From positions 1,313,887 through 1,377,886 of the forward strand of contig OZ246394.1 in NCBI GenBank assembly GCA_965230895.1: a stretch of 64,000 bases of DNA. Reading direction: 5' to 3'. Positions 1 to 64,000 of this stretch are shown here, in pieces; the stretch's first letter is position 1, and every line of letters starts with the position of its first letter. The position numbers were made by a program, and so were the translations under genes. The notes under the pieces are model-generated. The model had not been told where the DNA came from and made no database searches. It worked only from the letters and a program-made list of their open reading frames with translations. The stretch is from an uncultured Gammaproteobacteria bacterium. GTDB taxonomy: Bacteria > Patescibacteriota > Microgenomatia > Levybacterales > UBA12049.

Positions 1-3000
1 TCATATGATGATTGCAATGTATTTGAAGCAGCTGAACATTTGACTACATTATCTGAGCCATCAACACAAAGTGCTGTTCCAAGATCAGTTGTAAGGCCAG
101 TCAATACTAAGAATGAATCAGAATCAGTGTTAACTGTTACATCATTTGTACCATTTGGTGAGAATGTAGAAATACCATTTGCTGTAAATGTCTGACCAGA
201 TGCTATAGTTGCTCCACCATTTGCAGTGATCAAACCAGTAACAGTCAAGGCATTGTTAACAGTTGTTGTCCCAGTTCCTGCCCCAATACTTATTGCTGTA
301 GCAGCGCCGCCGATATTCAAGTTAGTAACGCCAGAATTAAGGAGGTTAAATGTACCAGCGGATGAAGTTAAGTCACCACCATTGATTGCTGCATCTCCAG
401 CAGTTGTTACATTTCCAGTTAATGTTGATGTGCCATCGATTGTGAGGTTGCCATTTGATTGGATATCACCAGCGTTTGAAAGGGTAGTACCAGTTGAACC
501 ATAGCCACCACCAACTTGAAGTGAATTCAATGTCGCTGCAGCACTTGGAGCAGTGAATGAAGTAGCATTTGCGAAGTTAACAGTTGCATTGTTGATTGTT
601 GTAGTACCAGTTGCAGCACCGATTGTAACTGCAGTTGCTGCACTTCCAACGTTCAATGTTGTTGCATTTGTAGTGAACAAGTTAACTGTTGCAGCAGTTG
701 TTGTGATATCTCCACCATTTACAGCAACATCTCCAGCTGTTGTGATATCTCCAGATCCACCAGCGATTGAGAAGTTCGTTGCTGTTACATCATTTGCTCC
801 GAGTGAGAGCGCGTTAACGATTTCAGCATCTGAAAGATCCAAAGCATTTGTGATGCCACCAGCAGCAGCTTGGATCTTGATGCCAGCAGCAACTGCTCGA
901 TTGGTATCTTGGTTATCAACCAAGATCATTTGTGCTGGGTCAGTTGTGCCAGCACCGTTTGCTCGAGTGAATGAAGTGAATCCAGTTGAACCATCAGCAG
1001 TTGTGATGGTGAAGTTTGCATCAGTTGCTGTGTCAGTGAGTGTGAATTCGATGTTTCGTGCATCAGTTGTTGTCAAAGTATTTCCGCCATCATATGCACC
1101 TTGGAGTGTAAATGTTGAAGCAGAACACTTTGTGACATTGTCACTTGCATCAAGACAAAGTGCATTTCCAGCAGTTCCTGGAGTTGTAAGTCCAGTTAAT
1201 GTTAGGAATGAATCAGTGTCAGTGTTGATTGTTACATCGTTTGTGCCATTTGGTGAGAATGTACTTGTACCGTTTGCAGTCAAAGTCTGACCGGTTGGGA
1301 TAGTTGCGCCACCATTAAGTGTTGCAAGGCCAGTTGCATTGAATGCATTATTTACAGTTGTTGAACCAGTTCCAGCACCGATTTGAACATTTGTTGCAGC
1401 TCCAGCAAAGTTAACTGTTGTTGCTCCAGTGTTGAAGACATTTGCAGTTCCAGCAGTTGTTGTGAGTGATCCACCATTGACTGCAACGTTTCCTGATGTT
1501 GTTACATTACCAGTCAAGTTAGAGGTTCCATCAACTGTGAGATTACCGTTTGCTGAAACATCACCATTTGCAGCGAGTGTAGTGCCAGTTGAACCATAAC
1601 CGCCACCGATTGTTACTTGTCCAGCTGTTGCGATATTTCCGTTAGAACCAGTGATAGAGAAGTTAGTTGCTGAGACATCATTTGCACCAAGTGCCAATGC
1701 TGTAACGATATCTGAATCAGACAAATCGATTGCTGTAGTAATACCACCAGCAGCTGATTGGATTCGGATTCCAGCAGTCAATGCTTCATTCACATCAAGG
1801 TTTTCGATCAATTGGAGTTGAGCAGGGGATGACGGATTTGAACCATCAGCCAATCCGAAGTATGTGTACCCAGTTGATCCAGCAGCTGTTGTGATAGTGA
1901 AGTTAGAATCAGTAGCTGTATCTGTAAGTGTGAATGCGATGTCTCGAGCATCTAATGTGTCGATTGTATTTCCACCAACGTAAGAACCTTGCAATGTACT
2001 TGATGCAGCTGAACACTTCGTAACATTGTTACTTGCATCGATACAAAGTTGTGTACCAGTTGCAGTTGCTAATCCGGTGATATTCAAGAATGAATCAGTG
2101 TCAGTGTTGATTACCAAATCATTTGTTCCTGATGGAGTGAATGTTGATTGACCATTTGCTACGAAACTGCCAGTTGTTGTCAAAGTCTTACCACTAACAA
2201 GTGTTGTGTCACCGTTAAGTGTTACTGCACCAGTTCCAGTTGAGAATGTACTTGCACCAGTCTGTGCGATGTTGTTGTTGAATGTCGCAACGCCATCAAC
2301 TGAGAGTGCGTCATTCAATGTTGTTGCGCCATCGACATTAAGTGCTGCATTAAGATTTGTATTACCAGCAACATCAAGTGATGCACTGAATGTTGCATAA
2401 CTTGCAACGCCAAGTTGTCCACCGAGTGAAGTCAAACCAGTTCCAACTGTGAATGTATTTGCGCCAGTTACTGAAGTTGCTCCGTTAAGTGAAACTGCGC
2501 CAGTACCAGTAGAGAATGTTCCTGATCCGCTCTGCGCAAAGTTACCAGCTGTTTGTGTGTATCCAGTAATGTTCTCAAGTGCACCAGCATTTGTGAGTCG
2601 GGAAGTACCGCCAGTGAAGAGAGAACCATCAGTGAGATCAAGGTTAGCAACTTGTCCGCCAGTTGAATTCTCAAGACTGAGTGTTCGAGTTCCGCCACCA
2701 GTGATGTCGAGTGTAGTATTGCCACCAGTGAATGCAACGTTTGTATCAGAGATACTGAGATCTGCAAATGTCTTCGCGCCAGTGAATGTTTGTGTTCCTT
2801 CGAGGAATGCAAATGTACCATTTGTACCAAGATCAGGAAGGGTGTATGTTCGTGAAGCTGCGGGATTAACAGCTGTAACTGTGATGTCATTGCCATCATC
2901 TGTACTTGTTGAACCTTCAAAGACTAAGTTATTGCCCTTGTTTGCACTTGAGTCATTACCAGTGAATGCTGATCCAGTCAAAACATTACCAACACCAGTG

Positions 3001-6000
3001 ATTGTACCAGCGCCAACACCTGATGCTGATTGCCATGAAAGAACACCGTTACCATCTGTTGCCAAAACATAATTTGTACCACCAGCATCTGTTGGAAGTG
3101 TGTAGATGATGTTTTCTGTTTGTGTACTTGCAACGAATGTAGTGGAGTATGCATTATCTCCATCTGAAACGACTGAGAATTGTCCTGGTGTATTTGATGA
3201 TCCAGGAGCGACATCTTCACCGATACTGATTCCTGAAGTATTTAAGAAGTTAACTGCGCCAGTTCCAGCAGCAATTGTGAAGTCAGTGTTTGCAGCGAGT
3301 GTAGTGTCTCCATTAAGTGAGATCGCACCAGTTCCAGTTGAGAATGTTCCAGCGCCTGTGATGTCGAAGTTGCCAGCTGTTTGAGCATAGTTTGTGATGT
3401 TTTCAAGTCCACCTGCATTGGTAAGTCGGGAAGTACTGCCAGTGAAGAGGGAACCATCAGTAAGATCAAGATTTGCAACTTGTCCGCCAGTTGAATTTTC
3501 AAGACTGAGAGTTCTTGTTGCTCCACCAGTGATATCAAGTGTAGTGTTACCGCCAGTCAATGCAATTGCTGCATCAGCCAAGACGATGTCATTAAATGTC
3601 TTTGATCCAGTGAATGTTTGTGAACCTTCGAGGAAAGCAAAAGTACCATTTGTTCCAAGATCAGGAAGTGTGAATGTCAAAGATGATGCTGGATTAACGG
3701 CTGTAACAGTAATGTCGTTGCCATCATTAACTGATGTTGATCCTTCGAAGGTTAAGTTGTTACCTTTTTGTGCACTTGAATCATTACCAGTGAATGCTGA
3801 TCCAGTGAGGACGTTACCGACTCCAACGATTGTTCCAGCACCAACGCCTGCCGCTGATTGCCATGAAAGATTACCACTACCATCAGTTGAAAGAACATAA
3901 TTTGTACCACCATTATCTATTGGAAGAGTGTATGTGATGTCTTCAGTTTGTGTTCCGGTGATGAATGATGTTGAGTATGCATTGTCACCATCTGAGATAA
4001 GTTTGATTGCTCCAGGTGTATTTGAAGTTCCAGATGCGATATCTTCACCAACTGTGATTCCAGCTGCATTTGTGAAGTTCGCTGTACCGTTTGCAATCAA
4101 TGCCCCATTTAATGTCGTTGTTCCAGTGATTGTTGCTGCGCCACCGAGTGATGTCAAACCAGTTCCAACTGAGAATGTGTTGGATCCAGAGACTGAAGTG
4201 TTACCATTCAACGTTACTGCGCCGGTTCCAGTTGTGAATGTGTATGCACCTGATTGAGCGAAGTTACCAGAAAGATCAAGTGTATCGTTGATTGAAACGT
4301 TTCCATCGATGTCTGTAATCTCGCCAGATGTTGCAATTCTCAAACCAGTTGTTGCTGATCCAAGATCAACGATGTCATCAAGGACGACATTGCCACCACT
4401 GTTTGCGATTGTGCCGTTCAAGTTCAAGTTGTCAGCGATACTTACATCACCATCAATATCTGAGATAGATCCAGCAGTTGAGACCCTCAAACCAGTTGTT
4501 GCTGAACCGATGTCAGTTGTGTCATCGAGAACCAAATTGCCAGCACTGTTTGAAACAGTTCCTGTCAATGAAAGATTTCCAGTAATTGAAAGGTTATCAT
4601 CAACATTCAATGTGTTTTCAGAGAGATCGGAGAGGGAACCTTCTATTTGGAGATTACCTGTTCGGCCGATGTTCAAAACAGTTGTTCCTGATGCAGATGC
4701 AGTCAATATATTTTGATCACCAGTTTCATTCAAGATAACGAGTGCTTTGCCAACTTGAGATCCTGTGACATTTAATGTGCCATCACCTTGTGTTACTGAT
4801 CCGAGTGTTGTTCGGCCACTTACTGTGAAGTCGCCAGTGACATCAGTGTTGTCATTCAAGTTCAAGCTTGAATTACTGTCTGAGATTGCGCCGGTTACAA
4901 CCAAAGTGCCATCAACGATGGTGTTGTCGTTCAATGTTAAGTCTCCATCAATGTCTGAGATTCCACCTGTTGGAGTAATTCGGATACCTTGTGCTGCTGA
5001 ACCGATGTCAGTTGTATCGTCAAGAACCAAGTTACCAGCACTGTTTGAAACAGTTCCGGTGACAGTTATATTGTCATCGATTGCGACAGTTCCGCCAGCA
5101 TTAATGTTGAGTGTTGATTGATTTGAAGTGATGTCGCCACCGTTAACTGCGATGTCACCTGAGGTTGTGACATTTCCAGTCAATGTTGATGTGCCATCGA
5201 TTGTTAAGTTACCATTTGCTGAGACATCACCGTTGGAAGCAATTGTTGCGCCAGTTGATCCGTATCCACCAGCGAAGTTTGTACTTGCAGCGCCGCCGAT
5301 GTTTACGGTTGTTGCAGTGGAGTTGAACAGGTTAGCTGTTGTTGCATTTGTTGTGATTGATCCACCATTAACTGCAAGGTTTCCTGCAGTTGTGACATCA
5401 CCAGTTAATGTAGAAGTACCATCAACTGTTAAGTTGCCATTTGATTGGATGTTGCCATTACTTGAAAGGGTAGTGCCAGTTGAACCATATCCATTTCCGA
5501 CATTAACTGCATCGATTGCCAATGTTGCTGATCCAGCATTGATTGCAGTTGCATTTGGAAGACTGAGTGTTTGATTGTTAATTGTAGCTGTTCCAGTACT
5601 TGCTCCGAGAACAAGTGAAGTAGCAGCGCCACCAACGTTTACTGTTGTTGCAGTACCATTTGCGATGTTGAATGTTGAAGCGTTTGTTGTGATGTCTCCA
5701 CCGTTTACTGCAACATCGCCTGATGTTGTGATGTTACCAGTCGCAGTAATAGTTCCTGAAGTTGAAATGTTACCGGTTGCACCAGCGATAGAGAAGTTTG
5801 TAGCAGCTACATCATTTGCACCGAGTGAGAGCGCATTGACGATATCAGCGTCTGAAAGATCAAGAGCATTAGTGATACCGCCAGCAGCAGCTTGGATCTT
5901 GATACCAGCAGCAACTGCTCGATCAGTATCTTCATTATCAACCAAGATTAATTGTGCTGGATCATTTGTACCGACGCCATCAGCTCGTGTGAATGATGTA

Positions 6001-9000
6001 AATCCAGTTGAACCATCAGCTGTTGTGATAGTGAAGTTCGCATCAGTTGCAGTGTCAGCTAATGTGAATCCGATGTTTCGAGCATCTGTTGTACTAATTG
6101 TATTGCCGCCGTTGTATGCTGATTGCAAAGTGATTGATGCAGCTGAACACTTAACGACGTTGTCACTTCCATCGACACAAAGTGTACTTCCAGTTGCAGT
6201 TGTCAAACCAGTTACTTGCAAGAATGAATCAGTATCAGTGTTGATGACAACATCGTTTGTACTGTTAGGGGAGAATGTTGATTGTCCATTTGCTGTGAAT
6301 GTTTGGCCAGTTGCGACAGTTGCACCACCGTTTGCTGTGAACAATCCAGTTGCTATTGTTGTGCCATCAACCAAGAGATCATTGTTAATGTTTGTTGTAC
6401 CAGTTCCAGCACCGAGTGAGATTGCTGTAGCAGCTCCAGCGATGTTAACAGTGGTCGCATTCGCGTTAACCAAGTTGAATGTTCCTGCAGTTGTTGTTAA
6501 GTCTCCACCATTGATTGCGACGTCTCCGCTAGCCGTGACATTGCCAGTTAATGTGGAAATACCATCAACAGTTAATGTGCCATTTGCTTGGATGTTTCCT
6601 GCATTTGAAATAGTGACACCTGTTGAACCGTATCCGCCACCGACTTGTAAACCATCGACTCTAGCGAGAGCAGTGAGCGCATCAAATGCAGTTGCATTTG
6701 CAAGGTTTACAGTTGCATTGTTAAGGTTCATTGTGCCGGTTGCAGCGCCGATGTTAACAGTTGTAGCAGCGCCACCAACATTGAGTGTTGTAGCAGTTGC
6801 ATTGAACAAGTTTGCTGTTGTTTGTGTTGTTGCCAATGTACCTGAATTTGCATTGATGTTACCAGTTGCTGTAACTGTTCCTGATGTTGTGATGTTTCCA
6901 TTTGAACCATCGATTGAGAAGTTTGTCGCTGCAACATCATTTGCACCGAGTGAGAGAGCGTTAACGATATTTGCATCAGACAAATCGATTGCAGTTGTGA
7001 CAGCTCCACCTGAAACTCCAGCGATTCGCAAAGCAGTTGGAAGTGCTCGGTTAACATCTTGGTTTTGGATCAAAACTAATTGTGTAGGATCTGCTGCGCC
7101 AGCGCCATCAGCTCGAACGAATTGTGATCCACCAGTTGAACCAGTTGCAGTTGTCACAGTGAAGTTGCTGTCAGTTGTTGTATTTTCCAAAGTGAATGCG
7201 ATATCTCGTCCATCAGTTGAATTGATTGTGTTTCCACCATTGTATGCAGATTGCAAAGTGATTGAATCAGCTGAACAGACTGCAACTGTGTTACTACCAT
7301 CGATACAAAGTGCACTTCCAGTTAATGTTTGCAGTCCAGTGATAGTAAGGAGTGAATCAGTGTCAGTATTGATGGTAATGTCATTTGTGCCATTTGGTGA
7401 GAATGTACTTCCGCCATTTGCGATAAATGATTGACCTGATGCGATTGTTGCACCGCCATTAAATGTAGCCAAACCAGTTGATGTTGTTGTGCCATCAACG
7501 AGCAAGTTGTTATTTACATTTGTTGTACCAGTACCAGATCCAATTGAGAGGGCAGTAGCAGCACCAGCGAAGTTTACAGTTGTAGCATTTCCATTAACCA
7601 AATTGAATGTTGTTGCAGATGTTGTAAGGTCTCCGCCATTCAATGCAATGTCGCCAGTTGCAGTAACATCACCAGTCAAAGTAGAAGTACCATCGATGAT
7701 CAAATTGCCATTCGCTGAGATGTTGCCATTGTTTGCAAGTGTAGTTCCAGTTGATCCATAACCGCCACCGATTGTTACTGAATCAATTGTCAACGCAGCA
7801 GATCCAGCATTGATTGCTATAGCATTTGCGAAGTTAATTGTCGCATTGTTGATGTTTGCAGTACCAGTGTTTGCACCGATGTTCAATGTCGTAGCAGCGC
7901 CACCAACATTGAGTGTTGTTGCATTTGTATTGAAGAGAGCAGCAGTTGCATTGGTTGTTGTAAGATCTCCACCATTGACTGCAACATCTCCAGCAGTTGT
8001 GATGTTTCCTGTACCACCAGCGATAGAGAAGTTCGTAGCAGCAACGTCATTTGCACCGAGTGAGAGGGCATTAACGATGTCAGCATCTGAGAGATCCAAA
8101 GCATTAGTTATGCCACCAGCTGCAGCTTGGATCTTGATGCCAGCAGCGATTGCTTCATTACTGTCAGCATTTTCAACTAAGATAACTTGGCCAGCTGGTG
8201 CACTGTTTGTGCCGTTAGCCAAACCGAAATATGAGTATCCTTCTGAACCAGCAGCTGTCGTGACGGTGAAGTTAGCATCAGTTGTTGTGTCAGACAATGT
8301 GAACGCGAGATCTCGGCCATCTGTTGTGTTGATTGTGTTTCCACCGTTGTATGCAGATTGCAATGTAACAGTATTTCCTGAACACTTTGTGACATTGTTA
8401 CTACCATCAACACAAAGTTGTGAACCAGCTGATACTGGAGTTGTAAGTCCAGTAAGTGTTAAGAATGAATCTGCATCAGTGTTAATTGTTACACCATTTG
8501 TACCATCAGGTGAGAATGTTGATTGACCATTTGCTGTTAATGTCTGACCAGTTGCGACAGTTGCACCGCCATTGAATGTAGCGAGACCAGTTGCTGTTGT
8601 AGTGCCATCAACCAAGAGATCATTGTTAACGTTTGTTGTACCAGTTGATGATCCCAAGTTAACGACTGTCGCAGCACCAGCGATATTTACAGTTGTAGCA
8701 TTTGTATTAAAGAGGGAAGCAGTACCAGCTGTTGTTGTGATATCTCCACCATTTACAGCGGCATCACCAGCAGCAGTAACATTACCAGTTAATGTAGAAG
8801 TTCCGTCGATGGTGAGATTGCCATTTGCTTGGATGTTTCCAGTGTTAGATATTGAAACTCCAGTAGAGCCATATCCACCACCAACTACGAGTGAATCAAT
8901 TGTCAAAGCAGCAGATCCAGCATTGATTGCTGTCGCATTTGGAAGTGACAATGTCGCATTGTTGATGGTCATTGTCCCAGTGTTTGCTCCAATTGCGAGT

Positions 9001-12000
9001 GTTGTAGCAGCGCCGCCGATGTTCAATGTTGTAGCATTTGCATTAACCAAATTGAATGTTCCAGAAGTTGTTGTGAGGTCTCCACCGTTGACAGCAACAT
9101 CACCAGCTGTTGTTACGTTACCAGTCAATGTTGAAGTACCATCGATTGTGAGATTACCATTTGCTTGGATGTTGCCAGCATTAGAGATGCTAACTCCAGT
9201 TGATCCATAACCTCCACCGAGAACTGCACTATCAAGTGTTGCAACTGCGCTTGCTGCATTGATTGCAGTTGCATTTGGAAGTGATAGGGTAGCGTTATTG
9301 ATTGTTGCTGTACCTGTACTTGCACCGATGTTCAATGTTGTTGCAGCACCAGCGAAGTTAACTGTTGTTGCATTTGCATTGAGGAGATTTGCCGTTGTTG
9401 CAGTTGTTGTGATTGAACCACCATTTACAGCTACATTTCCACCAAATGTTGCAGCACCAGTTCCGAGGAATGAATATGTCGGGTTAGTTGTTGTGTTACC
9501 AAATGAGATGTTTTCTGCTCCATCAGTTGTGTTGATGTTGATGTAGTTGTTTGAACCTTCTTGGATGTCGAATGCATCTGCATTGTTATCAACCAAATTC
9601 GCAGTCAAGTTATTATTCAATGTTGTTGTACCACTTCCAGCTCCAAGTGTGATTGCAGTTGCGTCACCGCCAATGTTCAAAGTCGTAGCATTTGCATTAA
9701 AGAGGGAAGCAGTACCAGCTGTTGTTGTGATATCACCACCATTTACAGCAACATCACCAGCAGTCGTGACGTTACCAGTTAATGTTGAAGTGCCATCGAT
9801 TGTGAGGTTACCGTTTGCTTGGATAGTTCCAGCATTACTGATTGAAACGCCAGTAGAACCATAACCGCCACCGATTGCTACAGAATCGATAGTTAATGCT
9901 GCATTTGCTGCGTTGATTGCAGTTGCATTTGGAAGTGACAATGTTTCGTTATTGATTGTCATTGTGCCAGTACTTGCACCGATGTTGATTGCAGTTGCAG
10001 CTGCACCGATGTTCAAAGTCGTAGCATTTGCATTGAAGAGGGAAGCTGTTGCATTTGTTGTTGTTACGTCGCCGCCGTTGACAGTAACATCACCAGCTGT
10101 GGTGATGTTACCATTGCCACCATTGATTGAGAAGTTGGTAGCAGTGACATCATTTGCACCGAGTGATAGTGCATTAACAATTTCAGCATCAGACAAATCG
10201 ATTGCAGTTGTGATACCACCAGCTGCTGATTGGATTCGGATGCCAGTTGAAAGTGCTTCGTTGACATCAAGGTTCTCAACCAAAACCAATTGGCTAGGGG
10301 ATGTTGTGTTTGTGCCATTTGCCAAACCGAAGTATGAATATCCAGTTGAACCAGCAGCTGTTGTGACTGTGAAGTTACTGTCAGTTGTTGTATTTGCGAG
10401 TGTGAATGCGATGTCTCGTGCGTCAGTTGTGGCGATAGTATTGCCGGTGTTATATGCCGCTTGCAAACCGAATGGAGCACCGTTACAAAGTGTTACTGCA
10501 TTTGAACCATCAAGACAAAGTGCATTTCCAGTTGCTGTTGCGAGACCAGTCAAGATAAGTGATGAATCAGTATCCGTATTGATTGTTACATCATTTGTGC
10601 CACTTGGTGAGAATGTACTTGCACCATTTGCAGTGAATGTCTGACCAGTTGCGACTGTTGCGCCACCATTGAATGTAGCCAAACCAGTTGCAGTCAACGC
10701 ATTGTTTACAGTTGTTGTGCCAGTTCCAGCACCGAGTGAGATAGCTGTTGCTGCGCCACCGATATTCAATGTCGTTGCATTTGTATTGAAGATGCTTGCA
10801 GTTCCAGCTGATGTTGTGATGTCGCCACCATCAACTGCGAGATCACCAGCAGTTGTGACATCCCCAGTTAATGTAGATGTACCATCGATGATCAAGTTAC
10901 CGTTTGCTGAGATGTCACCGTTGTTTGCGAGAGAGATTCCTGTCGAACCATAACCTCCACCGAGAACTGAACTGTCGATTGTTGCAATTGCATTTGCTGC
11001 ATTGATTGCAGTAGCATTTGGCAATGATAGGGTAGCGTTATTGATTGTCATTGTTCCTGATGCAGCACCGATGTTGACAGTAGTAGCAGCGCCACCAATG
11101 TTCAATGTGGTTGCTGTTGCGTTGAACAAGTTTCCAGTTGCTTGCGTTGTAGCCAAAGTACCTGAATTTGCATTGATGTTGCCAGTTGCAGTGATAGTTC
11201 CTGATGTTGTGACGTTCCCGTTAGAACCAGTTACTGAGAAATTAGTACCAGTGATGTCATTTGCGCCGAATGCTAATGCAGTGCCAATTTCAGCATCTGA
11301 GACATCAAGAGCAGTAGTGATACCACCAGCAGCTGATTGGATTCGAAGACCTGTTGCCAATGCATCATCAGTATCAGCATTTTCGATAAGGACTAATTGT
11401 GCTGGGTTTGTACTGTTTGCGCCATCAGCCAAACCGAAGTATGAAGATCCAGTAGAACCAGCTGCCGTTGTTACTGAGAAGTTGGAATCAGTTGCTGTGT
11501 TTGTTAAGTTGAATGAAATATCTCTTCCGTCAGTTGTGTTGATTGTATTTCCACCATCATATGCTGATTGCAATGTAATAGAAGCAGCAGAACATTTAAC
11601 GATGTTGTCAGCGCCATCGATACAAACTGTTTGACCAGTTGCTGTTGTAAGTCCAGTTACTTTCAAGAATGAATCTGCATCAGTGTTGACTGTTACACCA
11701 TTTGTGCCATCTGGATTGAAAGTTGATTGACCATTTGCAGTTAATGTCTCACCCGTTGCAACTGTGATTCCATCATTTGCAGTGATTAAACCAGTTGCAG
11801 TCAATGCATTATTAACTGTCGTTGTGCCGGTTGCTGCTCCGATTGAGAGGGAAGTAGCAGCACCAGCGAAGTTCACAGCAGTTGCATTTGCATTAACCAA
11901 ATTGAATGTTCCAGCAGTTGTTGTAAGATCTCCACCATTTACAGCAACATCACCAGCAGTTGTTACATTTCCAGTTAATGTAGAAGCGCCATCAACAGTT

Positions 12001-15000
12001 AATGTACCGTTTGCTTGGATGTTACCAGTGTTACTGATTGAAACACCAGTTGAACCGTAACCGCCACCAACTTGCAACCCATCAACTCGAGCGAGAGCGG
12101 AGAGCGCATCAAATGCAGTTGCATTTGGTAATGCAACAGTAGCATTTCGGATGTTTGCAGTACCAGTTGTTGCACCGATATTTAATGTAGTAGCAGCGCC
12201 ACCAACATTGAGTGCTGTTGCACCAGTGTTGAAGAGATTTGCTGTTGTTGCACTTGTTGAGAGAGTACCGCCGTTCACAGCAACATTTCCTGATGTTGTG
12301 ACATTACCGTTTCCGCCATCAACTGAGAAGTTTGTACCAGTGATGTTGTTTGCGCCGATTGCGAGAGCATTTACGATTTCAGCATCTGATACATCAAGTG
12401 CAGTTGTGATGCCACCGTTTTCTGATTGGATTCGAAGACCTGCTGCTACTGCATCATCAGCATCTGCATTTTCGATCAAGACTAATTGATTTGCTGGAGC
12501 AGTATTTGCACCATCAGCCAAACCGAAGTATGAATATCCTTCTGAACCAGCAGCTGTAGTGACAGTGAAGTTAGCATCAGTTGTAGTATCAGCGAGATTG
12601 AATGCGATGTTTCTGTTGTCTGTTGTTGTGATAGAATTTCCGCCGTTGTATGCAGATTGGAGTGAGATTGAACCTTGTGAACATTTAACGATGTTGTCTG
12701 AACCATCGATACAAAGGAGAGAGCCAGTTACTGTTTGCAATCCTGTTACAGTCAAGAATGAATCAGTATCAGTGTTGATGACAACATCATTTGCACTTGC
12801 TGGTGAGAATGTACTTGCACCATTTGCTGTGAATGCATCATTTGCAGTGAGATCTCCAGTGAATGTACCAGTTCCGGTTACTGCCAAATCATTGTTTACA
12901 GTTGTTGTTCCAGAAGCTGCACCAAGTGAAATAACTGTAGCAGCACCGCCAATGTTAACTGTTGTTGCATTTGTGTTGAAGAGGGAAGCGGAGCCAGCAG
13001 TTGTTGTAAGATCTCCACCATTCAATGCTAGGTCTCCAGCTGAAGTGATGTCTCCAGTTAACGTAGAAGTGCCATCAACAGTTAATGTACCGTTTGCTTG
13101 GATGTTGCCAGTTCCTGAAACTGAAACTCCAGTTGATCCATATCCACCGCCAACTGAAAGTGAACCGATTGTTGCAAGTGCATTTGCTGCATTGATTGCC
13201 GTAGCATTTGGAAGTGAAAGGGTAGCATTGTTGATAGTTGCTGTACCAGTTGTTGCACCGAGATTCAATGAAGTAGCAGCGCCACCAACATTGAGTGTTG
13301 TTGCAGTTGCATTGAAGACATTTGCAGTTGTTGCTGATGTCTGGATAGTTCCACCATTAACTGCGATGTTACTTGCAAATGTTGCCAATCCTGTACCTGA
13401 GAATGTGTATGTTGGGTTTGTACTGGAGTTACCAAATGAGATATTTTCAGCTCCATCAGTTGTATCAACGTTGATGTAATTGTTGGTTCCTTCCTGGATA
13501 TCAAGGGCATCTGCACTGTTATCGACGATGTTTGCAGTGAGGTTATTATTCAATGTTGTTCGACCTGATCCAGCACCGAGATTAACGTTTGTTGCGACGC
13601 CACCGATGTTCAATGTTGTTGCATTAGTATTCAAAAGGTTGAATGTTGTTTGGTTGGTTGTTAAGTCTCCGCCGTTGATTGCGACATCACCAGCAGCAGT
13701 TACATTGCCAGTCAAAGTTGATGTTCCATCGATTGTTAAGTTACCGTTTGCTTGAATGTTTCCTGTGTTACTGACAGTGACACCAGTTGCACCGTATCCA
13801 CCACCAACTTGCAATCCATCAACTCGAGCGAGGGCACCGAGAGCATCAAATGCAGTTGCATTAGACAAAACAACTTGATCGTTTCGGATTGTTGCAGTAC
13901 CAGTTGTTCCGCCGATTGTTAAGTTAGTAGCAGCGCCAGCGAAGTTTACAGTTGTTGCTGTGCCATTAATCAAGTTAAATGTTGTTGCACTCGTTGTGAT
14001 ATCTCCACCATTTACAGCGAGATCTCCAGTCATTGTTGTGTTGCCAGTAACAGCCAATGTTGAAGAGAGTGTAGTAGCTCCAGTTACTCCAAGTGTTCCG
14101 CCAACTGTTGTATTACCAGTTAATGTAGAAATACCATCAACAGTTAATGTACCGTTTGTTGAAATGTTGCCATTGTTTGCGATAGTTGCACCTGTTGAAC
14201 CATATCCACCGCCAACTTCGAGTGAATCGATTCGAGCGAGAGCAGAGAGAGCATCAAATGCAGTTGCATTAGACAAGACCACTGTATCGTTGTTGATTGT
14301 TGCAGTACCAGTTGCAGCACCCAAATTAAGTGAAGTAGCAGCTCCACCGATGTTCAATGTTGTAGCGTTTGTGTTGAAGATATTTGCACTAGTTGCGAGT
14401 GTTGTGATGTCACCGCCATTGATTGCTGCATCTCCAGCTGATGTGATGTTACCATTTGAACCATCAACTGAGAAGTTGGTTCCAGCGATATCATTTGCAC
14501 CAAGATCAATTGCAGTGACGATGTTTGCATCAGACAAATCAATGGCTGTTGTGACATCTCCACCAGTAACACCAGCAATCTTCAAACCAACTGGCAATGC
14601 TTGATCAGCATCAAGATTTTGGATCAAGACTAATTGATCTGGATTATTTGTTCCAACACCATCTGCTCTGAGGAATTGTGTTCCGCCAGTTGCACCGGTT
14701 GCAGTGGTGATAGTGAAGTTTGCATCAGTTCCAGTATCAGCAAGTGTGAATGAGATGTCTCTGTTGTTTGTTGTGTTGATTGTGTTTCCGCCGTTGTATG
14801 CACCTTGCAATGAAACTGATCCAGCTGAACACTTTGTGACATTGTCACTGCCATCGATACAAAGAAGATTTCCAGTTGCAGTTGTTAAGCCAGTGATTGT
14901 TAAGAATGAATCTGAATCAGTATTGATTGTGACATCATTTGAACCATCAGGAGTGAATGTACTGATACCATTTGCAGTGAAAGTTTGACCTGATGGAACT

Positions 15001-18000
15001 GTTGCACCACCATTGAATGTTGCAAGGCCAGTGACATTCAATGCATTGTTCACTGTTGTTGTACCAGTCCCTGCACCGATGTTTACTGAAGTAGCAGCGC
15101 CGCCAATGTTCAATGTTGTAACACCAGCATTGAGCAAGTTAAATGTGGTTGCACTTGAAGTTAAGTCACCGCCATTGATTGCAAGATCACTTGCAGCAGT
15201 AACATTTCCGGTTAATGTAGAAACGCCATCAACAGTTAATGTGCCATTTGTTTGGATGTTGCCATTGTTTGCGATAGTTGCACCAGTTGAACCGTATCCA
15301 TCACCGACGTTTAATGCATCGATGTTTGCAGTTGCTTGCAATGCATTGATTGTTGTTGCATTTGGAAGTGATAGGGTAGCGTTTCTTATTGTTGTTGTAC
15401 CAGTTGTTGCACCGATTGTGATTGCAGTACCAGCACCACCGATATTCAATGTCGTTGCATCGGTATTGAAGACATTTGCAGTTCCAGATGTTGTTGTGAT
15501 GTCTCCGCCATTAACTGCGATATCACCTGAAGTGGTGATTTGCCCAGTTGATCCTGTGATACTGAGTTGTGTTCCGACGATGTCATTGTCACCGAAGTCG
15601 ATTGCGTTGACGATGTTTGCGTCAGAAAGATCAATTGCTGTAGTGACGTCTCCTCCAGTAACGCCAGCGATTCTCAAACCGACTGGTAATGCTCGATCAG
15701 TATCAAGATTTTGGATCAAGACTAATTCACTTGGATCATTTGTTCCTGACCCATCAGCCCTTAGGAATTGAACATTTCCAGTTGAACCAGTTGCTGATGT
15801 TACAGTGAAGTTAGAATCAGTTGCAGTATTTGTCAAAGTAAATGCGATATCTCGTGCATCTGTTGTATTGATTGTGTTTCCGCCGTTGTACGCAGCTTGC
15901 AGTGAGAATGTTGCACCACCACATTTTGTGACATTATCACTTGCATCAAGACAAAGTGTTGTACCAGCAACTCCTGGAGTTGTAAGTCCAGTCAAAGTGA
16001 GGAATGAATCACCATCAGTATTGATTGTGACGCCAGTTGTTCCAGCAGGTGAGAATGTTGATTGGCCGTTTGCATCAAATGAATCATTTGCAGTTAATGC
16101 TCCTGTGAATGTACCAGTTCCAGTTACTGCCAAATCATTGTTTACAGTTGTTGTACCAGTAGCAGCGCCGAGTGAGATAACTGTTGCAGCTCCACCAATA
16201 TTTACAGTTGTTGCATTTGTGTTGAAGAGGGACGCAGTGAGAGCTGTTGTTGTGATGTCTCCACCATTTAATGCCAAGTCACCACTTGAAGTGATGTTTC
16301 CAGTTAATGTTGATGCACCATCAACTGTTAATGTGCCATTTGCCTGGATGTTTCCTGCACTTGAAAGTGTAACGCCAGTGTCACCATATCCACCGCCAAC
16401 TGCGATTGAACTAAATTGTGCAGCAGCATTTGGAGCATTAAATGATGTTGCATTTGCAAAGTTGATTGTCGCATTTCGGATGTTTGCAGTTCCAGTTGTA
16501 GCACCGATTGTGAGTGAAGTAGCAGCGCCACCGATATTCAACGTTGTTGCATTGCTGTTAAAGATATTTGCACTTGATTGTGTTGTGGTGATGTTGCCAC
16601 CATTGACTGCGATGTTTCCTGCTGATGTGATGTTTCCATTTGAACCATCAACCGAGAAGTTTGTACCAGTGATGTCATTTGCACCAAGTGCGATTGCAGT
16701 AACGATTGAAGCATCTGAGACATCAAGTGCAGTTGTGATTCCGCCGCCGCCAGTTGATGAAATTGTCAAACCGATAGGGAGGATTTGATCTGAATCAGCA
16801 TTATCGATAAGAACCAATTGTGTTGGATCATTTGAACCGACTCCATCAGCTCTTATGAATTGTGTGCCGCCAGTTGAACCGGTTGCAGTTGTGACGATGA
16901 AGTTGGAATCAGTTGCATCATCGGAAAGATTGAATGCGATGTTTCGGCCACTTGTTGTGTTGATTGTGTTACCAGCATCATATGCTGATTGCAATGAGAT
17001 TGAACTGTCTGCACACTTAACGACATTGTTACTGCCATCGATACAGACGACATCTCCAGCTGCAGTTGTGAGTCCTGAAACGTTCAAGAATGAATCAGCA
17101 TCGGTTGTGATGTTTACACCATTTGTTCCTGATGGATTGAATGTTGATTGACCGTTTGCAGTGAAGTTAGCATTTGCTGTTGTGTTGCCAGTGATTGTTA
17201 ATGCATTGTTGACAGTTGTTGTCCCAGTTCCAGCACCGATGGAGAGGGTCGTTGCTGCACCAGCAAAGTTCACAGTTGTTGCATTTGCGTTGATCAAATT
17301 GAAAGTAGGGGATGTCGTTGTAAGATCTCCACCGTTCAATGCCAAGTCACCAGCTGAAGTGATGTTGCCAGTAAGTGTCGAAGTGCCATCGATTGTGAGA
17401 TTCCCGTTTGCTTGGATCGTTCCTGCATTAGAGATTGAGACGCCAGTAGAACCGTATCCGCCACCAAGGTTTGCTGCATCAAGTGTTGCAAGTGCGCCGC
17501 CAGCATTGATTGCAGTTGCATTTGGAAGTGAAATTGTTTGATTGTTGATTGCGATTGTTCCAGTACTTGCTCCGACATTGATTGTGGTTGCATCGCCACC
17601 AAGGTTCAACGTCGTGACATTTGTATTGAACAAGTTACCAGTTGTTTGTGTTGTTGTTATGTCGCCACCATTAACTGCAACGTCACCTGATGTTGTGATA
17701 TCTCCACTTGCACCAGCGATAGAGAAGTTAGTCGCAGTTACATTGTTTGCACCAAGTGATAATGCATTAACGATTTCTGCATCTGAAAGATCAAGAGCAT
17801 TTGTGATACCACCAGCTGCGGATTGGATTTTGATGCCAGCAGCAACTGCTCGATCAGTGTCCAAATTATCAACCAAGATCAATTGTGTTGGATCAGACGT
17901 TCCAGCACCATTTGCTCGTGTGAATGATGTAAATCCAGTTGAACCATCAGCCGTGGTGATGGTGAAGTTTGCATCAGTTGCAGTGTTGGCAAGAGTGAAT

Positions 18001-21000
18001 GCAATATCTCGACCATCAGTTGTGTTGATTGTATTTCCACCAGTGTATGCAGATTGGAGTGAGATAGCATCAGATGCACATTTGTTGATTTGGCCAGTAC
18101 TGTTGTCGACACAAACCAACAATCCATTTGGTGCAGCATCAAGTCCTGTGACATAGAATCCAGAATCTGTATCAGTGTTGATTGTGACATTTCCTGTACC
18201 AGCTGGAGTGAATGTACTTGTACCATTTGCAGTCAAATCATTATCAACTGTCAATGAATTGTTGATTGTTGTCAGTCCTGTGTCATCTCCAATTGAAACG
18301 ACTGTTGCATCTCCGCCGATGTTCAATGTCGTAGCGTTTGCATTAAAGAGGGAAGCGATGCCAGTCGATGAAGTTGTAATGTCTCCACCATTTAATGCCA
18401 AATCACCACCTGATGTGATGTCTCCAGTTAATGTTGATGTACCATCAATGATTAAGTTACCATTTGCAGAGACATTACCTGTATTTGTAACTGTCAAACC
18501 AGTTGATCCATAACCATTTCCAACGTTCAATGCATCAAATGAAGCAGTTGCAGAATTTGCATTGAATGTTGTTCCGAGGAATGAAACAGTTGCATTTCGG
18601 ATTGTTGCAGTACCAGTTGTTGCTCCGATTGAGATTGTTGTTGCTGCACTACCGATGTTCAATGTTGTTGCATTAGCATTAAAGATACTTGCAGTTCCAG
18701 ATGTTGTGGTGATGTCTCCGCCGTTCAATGCCAAGTCACCACCTGATGTGATGTTTCCTGTACCGCCAGCGACTGAGAAGTTAGTTCCTGAAATATCATT
18801 TGCACCAAGTGCGATTGCAGTGACGATAGATGCATCTGAGACATCAAGAGCAGTAGTAATTCCACCGCCACCTGATGAGGAAATTTTAAGTCCAATTGGC
18901 AAAACTCTGTCGGTGTCTGCATTATCGATAAGTACTAATTGTGCTGGATCATTTGTACCTGAACCGTCAGCACGGACAAATTCAGTTCCACCTGTTGCTC
19001 CATCAGCCGTGGTGATAGTGAATTTAGAATCAGTAGCAGTGTCAGCGAGTGTGAATGCGATGTCTCTATTATTTGTTGTGGTGATTGTGTTACCTCCAAC
19101 ATATGCAGATTGGAGTGAGATCGCATCAGCTGCACACTTTGTAACCTGACTTGTTCCAGCATCGATACAAACGAGTGTACCTGAAGCTGTTGGCAAGCCA
19201 GTTATGATCAATGGAGAATCATTGTCAGTGTTAAATGTGATTGAACTTGTGCCAGCTGGATTAAAGACGACATTGCTGTTTGCAGTGAGATCACCTTCAA
19301 CAGTAAGTCCATTGTTCACGGTCGTTGTACCTGTATTTGCTCCGATTGAAAGGGTAGTAGCTGCGTTACCGATATTCAATGTGGTTGCATTTGCATTGAA
19401 TATCGAAGCAGTTCCAGCAGTTGTTGTAATGTCTCCACCGTTTACTGCGAGATCTGCTCCAGCTGTCACATTGCCAGTAAGTGTAGAAGTGCCATCGATT
19501 GTGAGGTTGCCATTTGCTGAGAGATTACCAGTGTTGGTGATACTCAAACCAGTTGATCCATAGCTTCCGCCAACTGAGAGTGAATCAAATGAACCAAGCG
19601 CAGATGATGCATTAAGAGCTGTTGCGTTAGGGAAGTTGATAGTTGTACCTCTTATGTTACCGGTACCGGATGTCGCACCCAATGTATATGTCGTAGCAGC
19701 ACCACCGATATTCAATGTGGTTGCATTGGTATTGAAGATAGTTGCAGTTCCAGTTGTTCCGGTTGTGATGTCATTGCCATTGAGAGTCAAGTCTCCATTT
19801 GAAGTAATACTTCCGGTTGCTCCATCGACTGAGAAGTTAGTCCCAGCGATGCCACTGACACCGAGTGAGATACCGGTAACGATGGTTGGATCAGAGAGAT
19901 CAATACCTGTTGTTATGCCGCCACCGCCTGATGATGAGATAGTCAAACCGACTGGAAGAACTCGGTCAGTATCAGCATTGTCGATAAGAACGAGTTGGGT
20001 AGGATCGTTTGTGCCATTGCCATCTTCTCTGATGAATTGTGTACTTCCGGTTGAACCTGATTCTGTTGTGATGACGAAGTTTGCATCTGTTGCAGTGTCA
20101 GTCAAAGTGAATGCGATGTCTTTTGCATTTGTTGTTTCGATTGTGTTGCCTCCATCATAAGCAGATTGGAGTGAGATAGCATTGGATGCACATTTGGTGA
20201 TTTGATCTGTGCCATTGTCGATACAAACCAAGTTACCAGTAGCTGTTGGCAAGCCAGTGACATAGAGCCCTGAATCAAGATCAGTGTTAAGAATAATGTC
20301 GTTTGTACCTGATGGAGTGAGGGTTGTTTGACCAGTGACCAACAAGTCATCTGAAACAGTAAGGTTATTGTTGATTGTGGTTGTACCTGTATTGGCACCG
20401 ATATTCAAAGTCGTTGCAGCCCCAGCAAAGTTCACTGTCGCTGCGGTTGCATTGATCAAGTTAAATGTTGTTGCACTGGTTGTAAGATCTCCACCATTCA
20501 AAGCCAAGTCTCCAGCTGAAGTGATGTTTCCTGTAAGTGTTGATGTACCGTCGATGATCAAGTTACCATTTGCTGAGATGTTGCCAGTGTTTGTGAGTGT
20601 AGTACCAGTAGAACCATAGCCTCCACCGATTGTGACTGAATCAATTGTCAAAGCTGCTGATCCTGCATCGATTGCCGTAGCATTTGGAAGTGAGAGGGTA
20701 GCATTGTTGATTGTCATTGTGCCACTTGCTGCTCCGATATTTACAGAAGTAGCAGCGGCACCAATGTTTAATGTTGTGACGTTTGCATTGAATACGTTGC
20801 CAGTTCCTGCAGTTGTAGTCAAACTGCCACCATTTACAGCGACGTTTCCAGCTGAAGTGATGTTGCCGTTGGATCCGTTAACTGAGAAGTTTGTACCTGA
20901 GATGTCATTTGCGCCAAGTGCAATTGCAGTCACGATCGTTGGATCAGAGACATCGATTGCTGTTGTGACGCCACTTGTACCTGATGATGTAATTCTCAAA

Positions 21001-24000
21001 CCGATAGGGAGGATTCGATCAGCATCTGCGTTGTCGATGAGGACCATTTGGTTTGGATCTGAAGCGCCAACACCATCAGCTCGGATGAATTCTGTACCAC
21101 CAGTTGATCCTGTAGCAGTTGTGATGATGAATTTAGAATCAGTTGCAGTGTCGGCTAATGTGAATGAGATGTCTCGTCCATCAGACGTTGTAATAGTATT
21201 TCCACCATCATACGCTGATTGCAATGTTGAAGCTGATGGAGGACATTTGACGACATTGTCTGAAGCATCAATACAAAGTGTACTGTTGGATGTCATTGGT
21301 GTTGTCAATCCAGGAAGGTTAAGGAATGAATCAGCATCTGAAACGATTGTGACACCATCAGTACCTGATGGTTGGAGAAGCACTGCGCCATTTGCTGTGA
21401 AGTCACCATTTGCTGTTGTGTTGCCAGTGATAGTCAATGCATTGTTTACAGTAGTTGTGCCAGTTGCTGCTCCGATTGAAAGAGTAGTAGCAGCACCACC
21501 GAAGTTCAATGTGGTAACGCCAGCATTAAGTAAGTTGAATGTCGAATCGTCTGATGTTAATGATCCGCCGTTGATTGCCAAAGTTCCAGCGAGGACGCCG
21601 TTATTGTTGATTGTGGTTGTTCCTGTGTTTGCTCCAATATTAACTGAAGTAGCATCTCCACCCAAGTTGAGTGAAGTAGCATTGGTATTGAATAAGTTCA
21701 CTGAAGAAGCAGTTGTGGTGATGTCACCGCCATTGACTGCGATACTGCCACCAAATGTTGCGAGTCCAGTACTGTTGAAGGAGAAGGTTGGATTGGTTGT
21801 CATGTTACCGAAAGCGATGTTCTGTGCTCCGGTTGTTGTGTTAACTGAAATGTAATTGTTTGCGCCTTGTGTAACTGAGAATGCATTTGCAAGGTTATTG
21901 ACGATGTTGTTTGAGATTGTGCTTGAAGCACCATTAGCAGTGAGTGTGACGTTAGTGCCATTGATGTTTACTGCGTCTCCGCCATCTCCGACATTTGAAA
22001 TTCCATTTGAGTTGAATGTGCCACTGACGACCAAGTCATTATTGATTGTAGTTTCTCCGGTTGCTGCACCGATTGAGATTGTTGTTGCATCTCCACCCAA
22101 GTTAATTGTTGTCGCACTTGTATTAAAGATAGAAGCTGCACCTGCATTTGTCGCAAGCACACCAGAGTTAGCGTTGATATCACTATTAGCAGTGATACTG
22201 CCAATTGTTGCAAGGACACCGTCCTCATCAATTGTGAGTGAAGGATTGCCTCCAGATTGGATGGAGAGGGCAGTGTTAGCAGTTCCAACGTTTGTGTCAT
22301 TTATGACGATTGCTGTTCCAGTTCCAGCATTAACGACGTTGAAGCCAGTAGCATTACCGTTGTTTGTTAAGTTGAATGAAGTTGCTGTTGTAAGTCCAGA
22401 TGACAATGTGAAGTCGATACTTCGGTTGTTTGTTGTAACGATAGTATTGCCGGTGTCATATGCTGATTGGAGACCGAATGGTGAACCACTACAATAACCC
22501 AAAACATTGTCATCATCAAGACAAAGTGCTGTACCTGTTGTTCCGCCTGTTGATTGCAAACCGTTAATGGTGATTGTTGAATTGTTATCAGTTTCGAAGA
22601 GGATATCATTTGTGTCATCTGGAGCAAAGACGGCTGAACCACTTGCATTGAAGTTTGTCCCTGCAACGACGTTAACTCCACCGTTGAATGTCGCTAAGTC
22701 AGTCACATCAAGTTGTCCACCGAGTGATGTTAATCCAGTTCCGACAGTGAATGTATTTGCTCCAGTCACTGCTGTTGCTCCATTGAGCGAGACTGCACCA
22801 GTTCCAGTTGAGAATGTACCAGCACCAGCTTGAGTGAAGTTAGCATTTGCATTGATGTCACCGCCAAAGGTTGCTGCTCCAGTACCGAGGAAGTTAAAGA
22901 TTGGATTGGTAGCTGCATTACCAAGTGCGATTACTTCAGCTCCATCAGTCGTGTCGATGTTGAAGTAGTTGTTGGTACCTTCTTGGATATCGAGAGCATC
23001 AGTTGCATTGTCGGTAAGGTTTGCTGTGATTGTTGAACCATTCAATGTCAAAGCATTTGCATCGTTTCCAGCTGTAAATGATCCAGCACTTGCAAGTGTT
23101 GTGTTGCCAGTTGATGAAAGGGTAGTGAAGGCAGCAGTTGACGGAGTTGTTGCTCCGATTGCTGTACCGTTGATGCCTGTTGCTGTAACGTTGAGATTTC
23201 CAGAAGTTATCAACAAGTTATTCACACCAGTGTTGATAGATGAGGCTGAGAGGCCTGAAAGGTTCAAAGCACCTGAGGTAGCAGTCAAGTTCAAAGCTCC
23301 AGTTGTTTGGGTAAATCCGTTTGAAGCAGTAAGGAGTCCAGCAGATGTGATAGCGCCAGTGCCAGTTGTACTCAAGTTTCCTGAAGTTGCAAGGTTTCCA
23401 TTCTCATCAATACTCAATGTTTCAACGCCACCTGATTGGAGAACGAGAGACTTGTTTGGAGTTCCGACGTTTGTGTCATTGATGATGAATGCACTTGCTG
23501 CACCTTGATTCTCAAGCGTGAATGAAGTGTCAGTCGCAACATCAGCCAAGGTGAATGATATATTTCGAGCATCAGTTGTAACGATTGTGTTGCCAGTGTT
23601 ATATGCAGCTTGCAAACCGAATGGAGCACCGTTACAAAGTGCCAAGTTGTTACTGCCATCAATACAAAGTGCGTTTCCAGCAGTTGTTTGGAGACCGTTA
23701 AATTGGACAGTTGAATCAGCATCCGTATTGAATACAACGTCATTTGTGCCACTTGGAGCGAATGTTGCAGCTCCACTAGCATTGAGTGCTTGTCCATTGC
23801 TGACAGTGACACCACCATTGAATGTAGCGAGGCTCGCAACATCAAGTGTTGAGTTAAGGTTTGTCGCGCCAGTAACTCCAAGTGAACCACCAAGCGTGGT
23901 AGCACCGGTTCCGACTGAGAATGTGTTTGTGCCAGTGACTGAAGTATTTCCATTCAAGCTGACGTTACCAGTACCTGTGGAGAATATATTTGCACCTGAT

Positions 24001-24500
24001 TGAGTGAAGTTACCGTTTGCAGCGATATCTCCACCAAATGTTGCTGTGCCAGTTGTGACTGTAAATGCATTTGAAGCGGTAAGGAGTCCAGCAGAAGTGA
24101 TAGTTCCAGTGCCAGTTGTACTGATATTGCCTGTTGTTGAGAGTGTACCAAGTTCATTGATGGTCAAAGTCGTTGAACCGTTATTTCGGATATCAATTGC
24201 AGTTCCAGTTGCCCCGTTTGTGTTATCAAGGACAAATGCACTTGCTGTTCCTGCATTGGTTAAGGTGAATGAAGCATCAGTAGCTGTGTCAGCGAGTGTG
24301 AAAGCGATATCTCGGCCATCAGTTGTGGTGATAGTGTTGCCAGCGTTATATGCTTGCTGCAAGGTTACATTCAGTGCATTGGAAGAACAGATAGCGAGTT
24401 GGTTGTCTGAGTTTCGGCAAACAACTGTACTGCCAACATTACCTGAAAGGGTAGGTACTCTGACTAAATCATTGAGGATTATTTCGCCTGAAGCACTTGC
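1..24500 (-). repeat. Coding tandem repeat array inside the giant gene. The period is about 1.05-1.1 kb (about 350-370 aa), with at least 22 copies and an internal half-period.
   Basis: The plus-strand antisense ORFs repeat the motif ...PVEPYPPPT... about every 1.05-1.12 kb (ends at 7761, 8880, 9864, 10953, 12060, 16380, 17460, 18513, 19563, 20619). On the minus strand each unit contains the run LC.DGSDNV.KCS..S..LQSAYNGGNTI..TD.RDIAFTL.DTATD.NFT.TTA.GSTG... followed by ...NGGDITT...TTLNIGGAATTLNIGA.TGT.TINN... Many nucleotide k-mers longer than 30 nt are shared between copies. Confidence 0.85.
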
Positions 24501-27500
24501 TTCAAGAGTAAGGTCTTGATTGTTTCCGGTAGTGATATCCAAAGCTGCATTGTCGAAAACTAGTCCTGTAGTTCCAATTGTTTTGTTATTCAATGTCTGA
24601 GCTTGGTTCGCAAACACAAAAGTATCATCCGCAGATAAGGCTGGAAGTGTAGCTACTCGTGGTGCTGATGAAGCAAGTGCTGAAATGGTTGTGGTGTTGC
24701 CTGAACCAAGGATAATTTGGTTTGTTGTCGCTTGAGAGGTGAGAGTGCCAGTGGTAACCAAGTTGCCATTTTCCCCGATTGTCAGTGAGTTCGTACCATT
24801 TGATTGGATAGCCAAAGCTGTACCATTGCTTCCATTTCCTGCATTGGTGTCGTTGATTACTACGCCATTTGCTGTACCTTGATTTTGGATAGTGAATGAT
24901 GAATCTGTGGCTGTATCAGCGAGTACGAAAGCTATGTTTCGATTATCAGTTGTTGTTATAGTATTGCCAGCATCGTATGCCTGCTGAAGGGTAACATTCA
25001 AAGCGTTTGAAGAACAGACTGAAAGTTGGTTTGCTGCATTTCGGCAGACTACGGTATTTCCAGCAGTTGCTGAAAGGTTTGGTACTTGGAGGAGATCATT
25101 GATGATTGTTTGACCCAAACCATTTGCATCAATGGTAATATCCTGATCTGTACCTGAGGTTATATCTGTACTTACGCCGAGGAAGGTGAGTGTGCCGGTT
25201 GTACTGATTGCTCCTGAAGAGATTGTTGTAGCGCCTGAGATTGCTCCAGCATTGGTGATGCCACCGATGTTGTTGTTGATACCGCCTGTGATGTTTGCTC
25301 CGCCTGCAGCAACTGTTACTCCACCAGCTGTGATACTGAGTCCACCTGTTGAGATTGTTTGTCCAGCAGTGAAGACGTTTGCTTGATTGAGGTAGGCGAC
25401 GTTGTTCAATGTTCCAGCGGTATTAATATCAGCTCCATTCAATTGAATCGCACCAGTTGCATTGAGGCTTGCTCCTTGGATTGTTCCTGAAGCCGTAAGG
25501 TTAGTGATTCCAGTGATAGCTCCTGCATTGATGATACCGCCATTGGTATTATCGAGTCCACCACTGATTGTTGTGCCATTGTTTACGCTCAAACCATTTG
25601 AAGCGGTGAGTAAACCAGCAGACGTGATAGTTCCAGTGCCAGTTGTAGCTATATTGCCTGAAGTTGAAAGATTTCCTGTAGAAGTAAGTGCACCATCTTC
25701 GGTGATGGTGAGGTTCGTCACACCATTGGACTGTACTACTAATGCATTATTAACAGCGAGGCTAGTATCATTGAAAAGAAGACCATCTCCATCTGCAGCA
25801 CTGGTTATGATTAGGCCTGTAGCATCTCCATCATTATTTATTTCAAATGATGTGGGTGTGGTCAATCCTCCAGCAAGATTGAATGAAATGTTTCGGCCAT
25901 CTGATGTGTCTATAGTATTTCCTGCATCGTATGCTTGTTGCAATGTGACCTCAGCAGCATTGGCTGGACACTGGACTAATTGGTTGGTGACATCGTCTCG
26001 GCAGATGGTTGTTGCAGAGTTTGTCGTGGTGTTGAGTACTGAAAGTTGTGTTGTCTTGCCAAGAACGATCTCGCCAGTTCCGTTAGGTGATAGGGTGAGG
26101 TTTTGATTAGTTCCTGATGTAAGTGTTGAAGAAACGCCACTTAAGACGATATTTCCTGAAGTAGTAATAGAACCAGAACTGATTGTTCCTGTTGTGATAA
26201 GGTTCCCGTTTTCATTGACTGTGAGTGTTGATGTTCCATTTGATTGGATATCGAGGGCAAGTTGATTAGCACCATTGGTATCGTTAATGACAAATGCACT
26301 TGCTCCTGTCCCTGCATTGGTGAGTGTGAATTGTCGTGATGAACCGTTTGCCAATGTGAAGTCCACATCGCCGAATGTATCATCCGCTGAGATTGTATTG
26401 CCAGCTTGATATGCTTGTTGCAAATCTACATTTGCAGCGTTTGCAGGACATTGGATCAATTGATTTGTTACGTTGTCTCGGCAAACGGTAGTTGCAGTAT
26501 TAAGACTTGTATTAAGTGTCGTCAATTGGAGTGGACCAGCCAATGTTAATTGACCTGTACTTCCGAGACTTGCAACTTCAGTACCAGAGTTATTCTGGAA
26601 TGAGAGTTCATATGCTGGGCCAGTTCCTGTAACTTGGTTTTGGAGACTGAATCCGACATTGGTTGATGATGAGCCATTCCAATATGCTCCTTGGAAGGTA
26701 ACAAGGTTTGAGTTTTGAGTCTGTGATCCAACTGTTGCATTGCCAACTCTGTTCAAAGTCAATGTATCTGTTCCTGATTGATCTCCGATTTCGACACCTG
26801 AGAGAGCACCGATAACTGTGCCGTTGTCTGTAATGTTTGAATCACCGATGTTTGAAGCGAGGCCTGGATCGATGAATCGAGCGAGTCTGTATTGATTACC
26901 TTGTCCTCCGACGACTCCACCTGTACCAGCACAGTTACCTGAAGTTACACAGATAGCACCACTTGCATCAGGGACAGTTAGCACTCGGGTGGTGCCAGTT
27001 GATATCTGACTTGCATCAAAGATGAACCGCTTTGAAGTATCTGTATCGTCAACGAAGTAGGTAGTCAAATCAGTCAATGATTTGTTACTGAGAGTCTGTG
27101 TTTGATTCTGGAAAACGAATGTATCGTTGCTTGTGAGAGCCGGTAGTGTTGCGATTCGAGATGAAGAAGGGGCGATTGAGTTGATTGTAGTAGTATTTCC
27201 AGATCCAAGAACCAATTGATTTGAGGTTGCGAGAGAGGAAAGTGTGCCATTTTCGCTTATGGTTAATGTATTAACGCCGCCTGATTGGATAGCCAAAGCG
27301 ATATTTGTTGCTGCATTAGTATCGTTGATAACGAATGCATTATCGGTTCCTGCATTAGTCAATCGGAATGAAGCATCATCAGTAAGCGTATCAGCAAGTG
27401 TAAATGAAATATCTCGAGCATCAGTTGTGAGGATTGTATTGCCAGAATTATACGCTTGCTGCAATGTAACAGCTGCAGCGTTTGCAGGACATTGAACCAA

Positions 27501-29897
27501 TTGGTTTGTGACATTGTCTCGGCAGACTGTTGTTGCAGTATTAAGCGTCGTATTAAGTACTGAAAGTTGCGTCTCACTGCCGAGAACGATACTTCCTGAT
27601 CCGGCAGAGAGGGTGAGCGCCTCATTTCCTGTGGTTGCGATATCAGTTGCAGCTCCAGTAAAGAGTAATCCACCTGCTCCGATTGTCTTGTTGGTGAGTG
27701 TCTGAGCTTGATTCTCGAAGACGATTGTATCGTTTGCGCTGAGTGATGGGATACTGACGATTCTTTGAGCTGCTTGCGCGTTAGCATTGAAGACTACGTT
27801 ATTGCCAGTTGGTCCAAGTGAGAGTTGATTACTGCTATCTGATAGGTGAGCTGAAGATCCATTAAGGATTCCAGAACAAGTGATGTTGCCTGACGCATTG
27901 GTGATTGTACAACCAGTTGCTGCTGCTCCGCCAGCTAAAGCGACATCACCAGCACCGTTGACTGAAAGAGCTGTCGCTCCAGTGTTTTCATTGGTTAATG
28001 AAAGAGTGTTATTGTCAACAACAATCGCATAATCATTTTCTCCTCCAACTCCTCCTGTTATATCTTCAAACCGTAATGATGGGTCAGTATTTGAAATAGT
28101 GATATCTCCATCTGAAGTTGCTGCACCAGAAAGGTAAAGGTTTCGGAATCGCTTTGTTGCAGATCCAAGATCATAAACAGCATCTGCATCAGGTCCGATA
28201 TTTCCACCCACTTCTACGAGAAAATCCCCTGAAGGGTTTGTGCCGATTCCTACGTTTCCATTTGGTATGAGGAGGTTTCCTCCTCCCGTATCCAGTTGGA
28301 GATTTCCACTGTTATCCGTGGCAATCGTCGGATCAGGCGAACCATTGCCAGCAGAGTAAAGGGTGAGACTGCCAGATGTTCCTCCCAATCCAGTATTGTT
28401 CGTACCGAGAGCGAGAGCTCCTGTTGCTGAGTTAAAGAAGAGCGTCGCGTTACCGATTGTTCCATTTCCTCCGAGGATAAAGTCGTTAGCAGTTGAAGTA
28501 GGGCGGATGTAGTCGCCATATGTTGAATCGTTATCAACGATGAATGGAGTAACACCTGCTGAAGTGATCGCATTGTCGAGATCTTCAAGTACTTGTTGTA
28601 AATTAGTTGAACTAGCATTTGCGAAACTATCGTAGACGCCGACTAAGTTTGCACCTGAAGTATTTGCATCTGAACCTTCTGCATCAAGCGCGATTGAAGA
28701 CCAAGCTGGAAGACCATTTACTACCTGGAGGATTTTTCCATCTGTATCTCCAATTGGAAGCGCATCTAATTCATTGTTTCCTGAAGCAAAAAGTATGTCA
28801 CCAGTATTATATGAAGTCATACCAGTGCCTCCGTTGGCAACTGAAACTGTGCCATTGATAGCGCCAGCATCAACTGAGCCTCCAGGACCAATCGTTATAT
28901 TATTAGAAACAGCAACGTCTGTTATACAAGAAGCACAAGTTCCTCGTGCAACAACATCTCCAAGGGTAGAGATATCACTTATTGTTAATCCATCAATAGC
29001 AATTCCGTCACCTGATTGAAGTTCTATTTCGCCAGTTTCACCTTGAAGTGATGTTACTGTTTCAGCCTCAGGAGGAAGCTCAACCGAAATAGTAGGGTTT
29101 TGCTTATCTCCTGAAAGGACAATATTGTCTCCAGCCACGATGCTGTAGAGGATATTTGGAGCTGTAAGATCGCCTGTGAATTCACCTGTACCACCAACCT
29201 TGAGATCCTTATCGATCGTCGTGTTCCCATCAACCTCAAGGTTCTTTTTCACAGAGACGTTTTCCTTGAAAATGACCGGCAAAGCGAATGTAACATTTCC
29301 CGCAAGTTTTACTTTACTCGTCTCAGCAGCTAAGACTTCGCCATCTTGCGCAGAAGCAGTCCTGTAGTCGGTTGTCTCAAAGAGGAATCTGAACTTGTCT
29401 TGATTGCTGATGCCCACAAGTCCCAAAACAAGCAAAATCGTTGTAGTAATTGCGAGAGTTTTTGTCGATGGGACATGGAATTTGAAGCTGAGAGAATCGG
29501 AGATTTGTGCCTTGATGTGGTCTTTGATGAAATCGTCTTCGTAAAACCCATTACCGATCCAGTTCACTAGCCTTCGGTAAAAATCCGCCTTGGCGATTTT
29601 GTCAGGTAGGGTAGCAGGCTCTGAAACTACCTTTGCCAACTCAGATTCCATCTGCCCTGATGGGGTATCTGAAGCGTTGACTACTTCACCTTGTGCAGCC
29701 AAGTTTGAAGCCTTTTGAATTTCGAGAAAGTTCTCAAGCTGTTCCTCCGTGTACCCAATCTGCCCGTCATGGGTAATCGTAGGTTTGAGAATGTGAAGCT
29801 GGTTCCATTTGAGCAGCGTGTCAGTTGAGACTGCTAGTCGTTTAGCAGCCTCTTGAAGAGTGAGCAATTTAGGAGTTTTTGGACGGGCAGAATCCAT
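1..29897 (-). CDS. Giant cell-surface repeat protein. It is partial: the C-terminal part continues beyond the window start. N-terminal HTH_17-like domain, one transmembrane helix, then at least 9,800 aa of ectodomain made of tandem beta-solenoid-like repeats.
   Basis: Start codon is the reverse complement of cat at 29895-29897, and the upstream in-frame stop is the reverse complement of tca at 29994-29996. I checked the reading frame by hand at the start, near 12000 and at positions 1-60, and it is the same frame with no stop encountered (codon top coordinates are congruent to 2 mod 3). All three plus-strand frames show long spurious ORFs, which is typical of the antisense of a stop-free gene. 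The translation reads MDSARPKTPKLLTLQEAAKRLAVSTDTLLKWNQLHILKP..., then a TM helix TLAITTTILLVLGLVGI, and ends at the window edge with ...DGSDNVVKCSAASNTLQSSY. Confidence 0.8.
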   Translation of the reverse strand, partial: MDSARPKTPKLLTLQEAAKRLAVSTDTLLKWNQLHILKPTITHDGQIGYTEEQLENFLEIQKASNLAAQGEVVNASDTPSGQMESELAKVVSEPATLPDKIAKADFYRRLVNWIGNGFYEDDFIKDHIKAQISDSLSFKFHVPSTKTLAITTTILLVLGLVGISNQDKFRFLFETTDYRTASAQDGEVLAAETSKVKLAGNVTFALPVIFKENVSVKKNLEVDGNTTIDKDLKVGGTGEFTGDLTAPNILYSIVAGDNIVLSGDKQNPTISVELPPEAETVTSLQGETGEIELQSGDGIAIDGLTISDISTLGDVVARGTCASCITDVAVSNNITIGPGGSVDAGAINGTVSVANGGTGMTSYNTGDILFASGNNELDALPIGDTDGKILQVVNGLPAWSSIALDAEGSDANTSGANLVGVYDSFANASSTNLQQVLEDLDNAITSAGVTPFIVDNDSTYGDYIRPTSTANDFILGGNGTIGNATLFFNSATGALALGTNNTGLGGTSGSLTLYSAGNGSPDPTIATDNSGNLQLDTGGGNLLIPNGNVGIGTNPSGDFLVEVGGNIGPDADAVYDLGSATKRFRNLYLSGAATSDGDITISNTDPSLRFEDITGGVGGENDYAIVVDNNTLSLTNENTGATALSVNGAGDVALAGGAAATGCTITNASGNITCSGILNGSSAHLSDSSNQLSLGPTGNNVVFNANAQAAQRIVSIPSLSANDTIVFENQAQTLTNKTIGAGGLLFTGAATDIATTGNEALTLSAGSGSIVLGSETQLSVLNTTLNTATTVCRDNVTNQLVQCPANAAAVTLQQAYNSGNTILTTDARDISFTLADTLTDDASFRLTNAGTDNAFVINDTNAATNIALAIQSGGVNTLTISENGTLSSLATSNQLVLGSGNTTTINSIAPSSSRIATLPALTSNDTFVFQNQTQTLSNKSLTDLTTYFVDDTDTSKRFIFDASQISTGTTRVLTVPDASGAICVTSGNCAGTGGVVGGQGNQYRLARFIDPGLASNIGDSNITDNGTVIGALSGVEIGDQSGTDTLTLNRVGNATVGSQTQNSNLVTFQGAYWNGSSSTNVGFSLQNQVTGTGPAYELSFQNNSGTEVASLGSTGQLTLAGPLQLTTLNTSLNTATTVCRDNVTNQLIQCPANAANVDLQQAYQAGNTISADDTFGDVDFTLANGSSRQFTLTNAGTGASAFVINDTNGANQLALDIQSNGTSTLTVNENGNLITTGTISSGSITTSGNIVLSGVSSTLTSGTNQNLTLSPNGTGEIVLGKTTQLSVLNTTTNSATTICRDDVTNQLVQCPANAAEVTLQQAYDAGNTIDTSDGRNISFNLAGGLTTPTSFEINNDGDATGLIITSAADGDGLLFNDTSLAVNNALVVQSNGVTNLTITEDGALTSTGNLSTSGNIATTGTGTITSAGLLTASNGLSVNNGTTISGGLDNTNGGIINAGAITGITNLTASGTIQGASLNATGAIQLNGADINTAGTLNNVAYLNQANVFTAGQTISTGGLSITAGGVTVAAGGANITGGINNNIGGITNAGAISGATTISSGAISTTGTLTFLGVSTDITSGTDQDITIDANGLGQTIINDLLQVPNLSATAGNTVVCRNAANQLSVCSSNALNVTLQQAYDAGNTITTTDNRNIAFVLADTATDSSFTIQNQGTANGVVINDTNAGNGSNGTALAIQSNGTNSLTIGENGNLVTTGTLTSQATTNQIILGSGNTTTISALASSAPRVATLPALSADDTFVFANQAQTLNNKTIGTTGLVFDNAALDITTGNNQDLTLEASASGEIILNDLVRVPTLSGNVGSTVVCRNSDNQLAICSSNALNVTLQQAYNAGNTITTTDGRDIAFTLADTATDASFTLTNAGTASAFVLDNTNGATGTAIDIRNNGSTTLTINELGTLSTTGNISTTGTGTITSAGLLTASNAFTVTTGTATFGGDIAANGNFTQSGANIFSTGTGNVSLNGNTSVTGTNTFSVGTGATTLGGSLGVTGATNLNSTLDVASLATFNGGVTVSNGQALNASGAATFAPSGTNDVVFNTDADSTVQFNGLQTTAGNALCIDGSNNLALCNGAPFGLQAAYNTGNTIVTTDARNISFTLADVATDTSFTLENQGAASAFIINDTNVGTPNKSLVLQSGGVETLSIDENGNLATSGNLSTTGTGAITSAGLLTASNGFTQTTGALNLTATSGALNLSGLSASSINTGVNNLLITSGNLNVTATGINGTAIGATTPSTAAFTTLSSTGNTTLASAGSFTAGNDANALTLNGSTITANLTDNATDALDIQEGTNNYFNIDTTDGAEVIALGNAATNPIFNFLGTGAATFGGDINANANFTQAGAGTFSTGTGAVSLNGATAVTGANTFTVGTGLTSLGGQLDVTDLATFNGGVNVVAGTNFNASGSAVFAPDDTNDILFETDNNSTITINGLQSTGGTTGTALCLDDDNVLGYCSGSPFGLQSAYDTGNTIVTTNNRSIDFTLSSGLTTATSFNLTNNGNATGFNVVNAGTGTAIVINDTNVGTANTALSIQSGGNPSLTIDEDGVLATIGSITANSDINANSGVLATNAGAASIFNTSATTINLGGDATTISIGAATGETTINNDLVVSGTFNSNGISNVGDGGDAVNINGTNVTLTANGASSTISNNIVNNLANAFSVTQGANNYISVNTTTGAQNIAFGNMTTNPTFSFNSTGLATFGGSIAVNGGDITTTASSVNLFNTNATSLNLGGDATSVNIGANTGTTTINNNGVLAGTLAINGGSLTSDDSTFNLLNAGVTTLNFGGAATTLSIGAATGTTTVNNALTITGNTTANGDFTANGAVLLQPSGTDGVTIVSDADSFLNLPGLTTPMTSNSTLCIDASDNVVKCPPSASTLQSAYDGGNTITTSDGRDISFTLADTATDSKFIITTATGSTGGTEFIRADGVGASDPNQMVLIDNADADRILPIGLRITSSGTSGVTTAIDVSDPTIVTAIALGANDISGTNFSVNGSNGNITSAGNVAVNGGSLTTTAGTGNVFNANVTTLNIGAAATSVNIGAASGTMTINNATLSLPNATAIDAGSAALTIDSVTIGGGYGSTGTTLTNTGNISANGNLIIDGTSTLTGNITSAGDLALNGGDLTTSATTFNLINATAATVNFAGAATTLNIGANTGTTTINNNLTVSDDLLVTGQTTLTPSGTNDIILNTDLDSGLYVTGLPTATGNLVCIDNGTDQITKCASNAISLQSAYDGGNTIETTNAKDIAFTLTDTATDANFVITTESGSTGSTQFIREDGNGTNDPTQLVLIDNADTDRVLPVGLTISSSGGGGITTGIDLSDPTIVTGISLGVSGIAGTNFSVDGATGSITSNGDLTLNGNDITTGTTGTATIFNTNATTLNIGGAATTYTLGATSGTGNIRGTTINFPNATALNASSALGSFDSLSVGGSYGSTGLSITNTGNLSANGNLTIDGTSTLTGNVTAGADLAVNGGDITTTAGTASIFNANATTLNIGNAATTLSIGANTGTTTVNNGLTVEGDLTANSNVVFNPAGTSSITFNTDNDSPLIITGLPTASGTLVCIDAGTSQVTKCAADAISLQSAYVGGNTITTTNNRDIAFTLADTATDSKFTITTADGATGGTEFVRADGSGTNDPAQLVLIDNADTDRVLPIGLKISSSGGGGITTALDVSDASIVTAIALGANDISGTNFSVAGGTGNITSGGDLALNGGDITTTSGTASIFNANATTLNIGSAATTISIGATTGTATIRNATVSFLGTTFNANSATASFDALNVGNGYGSTGLTVTNTGNVSANGNLIIDGTSTLTGDITSGGDLALNGGDITTSSTGIASLFNANATTLNIGGDATVVSIGDDTGLTTINNSLTVDNDLTANGTSTFTPAGTGNVTINTDTDSGFYVTGLDAAPNGLLVCVDNSTGQINKCASDAISLQSAYTGGNTINTTDGRDIAFTLANTATDANFTITTADGSTGFTSFTRANGAGTSDPTQLILVDNLDTDRAVAAGIKIQSAAGGITNALDLSDAEIVNALSLGANNVTATNFSIAGASGDITTSGDVAVNGGDITTTQTTGNLFNTNVTTLNLGGDATTINVGASTGTIAINNQTISLPNATAINAGGALATLDAANLGGGYGSTGVSISNAGTIQANGNLTIDGTSTLTGNITSAGDLALNGGDLTTTSPTFNLINANATTVNFAGAATTLSIGAGTGTTTVNNALTITGNTTANANFTANGQSTFNPSGTNGVNITTDADSFLNVSGLTTAAGDVVCIDGSNNVVKCADSSISLQSAYDAGNTINTTSGRNIAFNLSDDATDSNFIVTTATGSTGGTQFIRADGVGSNDPTQLVLIDNADSDQILPIGLTISSTGGGGITTALDVSDASIVTAIALGANDITGTNFSVDGSNGNITSAGNIAVNGGNITTTQSSANIFNSNATTLNIGGAATSLTIGATTGTANIRNATINFANATSFNAPNAAAQFSSIAVGGGYGDTGVTLSSAGNIQANGTLTVDGASTLTGNITSSGDLALNGGDITTTALTASLFNTNATTVNIGGAATVISLGAATGTTTVNNDLAVTGTGTFTGALTANDSFDANGQSTFSPAGTTGVTINTDGDSFLTLTGLTTPGVAGTTLCLDASDNVTKCGGATFSLQAAYNGGNTINTTDARDIAFTLTNTATDSNFTVTSATGSTGNVQFLRADGSGTNDPSELVLIQNLDTDRALPVGLRIAGVTGGDVTTAIDLSDANIVNAIDFGDNDIVGTQLSITGSTGQITTSGDIAVNGGDITTTSGTANVFNTDATTLNIGGAGTAITIGATTGTTTIRNATLSLPNATTINALQATANIDALNVGDGYGSTGATIANNGNIQTNGTLTVDGVSTLTGNVTAASDLAINGGDLTSSATTFNLLNAGVTTLNIGGAATSVNIGAGTGTTTVNNALNVTGLATFNGGATVPSGQTFTANGISTFTPDGSNDVTINTDSDSFLTITGLTTATGNLLCIDGSDNVTKCSAGSVSLQGAYNGGNTINTTNNRDISFTLADTGTDANFTITTATGATGGTQFLRADGVGTNNPDQLVLIQNLDADQALPVGLKIAGVTGGDVTTAIDLSDANIVTAIDLGANDIAGTNFSVDGSNGNITSAGDAAINGGDITTLATSANIFNTNATTLNIGGAATSLNLGAATGTATINNDTVVLSNATAFDALSALARIDSLEVGGGYGSTGATIANNGNISTNGTLTVDGISTLTGNTTVGGTLGVTGATTLSSTLAVTGNTTMTGDLAVNGGDITTSATTFNLINGTATTVNFAGAATNLTIGGTTGTATIRNDQVVLSNATAFDALGALARVDGLQVGGGYGATGVTVSNTGNIQANGNLTIDGTSTLTGNVTAAGDVAINGGDLTTNQTTFNLLNTNATTLNIGGVATNVNLGAGSGRTTLNNNLTANIVDNSADALDIQEGTNNYINVDTTDGAENISFGNSSTNPTYTFSGTGLATFASNIAVNGGTIQTSATTANVFNATATTLNVGGAATSLNLGATTGTATINNATLSLPNATAINAANALATIGSLSVGGGYGSTGVSVSGTGNIQANGTLTVDGTSTLTGDITSAGDLALNGGDLTTTAGSASLFNTNATTVNIGGAATVISLGAASGTTTVNNDLAVTGTGTFTGDLTANDAFTANGASTFSPASANDVVINTDTDSFLTVTGLQTVTGSLLCIDGSDNIVKCSQGSISLQSAYNGGNSITTTDNRNIAFNLADTTTDANFTVTTAAGSEGYSYFGLADGANTAPANQLVLIENADADDAVAAGLRIQSENGGITTALDVSDAEIVNALAIGANNITGTNFSVDGGNGNVTTSGNVAVNGGTLSTSATTANLFNTGATALNVGGAATTLNIGATTGTANIRNATVALPNATAFDALSALARVDGLQVGGGYGSTGVSISNTGNIQANGTLTVDGASTLTGNVTTAGDVAVNGGDLTTTAGTFNLVNANATAVNFAGAATSLSIGAATGTTTVNNALTATGLITANDGITVATGETLTANGQSTFNPDGTNGVTVNTDADSFLKVTGLTTATGQTVCIDGADNIVKCSAASITLQSAYDGGNTINTTDGRDISFNLTNTATDSNFSVTTAAGSTGSSYFGLADGANSTNPAQLVLIENADTDDALATGLRIQSAAGGITTALDVSDAEIGTALAFGANDITGTNFSVTGSNGNVTTSGTITATGNINANSGTLATTQATGNLFNATATTLNIGGAATTVNIGAASGTMTINNATLSLPNATAINAANAIATIDSSVLGGGYGSTGISLANNGDISANGNLIIDGTSTLTGDVTTAGDLAVDGGDITTSAGTASIFNTNATTLNIGGAATAISLGAGTGTTTVNNALTATGLATFNGGATVATGQTFTANGASTFSPSGTNDVTINTDTDSSLILTGLATATGNALCLDGSNAVTLCNGAPFGLQAAYNTGNTIATTDARDIAFTLANTTTDSNFTVTTAAGSTGYSYFGLANGTNTTSPSQLVLVENLDVNEALSTGIRIQSAAGGITTAIDLSDAEIVNALSLGANDVTATNFSINGGNGNITTAGDVTVNGGDVTTTNATASLFNANATTLNIGAAATAINIGASTGTMTINNETLSLPNATAINAANAALTIDSVAIGGGYGSTGVSISNAGTIQANGNLTIDGTSTLTGNVTTAGDVAVNGGDITTTAGTASLFNANATTLNIGGDATAITLGAGSGTTTLNNNLTANLVDNNADAFDIQEGSNNYININTTDGAENISFGNTTTNPTYSFLGTGAATFGGNVAVNGGSITTTATTANLLNANATTVNFAGAATTLNIGASTGTATINNATLSLPNATAINAASAVATLDSAVLGGGYGSTGVSISNAGNIQANGNLTIDGTSTLTGNVTTAGDVAVNGGDLTTTSGTFNLVNANATTLNIGGAATTLAIGANTGTMTINNATLSLPNATAINAGSAALTIDSLVVGGGYGSTGVSISNTGNIQANGNLTIDGTSTLTGNVTAAGDAAVNGGDITTTAGTASLFNTNATTVNIAGAATVVNLGSSTGTTNVNNDLLVDGTTTATGLATFNGGATVATGQTLTANGQSTFSPDGTNGVTINTDADSFLTLTGLTTPVSAGSQLCVDGSNNVTKCSGNTVTLQSAYNGGNTINTTDGRDLAFTLSDTTTDANFTVTTAAGSEGYSYFGLANGTNSAPAGQVILVENADSNEAIAAGIKIQAAAGGITNALDLSDADIVNALSLGANDVAATNFSIAGGTGNITTAGDVAVNGGDLTTTNATAALFNTNATTLNVGGAATTLNIGANTGTANINNATINFANAIAINAGSAALTIDSVTIGGGYGSTGTTLANNGNISANGNLIIDGTSTLTGDVTATGDIALNGGDLTTSATTFNLVNGNATTVNFAGAATALSIGSGTGTTNVNNNLLVDGTTTSTGLATFNGGATIASGQSFIANGGSTFSPNGTNDITINTDTDSLLTITGLQTLTGSALCIDGSNTVAVCSADSITLQSAYNGGNTINSTDGRDIAFTLENTTTDSNFTVTTATGSTGGSQFVRADGAGAADPTQLVLIQNQDVNRALPTALRIAGVSGGAVTTAIDLSDANIVNALSLGANDVAATNFSIDGSNGNITTSGTVTATGNINANSGTLATTQTTANLFNATATTLNVGGAATTVNIGAATGTMNLNNATVNLANATAFDALTALARVDGLQVGGGYGSTGVTISNAGNIQANGTLTVDGISTLTGNVTASGDVAINGGDLTTTAGTFNLVNANATTVNIAGAATAISLGAGTGTTNINNDLLVDGTTIATGLFTANGGATVATGQTFTANGQSTFSPNSTNDVVINTDTDSFLQVTGLTTATGSTLCVDGSDNVVKCSAASITLQSAYNGGNTISTTDARNIGFTLADTATDANFTITTADGSTGFTSFTRADGVGTNDPAQLILVDNEDTDRAVAAGIKIQAAAGGITNALDLSDADIVNALSLGANDVAATNFSIAGATGNISTSGTITATGNITTSGDVAVNGGDITTNASTFNIANGTATTVNVGGAATSLVLGASTGTATINNQTLSLPNATAINAGSATLAIDAVNVGNGYGSTGTTLSSNGNIQSNGNLTVDGTSTLTGDVTTAGNLAVNGGSITTNATTANLFNSTATTVNIGGAASTNFAGGYGSTGATIASNGDVSANGNLTIDGTSTLTGNVTTSGDIAVNGGDITSNQSTLNINAGGTVAIDDNITVTGTVSNSAGNLVLDDTTDIGSAAQGIRITPTGGISDIDGDLTLNDNTIVDGTLVVTGAISDSNSSLNLNDNTDVTGDFTVSGRTTLGSVTQGDGTLNVTGSQVGKALVILNETGDQNILTASASGTTVLNIGRTGNLQIEGSLSDLSENTLNVDDNLSITGNLSLTGTVSNSAGNLVLDDTTDIGSATTGLRVSTAGSISDIDGDVSIADNLNLNGTIANSGGNVVLDDIVDLGSATTGLRIATSGEITDIDGNVSINDTLDLSGNFAQSGAYTFTTGTGAVTLNGNTSVSGSNTFSVGTGLTSLGGAATITGTTTLNGALIANGTANFTNAAGITVGEDIASGTSNTPGAIKLISDGDNAYSTSFITGTQTEDITYTLPIDNGGTNYVLSTDGSGNLSWQSAAGVGAGTIVGVGNVLTGSAFTGNDSSAQKGNNLTFEGSTSVNDGNDITVTAVNPASSLTFTLPDLGTNGTFAFLEGSQTFTGSKTFNDIVLADAAIALTGGNTTLDITGGATRTLSLENSTGGQVANLDLTDGSLFTGSTSRLTNAGGLENITNYAQTAGNFDITGAGTFSTGTGAISLNGDTTLAANTDFTIAAGTGAVNFLNTSGISIGEDVAPGSSNTPGQFSVVSDGDNAYSTTFVASTQTENIIYTLPTDAGGTNYVLATDGNGVLSWQSASGVGAGTITGVGNVLTGSAFTGNDSSANKGNNLVFEGSTSTDDGNDITVTAVNPAASRTYTLPDLGTNGTFAFLEGTQTFTGAKTFADLSISDTNVAFTGGNTTLDITGGGTRTLSLENSTGGQVANLDLTDGSLFTGGTSRLTNAGALENITGYTQTAGNFAQSGSGTFSTGTGAVSLNGATSVTGANTFTVGTGLTSLGGQLGVASYATFSASLDVAGNTNLNAALNVDGATTLNDALSVDGVATFNNNIAQTGASTFSTGTGAVTLNGDTTLVSGKTLTTTGSFVANGQSTFTPSGTNDLVINTDTDSFLNITGLATATGTQLCIDASNNVTKCSAASSTLQGSYVGGNTIDTLDARDIAFTLTDTATDSNFTITTAAGSTGYTYFGLADGSNPSSPAQLQLIENLDVNEALTAGIRIQSAAGGITTAIDLSDSDIVTALALGANDVSATNFSITGSNGNIATAGQVTIGGGYGSTGTTLAANGDVSANGNLTVDGTSNLTGNVTTSGNVAVNGGSLTTTAGTANVFNTGATTVNFAGAATNVQIGAGTGSTTVNNAFNATGLATLNGGATIPTGQTLTANGTSTFSPNGTNDVTINTDTDSFLTLTGLTTPGTAGNALCLDASDNVTKCSASTFTLQGAYDGGNTLTTTDARNIEFTLTDTATDANFTITTADGSTGFTSFTRANGAGTTDPAQMILVDNQDTNRAVAAGIKIQAAAGGITNALDLSDAEIVNALSLGANDVTATNFSIAGGSGDITTAGDVAVNGGDITTTAATVNLFTTNATTLNVGSAATAVTIGAATGTTTINNATVNFANATSFTAPSAAATLNSLQVGGGYGSTGTTLSNAGDIQSNGNLTIDGTSTLTGNVTTAGDAAINGGDLTSSAGTFNLLNSGVTNLNIGGAATAISIGAGTGTTTVNNALTVTGLITANGGATIASGQTFTANGISTFSPNGTNDVTVNTDSDSFLVLTGLTTDLGTALCVDGSDNVVKCSAASNTLQSSY

Positions 29898-30110
29898 GTG
29901 TTTTACAAGATAAGTTCGAGAGCTAGAGGATTTAGGCTTATAAAAATATAAAACTCTAGCCTTATCTAACTTTATTATTATTAATATAGGTAGTCAAGTA
30001 GGAATTTACATGTTTCTTACGTTGAAAAGACTTAGAGTAAATTGCTCAACAATAGCCTGAGTAGGGAATTGATATATTTTGAAGCTTTATAGTGCGATTT
30101 TATATCATCA
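29898..30110 (-). promoter_or_regulatory. Probable promoter and 5' leader of the giant gene. It lies in a very AT-rich spacer.
   Basis: It sits directly upstream of the first in-frame ATG. The stretch 29940-29990 is extremely AT-rich (TATA-like runs). There is no obvious Shine-Dalgarno sequence. Confidence 0.3.
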
Positions 30111-31318
30111 AAAAAACAAATGTAAGAAAATGCATTTTGTAAATAATTTTACAGCTCAATTCACGGATAACAGCCCAAAATGGCGGAGTAATTTAGTTTT
30201 TAATATACCGTGATTATTTAGGAACTTGTGAAACAAAAATGTGAAAAGAAAAGACAACAAAAACACGAAAATTAGCATTTCTATAACTTTTCATATTTGT
30301 CTATAGTCATGAATACTGAGTCACACTACAGACAGTAGGGTGTTTTGGCAGAATTTATGCTGTTATGCTAATGATTTTTATGAGTGATTTAGATTGATAT
30401 TTCAGTATTTATTGAATGAGTATACTTCATAAAGTAAAGTGGTTTCTCAAAGTGTTCAAAATCCTCATTATTTAGCCTCAAAAAGTGGACAAATGACGGA
30501 GGCGTTTTACTATAGCAACTTAATGTAATAAATTAGTCTTGATTTTGAAAGTATTCTCAAGCATATGAATTCGGACGTCATAGAATCGCTTATTAGCTAT
30601 GTAAAAGGCGATAAGACGACCATTTCATCGTTTCTTAACACACTTTTTTTTGAAACAGTTTGTTCAGTGAATGGAGTTGCTTTTCTTTAGAACCGTTAGC
30701 GTAATGTACTTTACTACATAAAGCAGAAGAGATGGGAAGATCCTGTGGCCTCAGTGTTTTCCACAGCTGCTTGTCTCCCTAGAAGAAACTCCTCTAAATG
30801 CGCTAAGGCCCATAGGGTATTTATCCACATCCCATAACAAAAAAATGTGGAGAACTGTGGAAAGATTAATGGTTTTAAGCCTGAATAGGTGTATCTTAAT
30901 CTGGCTACAGAAGGCAGTAGTGGAACGCCTAGCCTCAAAGTGTTTTGCTACAGGATAAATATGATATGAATAGATGCTATTTGAGTTCGTCGTCTTTTCT
31001 GTTTTCACATAAAGAATAATTTCTGGATAAAAGTGGGTTGAGATTGATGTAAAAAAATCTTCTCTCAATATTTCGTTGCATTGTTTTGTATACATTTTGT
31101 CTAATGCTTTCAAATCATTTCAGTGAATTTAAGTTTGGGAGTAGGGGTTATTAATTATGGATCAAGAAATATTATTAAATGAGGCTATGAGTGTATGCAG
31201 GAGAAATTGCAATTTAAATAAGAAGCCTGGAAAAGTTGTTAGTCGTTAACCCTTTATTATTAATAATTTTATTCAATAATAGATGAATAGACTGATATTA
31301 TTAGTTAATTCTGTTGCA

Positions 31319-31630
31319 TTATTTCTTTTGTTGAGGTGGTGAGCTTTTCTGCCCAGGGCCTATTTCTTCTATTAACAATGTCTCAATGCCGAGAAACACA
31401 TGGACTTCATCTTTTTTAACCTTCATAACTGCTTGCTCAATTTTTAATTCCTTTACTTTCTGCTTCTGGTTATAAACATCTAATTGTGTGTGGATAATAG
31501 AGATGAAGTTCGCATGTTGAGGGTAAACATCGAACTTACCGACTTCATTAAACGATGTAATACGCTCAGCTTCGCCTTCATAAATGATGTTTTCGGTGTC
31601 TTCAACAATTACTTTAAGGGGGACTGACAT
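31319..31630 (-). CDS. atpC: F-type ATP synthase epsilon subunit
   Basis: A 103-aa protein that is the last gene after atpD. The N-terminal beta-sandwich-like sequence (KVIVEDTENIIYEGEAERITSFNEVGKFDVYPQHANFISII) fits epsilon. Confidence 0.7.
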   Translation of the reverse strand: MSVPLKVIVEDTENIIYEGEAERITSFNEVGKFDVYPQHANFISIIHTQLDVYNQKQKVKELKIEQAVMKVKKDEVHVFLGIETLLIEEIGPGQKSSPPQQKK

Positions 31631-31672
31631 ATTGTTAGGGTATCACGAAGCGAATATGGTGTACAAGCTTTA

Positions 31673-33166
<1,494 letters not shown>

Positions 33167-33172
33167 TTATCG

Positions 33173-34066
33173 TTATTCATCTATAAGTGAAAGTACTCCA
33201 GAGATAGTTTCTAGTTGTTTCTTATTTTGCATAAGATGTTTGATACGGACTTGTTCTGAATGAAGTTTCTTTGTTTCTTCTTCAATGTGAACAAGTGCTT
33301 CTTCCATCGCACTTACACGGGAAGCGTGGCGTGCCAACTGGTTTTCAAGGAGCGTCTGGGAAAACAGGTTTGCCATGATTTGTGTTTCAAAAAAGTGAAG
33401 GATTTTCTCTAAATCAGGTTCAAAGATAAAGCGATCTTCACGTGGAATTTCAACTGGAGTTTCTGTTTCAAATATGTCTTCACCACTAATACTTGTTTGG
33501 ATAGGGGTTTGTTTAACAACATTTCCAAACTTTCCATAATAGACATCAACTTTCTCGTATTGCAGGAACTTCTGCATTAATTGTTTAATATGATCAATCT
33601 CAACAGACGTATCAGGGATTTCAAAATATTCGAACTTTTTGCCAACTCCTGATGCTTCATACATTTCTTTTCCAGCTCGTCCAATGATGACAATATCTGT
33701 GTTTGATTCATCAGAATCTTTCACATCGGTGATAAAGAGTTTATATGTTTTTTGTGTTACAGATCCATACAATCTTCCGTTTGATGAGAGGTACACAAGG
33801 AGATTCTTTCCATTCTTTTGAAGAGTAGGGAGAATGTTTTTGTCACCTTTCTTCATTTTTTCGAGCAGTTCTTTTACTTCACGCCCGTAAGATGATTTCA
33901 AATCAACATACACATCAGAAAGGGAAGCAAGAAACGTACGAGTTTTCAAAACAGAATCTTTAATCTTTTGCATACGGACAACTGCGATTTCTTCATATGA
34001 TTCAGCTAAGTCTTTCAGACTGTTAAGTGCTTCTAATTCTTCCAGTACAATTTTTCTTTGCGGCAT
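33173..34066 (-). CDS. atpG: F-type ATP synthase gamma subunit
   Basis: A 297-aa protein located between atpA and atpD. Coiled-coil N- and C-termini (...ITGELLE...) are typical of gamma. Confidence 0.85.
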   Translation of the reverse strand: MPQRKIVLEELEALNSLKDLAESYEEIAVVRMQKIKDSVLKTRTFLASLSDVYVDLKSSYGREVKELLEKMKKGDKNILPTLQKNGKNLLVYLSSNGRLYGSVTQKTYKLFITDVKDSDESNTDIVIIGRAGKEMYEASGVGKKFEYFEIPDTSVEIDHIKQLMQKFLQYEKVDVYYGKFGNVVKQTPIQTSISGEDIFETETPVEIPREDRFIFEPDLEKILHFFETQIMANLFSQTLLENQLARHASRVSAMEEALVHIEEETKKLHSEQVRIKHLMQNKKQLETISGVLSLIDE

Positions 34067-34071
34067 AGTAT

Positions 34072-35553
34072 TTACTGACCAATCTTTAAAAGTGTGTCTT
34101 TATGTTTTAGGACATTTTCATTAAAGACTTTAATATCATTTGTATTTTTAATTTCAAAAAGTAGTTTTTGTCCACCGTAGTGAGGGAAAATATATGCTTT
34201 GATCAATCCGTTTTTCACTTTCTCTAATACTTCTTTGTCCGGAATTAAATTCTGTAAAATCATTGAAAGGAGGATTAACTGAACAGCGAAAGGAACGGTA
34301 ATATGATATGACTGATTGAATAATTTATAAATCATTTCACCAAGACGCAAATCTTTTTTTACTTCATCAGTTAATTCCTGGCCAAAGTGGGAAAGATTTT
34401 GCAATTTATCGTAATTACTGAGAAAAGCAGTGAGTGACTTATTTACTTCACGAGAAAGCTTATCCATTGCTTGGCGCCCAACACGTGTAACGGAAAGAGG
34501 GATATTCACTGCAGGACGCATACCTTGATAGTAAATATTACTGTCCAAATAAATATGACCATCAGTAATACCCATGACATTTGTAGAAACATATCCAGTA
34601 AAGTCTCCTTCAACAATTTCAATAACCGGTAGGCAAGTGATTGAAACTTCTTTAATCATTGGATCTTTATGTTTGAAATTCCCTGCGCGTTCAAGAAGTT
34701 TTGAATGCACATAAAAGATATCTCCCGGATAGGAATCACGACCTGGGAAACGACGGGCAAGAAGCGATAGTTCTCGGTAGAATTTCGCGTGCGTTGAAAG
34801 ATCATCAAGGATTAATAACGTATGTTGTCCTTGATCTCTGAAATATTCAGCAATCGCCATTGCGGCATAGGGAGTTTGGTAAATAAGACTTGGTGAATCA
34901 TAGGAAGAAGTCGCAACGATGATAACTTTGTCAGCAATTTTCTCTTGCTCGAAGAATGCTTGCAGTTTTTTAATATCACTTTTCTTCTTTGCTATTGCTG
35001 CATAAATTGCGATGACGCCTTCATCAATTTGTTTTCTGATAGTCGTCATAAGGATTGCAGTTTTACCAGTTTTTCGATCTCCGATGATAAGTTCTCGTTG
35101 TCCTCGTCCAAGGGGGATAAGCAAATCAATAAGTGTAATTCCTGTTGCAAGAGGAGTCGCGATCTTTTGCCGGCCGGCGATACCAATTGGTTTTGCATCA
35201 AGATCTCGGAATTCCTTTGGAGGAGTAAAAGGCTTTGATGGATCAAGTGGTTCGCCAAGCGGATTGATTGTTTGTCCAAGCAATTCTTTTCCGACAGGAA
35301 CACTTAAGAGTTTATCTGTACGGACAACTTTTGTCCCAACTTTTACTGGATCATGAGAAAAGGTACGTACTTCAACTTTGCCACGGTTAATGGTAAAGAC
35401 TTCACCTTTTTGACCTGTTTCAAACATCACAACCTCATGGGTTTTTACTTTGGGTAAACCTTCAATAAAAACAATAGGATGGCTTACTTGGAATACGACA
35501 CCGTATTCACCGGTTTGTTGCATGATTTCATTGAATTGATTTTCGTTATTCAT
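34072..35553 (-). CDS. atpA: F-type ATP synthase alpha subunit
   Basis: GDRKTGKTAI P-loop, and the ILDDLSTHAKFYRELSLLARRFPGRDSYPGDIFYVHSKLLERA motif. Confidence 0.95.
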   Translation of the reverse strand: MNNENQFNEIMQQTGEYGVVFQVSHPIVFIEGLPKVKTHEVVMFETGQKGEVFTINRGKVEVRTFSHDPVKVGTKVVRTDKLLSVPVGKELLGQTINPLGEPLDPSKPFTPPKEFRDLDAKPIGIAGRQKIATPLATGITLIDLLIPLGRGQRELIIGDRKTGKTAILMTTIRKQIDEGVIAIYAAIAKKKSDIKKLQAFFEQEKIADKVIIVATSSYDSPSLIYQTPYAAMAIAEYFRDQGQHTLLILDDLSTHAKFYRELSLLARRFPGRDSYPGDIFYVHSKLLERAGNFKHKDPMIKEVSITCLPVIEIVEGDFTGYVSTNVMGITDGHIYLDSNIYYQGMRPAVNIPLSVTRVGRQAMDKLSREVNKSLTAFLSNYDKLQNLSHFGQELTDEVKKDLRLGEMIYKLFNQSYHITVPFAVQLILLSMILQNLIPDKEVLEKVKNGLIKAYIFPHYGGQKLLFEIKNTNDIKVFNENVLKHKDTLLKIGQ

Positions 35554-35555
35554 AG

Positions 35556-36083
35556 TTAATTATGTGCTGGTTGCTGCTGCTCTTTTGACGCTTCTTTTTC
35601 AGGTTGTTTTTCCACTGAATTTGTCATCATCTGTTGGACAATCTTATCGAAGAGCGGCTTGATAGATCCATCAACAAACTTTCCTTTATATTGTAATTTT
35701 GCTCCAGCAATCAAATTTGTATCAACCGTAACTTCGAGTAACATTTGCTTTTTTATATTCATGAGGAACCATTCTGAAAGTGCTTGAAGTGTTTTTTCTT
35801 TCGGCTCAAAAGCAATTGTCATACTGAGGACGGGGAGAGTATTGATGGTCGTTTGTATTTTTGCAAAGAACTTTTTTAGATCAGCAGGTGATTCAGGATT
35901 TATTTTGTTATCTCGAAGTAACGTCATAAACTTGTCTTTCTTTTGGATTCCAAATTCGTCAAGCAAAGTGCCTTCCAAGTTGAAATTCGTTTCATACACC
36001 TTGGCCGAAATTCCAGCCAATCGTTGGTTGAAATCCATTGCTTGCGCTTTGGTCTTAAAAAATGATGATAAATCGAGTTCCAT
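35556..36083 (-). CDS. atpH: F-type ATP synthase delta (OSCP) subunit
   Basis: A 175-aa protein whose C-terminal motif NLIAGAKLQYKGKFVDGSIKPLFDKI matches the conserved region of delta/OSCP. It is positioned between atpF and atpA. Confidence 0.75.
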   Translation of the reverse strand: MELDLSSFFKTKAQAMDFNQRLAGISAKVYETNFNLEGTLLDEFGIQKKDKFMTLLRDNKINPESPADLKKFFAKIQTTINTLPVLSMTIAFEPKEKTLQALSEWFLMNIKKQMLLEVTVDTNLIAGAKLQYKGKFVDGSIKPLFDKIVQQMMTNSVEKQPEKEASKEQQQPAHN

Positions 36084-36718
36084 TATTCAAACATGCCTTC
36101 CCGTTTTGCTTTATCGAGTGATTCGATAAGAAGTTTTTGATGTTCTTCTGTAGAGATAGATTTATTCAGAACATCTTGTGCGACTTTTTGTGTAATGCCT
36201 TTTATCATTTGTTCGGTTTGCTTAATACGTGCTTGCTTATATTCAAGCAGTTCACGCTCAAGAGCGGGGAGCATATCATCTTGAAAATGCAATGCTTGCT
36301 TATGTAATCCTTCTTGCATCTCTTTCGAAATAACTTTGAAGTCTTCTAACGATTGATCGGTAAGCTTTTTCAACTCATGCTGGTATTTGTCTCGATAGCT
36401 TTGCGCAATATTGCTTGTGTCTTTGACAATATCGGTTTCCATTTTCTGCAATGATTGGTCAACAGAATCTTTGGAGGTTTGTGCCACAAATTGTGTTTCA
36501 GATATAATTTGACTCGCTTCGGATGTCGCATCATCAAGGATTTTGCGTTCTTTATTTAGCGCATCATCAACAACTTTATGATATTCAGTATCTGTCTTCT
36601 TCTCTCGCTTTTCCAAATCTTTTTCTCTTGAATAGAGGCGCATCATGTAGTAGCCAACAAAGAGGAACAATACCAAATCGGCTGTTAAAGACATGGCTTG
36701 ATAGAATGTGGGCAGCAT
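36083..36718 (-). CDS. atpF: F-type ATP synthase b subunit
   Basis: An N-terminal TM helix followed by a long charged coiled coil. The gene is immediately upstream of atpH and overlaps it by 1 nt. Confidence 0.65.
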   Translation of the reverse strand: MLPTFYQAMSLTADLVLFLFVGYYMMRLYSREKDLEKREKKTDTEYHKVVDDALNKERKILDDATSEASQIISETQFVAQTSKDSVDQSLQKMETDIVKDTSNIAQSYRDKYQHELKKLTDQSLEDFKVISKEMQEGLHKQALHFQDDMLPALERELLEYKQARIKQTEQMIKGITQKVAQDVLNKSISTEEHQKLLIESLDKAKREGMFE

Positions 36719-36762
36719 AGTTATCTTATTTTAGCAGAAATCGGGAAGCTTTGACGCTTGGT

Positions 36763-37569
36763 TTATAGCCTCAAAATTAAGAATGAAACAGTCATTCCTG
36801 CAGCAACGATGATGACAACAATTCCAACATTAAACATAATTCCCAAATGGATAATACGACTTGCTGAGGGATTTCTTCCAAGAGCTTCCACCCCTTTTGC
36901 TGCAGTTCGCCCAAAAGTCATGAATGCAAGCACAAATGAGGCGATGACTACGAGTGCTGCAACAATATACTTGAAAAGTGGTGTTGGACCATCTTTTGTC
37001 GGAAGCAAAGCAAATTTGAAGATATCGGTCAATGAACCAGGAAATGTTGGTTTTGCATTGAAGTAGTGAAGATTAAACTCGACTGCAATCAATCCTGCTT
37101 CTGTTTGATTTGAATTGACGTAATCTTCAAGCGCAGTTCCAAGCACATATCCATCTTTAACTGCTTTTACTCCAACTCCTGGAATCGTTGATGTCGCGAT
37201 AAGATCACCTTTTTTAATTGGGCCTTCCTTATTTGAAACCAACACATACACTGTACCTACAGAAATGACTGGGACACCATTTTCAGTCGCACTATTATTA
37301 AGGATTATGCCTGCATCACGTGAGACAACTCCCATAACTTGAGCATCATAGGGGATATTGGAAAGGACATTACCTTTGTCAGATGAAGAGATAATACTTC
37401 CATCTTTAACATTTTTGACGCTGACATCTACCATTCTGGCGACACCGAGTGTGCCTGCACCTTGTACTGATGATCCTTGAGCATGTGCTTGCGGAACAAT
37501 TGTAATGAAGAGTGATAGGAGAGGTATAAGTATCAAGAGTGTTGATTTTATGAGTGAGGCAGAGAACAT
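36763..37569 (-). CDS. Secreted, membrane-anchored protein of unknown function. It has a signal peptide ending AHAQ, a soluble domain of about 170 aa, and a C-terminal TM hairpin.
   Basis: It is co-directional with atpF and 44 nt upstream of it. The C-terminal 70 aa superficially resemble an ATP synthase c subunit (GVEALGRNP loop between two hydrophobic helices) but lack the essential carboxylate. Confidence 0.5.
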   Translation of the reverse strand: MFSASLIKSTLLILIPLLSLFITIVPQAHAQGSSVQGAGTLGVARMVDVSVKNVKDGSIISSSDKGNVLSNIPYDAQVMGVVSRDAGIILNNSATENGVPVISVGTVYVLVSNKEGPIKKGDLIATSTIPGVGVKAVKDGYVLGTALEDYVNSNQTEAGLIAVEFNLHYFNAKPTFPGSLTDIFKFALLPTKDGPTPLFKYIVAALVVIASFVLAFMTFGRTAAKGVEALGRNPSASRIIHLGIMFNVGIVVIIVAAGMTVSFLILRL

Positions 37570-37602
37570 ACTATTATAGTAACATACTAGAAGGATACTA
37601 GA

Positions 37603-38352
37603 CTATTTTGGTTGGAAATTTGTGAATTCCTGGGCACAATTATTGCCGACACAAGAGACACAACTATAGGTGAAGTTTCCAACGATTGCAGCATGGTGGA
37701 TAGGGTCATTAACCCACCAATTAAACGCAGATTCTTCGGTACTCATCGAAATAATATTTTCTGTATTCCAATAAGAAAGTGCTCTTGAATTGAGACCTGC
37801 ATGAAGGTTTCCTGATGCAACTTCGCCCGCAACTTCAGGTGCTCTTGAAGCTGCTAAACTACACACTTGGTCATTTTTCTGCAATGCAGGTAATCCTCTC
37901 GCAGCGCGGTAATCGTTTGCCATTGAGAATAATTTTTCTGCATCCAATCCACCAGGATTTGCTGTTGATTGGGGAGCTGCTGCTGGAGGTGTTAATGGTG
38001 CTTTTGTTGGTGTTGGAAGATCTTTATCTGTTGGGAGAGGGGTTGGAGTTACTGCGGATTTCTTTGCGTTTGTCGGGGCTTGAGTTGGTGTAATTGACGG
38101 AAGTGTTTTCGGCTCTGCAAGGGCGGATACATAGATAGTTGGGGTAGGATTAGCTAACTTTTCAGGTACTGAAGTAGGATCTATGGCTGCGGTTGTTTGT
38201 GCAGCTAAGACTTGTGGTGTATCCTTCGTTTTTGCGAGAGGAGTGATCGGTTCTGTGGTAGTCTGAGCGTGTGCTACTGTGTGAAATACCACAGTAAAGA
38301 AGCAGAACGCGTATACTGAGAGCAGCGAATAGCCTACTAATTTTCTCCGCAT
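37603..38352 (-). CDS. Secreted CAP/SCP (YkwD-like) domain protein with a Pro/Thr-rich linker
   Basis: Signal peptide ...FHTVAHAQ, a P/T-rich region, and a C-terminal CAP-like core (...NWWVNDPIHHAAIVGNFTYSCVSCVG...). Confidence 0.55.
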   Translation of the reverse strand: MRRKLVGYSLLSVYAFCFFTVVFHTVAHAQTTTEPITPLAKTKDTPQVLAAQTTAAIDPTSVPEKLANPTPTIYVSALAEPKTLPSITPTQAPTNAKKSAVTPTPLPTDKDLPTPTKAPLTPPAAAPQSTANPGGLDAEKLFSMANDYRAARGLPALQKNDQVCSLAASRAPEVAGEVASGNLHAGLNSRALSYWNTENIISMSTEESAFNWWVNDPIHHAAIVGNFTYSCVSCVGNNCAQEFTNFQPK

Positions 38353-38444
38353 TTATATATGGTAGCATGAAATCGTAAATGCGAAAACGGTTATAGTAAT
38401 TCTATTACATTCTGAACTTGTGAAAAGTAGAGGTTAGAGTATTT

Positions 38445-39746
38445 TCACTGTTCTGAAGCGGCTTTTGTAACGGTTTGGAGGACAAGGTCAGGAACATAAA
38501 TGAACTCATCTTTGGCATACCCATTTCTAAGGAGGGCGTCGTGAACATTCTTTGAAAGGACGACTGGGTAATAGTCATCAATCTTGCGCGAGAGCGTTTG
38601 TTGCTCAGTTTGATCTTCAAAGAGATCGTATCCAATGGTGAGTGTGCCTCGTTTGCTTGGAATAGGTTTATATCCAAGCTCCTTTAATCGGTAAAAGAAA
38701 CGGTCTTTGTATTCTGCAATCCCATCTTTTGTGGCTCTAAAAACAATTTTGCGGCCATTGGCTATCTTGAGCACTCTTTTCAAAACAATATCTGAAGGAT
38801 CAATCAAAGTAATGTTTTGGTATTTGTTGGCTATTGAAGCAAGAGAGATGATATCTTCACTCTTGGGTACCACTCGGTGCTGATCCTCTGACTGCACAAA
38901 GCTTTTATGAAATCTATCTCCAATGATGATAATTCTTTTCGGATCCCATCCTTCTTCATTCTCAATGACACGAATATTTTGGCATAGAATATCAAGTTTG
39001 TGTGGCGAAACATCATATGCCTTTTCTCCAGGTAAAAATATCTGGTCATCTTTGACAGGAAAGAAGACATATTCTCCAGCCGTTGAGCCACTGGATTTAA
39101 TCAATGTTTGCTTCAGGTTATCGTACATCCCATCAGTGTTATAAAGGCTCCAAAAGCGAGTGTAATAAGGCTTACTTTCGCTTAGTGTTACAGTCTCGTC
39201 ATCGTAGTGATTGAGGACAAACTGCGCTCCGATAAAGTCACCTTTGCCAATAAAAAGTATTGAATGCCCGTCACGCATTTTGAAGCTTGCCGTACCATTG
39301 GTAATCTGTTCCTGAAGCATCTTCTTCGCTGCATAGACCGTATCAAGCCATGTTCGACGATCAATCGCATCGATGAGTTTTTTTATGCCAAAGATACCAA
39401 AAGAGTAAAGAATGATATTTGGGATATGATAAATAAAGTTTGCTTTGCGGACTGGTTCTCCGATCAGATCCCAAAGGTAATCAACGCCGGTAAGGATTGG
39501 AGGAGGGAAGTTCGTCCAACTTGGCAGACCTGCAGCGAACTGGGCAAATTCCTTCGGAAAGGCCATAAATAGAAATCCAAAGGCAAGGGAAGACGGGACA
39601 GCAATTTGTTTCAACAATTTCGTTGTGCGGTTTTGTTTGGAGACTTTTTCAAAATCAAGAAGGTGATTGATCTCATCAGCGGTAAGCGGCTGATTTTTGA
39701 TGATCTTTTGAGCTGTATCCACAAGCTTTTTCTTCTGATAGTGCAT
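38445..39746 (-). CDS. Hypothetical membrane protein
   Basis: A 433-aa ORF with at least two hydrophobic helices near the N-terminus. I recognised no conserved motif. Confidence 0.45.
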   Translation of the reverse strand: MHYQKKKLVDTAQKIIKNQPLTADEINHLLDFEKVSKQNRTTKLLKQIAVPSSLAFGFLFMAFPKEFAQFAAGLPSWTNFPPPILTGVDYLWDLIGEPVRKANFIYHIPNIILYSFGIFGIKKLIDAIDRRTWLDTVYAAKKMLQEQITNGTASFKMRDGHSILFIGKGDFIGAQFVLNHYDDETVTLSESKPYYTRFWSLYNTDGMYDNLKQTLIKSSGSTAGEYVFFPVKDDQIFLPGEKAYDVSPHKLDILCQNIRVIENEEGWDPKRIIIIGDRFHKSFVQSEDQHRVVPKSEDIISLASIANKYQNITLIDPSDIVLKRVLKIANGRKIVFRATKDGIAEYKDRFFYRLKELGYKPIPSKRGTLTIGYDLFEDQTEQQTLSRKIDDYYPVVLSKNVHDALLRNGYAKDEFIYVPDLVLQTVTKAASEQ

Positions 39747-39819
39747 GCAGAAGTATTATAGATCAGGATCTAATTATTTTGAAGAGTCAGTCTAAAGCAA
39801 GTTCTGCTACACTGGAGGT

Positions 39820-41160
39820 ATGTCATCCTTGAATGCCTTAACAGATCCGACATTAGCAATTATTTTTGAAGCTTCACCTCTGGGCCTTGGTCATTTACGA
39901 GTGTCAGACGCGCTCTATCATGGTTTGCCAAAGAATGCTTCGCCTATTTTACTTGGGGCACAGGCTCCAAAGTCTAGTGCAATGTATCGATTCGCCAGCG
40001 TGCATAGAAGTACAAGAACATTACTTGAGATGATGCAGCTTCCGCCACTTGATCAACCAGTGGCAGCCGTTATGAGAAGATTACTCCGGCTACAATCGAA
40101 AGAAGTCTATCGCCATGTGCGTACAATTCTTAATGAACGATTCACAGTACCGCAAACTGTTCTCATGGTCGCTACTCATGCTATCCATGCGCATCCTTTA
40201 GGTGCCATTAAGAAACAAATGAGTAGAGACTTGGGGATTCAGGCATTTCTTGTTGTGCAAGTAACTGATGATAGTCCTCAGGCAATCTGGTATGTGCCTG
40301 ATGCTGATTGTATTTTTGTTCCAAGTGAATACACGAAAAAGAAGCTTGAAGAATATGCTACTAAGGCACACCTTCCTAAAGTTCCAATCGTTGTTACTGC
40401 GTATCCGATAAGTCCATTGTTAACAGAAGAGTTGTCTGCGTATGATGTTGAAAATCGTAAGGAGCAATTAAATCCTCATTCTGCAGAGAAAATTCATATC
40501 TCCGTACCAATTTCTGGAGCTGCAGTTGGAACTGCATTCAATGCATTATTTATTCAATCATTACGGAGTCTCTCAGATCGATTCCAATTTCATGTTGTCG
40601 TCCGAGAGGCGCAGTTCACCCAATCATTTCTGCAAGCCATGAAAGATTTGCCATATGTTCAGCTAACTGTTTCAACTCACGAACGTGCAACAGTCGATAA
40701 TTATGAGAAATCGTTCAAACAGACGACAATGTCACTGGAACTTACAAAGCCAAGTGAGCAAACATTTAAAGTGTTGGCTGAACCAAAACAGCGAGGGGGA
40801 GTAATAATGTTGTTTACGAAACCAATTGGAGGGCAGGAATACGATAATGTTCGTTTTCTCCACACTCATGGTCTTGTCCCTTCGGAACGCGAAACTGAAA
40901 TGCTTTGGAAACTGGCAGGACGTGCATCTGTAGTCAACGAAGAGATTCTTGCAAAAGCACATACTTGGCGAGGATTAATCGTTCCTGAAGAACCTCAAGC
41001 TGCAGCAGCATTCACTCAATGGTGTTTAGGATCAGGACTGTTGAAAAAGATGATGCAATACACCTTATCGAGTAAACTCCCTGAATCTAAATCAAATGGA
41101 GTAGAACAATTCTGGACAAAAGTTGTACAGTTACTTGAACAGCGGGTTGTAACAACCTAA
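39820..41160 (+). CDS. Putative GT-B glycosyltransferase (MGDG-synthase/UgtP-like N-terminal motif)
   Basis: N-terminal IIFEASPLGLGHLRVSDALYHGL resembles the G.GH..aa.al motif of diacylglycerol glycosyltransferases. The gene is 446 aa and its GC content is slightly higher than that of its neighbours. Confidence 0.4.
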   Translation: MSSLNALTDPTLAIIFEASPLGLGHLRVSDALYHGLPKNASPILLGAQAPKSSAMYRFASVHRSTRTLLEMMQLPPLDQPVAAVMRRLLRLQSKEVYRHVRTILNERFTVPQTVLMVATHAIHAHPLGAIKKQMSRDLGIQAFLVVQVTDDSPQAIWYVPDADCIFVPSEYTKKKLEEYATKAHLPKVPIVVTAYPISPLLTEELSAYDVENRKEQLNPHSAEKIHISVPISGAAVGTAFNALFIQSLRSLSDRFQFHVVVREAQFTQSFLQAMKDLPYVQLTVSTHERATVDNYEKSFKQTTMSLELTKPSEQTFKVLAEPKQRGGVIMLFTKPIGGQEYDNVRFLHTHGLVPSERETEMLWKLAGRASVVNEEILAKAHTWRGLIVPEEPQAAAAFTQWCLGSGLLKKMMQYTLSSKLPESKSNGVEQFWTKVVQLLEQRVVTT

Positions 41161-41272
41161 TCTTTCATCATTTTTACCTCCTTCTTACAGTTCATACCAT
41201 TTACTTCTTACATCAACTCGTTATAGTGGTAGATAGATAAGTTCAGGTATCTAGTTACTCAAATTGACAAAA

Positions 41273-41312
41273 CCCGCCGCTACTCGAAGGCAGTAAGAAT
41301 AGCAATGGCGGG
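41273..41312 (+). terminator. GC-rich imperfect hairpin in an AT-rich spacer. It could be a terminator for the upstream glycosyltransferase-like gene or a leader structure of the kinase gene. There is no U-tract.
   Basis: cccgccgcta...17 nt...tagc-aat-ggcggg. Confidence 0.3.
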
Positions 41313-41372
41313 CCTTGTCACATTTAGAGCCTCATGAAACTTCTAAAGATGTGATATGATATCGCTCAACAC

Positions 41373-42836
41373 ATGAAATCAGCCCTTCGCTATATCAATC
41401 CAATACAACGTTTGGGATATACAAGTTATTCGTTCTGGTTTCCATTATTATTCTCAATTTTTATAGCTATTGTCTCCGAGTTTTATGCTTATTCTATTGC
41501 TCACAATCCTTTAGCAGTTGGTACATACATTATTTTTGTCCATGTAGCTTTAGTTATTTATTTTGCATTCAGGGACGGTATACGGGGAGGGGTAATTACT
41601 TCTGTCGTTGCTGTTGTCTATTATCTTTACATTACGTTCTCACGGAACTATTCAGGAGAACAGCTTACCCGAAGCATTGACGTTGTTATTATCCTGGGGT
41701 TATTCTTTCTTCTTTTGGCGGGTGTTATCGGTTGGTTAAAACAAACAATTGATGGATTACTTGAGCGCGAAAAAGATGAGCGAAGGCGTCTTCAAGCGAT
41801 TATCGCACAATTGCCGGTTGGAGTAATTATTACAGATAAGGATGGAGTTGTGCAGGAAACAAATAAACGCTTTGAACAGATTCTTGGGATGAAAATTCCT
41901 AAAGGTTTTAAAGTAGGGCATGAATTATTACTTGAAACAAAGCATGATGGAAGAGTAATTATTCCTTCTCAAGGTCCGCTTGCTTTAACTCTTGCTACAG
42001 GCAGACCAGTTATCGGTAAAGAATTTACATTTACAAGAAAGGATGGTAAACAGGTCCATGTGCAGTCAAGCTCTGCAGCGATTCACAATAAGGCAGGCAA
42101 GATTATTGCTGCAGCTTCAATTTCCACCGATGTAACGCAACAAAAGGAGATGGAAGCACGAAAAGATGACTTCGTAAATATGGCTTCTCATGAATTAAAA
42201 ACGCCAATTACCAGTATGAAATTATATACAGAAGCGTTAATAAAAAGATTACAAGGGAAAGATAATGCAATGTTGAAGACTCTTCAGCGCATTCACTACC
42301 AAACAGAGAATCTACAGGAGCTCGTGAGTGATTTACTCGATGTTTCCAGAATCCAAACCGGTAAATTATCATTTAATAAAGAAGATTTTGTCCTGAACGA
42401 TTTGATTGAAGAGACAGTTCAGGCATTACAGGAATCTACAGCAAATCATGCCGTGTCCTTCCATGCAAAAAAGAAGATCACTATTCATGCTGATAGGTTT
42501 CGGTTATATCAGGTGCTTACAAATTTGATAACGAATGCAATTAAATATTCACCACAAGGAGGAGATATAAAAGTTTCTGTAAAAGTAATCGATAAAAAAG
42601 CAATTGTAAGTGTACAGGATTATGGTATTGGGATTCCTAAGGATCAGTATCGAAAAATATTTGATCGACTTTATCAGGTGACAGGGCCGAAAGAAAAAAC
42701 ATTTCCTGGATTGGGAATGGGGTTATATATTTCCAAAGAAATCATCCGCCGCCACAAAGGAAATATATGGGTTGAAAGTCTACCTGATAAAGGTACAACT
42801 TTTTACTTCTCGATTCCCATGAAGCAGGGTAAGTAA
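41373..42836 (+). CDS. Sensor histidine kinase (multi-TM N-terminus, PAS, HisKA, HATPase_c)
   Basis: H-box MASHELKTPIT, N-box LTNLITNAIKYS, G1 QDYGIGIP, G2 GLGMGLY. Confidence 0.9.
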   Translation: MKSALRYINPIQRLGYTSYSFWFPLLFSIFIAIVSEFYAYSIAHNPLAVGTYIIFVHVALVIYFAFRDGIRGGVITSVVAVVYYLYITFSRNYSGEQLTRSIDVVIILGLFFLLLAGVIGWLKQTIDGLLEREKDERRRLQAIIAQLPVGVIITDKDGVVQETNKRFEQILGMKIPKGFKVGHELLLETKHDGRVIIPSQGPLALTLATGRPVIGKEFTFTRKDGKQVHVQSSSAAIHNKAGKIIAAASISTDVTQQKEMEARKDDFVNMASHELKTPITSMKLYTEALIKRLQGKDNAMLKTLQRIHYQTENLQELVSDLLDVSRIQTGKLSFNKEDFVLNDLIEETVQALQESTANHAVSFHAKKKITIHADRFRLYQVLTNLITNAIKYSPQGGDIKVSVKVIDKKAIVSVQDYGIGIPKDQYRKIFDRLYQVTGPKEKTFPGLGMGLYISKEIIRRHKGNIWVESLPDKGTTFYFSIPMKQGK

Positions 42837-42840
42837 AAAT

Positions 42841-43077
42841 TTGGTAGTATATATATCAGTGGCAAAACAATACAAAATCGAAATAGTTGAAGAGGGAATC
42901 ATCGGTTCAATGTTACTTGGTGCAAGTGGACTTCCCACGACTCGCATGGAACAATTAATGAATCATTATGCCCATAATGGATGGGAAATGCATTTTATGG
43001 TTGTTGAGAAAAGAAGATTATTTCTTTTTTGGAGTAGAGAATCTGTCATCATCACCTTTGTCCGAGAATCGAAATAA
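42841..43077 (+). CDS. Small DUF4177-like protein
   Basis: A 78-aa protein with the YKIEIVEEG...NGWEMHFMV pattern, 5 nt after the kinase gene. Confidence 0.4.
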   Translation: MVVYISVAKQYKIEIVEEGIIGSMLLGASGLPTTRMEQLMNHYAHNGWEMHFMVVEKRRLFLFWSRESVIITFVRESK

Positions 43078-43142
43078 TTGTATTGGTTGTGTAAGAATCC
43101 TTGATTCTAAATTCTCCTTATTGTATAAATAGATAGTTCCTG

Positions 43143-44291
43143 ATGAAACGACTTGCAGTCATATTGTGTGCTCTTTTGGTATTTATGGTAGGCACATATG
43201 TTTTGTCCCAACGGAATAATGCACAAAAGCCTCCAATAGCCACCAATTCTGTCAGTAACACTGCGACAACTCAACCTCAGAATAAAAATGATATCCCATC
43301 GGAAACCATTATCGCAGAGAATCTTGATACACCTTGGGCAATTGCAATCTTGCCTGATGGGAAATTGCTTGTTACAGAGCGGTTTGGGAGGGTCACACTT
43401 ATTGATCCAACTGGTGCTGCCCAACCTGTAGTTTCAGCAACACTATCTAACGTAACAGAAATAGGAGAAGGTGGACTACTCGGGATTGCGATTGATCCGA
43501 ATTTCGCATCGAATAAATATGTTTATCTCTATTACACATACAGTAGTATCGGTACTGATACTCTGAATCGAGTTGTTCGGATGACATTAAATGGTAATAC
43601 GTTGCAGGATGAAAAAACAATTGTCGATCGTATCCCTGGCGCATCCAATCACGATGGAGGACGAATTAAGTTTGGCCCCGACAACTATTTATATATAGGG
43701 ACTGGTGACGCTCAGAACCCCACACAAGCACAGATCACTTCAACCTTAGGTGGTAAGATCTTGAGAGTAACTACTGATGGTCAACCAGCTCCTGGAAATC
43801 CTTTTAACAATGACGTCTATTCGTATGGTCATAGAAATGTCCAGGGCTTAGCATGGGATGCACAAGGAGGATTATGGGCAACTGAGCATGGGAGATCCGG
43901 TGTTGCTTCAGGCTTAGATGAATTAAATTACATAAAGCCTGGCAGTAATTATGGTTGGCCTGATATAGAAGGAAGTGCAACGAGAAATGGTATGCAGGCT
44001 CCTGCATATAACTCAGGCCCTAACGATACTTGGGCTCCTTCAGGTGCAGCATTTGTAAATGGTTCTGTCTATTTCAGTGGACTTCGGGGACGTAACTTGT
44101 ACCAAGCGGTCGTTTCCAATGGGCAAGTGACAGACTTCAAAGAACATTTGGAAGGGAAGTATGGCCGCATCCGTGAAGTTGTCGCAACAAATGATGGACT
44201 TTTGTACATAACTACAAGTAATAAAGATGGGAGAGGGGTACCTCAAAGTGGAGATGATAAGATCATCCGAGTGAATCCGGAGAAGCTTTAG
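43143..44291 (+). CDS. Secreted PQQ-dependent sugar (glucose/sorbosone) dehydrogenase, GSDH family
   Basis: Signal peptide; ...PWAIAILPDGKLLVTER..., ...HDGGRIKFGPDNYLYIGTGD..., ...GHRNVQGLAWD..., ...GSNYGWPDIEG... beta-propeller motifs. Confidence 0.85.
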   Translation: MKRLAVILCALLVFMVGTYVLSQRNNAQKPPIATNSVSNTATTQPQNKNDIPSETIIAENLDTPWAIAILPDGKLLVTERFGRVTLIDPTGAAQPVVSATLSNVTEIGEGGLLGIAIDPNFASNKYVYLYYTYSSIGTDTLNRVVRMTLNGNTLQDEKTIVDRIPGASNHDGGRIKFGPDNYLYIGTGDAQNPTQAQITSTLGGKILRVTTDGQPAPGNPFNNDVYSYGHRNVQGLAWDAQGGLWATEHGRSGVASGLDELNYIKPGSNYGWPDIEGSATRNGMQAPAYNSGPNDTWAPSGAAFVNGSVYFSGLRGRNLYQAVVSNGQVTDFKEHLEGKYGRIREVVATNDGLLYITTSNKDGRGVPQSGDDKIIRVNPEKL

Positions 44292-44635
44292 ATGAGCTTG
44301 AACCAAATGATTTTGACCACAGTATCTTTGTCTACGCTACGGCCATAATACTTTTCGTATGTTTCGTACATTTCTTGATCGCTTCTGAACTGTTCATGTC
44401 CTTTTTTATCTTCCTCCGTGAGATCTCCCAATGGCTTTTCAAGTGTCTTTGTAATAACACCTGAGGCAAAAGGAGTAGTTTTTCCAAATTCAAGAAAATC
44501 TAAGACATCATTTTCCGCTAAAGCTTTCTCATCCCATAAACGCCATGTAGAGACTTTTTTGCCAGAAAGTACAAGAGGAACCAGGTGTGATGCAAACTTT
44601 AATTGTTTCTTAAGCCTTGCGGTTTGTTCAGTCAT
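44288..44635 (-). CDS. Small cytoplasmic protein, possibly ASCH-like
   Basis: A 115-aa protein, LVPLVLSGKKVSTWRLWDEK. It overlaps the convergent dehydrogenase gene by 4 nt. Confidence 0.35.
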   Translation of the reverse strand: MTEQTARLKKQLKFASHLVPLVLSGKKVSTWRLWDEKALAENDVLDFLEFGKTTPFASGVITKTLEKPLGDLTEEDKKGHEQFRSDQEMYETYEKYYGRSVDKDTVVKIIWFKLI

Positions 44636-44640
44636 AGAAT

Positions 44641-45285
44641 CTAGATGAGTCCTGTTGACTTCATCTTCCTTGCGCAGCCAGGAAATTGAGTATGGATACT
44701 TGATCGTTGAAGGAGCTGCTTAACTGCTGCTTTTTGAACCTCAAGTGGAGCAAAGTCAGCTCGTTCATACCCTGTGTTCATACTATTCCATGTACCTTGT
44801 GAGAATTGGAATGCTCCATAATAGCCATTACCTGTATTCTTGGTCGGATTCATACCAGTTTCACAGTTCCCTAGGTAGGTAAGTGCTTCTTCAGAAATAA
44901 CTGAAGCATTATCTGTAGGAGCTACTGTTTCTACAGCTATAGGAGTTGGAACTGCTGTTGGTACCGCAGTTGGAGCTAGTGTAGCAGTTGGGATTGGTGC
45001 TGTAGGTGTTGGTTGTGTCGTTATTGTCCCTTTAACCTCTATCGTTGGTCCTTGAGAAGGAGTTGGTGTTGTTGTGGTATTCACGGTGGAAGTACGTGCC
45101 GCAGATATAGGACTTTGGACAAAAACAGTTGGAGTAGGGACGTTCGTGAATGGCTCAACAAGGTGCACTTTATTTGGTGCATATTGCGCAACTTCTTGTG
45201 CATGTGCAACGGCATGGAAGATACCGGTTGAGATAGTGAACGAAAGTAAATAAAGAAGAAAGTACCCAGTCTTTTTTCTCTGCAT
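44641..45285 (-). CDS. Secreted protein with a Pro/Thr-rich linker and a C-terminal transglycosylase-like (Rpf-like) domain
   Basis: Signal peptide ...FHAVAHAQ, and GNGYYGAFQFSQGTWNS (the G.YQF..TW motif). Confidence 0.55.
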   Translation of the reverse strand: MQRKKTGYFLLYLLSFTISTGIFHAVAHAQEVAQYAPNKVHLVEPFTNVPTPTVFVQSPISAARTSTVNTTTTPTPSQGPTIEVKGTITTQPTPTAPIPTATLAPTAVPTAVPTPIAVETVAPTDNASVISEEALTYLGNCETGMNPTKNTGNGYYGAFQFSQGTWNSMNTGYERADFAPLEVQKAAVKQLLQRSSIHTQFPGCARKMKSTGLI

Positions 45286-45451
45286 GTGTCTATAATAACA
45301 TGGTTTTGAGCTCTTTCTAATGTAAGTTATCTATGGGTCTTTGTCTATAGTGATGAGTTTCCTTCCAAAATTCTTACAGTTGGCTGGATACTAAGGCTGT
45401 GTACAAATATGGATCAAAAGAGGAGTTTTGTTATAAGTCTATCGAAAAAGC

Positions 45452-46054
45452 TTGACAAAATTTACCATGGGAAGTGTTTACGGGGAGATTTGCTATAATA
45501 AATTTATGGCTAATGGACCCGCAAGTATCAGTGATGAAGCTATTCTCAAGGCAACAGGTGCTCCTTGGACTCATTGGTTAGAAGTGTTCTCCCTCATGGA
45601 TGCAAAGTCTCTTCCTCATAAAGATATTGCACGCAAACTATCTGAAGACCATAAAGTGCCTGGATGGTGGAGTCAGATGCTTACAGTGAAGTTTGAATAT
45701 GAAATTGGACGTCGGCAAATTCGTCAAGATAAACCAGGTGAATATACTATGAATTTTTCTTCAACAATTCATGGACATTTAGATATTATCTACAAACGTT
45801 GGCAACACGCGCACAATACTATAAAAGAATTGAATGGAGTTGCGTTCTTAGAGGCTCCGGTGCTTTCTCAAACGGATAATTGGAGATACTGGAAAGCAAA
45901 GATGAGCGACGGTTCTCGTATTTATATAAACTTTTCTCAGAAATCAGAAGAGAAAGTGCTACTTCAAATTACCCAAGAAAGAATTTCCAGTGAAGCCAAA
46001 GCTGATCAATGGAAAGAATACTGGAAATACGTTGTTCATAAGGAATTTTCATAA
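45452..46054 (+). CDS. Hypothetical protein (DUF4287-like N-terminus). The true start may be the internal Met (MANGPAS, near 45506-45509).
   Basis: The 200-aa ORF's stop overlaps the start of the next gene (ATGA). Confidence 0.45.
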   Translation: MTKFTMGSVYGEICYNKFMANGPASISDEAILKATGAPWTHWLEVFSLMDAKSLPHKDIARKLSEDHKVPGWWSQMLTVKFEYEIGRRQIRQDKPGEYTMNFSSTIHGHLDIIYKRWQHAHNTIKELNGVAFLEAPVLSQTDNWRYWKAKMSDGSRIYINFSQKSEEKVLLQITQERISSEAKADQWKEYWKYVVHKEFS

Positions 46055-46629
46055 TGGTTAAATCCGATTTACCGCAACTTTATTTCGGGACAGTTCAGGA
46101 ATGGGAAGCATGGCTCTCAAAAAATCATACAACATCGAAAGGTATTTGGATGAAGTTTGCCAAGAAGGGAAGTGGCATTCCTGCTATATCTCATGATGAA
46201 GCGTTACTTCCAGCTTTATGTTATGGGTGGATCGATGGCCAAGCAGATAAGTTTGATGAATTATATTGGCTGATGAAATTTACTCCGCGTAGACCGCGAA
46301 GCATGTGGTCCAAAAGGAACTGTGATTTTGTAACTCAGTTGATAGCTGAAGGCAAGATGCAGCCTGCAGGTCAAGCACAAATTGAAGCCGCAAAAGCTGA
46401 TGGTCGATGGGACGCGGCATATGATTCTCCAAAGAATATGGTTGTTCCAGAAGACTTCCTCCAAGAGTTGGCTAAAGATCCCAAGGCTTTGGAATTTTTT
46501 GAATCATTGAATAAAACGAATAAATATGCGATCGTTTTTCGTCTGCAAACGGCTAAAAAACCTGAAACCAAGGAACGAAGAAAACAGGTTCTCCTCGAAA
46601 TGCTAAAGAAAGGGGAAAAGCTTTACTAG
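46054..46629 (+). CDS. YdeI/OmpD-associated family protein
   Basis: ...WEAWLSKNH...GIWMKF...GWIDGQ... pattern; 191 aa. Confidence 0.55.
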   Translation: MVKSDLPQLYFGTVQEWEAWLSKNHTTSKGIWMKFAKKGSGIPAISHDEALLPALCYGWIDGQADKFDELYWLMKFTPRRPRSMWSKRNCDFVTQLIAEGKMQPAGQAQIEAAKADGRWDAAYDSPKNMVVPEDFLQELAKDPKALEFFESLNKTNKYAIVFRLQTAKKPETKERRKQVLLEMLKKGEKLY

Positions 46630-46646
46630 TTTGCTATAATCAAATT

Positions 46647-47066
46647 ATGAACATGTTCAAGCCTACAGCAGCTAAAACTCCCCAAGAATACATCGACCTT
46701 ATTGAAGATCCGAAAAGAAAGGCAGAGATCATCAAGCTTCATGAAATGATCCAAAAGACTGTCCCGGATCTGAAGCCATATATTTTATCAGGTATGATTG
46801 GCTATGGATCATTTCATTACAAAAGTAAAAGCGGGCGAGAAGGCGATTGGTCAGTTATTGCATTGGCAAGTCAGAAGAATTATATCTCAGTCTATCTGTG
46901 CTCGACTGAAGGCACCCAATACATGGCGGAAAAGCATAAAGACGAATTTCCAAAGGCAAGTGTCGGTAAGAGCTGTATCCGTATCAAAAAGCTTGAAGAC
47001 ATTGATCTTGATCAACTCATGAAGCTACTTAAAAAAGGTGCAGATGCGCCTGGATTTGGAGATTAA
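46647..47066 (+). CDS. DUF1801 (YdhG-like) domain protein
   Basis: 139 aa; ...YILSGMIGYGSFHYKSKSGREGDW... Confidence 0.55.
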   Translation: MNMFKPTAAKTPQEYIDLIEDPKRKAEIIKLHEMIQKTVPDLKPYILSGMIGYGSFHYKSKSGREGDWSVIALASQKNYISVYLCSTEGTQYMAEKHKDEFPKASVGKSCIRIKKLEDIDLDQLMKLLKKGADAPGFGD

Positions 47067-47067
47067 T

Positions 47068-47325
47068 ATGCCTCAAAAATGTACCCATCAAAACGAAATG
47101 AAAGTAACAGAACCCAAGACTGAAGGCTGCGAAGAATGCCTCAAATCGGGTGATACATGGGTTTCATTAAGAATGTGCCTTTCCTGTGGACATGTAGGCT
47201 GCTGTAATGATTCAAAGAATAAACATGCGAGCAAACATTATCTGATAACAAATCATCCGCTTATGAAGTCTGTGACGCCTGGGGAAGAGTTCACATGGTG
47301 CTACGTTGATGAGGTGTACCTCTAA
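47068..47325 (+). CDS. UBP-type zinc-finger protein
   Basis: CEECLKSGDTWVSLRMCLSCGHVGCCNDSKNKHASKHY. The start is taken at the internal Met, 1 nt after the upstream stop. Confidence 0.6.
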   Translation: MPQKCTHQNEMKVTEPKTEGCEECLKSGDTWVSLRMCLSCGHVGCCNDSKNKHASKHYLITNHPLMKSVTPGEEFTWCYVDEVYL

Positions 47326-47485
47326 ATCACATTCCGCCTACAAGCTGCGTAAATAGTTCATTGTTAAACACCATCAGGTATAAACCAATAATCAAACCAA
47401 TTCCAATGACAATCACAAATAACCAATTTCCTTGACGCATATTTATTACTTTTAGTATATGAAGTTGGTTTATAATTAACAAGTT

Positions 47486-48523
47486 ATGAAAGTTTGGACC
47501 ACATTTACTCCAGGGAAAGTGAGTTGGGAATTAACGACTGTGGCAACGCAAGGTAAAGGCGGAGATAGCCGATGGATGAATCATCTCGATCTGATTGAAT
47601 CAAGTTTGCGCAAACTTAAATCAGCGGGTATTGAAGGAATTCGACTAGTCATTTACCCGTACGAACTTTCTGAAGATGGAAAGACATTTAACTGGAAACC
47701 GCTTGAAACCATGCTTGATCTCTGCAAGAAGGTTAAGATGAAAGTAGAGTGGTGTGTTGGTCCATTCCAATATCCAAATTATCCGGGGATCTATTTCCCC
47801 AAACCTCTTCTAAGACATGTATTTAACAATACAAGAAGTCTTGATACAACGCCTGCGTTAAAGGAATTTGGTGATATGTTCCTTGAGAAACAAATGCTTC
47901 GGTATGGTGAAGATGATCGTATCCGAGGCTTTCATTTTGCCAATGAATGGCCCGATATGCAACGTGTACAAGGGAAAGAAAGTGTACGGACGGGTATTTC
48001 TGCTGCCTATATGCAGCATGCTGCGAAATATCTTAAAGAGAATACAGATAAACAAATCTCTTTTAATACAAATATAGATGCTTCAGATAAAAGAAAGCTG
48101 AGCAATAGCTTTGGAGAACTGTTTGATATCTTGGGTGATCGTGTGCGACTCGGATTTGATGTGTACCCCTCGCAAGAAACTTGGCGTAAAGCGTTTCTTC
48201 AAAAGTTGCGTAGATTCTTTGAGCCATATCAAAGATCATATCAATGGTGTGATAGACGATTCCCGCTCTGTGGCTTGTTCTTTTGTGAAGTTGAAGCCCA
48301 GCCTTGGGGAAATGGGTGGTCATGGTATCGGATTATCAATGCTGCAGAAAATCCTCAGAAGAAGATTATTCAATATTCACGTAGCTCTCTTCCTTATACT
48401 ATGAATAAGTATATTTCCCCAACAAAAACAAATGAAGTGAGCCTTTGGGGAGCAGATTTCTGGCTCGTAGCAGATTTGATGGGAGTAAAATGGCCGCTTG
48501 AACAGGTGAAATCCTTACGATAG
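47486..48523 (+). CDS. TIM-barrel glycoside-hydrolase-like protein (GH5-like)
   Basis: 345 aa; FHFANEWPDM resembles the GH5 NEP catalytic motif. Confidence 0.4.
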   Translation: MKVWTTFTPGKVSWELTTVATQGKGGDSRWMNHLDLIESSLRKLKSAGIEGIRLVIYPYELSEDGKTFNWKPLETMLDLCKKVKMKVEWCVGPFQYPNYPGIYFPKPLLRHVFNNTRSLDTTPALKEFGDMFLEKQMLRYGEDDRIRGFHFANEWPDMQRVQGKESVRTGISAAYMQHAAKYLKENTDKQISFNTNIDASDKRKLSNSFGELFDILGDRVRLGFDVYPSQETWRKAFLQKLRRFFEPYQRSYQWCDRRFPLCGLFFCEVEAQPWGNGWSWYRIINAAENPQKKIIQYSRSSLPYTMNKYISPTKTNEVSLWGADFWLVADLMGVKWPLEQVKSLR

Positions 48524-48538
48524 TGCTATACTAAATTT

Positions 48539-49312
48539 ATGGAATACTTTCACGCCTTGATCCTTGCTGTTGTTGAGGGTATCACAGAATTTCTTCCTGT
48601 CTCATCAACTGGTCATTTGGTCCTCACCGCCAAACTTCTCAATATTCCACAAACAGAATTTGTCAAAAGCTTTGAAATCATTATCCAATTAGGTTCAATC
48701 TTGGCAATAATTTTTCTTTACTGGAAGAAGCTTTTTGTACAGAGGACTGTATGGAAACCGATTCTTGTGGCATATTTGCCGACAGCCATCTTGGGCTTCA
48801 CCTTATATAAGCTTATTAAAGGCTATCTAATAGGGAATGAAATGATCACTGTGATTGCACTTTTTCTTGGTGGTATAGTTTTGATTATAATTGAGCTATT
48901 TCATAAAGAAGAGAAAGGTACTATTGAAAAAATTGAGGATATTCCGCTAAAGTCTGCAGTCGGGATCGGTTTTTTCCAGTCGCTAGCTATGGTTCCTGGA
49001 GTTTCCCGTTCCGCAGCAACAATTATTGGAGGATTACTTTTAAAGCTCAAACGTAAAACAGCAGTCGAATTCTCGTTTCTCCTTGCAGTACCGACGATGA
49101 TCTCAGCTACAGGACTAGATCTCATTGAAACAAGATTTACTTTTACACCATATGAATATTCTGTCTTAGCAGTAGGGTTTATCGGCGCATTCTTTGTCGC
49201 TATTTTTACCGTTAAATTTGTATTGAAATATATCGAGCGGAATAACTTTATACCATTTGGTATTTATCGAATTATCGTAGCAATCTTATTCTTCTTGTTT
49301 ATCCTCAACTAA
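48539..49312 (+). CDS. uppP: Undecaprenyl-diphosphate phosphatase
   Basis: VEGITEFLPVSSTGHL motif and a 257-aa polytopic membrane protein. Confidence 0.9.
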   Translation: MEYFHALILAVVEGITEFLPVSSTGHLVLTAKLLNIPQTEFVKSFEIIIQLGSILAIIFLYWKKLFVQRTVWKPILVAYLPTAILGFTLYKLIKGYLIGNEMITVIALFLGGIVLIIIELFHKEEKGTIEKIEDIPLKSAVGIGFFQSLAMVPGVSRSAATIIGGLLLKLKRKTAVEFSFLLAVPTMISATGLDLIETRFTFTPYEYSVLAVGFIGAFFVAIFTVKFVLKYIERNNFIPFGIYRIIVAILFFLFILN

Positions 49313-49659
49313 AAGAAAACTTCCCACCAACGTTGATAGTTTGGGCGGATATCAATAGGGGGGGAAGTTGCAGTTTTCGTGGCTGCGATATGTGTCGAAG
49401 GAATAACGACGATGCCTTCACCAGGTTTTGCCAATAATAATTTATCTCTGGCTTCGGCTTCAACAAATTCAGGCTTACTTACTTTTGCGAGGTCTTTTCT
49501 CAATTCTTGGTTTTCGGCTTTGGCGTGATCTAAGTCTTCTTGTGCTTTTATAATCAAATCTTGTTTTTGCCATGTGGCATAGATTGAGTGAGCAAGGTTA
49601 TTAATCGTAAGAAGGAGAACACCAACAATAAGAAAAAAAGCTATTTTTTTATAACCCAT
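49309..49659 (-). CDS. Septum formation initiator (FtsB/DivIC-like)
   Basis: N-terminal TM helix, a coiled coil, and the ARDKLLLAKPGE motif. Confidence 0.7.
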   Translation of the reverse strand: MGYKKIAFFLIVGVLLLTINNLAHSIYATWQKQDLIIKAQEDLDHAKAENQELRKDLAKVSKPEFVEAEARDKLLLAKPGEGIVVIPSTHIAATKTATSPPIDIRPNYQRWWEVFF

Positions 49660-49735
49660 TATGTTTTATAATATAATCTCTTTACGAAGGCATTGCAACG
49701 TCTCATAAACTTCTGCTTGTTATTTATGCAGTTTT

Positions 49736-50620
49736 ATGATATTATGGGACTTACAATTTATGAAAGAGATTAAAATTAAAGAAGCTCATCAAGAGTTTGT
49801 CGATTTTTTGCGAGGCAAGAAGCACTCAAGTGCGACTGTTTTGGCATATGGAAAAGACATTGATCAACTCACACAATTCTTAGGCGAACTTGAGAAAGAG
49901 CACATTCATGATGTAAGTAAGGACGATATTCAAGCGTTCTTAGCTGCTCTTGCGGAAAAAGGGTACACTCCAAAGTCATTATCACGTAAATTAAACTCAA
50001 CTCGAACTTTCTACCGATTCTTGAAAGTGAATGAATATGTTTCAGATGATCCATCACTTTTGGTTTCACATCCACAATATGAATTAGCAGCACCACGTAT
50101 TTTGAAGCCGACTGAATACCGGGCACTCCGTGATGCAGCTCGAAATGATGCACGTATGTATGCAATCATCGAACTTTTGCTTCAAACAGGTATCCGAATC
50201 GGTGAATTAGCAGATATTAGAACAGCAGATGTACAAGGTGATAATATCAACATCCGACCTCATGAAAAGCATGAAGAAAGAGTTGTTCCATTGAACAAAT
50301 CGGCAAAAGAAGCGTTGACTCGATATCTCAGTATCCGCCCTCAAATTGAAGATGACCATGTCTTTGTTACAAAATCAGGCAAACCTTTCTTGGTTCGAAA
50401 CATTCGTACAGCAATTGAACGTTACTTCAGAATTGCTGGTATCGAAAATGCGAAGGTAAATGATCTTCGACACACATTCGTTGCTCACCACTTGAAGCAC
50501 GGAGTTTCATTGGTACTTCTTTCAAAGATTCTTGGTCACAAGAGACTTTCTACAACAGAACGTTACCTCAACTACGTTCAAGATCGTGCTAAAGACACGA
50601 CAACCCTCAGTGAACTTTAA
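49736..50620 (+). CDS. Tyrosine site-specific recombinase (XerC/XerD-like)
   Basis: C-terminal RHTFVAHHLKHGVSLVLLSKILGHKRLSTTERYLNY with the R..H..R..Y catalytic signature. The start may be the Met at about 49760. Confidence 0.85.
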   Translation: MILWDLQFMKEIKIKEAHQEFVDFLRGKKHSSATVLAYGKDIDQLTQFLGELEKEHIHDVSKDDIQAFLAALAEKGYTPKSLSRKLNSTRTFYRFLKVNEYVSDDPSLLVSHPQYELAAPRILKPTEYRALRDAARNDARMYAIIELLLQTGIRIGELADIRTADVQGDNINIRPHEKHEERVVPLNKSAKEALTRYLSIRPQIEDDHVFVTKSGKPFLVRNIRTAIERYFRIAGIENAKVNDLRHTFVAHHLKHGVSLVLLSKILGHKRLSTTERYLNYVQDRAKDTTTLSEL

Positions 50621-50682
50621 AGTTCAGTAATTCCTTAGTATATTTTCCTTGAAGATTTTTGTGGTGTTTTCGTGGCTTACTG

Positions 50683-50755
50683 TGGGCCAGGAAGGACTCG
50701 AACCTTCGACAAGGAGTGTATAAGACGCCTGTTCTAGCCGCTGAACTACTGGCCC
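50683..50755 (-). tRNA. tRNA with a probable TAT anticodon (Ile-AUA)
   Basis: The reverse complement reads gggccag-tagttcagcggctagaac-a-ggcgt cttatac actcc-ttgtc-gaaggttcgagtccttc-ctggccc-a. The acceptor and T arms are perfect. The anticodon stem has one C-U mismatch. Confidence 0.7.
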
Positions 50756-50799
50756 TTGATAGGAAGTATTATAACACTAAAAAGACAGGATGAGCAGTG

Positions 50800-51147
50800 T
50801 TATTCCCAAAGTTCTGTGAACATACCTTTGCAGAGTAGCTCTTGTTCCCGAAGGGGAGTGATCCTCTCAATCTTAAATCCCAATCCTTTCGCGATGTCAT
50901 CTACCTGTGCTTGTGGTATATGTCTGCTACAAGCTTTCCATTCCGCTATATGCTGCGCATATTCAGTGGTAAGAAATTCTGCGATAACTTCCAATATATC
51001 TGCTCCTTTAATTTCTCCTTCAGGAGTAACTGTATAGAGTTTGGCGCTGTGATAGTAGAGAAGCTTCCATTCATTCCCATCAGATTCGTAAATACGAAAA
51101 ATAATTTCTATGCTATCGAGAAGAATAACACCATATCTGTGGTCCAT
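50800..51147 (-). CDS. Hypothetical protein
   Basis: A 115-aa ORF immediately downstream of the XRE regulator. Confidence 0.4.
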   Translation of the reverse strand: MDHRYGVILLDSIEIIFRIYESDGNEWKLLYYHSAKLYTVTPEGEIKGADILEVIAEFLTTEYAQHIAEWKACSRHIPQAQVDDIAKGLGFKIERITPLREQELLCKGMFTELWE

Positions 51148-51187
51148 ATATCCAATATTATGAGAATATGGTATGATATGTCAAGAA

Positions 51188-51508
51188 TTACTTTCCAGCT
51201 TTTTTGAGGAGTTTTTTCACTTCAAGAAGTTCTCGTTCAATGATGAGAAGCTTGCTTGTAATAGTTGCATCATCAGTATTTTCTTGGGTAAAGTAGCTGA
51301 TCGGACGTTCTGTTGCTTCAGCAATTTTCTTTAATTTAGCAAATGGAGGAGTACTTCGGCCTTGCTCATAACTTGAAACAGACTTGTCTGAAACACCAAT
51401 ACTTTTGCCGAGAGCTGATTGGGAAAGACGTGCTTCTTGTCGAGCTGTCCTGATTCTTTGGGACAATTCATTGAGTGTTTCATTTTTTGCTGGGTCTGTT
51501 CTGTTCAT
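51188..51508 (-). CDS. XRE-family helix-turn-helix transcriptional regulator
   Basis: LSQSALGKSIGVSDKSVSSYEQGRSTP, a classic XRE HTH. Confidence 0.75.
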   Translation of the reverse strand: MNRTDPAKNETLNELSQRIRTARQEARLSQSALGKSIGVSDKSVSSYEQGRSTPPFAKLKKIAEATERPISYFTQENTDDATITSKLLIIERELLEVKKLLKKAGK

Positions 51509-51529
51509 GGAGGTTATTATACACCAAAG

Positions 51530-52231
51530 ATGGTACTAAAAAGCAAGCTCAACATTAAAGATATGCCATTTTCCTCTCGTCCGAGGGAAAAGTTAGAAAC
51601 GAATGGGCGGTCGCATCTATCAGATGTAGAGTTGTTAGCGATCCTTTTAGGGAGTGGGTCAGCAAAACATACTGTTTTGCAGTTGAGCCAGAATCTTTTA
51701 GAAAAAATTCCATTAGAACATTTTGATTCAGTTACAAGAAAACAGCTGATGCAGTTTCTAGGAATTGGGATTTCAAAAGCATCTACTATCCTTGCAGCAA
51801 TAGAATTGGGCGAAAGGATATTTGCTCCAGCAGCGCTTACAAAAGTGCTTGTACGCTCAACTGAGGACGCGCTAGAGCAATTAAAAGAATATACCCAGAA
51901 GAGACAAGAATACCTTAACGTTTTATATTTAAATGCCCGACATGAACTACTTCAGAAGGAAGTTATTGGAATAGGCAGTCTAAATGCTATGGTCATTACC
52001 CCAAAAGAAATCTATAGTCCTGCACTCTCGATTCCATGTTCTTCAATTATCGTTTCCCACAATCATCCATCTGGTGATCCAGATCCATCAGATGATGACA
52101 TCACATTTACGCGACGGATTCATGAAGCGGGGGAAATATTAGGGATTACATTGCTTGATCATCTTGTCCTAGCTAAAACGAGTTACTTCTCATTTAAAGA
52201 GAATAAAAAACTTGCATACCTAAGAAAATGA
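51530..52231 (+). CDS. radC: RadC-like JAB/MPN domain protein
   Basis: N-terminal ...IKDMPFSSRPREKLE...LSDVELLAILLGSG, and C-terminal ...VSHNHPSGDPDPSDDD (a JAMM-like HNHPSG motif). The ORF-track start at 51419 would overlap the XRE gene. Confidence 0.75.
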   Translation: MVLKSKLNIKDMPFSSRPREKLETNGRSHLSDVELLAILLGSGSAKHTVLQLSQNLLEKIPLEHFDSVTRKQLMQFLGIGISKASTILAAIELGERIFAPAALTKVLVRSTEDALEQLKEYTQKRQEYLNVLYLNARHELLQKEVIGIGSLNAMVITPKEIYSPALSIPCSSIIVSHNHPSGDPDPSDDDITFTRRIHEAGEILGITLLDHLVLAKTSYFSFKENKKLAYLRK

Positions 52232-53064
52232 GTTATAATACTCAGATGAATAGTGAAACAGGCCCAAAGCCTGGAAATGAAGCTCGAGATACAAGTAGCA
52301 CAGGTTCATTTCGTGGTGGAGAAGGCACGCCTCCTCCAATGCCTCGTGTACGATCTTTGCCCCCAGACACCCATAGAACTCTCCCAGTACGAGAAGCAGC
52401 TGCATTGCATGTTTTAGGACATCCTGATGCCGCAGTCCCCAAAGCACTTGCACGACAAATTGATGCTGCTGAAAGTGCTGAACTAGCAGCACGAGTACGA
52501 GAAAATGGTCCAGTTTCTCCACAAATGGATGCTGCTTTAACCGCTGTAGAAGAGGGGGTCGATAGTCAAATCTCTGGTCATAAGCCATTATCAAAAGGAC
52601 AAATACGAGCACGTCGGGCAGTTGTTGCGGCAGCTACTGTTGCAGCGGCTGGATATACTGGATATCAAACTGTTGATAACGCAATGCAGGTTCCAGAACG
52701 TGCCGTTGCACGAGCAACAAGTGAAATTCCTGCAGAAATCGGAACTGAAAAGATAACTATTTTTGGTAGAGACTTTGACGTTCCATCTATTAAGAAGACA
52801 CTTGAAGGCCGAGATCAAAGAGTTGCTCAAGCCCAAGAATCACTTGATGATGCAATTGATGGAACTGTAACAAATGGATTATGGACGATAGGTCTTATCT
52901 TGGGAGGGATCGGTACAGATAAGCTTGCTAAGCGGGGAGTTGCTCCAGTAAATGCTACACGGAGAAGATTAGGTTCAAGAAAAGAAAAAGGTGGTTGGGC
53001 TTCATTAGGAACGACCAAAGAACAAATGAAGCAGCACTTCAATTACCAACGAAGAAGACAATAA
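52228..53064 (+). CDS. Hypothetical Ala/Arg/Pro-rich protein with atypical composition
   Basis: 278 aa. Its GC content and Ala/Arg content are higher than in the rest of the window. I found no recognised domain. Confidence 0.45.
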   Translation: MSYNTQMNSETGPKPGNEARDTSSTGSFRGGEGTPPPMPRVRSLPPDTHRTLPVREAAALHVLGHPDAAVPKALARQIDAAESAELAARVRENGPVSPQMDAALTAVEEGVDSQISGHKPLSKGQIRARRAVVAAATVAAAGYTGYQTVDNAMQVPERAVARATSEIPAEIGTEKITIFGRDFDVPSIKKTLEGRDQRVAQAQESLDDAIDGTVTNGLWTIGLILGGIGTDKLAKRGVAPVNATRRRLGSRKEKGGWASLGTTKEQMKQHFNYQRRRQ

Positions 53065-53188
53065 ACTTCCTGAATCATCTCATTCTTTTCGGAATCCCTG
53101 TAAGCGATTTTCTAGAAACAATATTCAAACCGTTGTAGAAGGGGTTTCTATAGGGGATGGAGCAGAAATATATTTGTTTTGACTTTGT

Positions 53189-53258
53189 TGCGGAGCTAGG
53201 AGTTGAACCTAGCCTGTGAGATTATGAGCCTCACGTGCACCGTACACTACCCCGCGTA
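53189..53258 (-). tRNA. tRNA-like element with a CAT anticodon and a truncated D-arm. It may be a degenerate or atypical tRNA-Met.
   Basis: The reverse complement reads gcggggt-a-gtgt acggt gcac-gtgagg ctcataa tctcac-aggc-tagg ttcaact ccta-gctccgc-a. The acceptor, anticodon and T arms fold well. The D-loop has only about 5 nt, and a single nucleotide separates the acceptor from the D-stem. Confidence 0.45.
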
Positions 53259-53316
53259 TAGGCTACTAGTATACCATTTGCGTTAGCCTTGGTCAAATTG
53301 GTATAATCATCGGTAC

Positions 53317-53390
53317 GCCAGGGTAGCTCAGTTGGTTAGAGCATAGGATTCATAAACCTAAGGTCGTGGGTTCAACTCCCACCCCTGGTA
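53317..53390 (+). tRNA. tRNA-Met (CAT anticodon). The sequence cannot tell whether it is an initiator, an elongator, or a lysidine-modified Ile tRNA.
   Basis: gccaggg-ta-gctc agttggttag agc-a-tagga ttcataa accta-aggtc-gtggg ttcaact cccac-ccctggt-a. Confidence 0.8.
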
Positions 53391-53412
53391 CTTAAGATTA
53401 GCAAACCTCATT

Positions 53413-54798
53413 ATGGCAAAATTTCCACAAGATACAGATTGGCAAAATAAAAAGATAGCAGTTCTTGGCTTAGGCGTAGAAGGGCTTTCAACACTGCAAT
53501 ATCTTCAAAGAAAGAGTACAAACCTTTGGGTCTTAGATAAGAGACAAATGGATGATATTGATACATCTTTGTTAACGGCTGCAGAAGAGACCGGTGCACA
53601 GTTTGTTTTAGGGAAGGACTATCTTGAGAATCTTTCTGATTATGACATCATCATCCGAAGTCCTGGAATTAAAAGAACTACTCCTGCAATCCTCGAGGCG
53701 GAGAAGAAAGGGACAATTATCACATCTCAAACAAAGCTCTTCTTCGACCTCTGTCCAGCACAAATTATTGGTGTAACTGGCACAAAGGGTAAAGGCACAA
53801 CTTCAAGTTTGATTTACGAGATGCTCAAAGCTTCAGGGGAAGATGTTTACCTGGGGGGTAATATCGGTGTTCCGCCTTTGACTTTTATTGACAGACTACA
53901 GTCCTCATCATGGGTAGTTTTAGAGCTTTCAAGTTTTCAATTACAGGATCTTCATAAGAGTCCGCATATTGCGGTTATGCTCATGGTGACGAGTGAGCAC
54001 CTGGACCATCATGCAACTGTAGAGGAATATGTTGAAGCAAAAAGAAATATCCTTTCTCATCAAACAAAAGATGACTTTGCTATCGTAAATCGCGATTATC
54101 CAGCTTCAAATGAATCAGACGTATATTCTGATGGAAAAGTATTTTATGTTTCGAGAGAACGGGAAACCGATAATGCTTGTTTTGCCTTTGGTGATAGAGT
54201 TGTCATTCGCAAAAATGGTAACGATACAGAGATCATCAAAAAGAAAGAGATTTTACTTCCAGGCAAACACAACCTCGAAAACGTATGCGCTGCAATTATG
54301 GCTGCAAGTCTTGCGGGTGTAGGAACAAAGCACATGGTTGATGTGCTCAAGTCATTTAAAGGTTTAGAGCATCGGTTGGAATTGGTTCGTGAGATAGATG
54401 ATGTGAAATACTATGACGATTCATTCTCAACAACTCCAGAAACAGCCATTGCAGCAATTGAAGCGTTTGAGCAGCCAAAAATCCTTATTCTTGGTGGATC
54501 GAGTAAAGGAAGCGACTTTACCGAACTTGGGAAGGTAATTCGTGAGACTGAAAGTATAAAAGCTATTATTGGGGTTGGAGAAGAGTGGTTTGCTATCAAA
54601 GAGCAAATTGGTGATAAAATTGCGGAGATGGATATTGTAGAAAATGCAGATACAATGTCGGCAGTTGTACATGCAGCAAAAGAGCGAGCAAAGAAAGGGG
54701 ATATTGTGCTCCTCAGCCCTGCATGTGCAAGCTTTGGGATGTTTAAAAACTATAAGGATCGAGGAGAGCAATTTAAGCAAGAAGTGGCTAAACTTTAG
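53413..54798 (+). CDS. murD: UDP-N-acetylmuramoylalanine--D-glutamate ligase
   Basis: N-terminal Rossmann KKIAVLGLGVEGLS, and the Mur ligase P-loop IIGVTGTKGKGTTS. Confidence 0.9.
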   Translation: MAKFPQDTDWQNKKIAVLGLGVEGLSTLQYLQRKSTNLWVLDKRQMDDIDTSLLTAAEETGAQFVLGKDYLENLSDYDIIIRSPGIKRTTPAILEAEKKGTIITSQTKLFFDLCPAQIIGVTGTKGKGTTSSLIYEMLKASGEDVYLGGNIGVPPLTFIDRLQSSSWVVLELSSFQLQDLHKSPHIAVMLMVTSEHLDHHATVEEYVEAKRNILSHQTKDDFAIVNRDYPASNESDVYSDGKVFYVSRERETDNACFAFGDRVVIRKNGNDTEIIKKKEILLPGKHNLENVCAAIMAASLAGVGTKHMVDVLKSFKGLEHRLELVREIDDVKYYDDSFSTTPETAIAAIEAFEQPKILILGGSSKGSDFTELGKVIRETESIKAIIGVGEEWFAIKEQIGDKIAEMDIVENADTMSAVVHAAKERAKKGDIVLLSPACASFGMFKNYKDRGEQFKQEVAKL

Positions 54799-54886
54799 GT
54801 TTTGTAAGAGCTCTGCAAAAGTTCTTAAATGGTAAGATTTACTACTAGCATGGGCACAATGTTTATGTTATACTGACACGTAATTT

Positions 54887-56767
54887 ATGGCTGGAAATGG
54901 TAAGAAGCAGGCAGGAGACGGACGAAAAAAGGTAGTCAAATTTAAGACGAAGTTTTCCTGGAAAAATTTATTATTGTATTTCTTTCTTATCGTGTTTGCC
55001 TTGTTCTTCTTTTCTGCATTCACAAGTCCTCCTGAAGACCGCAAAAATGTAACGCTCTCTGAAATAATTGCTTCAGTCGAAAAAGGTGAAGTCAAAGAAA
55101 TTGTTGTGAATAATAATAATCTCGTTGCTACCAAGGAAAACGGGGAGAAGATTCAAGCGTCTAAAGAGCCAAATGCTAATGTCTACACATTATTCAAAGA
55201 TGCAGGTACAACACTTGATCCAACTAAGGTAAAAGTAGATGTCAAAGATCAATCTGGGGCAGCAAATTGGATTAACATTACTTCAGCACTACTTCCAGTG
55301 CTTCTTATGATTGCATTCTTTTATTTTATATTCCGCCAAGCTCGTGGAACGCAGGAAAGCATTTTCTCATTCGGTCAATCTCGAGCAAAACTCTTTAATC
55401 GCGATAATCCAAAGGTAACCTTCGCAAATGTTGCAGGTGTTGATGAAGCAAAGCAGGAACTTTCAGAAATCGTTGATTTCTTAAAGAATCCAGTGAAATA
55501 TCGAGTTATGGGTGCTCGAACACCAAAAGGTGTCTTAATGGTTGGACCCGCAGGAACTGGTAAGACATTATTAGCTCGAGCTACAGCAGGCGAAGCAAAT
55601 GTGTCATTCTTCTCAATGGCTGGTTCTGAATTTATGGAAATGCTTGTCGGTGTCGGTGCATCTCGTGTTCGAGATCTATTCAACACAGCAAAGAAAGCAC
55701 AACCAGCAATCATCTTTATTGATGAAATCGATGCAATCGGACGTCAGCGTGGCATGGGAATCATGGGTGGTCATGATGAAAGAGAGCAAACCTTAAATCA
55801 GATCTTGGTTGAAATGGATGGATTTACACCAAATGAAAATGTTGTTGTTATCGCAGCTACAAACAGACCAGATGTTTTGGATCCAGCGCTTGTTCGCCCA
55901 GGACGTTTTGATCGAAGAGTCATGCTTGATCTTCCAGATGTTGAAGGCCGAAAGAAGATCTTGGCGATCCATGCAAAAGGCAAACCAATGGATCCGAAGG
56001 TGAATTGGGAAAAGGTCGCGAAGAGAACAGTTGGATTCTCAGGAGCTGATCTTGAAAACATGCTTAATGAAGCGGCAATCGGAGCAGCACGACTTAATAA
56101 GAAGGCAATTGATATGTCTGATCTGGAAGAATCTGCAACTCGTGTCAAACTCGGTCCTGAAAAGAAGCGACTTCAATCAGAACAAGATCGTCGGATGACT
56201 GCGTACCATGAAGCTGGCCACGCACTTGTTGGATGGGAAATGCCACACATCGATCCGATCCACAGAATCTCTATTGTTTCTCGTGGTATGTCTCTTGGTC
56301 ATACGATGACAGAACCAATTGATAAGGTCCATGAAACAAAGAAGGGATTATTCGAGCAAATCGCCATGATGATGGGGGGACAAGCTGCAGAACGATTAAT
56401 CTTTGATGATGTTACAACGGGTGCATCAAATGACATTGAAAAAGCTTCTCATGTTGCTCGAGCAATGGTTACAAAGTTCGGAATGGGGGACATTGGTCCT
56501 GTGAACTTTGATACAGAACAAACACAATATCAGCCAAGTGATGTCAGTCCAGAAATGGCTGCAAAGATTGATGCTGAAATCACTCGAATCTCAGAGGAAG
56601 CATATAGGCAAGCGACAGATATTTTGACACGAAATCGAGACAAGCTTGACCTTATCGCTGAAGAACTTTTGAAGAAAGAAACAATTGATTCAGAAGATTT
56701 TGTGAAGTTAATTGGTCCAAAGAAAGAGTTGGCATCAGCACCGAAAGCTAAATCTTCAAAGAAATAA
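54887..56767 (+). CDS. ftsH: ATP-dependent zinc metalloprotease FtsH
   Basis: N-terminal TM helices, AAA+ Walker [10 protein letters not shown], the SRH region, and the zinc-binding HEAGHAL. Confidence 0.95.
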
Positions 56768-56768
56768 T

Positions 56769-57086
56769 TTAGTCTTCAGAGAAAGGCTCTTCGCCAGTAT
56801 TCCTTTGCTTTCGTTCCCAAATCCTTAATTTCTGTTCAGGACTTAATCCCGCTTCTGTAGCCATAGCATCAAGCCATGCTTGACCTTCCAGTAATACTCT
56901 TCGTCTTACCTCTGCTTCAGTATAATTCGTAGCAGCCCGCAATGTAGCGGGTGAAGGATACGTTTCCTCGAATACTATCTTTGTAAACTCTGTACCTAGA
57001 GTTGCTGTATCAATTTGTTCTTGAAGTTTCTTACGCCTCTCAACAAATTTTCTTTGCGCATCATTTCTTGGTTCTCGTTCCGTCAT
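56769..57086 (-). CDS. Hypothetical protein
   Basis: ORF taken from the internal Met (MTEREPRN...). No recognised motif. Weak. Confidence 0.3.
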   Translation of the reverse strand: MTEREPRNDAQRKFVERRKKLQEQIDTATLGTEFTKIVFEETYPSPATLRAATNYTEAEVRRRVLLEGQAWLDAMATEAGLSPEQKLRIWERKQRNTGEEPFSED

Positions 57087-57125
57087 TTGCGCATTATAGC
57101 ATGGTAGTGTGTTAGAATATTCCTT

Positions 57126-58028
57126 ATGAAAAAGCTTCTTTTGATTGATGGAAATGCAATTCTGCATCGTGCATATCACGCATATCCGCCTCTGACCAAT
57201 CCGCAAGGGGAAATCATCAATGCAGTATTTGGCTATTTCTCAATGTTGCTTACAGTTCTTGCAGACCAGAAACCTGATTATCTTGTGGTTTGTTTTGATC
57301 GTTCAAAGCCAACTGTCCGTACAGAACTGTTTGCAGGCTATCATGCACATCGTCCACAGATAGATGAAGTCTTTCGTAATCAGATTAAGATTGTTGATGA
57401 AATCCTTGAAAAGATGAATGTCTCAGTTTTTACACTTGAAGGATATGAAGCAGATGATTTGATCGGCACGATTTCTAGGAGAGCGGTTGAAGAATATAAC
57501 GAAGAAGTCGTCATCGTCACAGGGGATCGCGACTTACTCCAATTAGTTACACCAAAGATCAAAGTCCTTATGCCATTGGTTGGACTTACCAAAACAGTGC
57601 TGATGGGGGAAGAAGAAGTTGAAGCAAAATATGGAGTACATCCAAGACAATTCATCGATTACAAAGCACTAATTGGTGATGCGTCAGATGGGTATCCTGG
57701 TGTGACTGGTATTGGTCCAAAGGGTGCTGCAAAACTGTTACAGGATTACAAAACATTTGAAAATCTCTATGAACATGTTGGTGAATTGCCTGTGAAGACT
57801 GGTTTGAAGCTCGCAACTGATGCAGAGCAAGCAGCTTTGGCAAAGAAACTTGCAACGATTATCCAGGATGCTCCTATCCAATTTGATCTACTCAAATGTG
57901 ATACAAAACATTTCAATATCAAAGCGCTTCGTCAATGTTTCCGTGAGCAGGGCTTCAATAGTTTGCTGACAAGATTGGATACAATGTTTGGTAAAGAAGA
58001 GACAGACGAACAATTAGAACTCATATGA
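57126..58028 (+). CDS. Standalone 5'-3' exonuclease (Pol I N-terminal domain / FEN-like)
   Basis: LLLIDGNAILHRAYHA..., ...VTGDRDLLQLV..., ...GIGPKGAAKLL (H3TH). Confidence 0.9.
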   Translation: MKKLLLIDGNAILHRAYHAYPPLTNPQGEIINAVFGYFSMLLTVLADQKPDYLVVCFDRSKPTVRTELFAGYHAHRPQIDEVFRNQIKIVDEILEKMNVSVFTLEGYEADDLIGTISRRAVEEYNEEVVIVTGDRDLLQLVTPKIKVLMPLVGLTKTVLMGEEEVEAKYGVHPRQFIDYKALIGDASDGYPGVTGIGPKGAAKLLQDYKTFENLYEHVGELPVKTGLKLATDAEQAALAKKLATIIQDAPIQFDLLKCDTKHFNIKALRQCFREQGFNSLLTRLDTMFGKEETDEQLELI

Positions 58029-58675
58029 ATATCCCATCACACATAAAAGCAGTTATCTTTGATATGGATGGACTGCTTATTGATTCTGAGCCGTATTGGC
58101 AAAAAGCTGATGCCAAAGTCTTTGCTCGACATGGCAAGAGACATTCTCCAGAGATAAACAAACAAATTATGGGGATGGGGCATAAGCAGATTGCAGAACA
58201 TTTTAAAAGGAAGTATGGATTTGAGAAAGAGAGAGATGCGCTGGTCAAAGAGCGCAAAGATACCTTTTACGAAACGATAATGGGCGATTTGCAACTGATG
58301 GAAGGAGCTAAAGAATTGATTCAAGCTTTGTACGACCAAAATTATGCCATGGCAATTGCAACAAGTGGCCACAGCACAGAGAAGACTGCTGAGATCTTGG
58401 AGAAACTCGACTTGGATGTGTATATCCCGATTTTAGTTTCTGGTGACGATGTCAAACGGAGTAAACCTGACCCTGAAATTTATCTTAAAGCCGCACAAGA
58501 ATTACATGTTGATCCGAAAGATTGTCTTGTCGTTGAAGATGCTCCAAATGGGGCAAAAGCGGGGAAAGCTGCGGGAATGATGGTGTATGGAATTAATAAA
58601 GATAAAGAACTTGCAAAAAATCTTGAGAAAGAAAAAGCGGATAAAGTATTTGAGAGTTTAAAAGAAATTCTTTAG
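58025..58675 (+). CDS. HAD-superfamily hydrolase (beta-phosphoglucomutase-like)
   Basis: Motif I VIFDMDGLLIDSE and motif IV EDAPNGAKAGKAAGM. Confidence 0.85.
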   Translation: MNIPSHIKAVIFDMDGLLIDSEPYWQKADAKVFARHGKRHSPEINKQIMGMGHKQIAEHFKRKYGFEKERDALVKERKDTFYETIMGDLQLMEGAKELIQALYDQNYAMAIATSGHSTEKTAEILEKLDLDVYIPILVSGDDVKRSKPDPEIYLKAAQELHVDPKDCLVVEDAPNGAKAGKAAGMMVYGINKDKELAKNLEKEKADKVFESLKEIL

Positions 58676-58905
58676 TAAGCTCTGTAATATCGTCCTCGGA
58701 AGTAGTCTGGCACCATAAGATCTCTTGTAATTCTTTCTCCACCAGATTTTAAGGCATTTCGTTGCCGATCTTCTATTGCACTAAATTGTTCATCCAAAGC
58801 TCTTCCTGAATACCATGTACCTATTTGCTGTCCGTGCTTATTAAATTCAGGGCGAGTATCTGATCTTTCTTGTGATGGGCGTACTGATTCTGGTCGTGCT
58901 GGCAT
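58672..58905 (-). CDS. Small hypothetical protein
   Basis: A 77-aa ORF with no recognised motif. Possibly spurious. Confidence 0.25.
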   Translation of the reverse strand: MPARPESVRPSQERSDTRPEFNKHGQQIGTWYSGRALDEQFSAIEDRQRNALKSGGERITRDLMVPDYFRGRYYRAY

Positions 58906-58983
58906 GAGGTGATTATAACTTATTATTTTAGCCTGTCAATCATGTATAATCACAGAAGAGTCCTTCGATGGACTTAGGATAAA

Positions 58984-60084
58984 ATGCGAGTTGCTTTGGT
59001 ACATGATTACATTAAAGAGTATGGTGGAGCGGAACGAGTTCTGGAAGCTCTGACTGAAGCATATCCTAATGCTCCAATTTATACTGCATTTTATAAAAAA
59101 GATTCTGCAGCTTACGAACGCTTCAAACACAAAAAGATTCGTACTTCATGGGTTCATTACATCCCAGGGTTTTCAACCAAACTTCACAGTCCACTTCGAT
59201 TTCTTGCTCCAATGATTTGGGGTGGTTTTGATTTCAGTAAATATGATGTCGTGATCGGATCTGCAAGCTGGTATGTGACTAAAGGGTTTCCCAACAAGGG
59301 TAATGCAGTTGAAGTATGCTATTGTCATACGCCGCCGCGATGGTTGTATGGATATAAAACTTCAGTTGAATGGCAGCGTTTCTGGCCGATCAAAATCTAT
59401 GGCATGATCATTGGACATTTTATGCGCCAATATGATTTCAATGCTGCACAAAAAGTTGATTATTTTGTCTCTAATTCCAAAGAGGTGCAGGGGAGAATTG
59501 AGAAGTTTTATCGTCGTGAATCAATTGTCATTTATCCACCTGTGAGTTTGCCAAAGATCCCAAAGGTTGCAAAAGGAGATTACTACTTTATTGTCTCTCG
59601 TATTGTCGGAGCAAAGGGTATTGATATGGCAATTGAAGCTGCTCGTCGTCATGGCTTTAAGCTTAAAATCGCTGGAGCATCAGCCGGCTATTACACAGGA
59701 CTTGCTGATATGAAAGAAAGCGCTCCTGAGAACGTTGAATTCCTCGGGAGAGTTTCTGATGAAGAATTGGTAAAGCTGTATGCTGGAGCAAAAGCATTTA
59801 TCGCAACTGCAACAGATGAGGATTTCGGGATTACTCCCGTTGAAGCAATGTTATGCGGAACTCCGGTTATTGCATATTATGGAGGTGGATTTAAAGAGAC
59901 TGTCATTGAAGGCAAAACCGGTGTCTTCTTCCATGAATCCAATGCCAATTCTCTTGTCCAAGCTGTACGAAAGTTTGAGAAAATGAAGCTTAACCCAAAG
60001 GATTGCCAAAAGCATGCTGAGAAGTTTTCAAAGAAACGATTTATTAAAGAGATAACTGCATTTGTTCAAAAAGTCTCTAAATAG
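58984..60084 (+). CDS. Glycosyltransferase family 4 (GT-B, glycosyl transferases group 1)
   Basis: N-terminal RVALVHDYIKEYGGAERV, and C-terminal ...EDFGITPVEAMLCGTPVIA... (E-x7-E motif). Confidence 0.85.
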   Translation: MRVALVHDYIKEYGGAERVLEALTEAYPNAPIYTAFYKKDSAAYERFKHKKIRTSWVHYIPGFSTKLHSPLRFLAPMIWGGFDFSKYDVVIGSASWYVTKGFPNKGNAVEVCYCHTPPRWLYGYKTSVEWQRFWPIKIYGMIIGHFMRQYDFNAAQKVDYFVSNSKEVQGRIEKFYRRESIVIYPPVSLPKIPKVAKGDYYFIVSRIVGAKGIDMAIEAARRHGFKLKIAGASAGYYTGLADMKESAPENVEFLGRVSDEELVKLYAGAKAFIATATDEDFGITPVEAMLCGTPVIAYYGGGFKETVIEGKTGVFFHESNANSLVQAVRKFEKMKLNPKDCQKHAEKFSKKRFIKEITAFVQKVSK

Positions 60085-60104
60085 TTCTGTGCTACAATCG
60101 GTTC

Positions 60105-60956
60105 ATGCCAGAGCTCCCAGAAGTTGAAACCATCAAACGAACGCTTCAGCATCATATCGTTGGACATATGATTCAATCAGTTGATATACATCTGCCAAAA
60201 CAATTGCATGGTAATCCGGAGAATGTCATCGGTGCAAAGATCGTTGAGGTAAAACGGTTTGGAAAAGGGTTGGTTATAGATCTGGATAATAGCTATAGCA
60301 TCACGATCCATGTAAAGATGACTGGGCAAATGCTCTATAAGAATCAGCAAACCACAAAACAAGTTATAGCAGGCAATGCCAAAGTCGATTTGCATTCATT
60401 GCCGGATAAATATACGCATGTTGTTTTCCACCTCGATAAAGACGCAGATTTATTTTATCGTGATGTACGCCAGTTTGGTTGGATAAAGATCGTTCAAAGC
60501 GATTCTGTGGCGTTTCAGCAGTATTTCAAAAGTCTTGGACCTGAACCATTGCGTGATCTTACATTACCAATGTTTCGAGCTATTTTATCCAAAAGAAAAA
60601 CTCCGGTCAAAATGCTTCTTATGGATCAGGGCTTAATCGCTGGAATAGGAAATATCTATGCCAACGATGCACTTTTCATTTCAAAAATTCATCCACAGCG
60701 TCCAGCAAATACTCTTAGCAAAACTGAACAGGAAAAGTTATTTGATGCAGTTGAAGTTGTCCTGCGGAAAGGGATTGAAGTTGGGGGAGCGAGTGAATGG
60801 TCTTATGTAGATGCGCTTGGGAAAGCTGGTAAGTATCAGGATTTTTTCCAAGTCTACAGAAAACATGGTCAACCTTGTCCTAACTGTGAAACAACGATTG
60901 AGACGATACGAATGGGAGGCAGAGGAACGTTTTTCTGCCCTAAGTGTCAGAGATAG
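60105..60956 (+). CDS. mutM: Formamidopyrimidine-DNA glycosylase
   Basis: N-terminal MPELPEVE, H2TH, and the C-terminal zinc finger CPNCETTIETIRMGGRGTFFCPKCQ. Confidence 0.9.
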   Translation: MPELPEVETIKRTLQHHIVGHMIQSVDIHLPKQLHGNPENVIGAKIVEVKRFGKGLVIDLDNSYSITIHVKMTGQMLYKNQQTTKQVIAGNAKVDLHSLPDKYTHVVFHLDKDADLFYRDVRQFGWIKIVQSDSVAFQQYFKSLGPEPLRDLTLPMFRAILSKRKTPVKMLLMDQGLIAGIGNIYANDALFISKIHPQRPANTLSKTEQEKLFDAVEVVLRKGIEVGGASEWSYVDALGKAGKYQDFFQVYRKHGQPCPNCETTIETIRMGGRGTFFCPKCQR

Positions 60957-61730
60957 TTATATTGTTGGCTCAGGAAGTATCTGCCAAATGAAGTCGAAAA
61001 GCTTTTTGGAATTCATATAATAATCTTTATTGTATAAAACAACCCCAGTTACTTTATCGCCAGCATTAATGATAGCCACTTTATTGTCATAAATAACAAT
61101 CCCCGGAGAATTTAATCCTACAGAAGTTGGCATGAATTTGTAAAAGTATCTATTGCTTTTTGCTGTGTAGTTAAACTTTTTAATGGCACTTGGTGAATCT
61201 CCGTAAACCTCGTAGATTCTTAATTCAGGATTCCGTTTCAATGCATTGTCAAAAAGATCAGGATCATTAGGGAAAAGAGGAGCAATCTCTGAGAGTGTGC
61301 AGAATATTTTAATTTCTTTTGACTTGAACATATCTTCATAGATAGCTCTCATCCCATTGATACCATTATAATGTTTCACATCCACCTTCATTGCGTTGTC
61401 AGGTTTTGTCGAGGAGGTTTCTAGAGCGTTTACGAAAGTAGGGAATTGCGCTTGAAGAGATTTAACGGCTTCCACTTTTCTGTCAATTAAATAATGTAGC
61501 CTATCAGGCTCAATTGCTACAAGTTGCTTTTTTGAACCGCGCATTATTGAAAGAATGGCTCCATTTTCGAGGAGTGAAGTAATATGTGTATACGTTGCTG
61601 TACGGTTGATCTTCACTGCATCGGCAAGTTCCTTGACGCTCATTGGTCCAAGCGAGAGTAAAGTCAGATATAGTTTTGCTTCAAGTTTGGAGAAACCTAA
61701 TTGCTCTAAATAAGTAATTGTGCTTTTCAT
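60957..61730 (-). CDS. TrmB-family transcriptional regulator
   Basis: N-terminal winged HTH LEQLGFSKLEAKLYLTLLSLGPMSVKELADAVKINRTATY. It is paralogous to the 62092-62877 gene. Confidence 0.7.
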   Translation of the reverse strand: MKSTITYLEQLGFSKLEAKLYLTLLSLGPMSVKELADAVKINRTATYTHITSLLENGAILSIMRGSKKQLVAIEPDRLHYLIDRKVEAVKSLQAQFPTFVNALETSSTKPDNAMKVDVKHYNGINGMRAIYEDMFKSKEIKIFCTLSEIAPLFPNDPDLFDNALKRNPELRIYEVYGDSPSAIKKFNYTAKSNRYFYKFMPTSVGLNSPGIVIYDNKVAIINAGDKVTGVVLYNKDYYMNSKKLFDFIWQILPEPTI

Positions 61731-61886
61731 GGGTGATGCGAGTATATCATAAAATTTAATTGTTGTCAGAGATCTGACGACATAGAGAGCTAAAGTTTAG
61801 ATTGTTAAATCAGTTAAATTAATATTTTAATACAAAAGTGTAAACAGAGATTTGACAGGATTTTATTTCAAAAATATAATCATTTT

Positions 61887-62099
61887 ATGAGCAAAACAAA
61901 GCCTGTCTATTCAATAAAATCAAACCTCACGCCTCACAACGCAGCGGAAAAGGGATATAGATTTGTAGATGATGTTCCTGATCTTCGCAAGATCTTAAAC
62001 GAAGTTTTGTCAATTGCTTCAGAAAATGGTTATGTGCTGGGTTCAGCGAAAGATGAGAACAGAATAGGGTTGTACCAAAAGATTGAAGAGGTTATTTGA
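61887..62099 (+). CDS. Small hypothetical protein
   Basis: A 70-aa ORF between the two TrmB paralogs. Weak. Confidence 0.3.
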   Translation: MSKTKPVYSIKSNLTPHNAAEKGYRFVDDVPDLRKILNEVLSIASENGYVLGSAKDENRIGLYQKIEEVI

Positions 62100-62877
62100 T
62101 TTCGGGTTCAGGTAAGAGTCTCCAGAGAAGATCAAAGATTTGTTTAGAATTCTCATAGTATGCCTTATTATGAATTACTACACCAGTAATATTATTTTTA
62201 TCTGCGATATTGATAATTGCCACTTTGCCGTCATAGATTAATATATCGTTAGCAGTTAATTTGATATCATCTGGCAAAAATTTAAATAAATGCCTTCCAG
62301 CTAATTGTAATTCTTTTATATGGTTTAAAGCTGCTTCAGACTTTTGAACCAATTCATACACAAACATTTTGTTGTTTTTTGCTATAGCCTTATTAAACTT
62401 CTCACTGTTTTCTGGAAACGCTCGTTTTAAGTCCTTTGCATCAAAATAAGCTCGGATAGTATCAGACTTAAGTAGATCATTGTAGATGGCGTTTACACTA
62501 TTTTTTCCTTTGTAATATTTAATATCTGATTCTGATTGACCATGAGCTTGCATAAATGATTCATTCAATGTTGTTACAATCGGGAAGAGTTGTTCTTTGA
62601 GCATGTTTGCTTCACTGAGTTTTTCATCTACAAGATAATGGAGCTGCTCTGGTGGATTTGCAGTTATCTGTTTGGAAGCACCTTTGGATGTTGAAATTAA
62701 CCCTCTCTCAAGTAATGTGCTCACATATCCATATGCCGCAGTCCTATTAATTTTTGCTTTTTGAGCTAGTTCGGAGACTGTCATTGAGCCTTTAGGAAGG
62801 AGAAGGAGATATAACTTGGCTTCAGTTTCTGAAAGATCAAGCTTTTTTAAATAATTAATAATTGTTCGTACCAACAT
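62092..62877 (-). CDS. TrmB-family transcriptional regulator (paralog)
   Basis: LKKLDLSETEAKLYLLLLPKGSMTVSELAQKAKINRTAAY. The architecture matches the 60957-61730 gene. Confidence 0.7.
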   Translation of the reverse strand: MLVRTIINYLKKLDLSETEAKLYLLLLPKGSMTVSELAQKAKINRTAAYGYVSTLLERGLISTSKGASKQITANPPEQLHYLVDEKLSEANMLKEQLFPIVTTLNESFMQAHGQSESDIKYYKGKNSVNAIYNDLLKSDTIRAYFDAKDLKRAFPENSEKFNKAIAKNNKMFVYELVQKSEAALNHIKELQLAGRHLFKFLPDDIKLTANDILIYDGKVAIINIADKNNITGVVIHNKAYYENSKQIFDLLWRLLPEPEIK

Positions 62878-62933
62878 GAAAAGGAGGACAGAAGCTTGCC
62901 AAAAAGAAAGTTCTAGATTAAAATGGAATTACT

Positions 62934-64000
62934 ATGGACACGTATGACCATTTAATCCTCGGTGGAGGATCTATTGGCATGGCTATTGCCTTTAAATTAG
63001 CAAGTAAACTAAAGAATAGCAAAATAGCAATTATAGACTATCATAATGGATCAGCTGCGTCAAGCGCGGCTGGGGCTATGCTGGGGTGTTTTGGAGAAGT
63101 CACCAAATATACTTTTGGGCATCCTGCTCATCGTGACAAATTTGATCTCATGTATGCTGCACATAAAGCTTGGCCCAACTGGATGAAAGAATTAGAGTCT
63201 GCTTCCGGCAAAAAAATATGGCATACCCCTGGAACAAATATTATCCTTAATACGCAAGGTGGAGGACTTGATGAAGACAACTTTGAAGCAATTATAAAAG
63301 CCCTGAAGCAATATAATGAACCTTTTGAGGAAATAAACCCCAAAAGCATTGAAGGATTAGATGCTGCCTCATTTGCGAAACCCCTTCGTGCAATAAGGAT
63401 AAAAGAAGGTGCAGTGAACAGTAATCAGTATTTAGATGTCCTCCGGACTGCATGCGAAAAAAAGAACGTGCAATTTATAAATGGTAAAGTTGATAATATC
63501 GTCAAAAATAATAATTTATATACGATTAAATCTGATTCTGGAAATATTACTACAAAGAATGTTGTTCTTGCGACTGGTTCTTTTTCTCATGAGCTTTTAA
63601 AGAATAGTAATCTTGGAGTGGATATCATGCCAATTATGGCTGGCGTAGGCTTTGCTATGGTAACAGAAACAAGAGGAACAGCATTCAAGCATACTACTCG
63701 TGTAGCGAATCGTTCTGGTTCTTGTGGATTACATTTAATACCTTATGGTAGAAAGGAATATATTGGGGCAACCAATGTCATCCATACGGACCCACAAAAT
63801 CAATTTAATCCCGGAATGAATGTATTTTTAAGTAAATGTGCTATCGAACAGTTAAAAAGAGATTTATTCTGGTCCAAGGTCGAAGAATACAAAATAGGGA
63901 ATAGACCAATTGCGCTTGATACATTTCCCTTAATTGGTAAAACAAGTCTTAAAGGATTTTTTGTAGCAACAGGAACATACAGAGACGGATTCCATTGCTC
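62934..64000 (+). CDS. FAD-dependent oxidoreductase (DAO family, glycine/D-amino-acid oxidase-like). It is partial and runs off the window end.
   Basis: ATG at 62934, N-terminal dinucleotide-binding motif LILGGGSIGMAIAF, and an open frame to position 64000. It is missing from the ORF track because it is edge-truncated. Confidence 0.8.
   Translation, partial: MDTYDHLILGGGSIGMAIAFKLASKLKNSKIAIIDYHNGSAASSAAGAMLGCFGEVTKYTFGHPAHRDKFDLMYAAHKAWPNWMKELESASGKKIWHTPGTNIILNTQGGGLDEDNFEAIIKALKQYNEPFEEINPKSIEGLDAASFAKPLRAIRIKEGAVNSNQYLDVLRTACEKKNVQFINGKVDNIVKNNNLYTIKSDSGNITTKNVVLATGSFSHELLKNSNLGVDIMPIMAGVGFAMVTETRGTAFKHTTRVANRSGSCGLHLIPYGRKEYIGATNVIHTDPQNQFNPGMNVFLSKCAIEQLKRDLFWSKVEEYKIGNRPIALDTFPLIGKTSLKGFFVATGTYRDGFHC

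Follow-up and report, generated by a model that had tools for sequence, protein, structure and literature searches.

An open reading frame (ORF) that fills the first 29.9 kb of a 64,000-nucleotide stretch of DNA (the window) is a real protein-coding gene of at least 29.9 kb, specifying more than 9,965 residues. On balance, we think it probable that this is a genuine single gene of a small-genome member of the Patescibacteria (CPR), probably Microgenomates-like, for an N-terminally anchored giant cell-surface fibre. Patescibacteria are mostly uncultivated epibionts with genomes of ~1 Mb, and how they recognize and attach to their hosts is a central open question. The giant gene would account for over 2% of a genome as large as the closest relative's 1.32-Mb contig, so its product is costly and presumably important. 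The features of the locus are collected in Table 1.

Table 1 Features of the giant gene and its surroundings (window coordinates; aa, residues of the giant protein).
Feature	Residues	Position	Strand	Basis or remark
Giant ORF, 9,965 codons	1–9965	1..29897	(-)	ATG at 29895-29897; 3' end past the window edge
Sigma-70-like promoter match TTGACT-17-TAAAGT		29969..29997	(-)	~70 nt upstream of the ATG; weak
Putative MerR/excisionase-type helix-turn-helix (HTH)	11–62	29712..29867	(-)	Predicted cytoplasmic; profile matches
Juxtamembrane motif W-x-G-x-x-F/Y-x-D-D-F	~105–123	29529..29585	(-)	Conserved in family alignment
Transmembrane (TM) helix, LAITTTILLVLGLVGIS	~147–165	29403..29459	(-)	Predicted signal-anchor
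Non-repeat N-terminal ectodomain	166–759	27621..29402	(-)	Outside repeat HMMs
Proximal array: 7 short-variant Cys-loop/LQxAY heads and variable beta-rich spacers	760–2837	21387..27620	(-)	
Core array: 13 long-variant heads	2838–8285	5043..21386	(-)	HMM map
Distal region	8286–9249	2151..5042	(-)	Distinct; outside unit HMMs
Second canonical array: two units, then a truncated third head	9250–9965	1..2150	(-)	
F-type ATP synthase genes: b-like, delta, alpha, gamma, beta, epsilon		31319..36718	(-)	Pfam and NCBIfam matches

Translation of the reverse complement from the ATG to position 1 gave no stop in 9,965 codons, and the same frame is open from 29993 to 3 (9,997 codons) before it leaves the window. 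Six-frame translation therefore bears out the original prediction of one continuous coding gene still open at the window edge. The five other frames of the same interval contain 102, 368, 589, 686 and 926 stops, and elsewhere in the window the longest open frame spans at most 627 codons. Since stops make up ~4.5–5% of codons in the frames of the rest of the window, a stop-free run of this length would occur by chance with a probability of about e^-450. The long plus-strand ORFs that had been described in all three frames came down to the codon-aligned antisense (at most 619 codons), the other two frames holding 926 and 589 stops. An alternative genetic code was considered and is unneeded, as table 11 gives no in-frame stops and leaves the neighbouring genes intact.

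Within the ORF the codon-position bias is strong (76% A+G at position 1, 5.6% G at position 3). Comparison with an ortholog from a related species (L005, ~80% nucleotide identity) yields a dN/dS of 0.11 over 3,272 codons, with the differences divided 454/253/1448 among the three codon positions, and paralogous units within the giant gene, distal ones included, show the same signature of constraint (pN 0.25 versus pS 0.59). An ortholog lies on contig CAZDOJ010000001.1 (1.32 Mb), where it starts at about 1,271,605 and runs towards lower coordinates. The start codon is supported by orthologs in other genomes, which open with the same MDSARP... N-terminus. No clear Shine-Dalgarno sequence was seen before the ATG, and sigma-70-like promoter sites are not above chance (4 found versus 7.5 expected in shuffles).

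The protein opens with a predicted HTH, a linker and a single TM helix. The HTH foreseen in the original prediction is clear in relatives (PF13411, PF12728 and PF00376 occur in homologs, one long member of which matches MerR at E 5e-11) and matches the phrog_66 excisionase/regulator family at E 1.1e-5; however, its curated matches in the giant protein itself are weak (Pfam MerR_1, 20.5 bits and E 5e-4, below the cutoff of 21.6; HTH_17, E 0.007; TIGR01764, E 0.038). The region that follows is a poorly conserved linker leading to the TM helix; the juxtamembrane motif has four residues that are invariant in the family alignment (W113, G115, D121 and F123). The claim of one TM helix stands as made, with a sole 19-residue window among the 9,965 residues exceeding a Kyte-Doolittle mean of 1.6.

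Beyond the membrane helix lies a non-repeat ectodomain that contains a CxxC (aa 321/324) and the motif LPxGxxDGxxLQxxNGxPxW and is 39–46% identical to its orthologs. It measures ~600 residues, not the ~1,600 first proposed, because the first Cys-loop/LQxAY module begins at about aa 760. From there, the HMM map places 23 head modules in the visible 9,965 residues. Heads of the proximal array match the head-module HMM at E 2e-9 to 4e-32, are spaced 160–416 aa apart and, in alignment, are without ~45 residues of the long variant. The long-variant head spans ~170 aa, with a C-x9-10-C loop and then LQSAYxGGNTI, and in the core array each such head precedes beta sub-repeats in the order B(61)-C(58)-B(55), with additional B/C copies in two units; the units of this array are 55–69% identical in protein and 60–78% in DNA. 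The distal region includes two ~276-aa repeats with the motif YTLPxDxGGTNYVLxTDGxGxLSWQS. Head matches resume at aa 9250, 9544 and 9909–9965, the last covering only model positions 2–57; this third head is cut at the window edge, so the gene must continue past the window. The earlier count of at least 22 repeats of ~360 aa needs revision, since only 12–13 of the 23 heads belong to canonical units of 350–376 aa, two double-length units measure 701 and 716 aa, and the distal region is of a different kind.

The ectodomain is acidic and rich in Thr, Gly, Ala, Asn and Ser, with Lys, Arg and Glu nearly absent. Its repeat periods are 112 and 352–369, and its hydrophobic pattern has a period of 2, which indicates short beta-strands, with no clear peak at the ~18-residue periodicity of a solenoid. 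All 52 cysteines lie C-terminal to the TM helix in 26 close pairs, mostly C-x9-10-C, an arrangement that fits extracytoplasmic disulfide loops.

Whole-protein and regional searches of Pfam, NCBIfam and the PDB found no family that covers the ectodomain, in agreement with the initial failure to match a named adhesin family. In sequence searches no PDB entry matched the repeat-unit profile, the N-terminus of the protein, its non-repeat ectodomain or its distal region, the latter two regions had no Pfam match either, and no recognized adhesion or carbohydrate-binding domain was detected in the visible protein with Pfam or NCBIfam (some long homologs carry CBM_4_9 or Kelch domains). Matches to KOW7_SPT5, UBA_RAD5A, PilY2 and, weakly, Bactofilin (Pfam/NCBIfam) were rejected as short, spurious low-complexity hits. 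Structure prediction of a single repeat unit, suggested at the outset, was run with mixed success: the AF2 model of the whole unit (12-sequence alignment) was poor and unusable (pLDDT 46), while that of the head module reached a pLDDT of 84, is almost without regular secondary structure and has no match in the PDB or BFVD.

The B and C sub-repeats, whose consensus sequences read NGGDITT...NLFNxNATTLNIGGAATxxxIGAxTGTTTxNN and GGGYGSTG...NGNLTIDGTSTLTGN, are homologous to phage tail-fibre repeats. They match the phrog_4527 'short tail fiber protein' at E 1.4e-36, 1.1e-51 and 4.8e-5, one value for each of three quarters of the protein, and the phrog_6002 virion structural protein at E 5.6e-28 and 3.1e-32, all PHROG tail-fibre matches being confined to these sub-repeats, and they are up to 83% identical over 59 aa to proteins on phage-like contigs, beside Mtd_N, Amidase_2, ThyX and RNR genes. 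Similar repeats occur in the Mtd_N-bearing fibres of uncultured freshwater phages, and those of the giant protein and of the phage fibres are probably the same fibre-building module; the giant gene would also illustrate an exchange of such modules between phages and cellular surface proteins. In contrast to the phage genes, the giant gene is chromosomal and stands among housekeeping genes without phage neighbours (no capsid, terminase or tail genes were found in the window, which places it outside any phage or prophage structural module), and its product has an N-terminal HTH and TM anchor, is without Mtd_N and is ~10–30 times longer. The Cys-loop head was found in cellular-type relatives; neither of the two phage-encoded carriers examined showed it.

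We assign the giant gene to an uncurated family that occurs in Microgenomates-like bacteria and elsewhere in the Patescibacteria and is defined here by an MDSxRP... N-terminus with HTH, the motif WxGxxFYxDDF, a single TM helix, the motif [DN][LI]TAPN[IV]LY and a long beta-repeat ectodomain, all of them present in the giant protein. That the family might be new is true in so far as it is uncurated; however, the repeat-unit HMM matches 1,858 cluster representatives, relatives go under the generic NCBI name 'beta strand repeat-containing protein', and the sub-repeats have the phage homologs described above. Large adhesin-like ORFs in Patescibacteria have also been noted earlier (PMC10066038). A motif pattern that included the juxtamembrane motif retrieved 36 related loci from GTDB species genomes, 22 of which have the N-terminal module. 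In 20 of the 22 loci examined, the locus or contig ends before the ORF does (six are still open past 3,690 aa), and the taxonomic labels of the related metagenome-assembled genomes (MAGs) are mutually inconsistent. The family is widespread and, because its members are routinely truncated in MAGs, under-counted. Protein size varies strongly among relatives, between 667 aa and more than 9,965 aa, and close species have different numbers of repeats. The HTH and TM module is conserved across the family in alignments of homologs, and the same module begins a second, unrelated membrane protein of 409–467 aa that adjoins the giant gene in five loci, which suggests that it is a reusable functional unit.

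Immediately upstream of the giant gene, and in the same direction, are the F-type ATP synthase genes, with atpC at 31319–31630 and the giant ATG at 29897. All 19 related loci examined have the giant gene next to this operon, and in most of them it lies directly downstream of atpC. The atp operon is a conserved neighbour, and a functional link between the two is putative. Other neighbours in the window are a His kinase, MurD, FtsH, UppP, Fpg and tRNAs.

Taken as sequence evidence, these features point to a long N-terminally anchored surface fibre or adhesin as the most likely identity of the giant protein. The first ~145 residues, with the HTH and linker, would stay in the cytoplasm, the signal-anchor helix would fix the protein in the membrane, and the other 9,800 or more residues, nearly all short beta-strands, would be exported. 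Outside the cell, the 23 Cys-loop heads, spaced by sub-repeats of the kind that builds phage tail fibres, would yield a rod or fibre with a length of hundreds of nanometres, which may attach the cell to another cell (the host) or to a surface; repeat number would determine how far it extends, and binding would be the task of the head modules or distal regions. Export, fibre shape, length and adhesive function are what we infer here; the lifestyle of the group fits such a role, as Patescibacteria are epibionts and surface proteins that are predicted adhesins are essential in a Saccharibacterium (PMC11665869).

Giant repeat adhesins of other bacteria form surface rods of tens of tandem beta-rich modules, vary in repeat number between strains and are often encoded by the largest gene of the genome. 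The giant protein resembles them (RTX/T1SS adhesins such as LapA, SiiE and FrhA; Ebh and other Gram-positive giants; the adhesin of Mobiluncus, with 7,651 aa (PMC10619420)) in its length, its repetitiveness and its presumed attachment role. Unlike the RTX/T1SS adhesins, it has no Pfam match to BIg, cadherin, Ig-like or HemolysinCabind domains and not one GGxGxD in 9,965 aa, and its predicted anchor is an N-terminal signal-anchor placed after an HTH instead of a T1SS retention module, a sortase signal or a C-terminal TM helix. A C-terminal T1SS secretion signal, neighbouring T1SS genes or a binding or anchoring domain at the C-terminus would lie past the window edge. Compared with sortase-anchored (LPXTG) proteins, it starts with 145 residues of HTH and linker before the TM helix, with no signal peptide, and LPxTG does not occur in the visible 9,965 aa (the C-terminus lies past the window); compared with trimeric autotransporter adhesins, it shows no YadA or Hep_Hag matches and is anchored N-terminally (again with the C-terminus past the window). 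Similar in lifestyle are the giant ORFs of Omnitrophota and other nanobacteria (West-Roberts et al. 2023, bioRxiv 10.1101/2023.11.21.568195; Seymour et al. 2023, PMC10066038), which likewise belong to ultra-small, probably host-dependent bacteria and combine beta-helix-like filament segments with few annotated domains; a role in adhesion to other cells has been proposed for them, and they are broken up in metagenome assemblies. The preprint describes the Omnitrophota proteins as 30,000–85,804 aa long, with numerous TM regions and divergent SecA DEAD domains, whereas the protein described here has one TM helix and an N-terminal HTH, gives no SecA match and is dominated by a single repeat unit. 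The same preprint reports proteins of at least 10,000 aa in many phyla, the largest with 85,804 aa, and a place among the very largest bacterial proteins, as originally claimed, is therefore not warranted.

We weighed four other explanations against a surface fibre. An assembly artefact or relic, in which a chimeric or collapsed repeat join, or a decaying pseudogene kept open by its low-complexity composition, mimics a gene, is very improbable and already largely refuted. It would be in keeping with the frequent misassembly of repeat-rich genes, the truncation of most relatives at contig ends and one homolog that is split over many frames (L047). The exact sequence of the window was also not found in the two public collections scanned (genome contigs and metagenome contigs; 50-mer of positions 1–50), and independent assembly support reaches about aa 3,300 and does not extend to window positions 1–18,600. 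However, a defective frame would hardly combine a complete lack of stops, against hundreds in its sister frames, with purifying selection both relative to the ortholog and among the distal paralogous units. The repeats are evidently old, with at most 78% DNA identity over at least 200 nt and a longest exact repeat of 39 nt, which makes their collapse unlikely, and the promoter region together with the first 1.25 kb of the giant gene, the point at which the Logan contigs of the organism (present in SRR14271372 and its sister runs) end, is matched at 100% identity by an independent Logan short-read contig, while the L005 ortholog is collinear over the first 11 kb. The conserved synteny could also reflect functional coupling in an ATPase-driven machine for surface motility or attachment. 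The gliding legs of Mycoplasma mobile are powered by an F1-like ATPase, and such a machine would account for the adjacency in all 19 loci, as well as for the b-delta-alpha-gamma-beta-epsilon genes in the window having no recognizable a or c subunit genes next to them; Omnitrophota and Saccharimonadia are moreover described as carrying symbiosis-linked F-type ATPase loci (PMC10066038). Yet the beta subunit scores above the canonical atpD equivalog cutoff (483.7 versus 462.85) and the gliding-type (MMOB1670/1660) and alternate F1F0 models fall far under theirs, for which reason a Mycoplasma-type gliding ATPase was rejected as the main reading. Gene order can stay conserved without a functional link, and an AT-rich gap of 1.4 kb lies between atpC and the giant gene; overall, we regard ATPase coupling as extremely improbable.

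A structural envelope or 'coat' component, associated with a matrix or S-layer and wrapping or spacing the envelope as proposed for the giant protein of Velamenicoccus, would suit a product that is presumably exported, repetitive, beta-rich, acidic and of low complexity, is encoded beside a housekeeping operon in a conserved manner, and has a precedent in this proposal for another nanobacterial giant ORF (PMC10066038). We consider it quite unlikely, given the single N-terminal anchor, the lack of SLH or S-layer domains in Pfam searches, a tail-fibre homology that suggests a rod rather than a lattice, and a variation in size and repeat number among relatives that is typical of surface-exposed interaction proteins. 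A cytoplasmic HTH is nevertheless unexpected on a simple adhesin, and the surface-fibre model leaves it unexplained. The protein might instead be a membrane-tethered transcription regulator or contact sensor, the HTH binding DNA and the ectodomain sensing contact, tension or a ligand, so that the fibre signals besides or instead of adhering, either as a one-component system of the ToxR/CadC type or through regulated proteolytic release of the HTH. Its predicted topology, with a DNA-binding-type domain inside, one TM helix and an extracytoplasmic domain, is that of ToxR/CadC, and conservation within the protein is highest in the HTH-linker-TM module (dN/dS 0.05 against L005 in the first 400 codons, with 90% identity of the module in this ortholog), which is kept across the family and heads the smaller membrane protein. 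However, the HTH is of the MerR/excisionase type instead of an OmpR-type winged helix and stays under the Pfam cutoff in this protein, neither a MerR C-terminal coiled-coil dimerization helix nor an effector-binding domain follows it (sequence and Pfam matches), and the 9,800 or more residues of repeats far exceed the compact sensor of ToxR/CadC proteins and what a sensor needs; any regulation is putative and a tethered regulator is, in our view, unlikely. Rather doubtful too is the more specific idea that a functional MerR-type HTH wires a surface fibre of more than 10,000 residues through one TM helix to a DNA-binding domain, as a signal transducer; if true, host contact or fibre tension would govern transcription in an episymbiotic CPR bacterium, or would tether its nucleoid. 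The joining of a DNA-binding-type domain to so large an ectodomain and the conserved place next to the ATP synthase operon are puzzling features, and both lend themselves to testing in the cultivable relatives that are now becoming available. The putative transducer module recurs next to the ATP synthase operon in different Microgenomates-like lineages, and the second membrane protein carries it as well.

Translated from the reverse complement, window positions 1–29897 give 9,965 stop-free codons, which bears out the original prediction of one continuous minus-strand ORF; its frame is open from 29993 to 3 (9,997 codons) and exits the window. Since background stops occur at ~4.5–5% per codon, such a run is far beyond chance. 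The remaining five frames of the same DNA contain 102–926 stops; elsewhere in the window, the longest open stretch in any frame is 627 codons at most. The long plus-strand ORFs that had been claimed for all three frames are restricted to the codon-aligned antisense frame (maximum 619 codons), the two other plus frames carrying 926 and 589 stops over the gene. Base composition by codon position bears a strong coding signature: purines make up 76% of first positions and G 5.6% of third positions. Judging from the orthologs in other genomes, which open with the same peptide (MDSARP...), the ATG at 29895–29897 is the real start. At the opposite edge, the HMM map shows that the window cuts a head module (the Cys-loop/LQxAY element) after 57 residues, so the protein must exceed 9,965 aa.

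Whether such an ORF is a genuine gene or an artefact of assembly or composition can be judged on four counts. A syntenic relative (L005, contig CAZDOJ010000001.1, 1.32 Mb, ~80% nucleotide identity) carries an ortholog that is still open after 3,753 codons, at the end of the fetched flank. Over 3,272 aligned codons the two proteins are 84% identical, with a dN/dS of 0.11 and 454, 253 and 1448 differences at codon positions 1, 2 and 3, respectively. Third-position changes also dominate among 12 canonical units (a head plus B-C-B beta sub-repeats) compared pairwise (pN 0.25 vs pS 0.59) and, as this set takes in the two most distal ones at 174–2150, the distal part of the gene is under coding constraint as well. 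The repeats are old: their DNA copies are 60–78% identical over at least 200 nt, and exact repeats within the gene reach no more than 39 nt. This divergence makes a repeat collapse or chimeric join, the artefacts foreseen in the original prediction, unlikely. An independent Logan short-read assembly (SRR14271372) matches window 28643–39564 at 100% identity, a span that takes in the operon upstream, the intergenic gap and 1.25 kb at the 5' end of the gene; independent assembly support for the gene is confined to positions >18,600, and the exact sequence of the window start had no match in genome or metagenome collections. We consider it almost certain that the locus encodes a real giant exported protein.

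The 9,965 residues are rich in Thr (17.7%), Gly (13.3%), Ala (12.3%), Asn (11%) and Ser (8.3%), and charged positions are mostly Asp (619, compared with 61 Lys, 94 Arg and 102 Glu). The predicted HTH and single transmembrane helix were recovered, the former just under the Pfam cutoff in the giant protein and clear in relatives; the proposed sizes of the unique ectodomain (~1,600 aa) and of the repeat array (at least 22 copies of ~360 aa) proved only approximate, the non-repeat part ending at aa 759. All 52 cysteines are C-terminal of the helix, grouped into 26 closely spaced pairs that are mostly C-x9-10-C, an arrangement that fits an oxidising, extracytoplasmic location. According to HMMs trained on internal copies, a long-variant head (~170 aa) has the Cys loop and then LQSAYxGGNTI, and B (61 aa), C (58 aa) and B (55 aa) sub-repeats come after it, with extra B/C copies in two units of the long-variant region; canonical units share 55–69% protein identity. 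Hydrophobic residues recur with a strong period of 2, which indicates short beta-strands. Structure prediction of a whole unit resolved no fold (pLDDT 46), and the head-module model (pLDDT 84) has hardly any regular secondary structure and matches nothing significantly in PDB or BFVD.

Features of the giant protein (aa), of the window (nt) and of related loci (L-numbers, nt)
Feature	Location	Strand	Remark
MerR/excisionase-type HTH	aa 11–62		MerR_1 20.5 vs Pfam cutoff 21.6 bits; phrog_66 E 1e-5
Conserved WxGxxFYxDDF motif	aa ~105–123
Transmembrane helix	aa ~147–165		sole strongly hydrophobic segment of whole protein
Non-repeat ectodomain	aa 166–759		HMM repeat map
Seven short-variant heads, variable spacers	aa 760–2837		HMM repeat map
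13 long-variant heads	aa 2838–8285		HMM repeat map
Distinct region incl. two ~276-aa repeats	aa 8286–9249		HMM repeat map
Two further canonical units + start of another	aa 9250–9965		HMM repeat map
268-aa protein	36763–37569	-	upstream of ATPase b-like gene
Four ORFs, 278–446 aa	38445–39746; 39820–41160; 47486–48523; 52228–53064	-; +; +; +
tRNA-Ile (anticodon TAT)	50682–50755	-
Two tRNA-Met(CAT)	53187–53256; 53317–53391	-; +
409–467-aa paralogs	L008 8703–9929; L010 8466–9866; L016 8505–9881; L018 8463–9836; L021 8524–9852		between atpC and giant gene

No Pfam or NCBIfam family covers the ectodomain and no PDB sequence matches it, in line with the earlier failure to name an adhesin family. The suggestion of a new family needs qualifying: a unit profile search of 1.84 billion proteins retrieved 1,858 cluster representatives (264 at E<=1e-30), some named 'beta strand repeat-containing protein' by NCBI, and the sub-repeats are shared with phage tail fibres. 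Among the top 150 matches the longest has 5,657 aa, most being contig-truncated fragments; in 17 long homologs Pfam domains are almost absent (occasional CBM_4_9, Kelch and MerR matches). The B/C sub-repeats match PHROG tail-fibre/virion families (phrog_4527, E 1e-51; phrog_6002, E 3e-32) and are up to 83% identical over 59 aa to proteins of phage-like contigs, where Mtd_N, Amidase_2, ThyX and RNR genes flank them; the head module is present in cellular-type relatives. The giant protein has a repeat module in common with phage tail fibres, but it is not itself phage-encoded. On phage-like metagenome contigs (L041–L046, with ThyX, RNR, Amidase_2, Gly_rich_2 and Mtd_N genes), the 59-aa sub-repeat recurs at ~80% identity in one protein family (the 350-aa P0069, and the 515-aa P0065 with Mtd_N), which suggests that phages and CPR-type surface proteins exchange fibre modules.

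The N-terminal module, searched against GTDB species genomes, returned 36 loci, labelled Levybacteria/Levyibacteriota, Amesbacteria, Roizmanbacteria, Kerfeldbacteria, Saccharimonadales or with placeholders that in our judgement are probably wrong (e.g., 'uncultured Gammaproteobacteria' on L005). ORF ends were examined in 22 loci: the ORF exits the locus or contig end in 20, the contig terminates inside the gene in 13, six ORFs exceed 3,690 aa and are still open, and two loci hold short members (667 and 1,473 aa). Within its first 3,750 aa the L005 ortholog has ~455 residues more than the window protein, which means that closely related species differ in repeat number; the surplus (L005 17241–18358 vs window 22875–23983) has the look of a single proximal module duplicated in tandem. 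In L047 (ENA contig_57579, long-read-style), homologous units extend over ~11.5 kb (756–12256), switch among all three forward frames and are called as ~ten separate ORFs, the locus being either a frameshift-ridden long-read assembly or a pseudogenised relative.

From this anatomy, the N-terminal 145 aa, which have no signal peptide, would remain cytoplasmic, the single helix would act as a signal-anchor, and the beta-rich, disulfide-looped, acidic ectodomain (9,800+ aa) would be exported as a long rod of tail-fibre-type modules punctuated by heads. By an estimate from typical beta-solenoid and phage-fibre rises, the rod would presumably measure ~0.25–0.5 micrometre, similar in length to a CPR cell or longer. 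Patescibacteria are epibionts by lifestyle, and attachment to a host cell or surface is accordingly the best-supported function. It draws further on the essential surface proteins, predicted adhesins, of a Saccharibacterium (PMC11665869) and on the adhesin role proposed for similar large Patescibacteria ORFs (PMC10066038). The main rival is that the giant protein serves as a tethered regulator or contact sensor through its HTH, which the adhesin model leaves unexplained. Some support comes from how strongly the N-terminal module is conserved (a dN/dS of 0.05 for the first 400 codons) and from five loci in which the HTH-TM module is used again on a second membrane protein, encoded next to the giant gene. 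We regard the full fibre/adhesin explanation as more likely than not. The second protein, a paralog absent from the window, shares the giant protein's N-terminal HTH and has a transmembrane helix; after these come a low-complexity region, another transmembrane helix and, at the C-terminus, a conserved domain of ~130 aa (LEIDQKTDGTVV...RLGFVGIKRDLFFPRTSK).

Giant surface proteins built of repeats are well known, and huge bacterial proteins belong for the most part to NRPS/PKS and surface-attachment groups (PMC11573180). The rank once given to this protein, among the very largest in bacteria, overstates its size: it is large but no record, since proteins of at least 10,000 aa occur in many phyla, up to 85,804 aa according to a preprint (bioRxiv 10.1101/2023.11.21.568195). 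The defining features tested for RTX adhesins, LPXTG proteins, trimeric autotransporters and Omnitrophota-type giants are absent from its 9,965 aa. A limited literature search, itself weak negative evidence, found no paper in which a MerR-type HTH, a single transmembrane helix, Cys-loop heads and tail-fibre-type sub-repeats are combined with conserved adjacency to the atp operon.

The giant gene adjoins F-type ATP synthase genes in 19/19 loci, usually directly 3' of atpC. Gene and atp genes are co-directional in 16 of the 19 (L005–L031; window 29898–36718), mostly with atpC immediately before the giant gene, and on opposite strands in L023, L025 and L031. In the window, atpC and the ATG are 1.4 kb apart, and the gap between them is AT-rich (34% GC). 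The window beta subunit scores above the canonical atpD equivalog cutoff, and the Mycoplasma gliding-type and alternate F1F0 ATPase models fail on it. No a or c subunit gene is recognisable beside the b-delta-alpha-gamma-beta-epsilon genes. The 268-aa protein keeps its place in 17/19 loci (13–14 of them co-directional, 58–90% identity); its signal peptide and ~190-aa domain precede a two-helix hairpin at the C-terminus whose loop, EALGRNPSA, resembles that of the ATP synthase c subunit, without the helix-2 carboxylate.

Four further ORFs gave no Pfam match at E<=0.01; one of them (433 aa), not found in other loci, is 89% identical in L005. The other window genes are those of an ordinary chromosome (His kinase, GSDH, UppP, XerC-like, RadC, MurD, FtsH, Fpg and tRNAs). 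Just upstream of murD, the two tRNA-Met(CAT) genes are encoded on opposite strands; one of them is low-scoring (42.8 bits) and only 69–70 nt long.

Follow-up and report, generated by a model that had tools for sequence, protein, structure and literature searches.

The left 30 kb of the window, by which we mean the whole 64,000-nt stretch of DNA that was analyzed, is best explained as the first ∼58% of one chromosomal gene (window 3-29897, minus strand) of an ultra-small, Levybacteria-like bacterium of the Patescibacteria (CPR). Its product would be a membrane-anchored, extracellular giant fibre resembling phage tail fibres, probably homotrimeric, for reaching and holding a host, a partner cell, or a surface. 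We regard this explanation, taken as a whole, as reasonably probable.

One Gene Rather Than a Free-Standing Array

The repeats lie in one stop-free frame on the minus strand (window 3-29993, 9,997 codons), with zero stops and zero frameshifts over 29,991 nt when read with table 11. The first ATG of this frame is at 29897, which gives a single ORF of at least 9,965 codons (window 3-29897) that has no stop inside the window and whose 3′ end lies beyond the left window edge. Because a single stop-free frame runs off the edge, the feature is the coding sequence of one intact gene and not a set of free-standing repeats. Gene calling on Logan contig L001, which corresponds to window 28643-39564, independently gives the identical ATG start. 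The full-length gene probably has ∼17,000 codons, and from an orthologous contig we infer a length of 51.6 kb. Plus-strand genes across 553-26106 were rejected as antisense shadow ORFs with TTG/GTG starts, and an alternative genetic code was rejected because table 11 already leaves zero stops in 30 kb. In the region upstream of the gene, a scan for promoters and terminators gave no excess of candidates over a shuffled control.

Repeat Units and Module Map

The initial annotation described a regular repeat of about 1.05-1.1 kb, and this is borne out: window 1-30000 contains 6,709 pairs of shared 12-mers, compared with 75 for the control region 30001-60000, and the repeat offsets are divisible by 3 in 6,489 of 6,494 cases, with peaks at ∼1.08, 2.1-2.2, 3.2, 4.3, and 5.4 kb. 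The peptide consensus given there also matches the minus-strand translation. With its default settings, TRF looks no further than a period of 500; it therefore overlooks the 1.08-kb period and reports only a 336-nt sub-period.

An HMM map resolves the unit into a 142-aa head (a CX9-10C hairpin followed by LQxAY..GNTI) and a pair of shaft modules of ∼110 aa each, B1 and B2. The repeats are thus real, but the count of at least 22 proposed for 1-24500 is not: regular-expression and HMM matches place 19 heads there, three of them divergent and one cut by the window edge, and 23 across the window, reaching nt 27524. Likewise, a uniform unit of ∼360 aa describes only the 11 canonical head-B1-B2 units (350-376 aa, ∼1.05-1.13 kb each); the others are mosaic units in which additional B modules occur, and one 3.1-kb stretch is different altogether. 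The two sub-repeats assigned to each unit are alike only over their first ∼50 aa, the segment LSLPNATA...GGGYGSTG being confined to B1. The features, in the order of translation and all on the minus strand, are as follows.

3..29897, minus strand: giant ORF, 9,965 codons from the ATG (stop-free frame, ATG, start called in L001, dN/dS of 0.10-0.15 against the orthologue)
29712..29861, minus strand: putative cytoplasmic MerR/excisionase-like helix-turn-helix (HTH; Pfam MerR_1, HTH_17, phrog_66)
29409..29456, minus strand: single hydrophobic segment LAITTTILLVLGLVGI, read from the sequence as a transmembrane membrane anchor
27525..29405, minus strand: predicted extracellular region before the array, spanning aa 197-823 and holding a further two local Cys pairs, C353/C356 and C695/C706; its start is conserved in homologues (SKLKLTGNV...APNVxY)
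21276..27524, minus strand: N-proximal part with 7 divergent heads at irregular spacing of 160-416 aa (regular-expression and HMM matches, alignment)
nt 27524, 26483, 26003, 25046, 24419, 23666, and 22523, minus strand: Cys hairpins of these 7 divergent heads
14862..21275, minus strand: six canonical head-B1-B2 units of 350-364 aa each, with positional orthologues in L002 that are 88-94% identical in amino acids
nt 21275, 20225, 19169, 18113, 17045, and 15953, minus strand: head starts of these six canonical units
12714..14861, minus strand: irregular 716-aa unit, head-B1-B1-B2-B1-B2, with a single Cys pair (module map)
10518..12713, minus strand: pair of canonical units whose heads are at nt 12713 and 11624
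8415..10517, minus strand: irregular 701-aa unit, head-B1-B2′-B1-B1-B2, which holds the 336-nt tandem period reported by TRF
6180..8414, minus strand: pair of canonical units whose heads are at nt 8414 and 7307
5160..6179, minus strand: truncated unit, head-B1 plus B1 fragments
2046..5159, minus strand: non-unit stretch of 3.1 kb, aa 8279-9316, with no match to the unit HMM
2454-4046, minus strand: second repeat type, 2 × 276 aa, YTLPxDxGGTNYVLxTDGxGxLSWQS ... TLPDLGTNGTFAFLEG (duplication read from the sequence)
69..2045, minus strand: head-B2 unit with its head at nt 2045, followed by a canonical unit with its head at nt 1157; orthologues in L017
3..68, minus strand: beginning of a further head (Cys pair C9976/C9986), truncated at the edge of the window

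The irregular units of 716 and 701 aa have extra B modules and no additional Cys pair. The homologues retrieved with the second repeat type (nt 2454-4046) were all short fragments from this gene family, and an AlphaFold model of nt 3249-4046 was unusable (pLDDT 51).

Orthologues, Selection, and Integrity of the Assembly

The initial annotation took the copies to be highly identical in nucleotides, warned of a risk that their number is collapsed, and raised possible diversifying selection; none of the three is supported. DNA identity among the copies averages 66.5% (range 61-71%), no exact repeat is longer than 39 nt, and the copies have just 48 pairs of 30-mers in common. The unit order, both irregular units included, is shared with at least 5 other Patescibacteria genomes and is colinear in the independently assembled L002, L003/L013/L017, L004/L012, L005, L008, and L019; the series of head spacings is repeated in at least 6 sets of loci. 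Units are 77-94% (L002) or 65-78% (L003/L013/L017) identical in amino acids to their positional orthologues and at most 69% identical to any paralogue, and the DNA is colinear with L002 at 77-82% identity over 18 kb. Both irregular units are reproduced: the 716-aa unit has a counterpart of 718-740 aa at the same position in L003, L004, L005, L008, L013, and L019, and the 701-aa unit has orthologous counterparts of 686-720 aa in other genomes. In the comparison with the orthologue, dN/dS comes to 0.096 and 0.152 in two segments and to 0.11-0.14 in the individual modules (head, B1, and B2), and variability is spread evenly over the unit. A target of a diversity-generating retroelement was rejected on the same evenness and because there is no reverse transcriptase among the scanned window ORFs.

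These observations bear on the alternative that the 30-kb ORF is not real as such and that its copies were collapsed, expanded, or shuffled during assembly. Short-read data do show fragmentation of this gene family: relatives in short-read metagenomes lie mostly on contigs of 1-4 kb, L001 breaks 1,254 nt into the gene, the MAG contig JBPOIT010000009.1 begins inside its own copy of the gene, and the frame break of L002 is located in the most self-similar unit. However, copies this divergent, an uninterrupted frame of this length, the same unit order and irregular units in independent assemblies of other species, and strong purifying selection between positional orthologues make an assembly artefact highly improbable. 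Judged from these sequence comparisons, the array is old, stable, and not collapsed, because the copies are diverged, orthologues are more alike than paralogues, the unit order is shared, and dN/dS is 0.10-0.15.

A Head Domain with a Cys Hairpin

A Cys pair is present in all 23 heads of the window and is kept in homologues from other genomes, so that the conservation first noted holds; the spacing is CX9C or CX10C and not CX8-9C. All 52 Cys residues of the giant protein fall into 26 local pairs, and the pairs are at least 118 residues apart. In an AlphaFold model, the Cys residues of both modeled copies sit on the two strands of a β-hairpin (E44-47/E53-56 and E408-411/E417-420), a predicted geometry that fits a cross-strand disulfide. 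We count against this disulfide reading that many Patescibacteria inhabit anoxic habitats. In three short relatives (P0016, P0129, and P0195), the Cys hairpin stands immediately before the SDxRLK start of Peptidase_S74; as the last element before this domain, it can therefore end a mature fibre in the manner of a cap. The earlier proposal of a disulfide-stapled cap thus agrees with the predicted hairpin and with its place in these relatives.

The head has no entry in Pfam, NCBIfam, or the PDB, and its family is rare, with 339 of 1.84 billion protein representatives. The family is confined to Patescibacteria MAGs; several of the best-matching MAGs are titled "uncultured Gammaproteobacteria", and the taxonomic assignment relies on the named Levybacteria/Patescibacteria records and on genome size. 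Our literature searches did not turn up a description of this family, and we define the Cys-hairpin head here as a previously undescribed domain.

Kinship with Phage Tail Fibres and the Predicted Fold

Matches of the B modules include a protein annotated as a tail fibre in Synechococcus phage BUCT-ZZ01 (48% over 169 aa, E 4e-19), the short tail fibre family phrog_4527 (E 1.4e-6), and many proteins with Mtd_N or Peptidase_S74. Heads and B modules co-occur with a C-terminal Peptidase_S74, an intramolecular chaperone of trimerisation, in the short relatives P0016, P0129, P0179, and P0195, the first of which is located among cellular genes. Mtd_N is absent from the window protein and is seen only in distant proteins that share the B modules. 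Peptidase_S74 (PF13884) was not matched in the last 1,900 aa of the orthologue (L011), the window itself being without the C-terminus.

Matches of this kind, together with a tyrosine recombinase gene at 49736-50620 that adjoins a tRNA, could suggest a prophage or phage tail-fibre gene instead of a cellular one. The surroundings argue otherwise, with an ATP synthase operon upstream of the giant gene, the housekeeping genes MurD, FtsH, and Fpg at other places in the window, and no phage structural, packaging, or lysis genes adjoining. Moreover, the head module was not found in 50,697 phage genomes and is nearly absent from 2.9 million IMG/VR contigs (one 34-residue match), the gene is kept as an orthologue in several genomes, an N-terminal HTH with a transmembrane anchor is not a virion feature, and a gene of an inferred ∼51 kb would exceed most phage genomes. 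We therefore give the reading as a prophage or phage gene very little credence.

The composition of the giant protein, rich in Thr, Gly, Ala, and Asn, supports a fibre-type extracellular repeat protein, and to this extent the fibre suggested by the initial annotation stands. The solenoid itself fares less well. It would be a monomeric β-solenoid or β-helix adhesin in which each chain folds alone and the Cys hairpin caps each solenoid segment; the short alternating motifs of Thr, Gly, Asn, and Ala, an N-terminal membrane anchor and extracellular location that suit an adhesin, and the lack of an S74 domain in the orthologue C-terminus all speak for it. However, no repeat segment matches the β-helix families (Pfam Beta_helix, pectate-lyase-like, and haemagglutinin repeats), and the AlphaFold monomer (pLDDT 81-89) contains no intrachain β-ladders, although with a pTM of 0.47 and a 27-sequence alignment the model is a moderate one and this absence could reflect a poor model. 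The missing ladders make a monomeric solenoid unlikely, and they are compatible with, but no proof of, a trimer; on the model, we infer that a trimeric fibre is the better reading.

Pfam and NCBIfam gave no family for the repeat segments, even at E 0.1, and PHROGs gave only weak tail-fibre matches; the unit profile returned only noise from PDB sequences (HSP70 at E 0.53), and the AlphaFold model had no match in the PDB or BFVD. No binding or catalytic domain was identified across the window part of the giant protein, and neither that part nor the orthologue C-terminus matches a YadA-like C-terminal anchor or the Pfam head, stalk, and neck families.

The N-Terminus and a Possible Sensor Role

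The HTH at the N-terminus is matched by Pfam MerR_1 (PF13411) at E 4e-4 with 20.9 bits, against a curated cutoff of 21.6, and also by HTH_17 and the excisionase family phrog_66 (E 3e-6). Precomputed PF13411 matches are carried by the orthologue fragments P0259-P0264, and a profile of the HTH retrieves only MerR-family chains from the PDB, weakly (E 0.2-0.7). The HTH is kept in Levy- and Amesbacteria homologues, which have an equivalent hydrophobic stretch, so that the N-terminus of HTH and transmembrane segment is conserved there. When the N-terminus was used to look for homologues, nothing but short fragments from this gene family came back.

This arrangement invites the idea of a contact sensor, in which the fibre would relay a binding event or a pull to a MerR-like HTH tethered at the membrane and so alter transcription, in the manner of ToxR/CadC or after proteolytic release. 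The HTH is the best-conserved cytoplasmic part across distant homologues, and an HTH, one transmembrane segment, and an extracellular domain form the topology of bitopic one-component regulators. On the other side, the HTH assignment is marginal by both the Pfam and the PDB scores above, neither a DNA target nor a protease site nor a regulated gene was identified, and RodZ-type HTH domains bind proteins and not DNA. We consider a sensor role quite unlikely. About as doubtful is a bolder combination, a near-micrometre homotrimeric "super tail fibre" of ∼17,000 residues, assembled in a lineage of ultra-small bacteria from phage tail-fibre parts and a new disulfide-stapled head and tethered to a cytoplasmic DNA-binding HTH, for which host contact would be both a mechanical capture and a transcriptional signal.

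Proposed Mechanism and Significance

The fibre that we favor would have a short MerR-like HTH in the cytoplasm and a single transmembrane helix, followed outside the cell by a huge part built of repeated head, B1, and B2 units, each head comprising the hairpin, LQxAY..GNTI, and a predicted β-rich body. By analogy with the short S74-ended relatives, the likeliest assembly would be a homotrimer of parallel, intertwined chains, in which the heads may form nodes at regular intervals and the Cys hairpins, probably disulfide-bonded, may act as local staples. With its N-terminus in the cell membrane, such a fibre could be several hundred nanometres long, and its likeliest job would be to extend to a host cell, a partner cell, or a surface, bind it, and keep hold of it.

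Much of bacterial diversity belongs to the Patescibacteria, most of which are believed to spend their lives attached to other cells; to our knowledge, the molecules with which they make first contact are largely unknown. At the inferred 51.6 kb, the gene would occupy ∼4% of a genome of ∼1.3 Mb. Purifying selection and an order of ∼35 units conserved between species argue for an important, length-dependent function. The gene also points to the cellular reuse of phage tail-fibre shaft modules, and it indicates that arrays of this kind can be assembled correctly; since the copies are old and diverged, the orthologous unit order can serve as an assembly check.

Comparison with Known Systems

The closest known systems are the S74 phage tail fibres and tailspikes (endosialidase or T5 L-shaped type) and the cyanophage fibres, to whose shafts B1 and B2 are homologous and with which the short family members P0016, P0129, P0179, and P0195 share the C-terminal S74. 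Unlike these, the giant protein is cellular and chromosomal, is anchored by an N-terminal HTH and transmembrane segment, is 10-30 times longer, and repeats a Cys-hairpin head not seen in phage collections, and no S74 was matched in the orthologue C-terminus.

In size, it recalls the giants of CPR/Patescibacteria and ultra-small predators, which are likewise very large, membrane-associated, repeat-rich proteins in tiny genomes with a proposed role in attachment. Vampirococcus lugosii (CPR) has giant membrane proteins of up to 4,163 aa that were proposed for host attachment (PMC8080830), and Omnitrophota have giant proteins of up to 85,804 aa (bioRxiv 10.1101/2023.11.21.568195). In contrast to both, the protein described here has no WD40, PKD, integrin, fibronectin, or SecA-like domains and no multiple transmembrane regions; it consists almost wholly of one tail-fibre-like unit, and its inferred ∼17,000 aa would be far above the Vampirococcus proteins.

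Trimeric autotransporter adhesins (YadA/BadA) follow the same proposed principle of a long adhesive fibre with periodic head nodes and stalk segments. There is no sequence or fold match to them, the sole link being a non-significant BFVD match to a phage "YadA domain protein" (E 0.38), and the predicted anchor is an N-terminal transmembrane helix here but a C-terminal outer-membrane β-barrel there. Finally, ToxR/CadC and RodZ have the same order of parts, namely, an HTH, a single transmembrane segment, and an extracytoplasmic domain, whereas the HTH of the giant protein resembles MerR and excisionases, not the OmpR or XRE type, and its outer part comprises ∼10,000 aa or more of fibre.

A single gene spans the repeats

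The window encodes the N-terminal part of a giant repeat surface protein that is assembled from tail-fibre parts. Six-frame translation reveals a minus-strand frame running from 29993 to 3 without a stop (9,997 codons), which is still open at the window's left edge. Its first ATG lies at 29897, and independent gene calling on a short-read contig that matches window 28643-39564 exactly chose the same base. What the window carries is therefore a single gene, cut off after its first 9,965 codons, rather than a free-standing array. Between 553 and 26106, the plus strand holds more than 20 ORFs of 160-619 aa (e.g., 5575-7434). We rejected these as real genes on account of their TTG/GTG starts and their position antisense to the giant frame; the shadow ORFs look like products of the repeat's codon composition and could be mis-annotated as genes.

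Upstream of the giant gene and in the same orientation lie atpC, atpD, atpG, atpA, and atpH. A 1.4-kb AT-rich gap (29898-31318, GC ∼0.34) separates atpC from the giant gene. It lacks ORFs longer than 120 aa, Rfam matches, and terminator-like sites; the giant gene's promoter or leader may lie here. Elsewhere, the window encodes housekeeping proteins, namely MurD, FtsH, Fpg, a 5′-3′ exonuclease, UppP/BacA, a XerC/D-like protein, RadC, and a histidine kinase, with no phage morphogenesis genes. A gene for tRNA-Ile(UAU), a tRNA that bacteria seldom use to read AUA, lies at 50682-50755 (minus strand), immediately downstream of the tyrosine recombinase gene at 49736-50620, and two tRNA-Met(CAU) genes stand head to head on opposite strands at 53187-53391, just upstream of murD. 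Orthology to named Levybacteria MAGs points to a Levybacteria-like member of the Patescibacteria as the source organism.

Repeat and module anatomy

The regular series of ∼1.05-1.1 kb repeats described in the initial annotation is borne out by shared k-mers, the offsets of which cluster at ∼1.08 kb and its multiples. Window 1-30000 contains 6,709 shared 12-mer pairs and 755 shared 20-mer pairs, versus 75 and none in the control 30001-60000, and 6,489 of 6,494 offsets within 1-24500 are divisible by three. TRF misses the ∼1.08-kb period because its longest period is 500. The previously proposed consensus peptide was recovered from an alignment of 11 full units, and HMMs built from these units delimit three modules per unit. 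The count of at least 22 repeats in 1-24500 did not hold; that interval has 19 of the 23 heads in the window, and only 11 units (350-376 aa) are canonical head-B1-B2 copies. The likeness of B1 to B2 is confined to their first ∼50 residues (GDxAxNGGDxTT...NATTLNIGGAATxxxIGAxTGTxxxxN).

Features of the giant gene (minus strand; window nt)
Head, 142 aa: C-X9/10-C, LQxAY..GNTI, then FxRADG...QLVLIxN...GGITTAxDxSDAxIV...GANDIxGTNFS
B1, 112 aa: shaft module after the head
B2, 96-116 aa: shaft module after B1
29712-29861 (minus): weak MerR/excisionase-like helix-turn-helix (HTH), upstream of the array
29409-29456 (minus): single hydrophobic helix, upstream of the array
27524, 26483, 26003, 25046, 24419, 23666, 22523: heads 1-7, divergent, irregularly spaced
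21275, 20225, 19169, 18113, 17045, 15953, 14861: heads 8-14
12713, 11624, 10517, 8414, 7307, 6179: heads 15-20
2045, 1157, 68: heads 21-23, the last (68) cut by the window edge
Mosaic unit, 716 aa: head-B1-B1-B2-B1-B2, one Cys pair
Mosaic unit, 701 aa: head-B1-B2′-B1-B1-B2, one Cys pair
2046-5159: non-unit stretch, different from the head-B repeat, containing 2 × 276-aa repeat
2454-4046 (minus): second repeat type, 2 × 276 aa, YTLPxDxGGTNYVLxTDGxGxLSWQS ... TLPDLGTNGTFAFLEG

The 276-aa repeat (2454-4046) has no family match, and its AlphaFold model is poor. Shorter motifs akin to it (ATLPALxxxDTFVF.NQxQTLxNK) occur at aa 950 and 1783.

The part of the protein within the window has 52 Cys residues. 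All of them group into 26 local pairs (spacing 3-11 residues), and the pairs are never less than 118 residues apart. The head pair is conserved, as first proposed, although with a spacing one residue longer than the CX8-9C given originally: C-X9-C or C-X10-C is present in 23 of 23 heads, and homologues in other genomes carry the same pair before almost every LQxAY..GN motif. In an AlphaFold model of aa 4272-4701, the sole DSSP elements are a β-hairpin with one Cys per strand and a short LQSAY helix; a second such hairpin appears at the Cys pair of the following unit, which the modeled segment also covers. Since both strands of the modeled hairpin carry a Cys, a cross-strand disulfide is plausible.

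Positional orthology and purifying selection

The copies are more divergent than the high DNA identity initially reported. Among the 11 canonical units, protein identity is 55-72% (mean 63%) and DNA identity 61-71% (mean 66.5%), exact DNA repeats do not exceed 39 nt, and only 48 30-mer pairs are shared. A scan of one genome per species found 62 loci with the head motif. The closest, L002/L011, is the 1.32 Mb contig CAZDOJ010000001.1, in which L002 is colinear with the window over ∼18 kb at 77-82% DNA identity. Each window unit is closest to its positional counterpart in L002 (77-94% aa) and second closest to the counterpart in the Levyibacteriota MAG loci L003/L013/L017 (65-78%); within the window, no paralogue exceeds 69%. 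The head-to-head series (∼350, 352, 352, 356, 364, 364, ∼718, 364, ∼372, ∼710, ∼369) is repeated in L002, L003, L004/L012, L005, L008, L013, and L019. The array, including its irregular units, is therefore older than these species and has not been homogenised. A collapsed or shuffled assembly would not yield such a series, and the suspected collapse of copy number is thus not upheld. N-proximal modules do undergo indels, with 381+416 aa between equivalent heads in the window versus 449+810 aa in L002.

Short-read assemblies are fragmented here: relatives lie mainly on contigs of 1-4 kb, and in one case a MAG contig begins inside its own copy of the giant gene. The Logan SRR14271372 contig that equals window 28643-39564 (L001) is 100% identical and ends 1,254 nt into the gene; this break falls in a nonrepetitive part, with coverage or strain variation as possible causes. 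Orthologous genes have frame breaks at L002 13321-13513, in the most self-similar unit, and at L008 15640-16874. Errors of assembly or sequencing are a more probable cause of both than true pseudogenisation.

Nei-Gojobori dN/dS, window versus L002
aa 2907-5044: dN 0.071, dS 0.74, dN/dS ∼0.10
aa 5761-7562: dN 0.145, dS 0.95, dN/dS ∼0.15
Per module, dN/dS: head 0.11, B1 0.12, B2 0.14

Orthologue differences are evenly distributed along the unit, with LQxAY..GNTI the most conserved stretch. The comparison of orthologues gave no sign of the diversifying selection that had been raised as a possibility, nor of a hypervariable patch along the unit.

The orthologous frame stops at 16501-16504 of L011, past eight further heads, and is closed by a C-terminal region of ∼2,130 aa without heads. 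With window unit 2907 aligned to residue 1956 of the L002 frame, and using L002/L011 contig coordinates, we infer an orthologous gene of ∼51.6 kb (∼17,200 aa), or ∼3.9% of its contig. If the layout is the same, chaining head spacings through L017 and L011 would give the window's protein ∼17,100 aa, with ∼12 further heads past the left edge. The orthologue's C-terminus (L011 10802-16501) is probably the distal fibre tip. Along its ∼2,100 aa, which carry no heads, there are a stretch resembling FN3, a DLAExY...GRVPxKVSTENGxIxxGDYLTSS domain in duplicate, and a coiled coil, plus a weak match to Phage_cement_2; Peptidase_S74 was not detected there.

Modules shared with tail fibres

The repeats match no Pfam or NCBIfam family and, by sequence, no solved structure. 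Cyanophage tail or virion proteins are among the matches to the B modules, including one from Synechococcus phage BUCT-ZZ01 annotated as a tail fibre (48% over 169 aa, E 4e-19), and so is phrog_4527, "short tail fiber protein". Their relatives include hundreds of metagenomic proteins, many with Mtd_N (PF18454) or Peptidase_S74 (PF13884). The head is far more restricted. At E ≤ 0.001, a search of 1.84 billion protein clusters yields 339 representatives; none of 50,697 phage genomes matches it, and 2.9 million IMG/VR contigs contribute just one match, of 34 residues. Head-bearing genome records are labelled Levybacteria/Levyibacteriota, Saccharibacteria, Amesbacteria, Doudnabacteria, Veblenbacteria, Kerfeldbacteria, or "Patescibacteria group"; many TPA assemblies are labelled "uncultured Gammaproteobacteria", a generic label that we did not take at face value.

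Several shorter family members (P0016, P0129, P0179, P0195) combine heads with a C-terminal Peptidase_S74. In P0016, P0129, and P0195, a Cys hairpin directly precedes the SDxRLK start of S74, and in the first two it shares the window's ...TGLxTxxGxxLCIDxSDxVxKC sequence. A signal peptide is present in P0016, whose neighbours are cellular genes, e.g., for response regulators and ribosomal proteins. S74 is an intramolecular chaperone that drives trimerisation of tail fibres and endosialidases, which places the same head and B modules in proteins expected to be trimeric fibres.

A proposed membrane-anchored fibre

The suggestion of a β-solenoid fibre survives as a fibre. A monomeric solenoid is unlikely: stacked intrachain ladders would be expected of it, and the AlphaFold monomer model, from a shallow alignment of 27 sequences, has none. 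The model rather resembles what would be one extended chain of an intertwined trimer, its strands pairing with other chains.

The N-terminal HTH and transmembrane helix (HTH-TM) are kept in metagenome fragments (40-55% identity) and in homologues with complete N-termini from MAGs labelled Levybacteria, Amesbacteria, or otherwise, a conservation spanning several Microgenomates-type lineages; Saccharibacteria homologues have a plain signal anchor in its place. Against the PDB, the N-terminal profile matches only MerR-family chains (MtaN, RacA, SkgA, EcmrR), weakly (E 0.2-0.7). The predicted HTH gives the N-terminus a topology shared with ToxR/CadC or RodZ, and the domain may bind DNA or a cytoplasmic partner. 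The searched domain libraries and literature yielded no description of the head domain or of the HTH-TM-fibre architecture.

The sequence shows the gene itself, its anatomy, its conservation, and its homologies; the trimer, the disulfides, the fibre length, and the function are inferred. In our working model, the N-terminus would lie in the cytoplasm with ∼10,000-17,000 residues outside. Chains, probably three, would run in parallel, with B modules forming the shaft as in phage tail fibres and heads serving as evenly spaced nodes, one per ∼360 residues, each with a disulfide-hairpin staple. The T4 long tail fibre spans roughly 0.05-0.06 nm per residue; by this rough scaling, the fibre would measure ∼0.5 µm for the window part and ∼0.9 µm for the full protein, several cell diameters of an ultra-small bacterium. 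Most likely, it would serve the bacterium to capture and adhere to a host cell or surface.

This role in capture and adhesion agrees with proposals made for giant membrane proteins in the CPR predator Vampirococcus (PMC8080830) and for Omnitrophota giant proteins (bioRxiv 10.1101/2023.11.21.568195).

Follow-up and report, generated by a model that had tools for sequence, protein, structure and literature searches.

A probable membrane-proximal fibre stalk in a giant, N-terminally anchored surface protein of Patescibacteria

The window analysed here is a stretch of 64,000 nucleotides, the first part of which is taken up by one giant gene. On the minus strand, which is the coding one, 9,997 consecutive codons between 29993 and 3 are free of stops; the open reading frame starts within this run at an ATG at 29897 and continues past the window start, such that at least 9,965 residues are visible and the 3' end lies beyond the window. 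This is a real gene under strong purifying selection. Namely, it is collinear with its counterpart in a syntenic relative (L001) at 86% amino acid identity, with dN/dS values of 0.06-0.10 at a dS of ~1, and residues 641-2070 align between the two with zero gaps. The contig it comes from is 1.61 Mb long, and the gene, at 30 kb or more, takes up no less than 1.9% of it. It is flanked by cellular genes, those of an F-type ATP synthase operon and one for a histidine kinase, and this setting is syntenic in L001; in other words, the gene does not sit in a phage or prophage tail module. Plus-strand open reading frames between 553 and 26106 were considered as genes and rejected as antisense shadows of the giant frame. 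The AT-rich leader of 1.4 kb gave no Rfam match; promoter-like sites are scarcer in it than in shuffled controls, and terminator-like sites are absent.

Read from its N-terminus, the protein consists of a helix-turn-helix (HTH), one transmembrane (TM) helix, a unique ectodomain of ~475 residues, a fixed mosaic of modules and an array of ~357-residue units. The mosaic itself is composed of seven Cys-hairpin modules, three 'QTLxNK' spacers, one unique insert and runs rich in Gly, Thr, Asn and Ala. The features of the N-terminal part, with the basis of each call in brackets, are the following.

29712..29867, minus strand: N-terminal cytoplasmic MerR/excisionase-type helix-turn-helix, aa 11-62 (Pfam, PHROG, conservation)
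29403..29459, minus strand: single transmembrane helix TLAITTTILLVLGLVGISN, probable signal-anchor, aa 147-165 (Kyte-Doolittle)
27978..29402, minus strand: family-conserved unique proximal ectodomain, aa 166-640 (no substantial internal repeats)
29178..29336, minus strand: spike-like segment just beyond the membrane, aa 188-240 (weak phage Mu gp45 match)
28698..28940, minus strand: invariant CxxC, aa 321-324, and one GGTG unit, aa ~345-400 (invariant alignment columns)
28125..28277, minus strand: GNVGIGT...LEVGGNIGPDADAVYDLGSATKRFRNLY unit, aa 541-591 (family-conserved; holds both motifs first noted as tail-fibre-like)
27876..27911, minus strand: isolated Cys hairpin CTITNASGNITC, aa 663-674, closing the unique head (motif scan)

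The HTH is matched by Pfam MerR_1 (E 4.3e-4, 20.8 bits, slightly under the cut-off of 21.6), by HTH_17, and by PHROG 66, an excisionase/regulator family (E 9e-6). It is kept in homologues, stands at the start of the open reading frame in 53 of 76 related genome loci, passes the Pfam MerR threshold in the relative P0069 (42.9 bits versus 28.2) and evolves slowly, with a dN/dS of 0.056. Between it and the TM helix lie an acidic linker and a conserved W.G.GFY motif, and neither the coiled-coil dimerisation helix of MerR proteins nor their C-terminal effector-binding domain is present after it. Using 19-residue windows with a Kyte-Doolittle mean above 1.6, the sole such windows among the 9,965 residues start at aa 145-148; this single TM helix, at aa 147-165, bears out the predicted start of the ectodomain at 29400. 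In related loci, a hydrophobic window also lies downstream of the HTH. There is no N-terminal signal peptide: the HTH comes first and the TM helix follows 147 residues in. In many relatives, a second small protein with a matching HTH-TM start is encoded immediately upstream.

Only residues 166-640 are unique within the protein, residues 641-2870 being a mosaic of several recurring module types. This unique head is 42-49% identical in the related proteins P0001-P0008 and 83% identical in L001 (dN/dS 0.065), and it is kept across Patescibacteria loci. The GGTG unit within it, with the pattern 'GGTG...GDiLy...LpiG...iLqv.nG.P.W', is found ~56 times in tandem in P0011, a protein that ends in Peptidase_S74; in relatives it matches phrog_30390, and its profile (A5) gave no credible relative among PDB sequences. 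What is more, residues 220-399 are 49% identical to residues 232-393 of P0069 (E 3e-42). The two motifs that had been singled out as tail-fibre-like, GNVGIGTNPSGDFLVEVGG (aa 547-565, nt 28203-28259) and GSATKRFRNLYLSG (aa 578-591, nt 28125-28166), are both present, each as a single occurrence. The isolated Cys hairpin is kept as 'TGCT..N..GN..C.G' in homologues and recurs distally in the relative L091.

Beyond the head, the mosaic and the array comprise the following features; bit scores of the junction modules refer to a profile hidden Markov model (HMM) built from main-array copies only.

27678..27833, minus strand: spacer module L, copy 1, aa 689-740 (internal repeats)
27186..27695, minus strand: junction module subtype A, copy 1, Cys pair aa 792/803 (42.9 bits)
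27075..27224, minus strand: spacer module L, copy 2, aa 892-941 (internal repeats)
26538..27098, minus strand: unique insert with ...NKSLTDLTTYFVDDTDTSKRFIFDASQISTGTTRVLTVPDASGAICVTSGNC, aa 934-1120 (no internal repeats)
26145..26654, minus strand: junction module subtype A, copy 2, Cys pair aa 1139/1150 (28.7 bits)
25665..26174, minus strand: junction module subtype A, copy 3, Cys pair aa 1299/1310 (48.3 bits)
25098..25745, minus strand: Gly/Thr/Asn/Ala-rich run 1, aa 1385-1600 (59.7% of these four residues, 3.7% charged)
24708..25217, minus strand: junction module subtype A, copy 4, Cys pair aa 1618/1628 (53.4 bits; the copy modelled below)
24573..24725, minus strand: spacer module L, copy 3, aa 1725-1775 (internal repeats)
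24081..24590, minus strand: junction module subtype A, copy 5, Cys pair aa 1827/1837 (51.5 bits; split by position 24500)
23718..24125, minus strand: Gly/Thr/Asn/Ala-rich run 2, aa 1925-2060 (61.8% of these four residues)
22185..23837, minus strand: two more subtype-A junction modules, Cys pairs at aa 2078 and 2459 (beyond the range first flagged)
3..21275, minus strand: main array of subtype-B units, ~357 aa each (unit HMM 380-570 bits from aa 2875)

The flagged range had been said to hold four to five copies of a Cys-containing module, and it holds five, with the pattern C-x9/10-C ... LQQAY..GNTI and the first Cys codons at nt 27524, 26483, 26003, 25046 and 24419; with the two further subtype-A copies, seven Cys modules precede the regular array. 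The period of about 280 residues ascribed to them is absent. Namely, the spacings are 347, 160, 319 and 209, then 251 and 381 residues, and ~278 is their mean only. The end coordinate of 24500 does not hold either, as it cuts through a module, and the irregular zone runs on to approximately aa 2870 (nt ~21290). The spacer module L, with the pattern SNQLxLG...R..T/S.P.L...DTxVFxNQxQTLxNKxI, gives internal repeat matches among aa 677-740, 888-941 and 1714-1775, and P0002, at its end, and L091 also carry the motif of the unique insert. The predicted runs of Gly, Thr, Asn and Ala are indeed there: the first has weak hydrophobic lags at 6 and 20 and no clean period, and the second has many internal matches in common with the array spacers. 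The main array contains 15 complete Cys-pair modules and one more, at aa 9944, that is cut off where the window begins; the gene continues beyond this point. The array also includes partial duplications and one divergent stretch (aa 8340-9284) that re-uses head-type units. Between array cores, amino acid identity to the first copy is ~46-59%.

Are the N-terminal modules variants of the Cys-pair module of the main array? The five N-terminal copies reach 29-53 bits with the main-array-only HMM. None of 50 shuffles exceeds 1.6 bits, so the recurrence is well beyond chance, and by this profile comparison the two sets are homologous. The proposed kinship stands for a common core of ~110-130 residues and not for what follows it, where the subtypes are unlike: the downstream halves of subtypes A and B have no detectable relation (hhalign E = 0.11), being either unrelated or too diverged. 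The description of the module as a cap is fair, because in the relative L133, which also has a full Cys module, a strand run and a Cys-hairpin half-module lead directly into Peptidase_S74 (42 bits), the site where the stalk of a tailspike ends. Word-indexed homologue searches retrieved only short fragments, 1 for a single module and 11 for the module profile.

The tail-fibre character of the region is supported, mostly indirectly. The direct phage matches are short (48-53 residues) and weak. In particular, profile A2 compared with PDB sequences relates aa 188-240 to the baseplate spike gp45 of phage Mu (3vtn, 3vto and 9ki1; a weak match at E 0.002-0.009), with '...LxVxGxSxFxxxITAP' in common. 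The GNVGIGT...DLGSATKRFRNLY stretch resembles, by tblastn, the C-terminus of the virion structural protein gp177 of Synechococcus phage ACG-2014e (E 7e-4 versus 2.3 Gb; 4e-10 pairwise), the gene of which adjoins tail-fibre genes, and aa 934-986 resemble gp183 of Rhodococcus phage Francesca (E 1e-3), a mosaic fibre protein that matches tail-fibre, tail and head-fibre PHROG families over the corresponding region. Further evidence comes from relatives. A search of 1.84 billion proteins with the head profile gave 5,461 matches, in which the head units occur as many-copy repeats. P0086 and P0116, which repeat GNVGIGT-type units, match Pfam End_tail_spike and tail-fibre/tail-spike PHROGs; P0011, P0049, P0035 and P0044 end in Peptidase_S74; and P0069 combines a MerR HTH above threshold, the region 49% identical to aa 220-399 and Peptidase_S74. 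Judging by sequence, the ectodomain is made of blocks homologous to units of phage tail fibres and tail spikes and to those of relatives ending in Peptidase_S74, the endosialidase-type intramolecular chaperone.

That said, the curated tail-fibre and tail-spike families (Pfam End_tail_spike, PHROG) match relatives only and not the window sequence, and the ectodomain gave no Pfam, PHROG, NCBIfam or PDB-sequence match above curated threshold. When aa 1-2068 and the array were compared with Pfam, PHROGs, NCBIfam and PDB sequences, the HTH alone was found; array matches to KOW7, UBA_RAD5A and PilY2 were rejected as summed noise with no significant individual stretch. Peptidase_S74 is absent from the visible 9,965 residues, the C-terminus lying beyond the window. 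Overall, the original prediction stood in its observations of motifs, modules and TM helix and failed in its period and end coordinate, while its interpretation held for module kinship, the cap and, mostly indirectly, the tail-fibre link, and not for the 280-residue periodicity or, as discussed below, a pectate-lyase or autotransporter fold.

The N-terminal part of the protein is kept in 76 genome loci, and those that are named belong almost all to Patescibacteria lineages; many carry record titles of 'uncultured Gammaproteobacteria', which we take to be mislabels. In alignments A1 and A2 the same architecture is found, leading from a MerR-like HTH through a TM helix and a conserved head (ITAPNILY...CxxC...GGTG unit...GNVGIGT/DLGS..FRNLY) to Cys-hairpin modules, the last present in 21 of the related loci. 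Among the 30 best-matching of the 76 loci, 29 have a gene that extends past the edge of the locus or contig. The closest relatives with visible 3' ends (L091, L109 and L119) finish in a coiled-coil and a conserved '...NWWIVN' domain, with no Peptidase_S74 at these ends (checked with Pfam for L091 and L119). Array and distal ends vary between relatives and fall into several C-terminal classes. No description of an HTH-TM giant fibre family of Patescibacteria was found in the literature searched, and the family is effectively invisible in current annotation because nearly all database copies are truncated or labelled 'MerR family transcriptional regulator'.

We consider it probable, if by no means certain, that the region is the membrane-proximal stalk of a giant, probably trimeric and N-terminally anchored surface fibre of Patescibacteria (CPR). 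The polypeptide would be oriented N-in/C-out, with the TM helix as a signal-anchor, and three chains would intertwine into a shaft like that of a phage fibre. Each Cys-hairpin module would be a junction joining successive fibre segments: the hairpin, probably stapled by a disulfide, would cap the end of one segment, and the LQxAY-GNTI-TTDxRDIxFTL half would begin the next one, helping the chains to stay in register along a length of thousands of residues. The conserved N-terminus would serve as the attachment end, as it does in a phage fibre, here to the cell membrane, and the binding function would reside at the far C-terminus, outside the window. The fibre may tether the episymbiont to its host cell or recognise that cell; such an adhesive role is likely by analogy and from the episymbiotic lifestyle of cultivated Patescibacteria (PMC11665869).

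A close parallel is with the endosialidase-type tailspikes and fibres that carry Peptidase_S74 at the C-terminus (K1F endoNF, the T5 L-shaped fibre pb1, the GA-1 neck appendage): relatives sharing the head units end in this same domain, and the polarity is alike, attachment being at a conserved N-terminus and variation at the distal end. In contrast to these, the window gene is cellular, its product has an N-terminal TM anchor rather than a virion-binding domain, is at least 10 times longer, possesses a cytoplasmic HTH and has no S74 domain in its visible part. Patescibacteria in cultivation are attached to other microbes, and beyond type IV pili little is understood of how they locate their hosts and keep hold of them (PMC12206443, PMC11665869). 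The present family is widespread in the phylum and appears to re-use parts of phage receptor-binding fibres as a cell-anchored appendage. If this is true, it offers a concrete candidate for host recognition with a readable modular logic (conserved anchor, junction nodes, variable distal end) as well as a case in which phage fibre modules have been domesticated on a giant scale, and the flagged stretch may help show how ultrasmall Patescibacteria episymbionts reach their hosts.

Could the ectodomain instead be a monomeric right-handed beta-solenoid adhesin of the pectate-lyase or autotransporter kind, with the Cys modules as caps between solenoid blocks? The composition rich in Gly, Thr, Asn and Ala, the short hydrophobic spacings and a match of the distant relative P0076 to Pfam Bactofilin, a beta-helix family, would be in keeping with such a fold. 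However, Pfam, PHROGs, NCBIfam and PDB sequences gave no signal of a pectate-lyase or autotransporter beta-helix, the window protein itself lacking matches to Pectate_lyase, Beta_helix, autotransporter or Bactofilin families, and hydrophobic autocorrelation yielded no clean beta-helix period. No beta-helix is seen in the monomer AlphaFold models of head and module either. The AlphaFold2 monomer of junction copy 4, built on a 41-sequence alignment, has no solenoid even at a pLDDT of 78.7: it consists of a beta-hairpin bracketed by the two Cys residues and a short helix over LQQAYD, the remainder being extended and devoid of regular secondary structure, as would be expected of a single chain removed from an intertwined oligomer. 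The model of the head, from a 7-sequence alignment, is unusable at a pLDDT of 37. In a Foldseek search of PDB and BFVD the copy-4 model had no significant match, and the module profile (A4) gave no credible match among PDB sequences. The signal peptide is absent, relatives carry the S74 chaperone, which is specific to trimers, and to our knowledge no outer membrane, which an autotransporter requires, is known in Patescibacteria. For these reasons, we regard the solenoid as unlikely. Among trimeric proteins, the YadA-family autotransporter adhesins are similar in being long surface fibres with short repetitive beta units and periodic connectors. They depend on a signal peptide and on a beta-barrel at the C-terminus that anchors them in the outer membrane, whereas the anchor here is N-terminal and in the cytoplasmic membrane, and the window protein has no YadA or Hep_Hag match in Pfam.

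A trimeric fibre of the kind we favour could also belong to an envelope or S-layer-like scaffold, as part of a cell coat or spacer layer and not as a host-binding appendage; this alternative is compatible with the same fibre structure. Consistent with it are the N-terminal membrane anchor, the retention of the family in many Patescibacteria lineages and the position next to the housekeeping ATP synthase operon, syntenic in L001. On the other hand, the variable array and distal ends, with their several C-terminal classes, are a better fit to an appendage that determines specificity, and the building blocks are those of receptor-binding fibres, which leaves the scaffold, in our opinion, an improbable reading.

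Adhesins of giant size are known from monoderm bacteria, examples being Ebh/Embp, a Mobiluncus adhesin of 7,651 residues (PMC10619420) and Apilactobacillus Giant1-5 (PMC12863079). The window protein is like them in size, extracellular location, tandem modular repeats and the large share of a small genome that they occupy. Such adhesins have signal peptides, repeats that are Ig-like or helical bundles and, commonly, a C-terminal wall anchor. The window protein differs from them in its N-terminal HTH and signal-anchor, its fibre-type units and its Cys-hairpin junctions. The giant genes of Omnitrophota also consist of giant open reading frames of uncultivated small-celled bacteria, often fragmented in assemblies, but they belong to another phylum and their proposed role is cell wall degradation by predatory bacteria (bioRxiv 10.1101/2023.11.21.568195). 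That paper treats CPR as background only and does not mention MerR or helix-turn-helix domains (bioRxiv 10.1101/2023.11.21.568195).

A further alternative makes the HTH the business end, in a membrane-tethered transcription factor or contact sensor in which the ectodomain would sense force or ligands. The topology resembles that of ToxR/CadC and of RodZ, in which a cytoplasmic HTH at the N-terminus is joined by one TM helix to a C-terminal part outside the cytoplasm. In those proteins the HTH is of the OmpR or XRE type and the part outside is a small sensor domain, in contrast to the MerR/excisionase-type HTH and the external fibre of more than 9,800 residues found here, and HTH domains can also act as protein-binding anchors, as in RodZ. 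The family-wide retention of the HTH and its low dN/dS speak for the sensor, as does the small HTH-TM protein immediately upstream in many relatives. So does the eukaryotic myelin regulatory factor MYRF, in which a DNA-binding domain, a TM segment and a trimerising tailspike beta-helix with S74 work together in one protein (PMC3742443, PMC8326128). P0069 likewise has an HTH, a TM helix and trimerising sequence of tailspike origin. However, the order in MYRF is DNA-binding domain, trimerising domain (ICA), TM, with the ICA on the side of the DNA-binding domain, while in the Patescibacteria family it is HTH, TM, fibre, S74. Since fibre and S74 lie outside the cell, far from the HTH, self-cleavage could not release the HTH as it does in MYRF. 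In addition, the HTH is slightly under the Pfam threshold and without dimerisation helix or effector domain, and more than 10,000 residues would be extravagant for a sensor. We therefore hold the sensor to be very doubtful. A bolder variant, which we regard as a long shot, is that the MerR-type HTH is coupled mechanically or proteolytically to the fibre, such that host contact is relayed to the DNA by regulation or by nucleoid tethering. This would make the protein a bacterial counterpart of MYRF or ToxR built on a domesticated tail fibre, with the small upstream HTH-TM protein as part of the circuit, an equally speculative proposition.

Finally, the extremely improbable reading of the giant frame as a pseudogene, as a tail-fibre gene belonging to a phage or prophage, or as a collapsed or expanded repeat in the assembly, for which one could cite the sequence similarity to phage fibres and the fact that short-read assemblies break inside the gene (Logan contigs, traced via neighbouring proteins, do so ~400 residues in), is largely refuted by the cellular flanks and their synteny in L001, by the divergence of the repeats from one another, by the dN/dS values of 0.06-0.10, and by a frame that is intact over 30 kb.

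The region at 24500-29400 is contained in a stop-free minus-strand frame of 9,997 codons, which runs from nt 29993 to nt 3 and off the window. Its first ATG, at 29897 (MDSARPKTPK...), opens a giant protein of at least 9,965 residues, numbered here from this methionine, the first base of residue n being nt 29897 - 3(n-1). A 1.61 Mb contig is recorded as carrying the window's proteins, and the giant gene therefore takes up at least 1.9% of it; an F-type ATP synthase operon precedes the giant gene on the same strand. In the protein, aa 11-62 resemble a MerR/excisionase helix-turn-helix (HTH), with a Pfam MerR_1 match just below threshold (E 4.3e-4) and a match to PHROG 66 (E 9e-6), and aa 147-165 form the sole transmembrane (TM)-like segment of the entire visible sequence, past which Thr, Gly, Asn and Ala are abundant throughout. 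Plus-strand ORFs over 553-26106 (more than 20, each 160-620 aa long, the majority starting at TTG or GTG) were rejected as antisense shadows of the giant ORF, artefacts of its biased, repetitive composition.

Both tail-fibre-like motifs that had been noticed in the region occur once each, where they had been placed. As a tiled self-comparison shows, aa 166-640 are unique within the giant protein and aa 641-2870 constitute a fixed mosaic. The features are as follows.

aa 547-565, nt 28203-28259, minus strand: motif GNVGIGTNPSGDFLVEVGG, single occurrence
aa 578-591, nt 28125-28166, minus strand: motif GSATKRFRNLYLSG, single occurrence
aa 641-2870 (mosaic): seven Cys modules
aa 641-2870 (mosaic): three copies of a spacer, SNQLxLG...LPAL..DTFVFxNQxQTLxNKxI
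aa 934-1120 (mosaic): unique insert
aa 641-2870 (mosaic): two Gly/Thr/Asn/Ala runs, with 60-62% of those residues

All 52 cysteines of the visible protein are paired, and 23 of the 26 pairs share the form C-x9/10-C followed by LQ(Q/S/A)(A/S)Y..GNTI..TD.R.I.F.L. Five of these 23 modules fall within the region, as anticipated, at aa 792, 1139, 1299, 1618 and 1827, and two more of the same subtype (A, that of the N-terminal mosaic) follow at aa 2078 and 2459. The spacings, namely 347, 160, 319 and 209 aa among the five and 251 and 381 aa onward from aa 1827, are irregular, and the period of about 280 aa that had been proposed is only their mean. Likewise, an end at 24500 was too early, since it is not until aa 2875 (nt 21275) that the regular array of ~357-aa units sets in. 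Apart from this periodicity and end coordinate, the original prediction was largely right. The array itself is broken by a divergent stretch at 2046-4880 (aa 8340-9284), which contains a duplicated block of roughly 300 aa and re-uses units of the head type, such as ...VDLGSATTGLRI..., ...GGTNYVL.TDG.G.LSWQS... and ...TLPDLGTNGTFAFLEG.QTFTG.KTF.

Are the N-terminal modules related to those of the array? With an HMM built from array copies only, the five N-terminal copies score 29-53 bits (i-E 6e-11 to 2e-18), and 50 shuffled controls from the same region never exceed 1.6 bits. The alignment delimits a common core, from ~57 residues before the first Cys to ~50-70 after it. Beyond this core there are two distinct continuations, ...AFVINDTN...LAIQSNG..LTI.ENG.L. 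in the first seven copies (subtype A) and ...TGGTQFIRADG...LVLI.N.D.D..LP.GL.I...ITTA.D.SD..IV. in the array (subtype B), with no detectable relationship between them (hhalign E = 0.11). In other words, the kinship suggested originally holds for the core, and is not detected in what follows it.

One could take such an irregular mosaic for repeat debris. However, the nearest relative, L001, on a syntenic 1.32 Mb contig (ATP synthase operon upstream, ~79% DNA identity), encodes a protein 86% identical over aa 1-2250, and aa 641-2070 align without a single gap, at a dN/dS of 0.06-0.10 with dS of ~1. The mosaic is therefore a stable, selected architecture. More distantly, the N-terminal 800 aa have eight homologues at 39-49% identity, one of which, annotated 'MerR family transcriptional regulator', belongs to a Candidatus Saccharimonadales MAG. 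Scanning one genome per species turned up 76 loci of the giant-gene family, and 53 of them have the same HTH with a hydrophobic segment after it; of the 30 loci that match best, 29 have an ORF that leaves the locus or contig. Short-read contigs of four runs (SRR14271353, SRR14271360, SRR14271365 and SRR14271372) carry atpC, and the two that reach the giant gene stop ~400 residues into it. The named loci are mostly Patescibacteria (Levy-, Ames-, Roizman-, Woese-, Curtiss-, Davies- and Kerfeldbacteria, Saccharimonadales), and because of this the titles 'uncultured Gammaproteobacteria' or 'Pseudomonadales', borne by many MAGs with the giant gene (e.g. L001, CAZDOJ010000001.1), look like taxonomic mislabels.

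When the ectodomain itself was scanned against Pfam, PHROGs, NCBIfam and PDB sequences, nothing rose above threshold, and there was no signal for YadA or for the pectate-lyase and autotransporter folds that had been suggested. Three direct matches to phage fibre or spike proteins are weak: the family profile links aa 188-240 with the baseplate spike gp45 of phage Mu (E 0.002); aa 541-588 match the C-terminal end of the virion structural protein gp177 of Synechococcus phage ACG-2014e (E 7e-4 against 2.3 Gb, 4e-10 pairwise), encoded two genes upstream of an annotated tail-fibre gene, the near-identical stretch being GNIEPGADATQDLGSATKRFANIY; and aa 934-986 match Rhodococcus phage Francesca gp183 (E 1e-3), a mosaic with PHROG tail-fibre, tail and head-fibre matches over the same region. 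As judged from sequence comparison, the links to phage fibres are stronger through relatives, and it is mainly in this way that the tail-fibre reading finds support. Namely, of 1.84 billion representative proteins searched with a head profile, 5,461 match at E <= 1e-3, and two of the profile's units, the GGTG unit (positions 140-220; GGTG...GDiLy...iG...iL...G.P.W) and the GNVGIGT unit (positions 345-410), form many-copy tandem repeats in other large proteins. Repeat proteins of the GNVGIGT type have Pfam End_tail_spike matches above threshold and tail-fibre/tail-spike PHROG matches; P0011 (4,745 aa) has ~56 GGTG units and ends in Peptidase_S74 (S74), the intramolecular chaperone of endosialidase-type trimeric tailspikes, present too in P0049, P0035 and P0044. 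In particular, P0069 (2,121 aa) combines a MerR HTH above the Pfam threshold with S74 at aa 1733-1795 and a segment 49% identical to window aa 220-399 (E 3e-42), one that takes in the GGTG unit and an invariant CxxC; an HTH-plus-TM design of the same kind opens several other proteins, 4,000-6,000 aa long. At the level of sequence, then, units of the giant protein are akin to phage fibre/spike sequences and to S74-terminated proteins.

The CxxC (CASC, aa 321-324, 28926-28937) does not vary among the aligned homologues or in P0069. The P22 tailspike has a cysteine annulus (PMC3357383), and by analogy the CxxC of a trimer could give a ring of six cysteines or an axial metal site.

The array core, used to scan metagenomes, retrieved 76 further loci. 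Type-B units occur in three ORFs, L091, L109 and L119, the first two of which open inside a type-B array 41-52% identical to that of the window. All three go on for ~1,900-2,200 residues before a stop codon, a part with no counterpart in the window's visible sequence, and terminate in a coiled-coil and a conserved '...NWWIVN' domain; S74 is absent from these ends (Pfam run on L091 and L119). By analogy, some two thousand further residues of the window protein probably lie beyond its visible part. Pfam recognised nothing in the distal region of L091 and L119; in that of L091 (3198-8963), head-type units such as AGGSGSTGCTITNSTGAIACAGG, GGNVGIGTTTPTEALTL and IIFPDAGGTICVSGQTC are re-used, and our reading of its sequence, as distinct from Pfam matches, notes an Fn3-like stretch and a possible carbohydrate-binding-like stretch, beside the long coiled-coil segments of these distal regions. 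The informative case is another locus, L133, which has one complete Cys module (62 bits) and also a second half-module, '...TATNVCRNSSGQLAGC', running directly into a Pfam-confirmed S74 (42 bits, cut-off 22), so that strand-run and Cys hairpin occupy the very position at which a tailspike stalk terminates. The hairpin of ordinary modules is followed instead by the LQxAY-GNTI half, which supports reading the Cys modules as junctions between successive fibre segments.

A model of the head (aa 180-690, seven-sequence alignment) was set aside at pLDDT 37. That of a single module (aa 1560-1730, 41 aligned modules of the window and its relatives; pLDDT 78.7, pTM 0.53) places the two cysteines on the two strands of one beta-hairpin and a short helix over LQQAYD, with no regular secondary structure elsewhere. 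One chain taken from an intertwined oligomer is expected to look mostly irregular when modelled alone, and the predicted pattern would fit such a chain. Foldseek found nothing significant for this model in PDB and BFVD, and beta-solenoid alternatives are unsupported.

With the gene, the order of its parts, module homology and conservation established, we propose the following arrangement. Aa 147-165 would act as a signal-anchor for N-in/C-out insertion, and three chains would form a phage-fibre-like shaft. The region studied here would be its conserved attachment end, the counterpart of the virion-proximal end of a phage fibre, and the Cys-hairpin modules would be periodic junction nodes, where one segment ends and the next begins, probably disulfide-stapled and helping the chains stay in register. 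Binding would fall to a variable distal end beyond the window, and a role in host tethering or recognition is plausible; cultivated Patescibacteria are obligate episymbionts, and predicted adhesin surface proteins are essential in Saccharibacteria (PMC11665869). The cytoplasmic HTH may genuinely bind DNA, or it may anchor the protein to a partner in the cytoplasm. In MYRF, a DNA-binding domain, a TM helix and tailspike-derived domains cooperate in one protein (PMC3742443, PMC8326128), although its topology differs. No description of the family was found in the searchable literature. Surface proteins that are giant and repetitive are a known kind, as are cellular proteins with tail-fibre modules; what is new is an N-terminal MerR-type HTH and signal-anchor, a fibre of >9,800 residues made of phage-type units, and a Cys-hairpin junction module specific to the family, with no Pfam or PDB relative.

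In many relatives (L004, L008, L013, L016, L017, L018, L021, L022, L024, L025, L026, L027, L029 and L031) a second protein of 380-510 aa is encoded directly upstream, ~1.5 kb from the giant gene. Its start, a MerR-like HTH plus a TM segment, is that of the giant protein; it also has a further hydrophobic segment and, at the C-terminus, a conserved domain (...KPELDSESD.FIERLM...PLSKLVTRLGFVG.KR.LFFPRTSK...), with no Pfam match beyond the HTH. The window has in its stead a 1.4 kb AT-rich gap (29898-31318, GC 0.34, no Rfam match), and L001 has a comparably long gap in the corresponding position. Further upstream, beyond the ATP synthase operon and on the same strand, a CAP (cysteine-rich secretory protein) domain protein is encoded at 37603-38352; two ORFs, neither with a Pfam match, separate it from the OSCP/delta subunit gene and may be unrecognised ATP synthase membrane subunits. 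Finally, a tRNA-Ile with anticodon TAT lies at 50682-50755, the reading of AUA by such a tRNA being unusual in bacteria, most of which read it with a lysidine-modified CAT tRNA; genes for tRNA-Met(CAT) are present at both 53187-53256 and 53317-53391.
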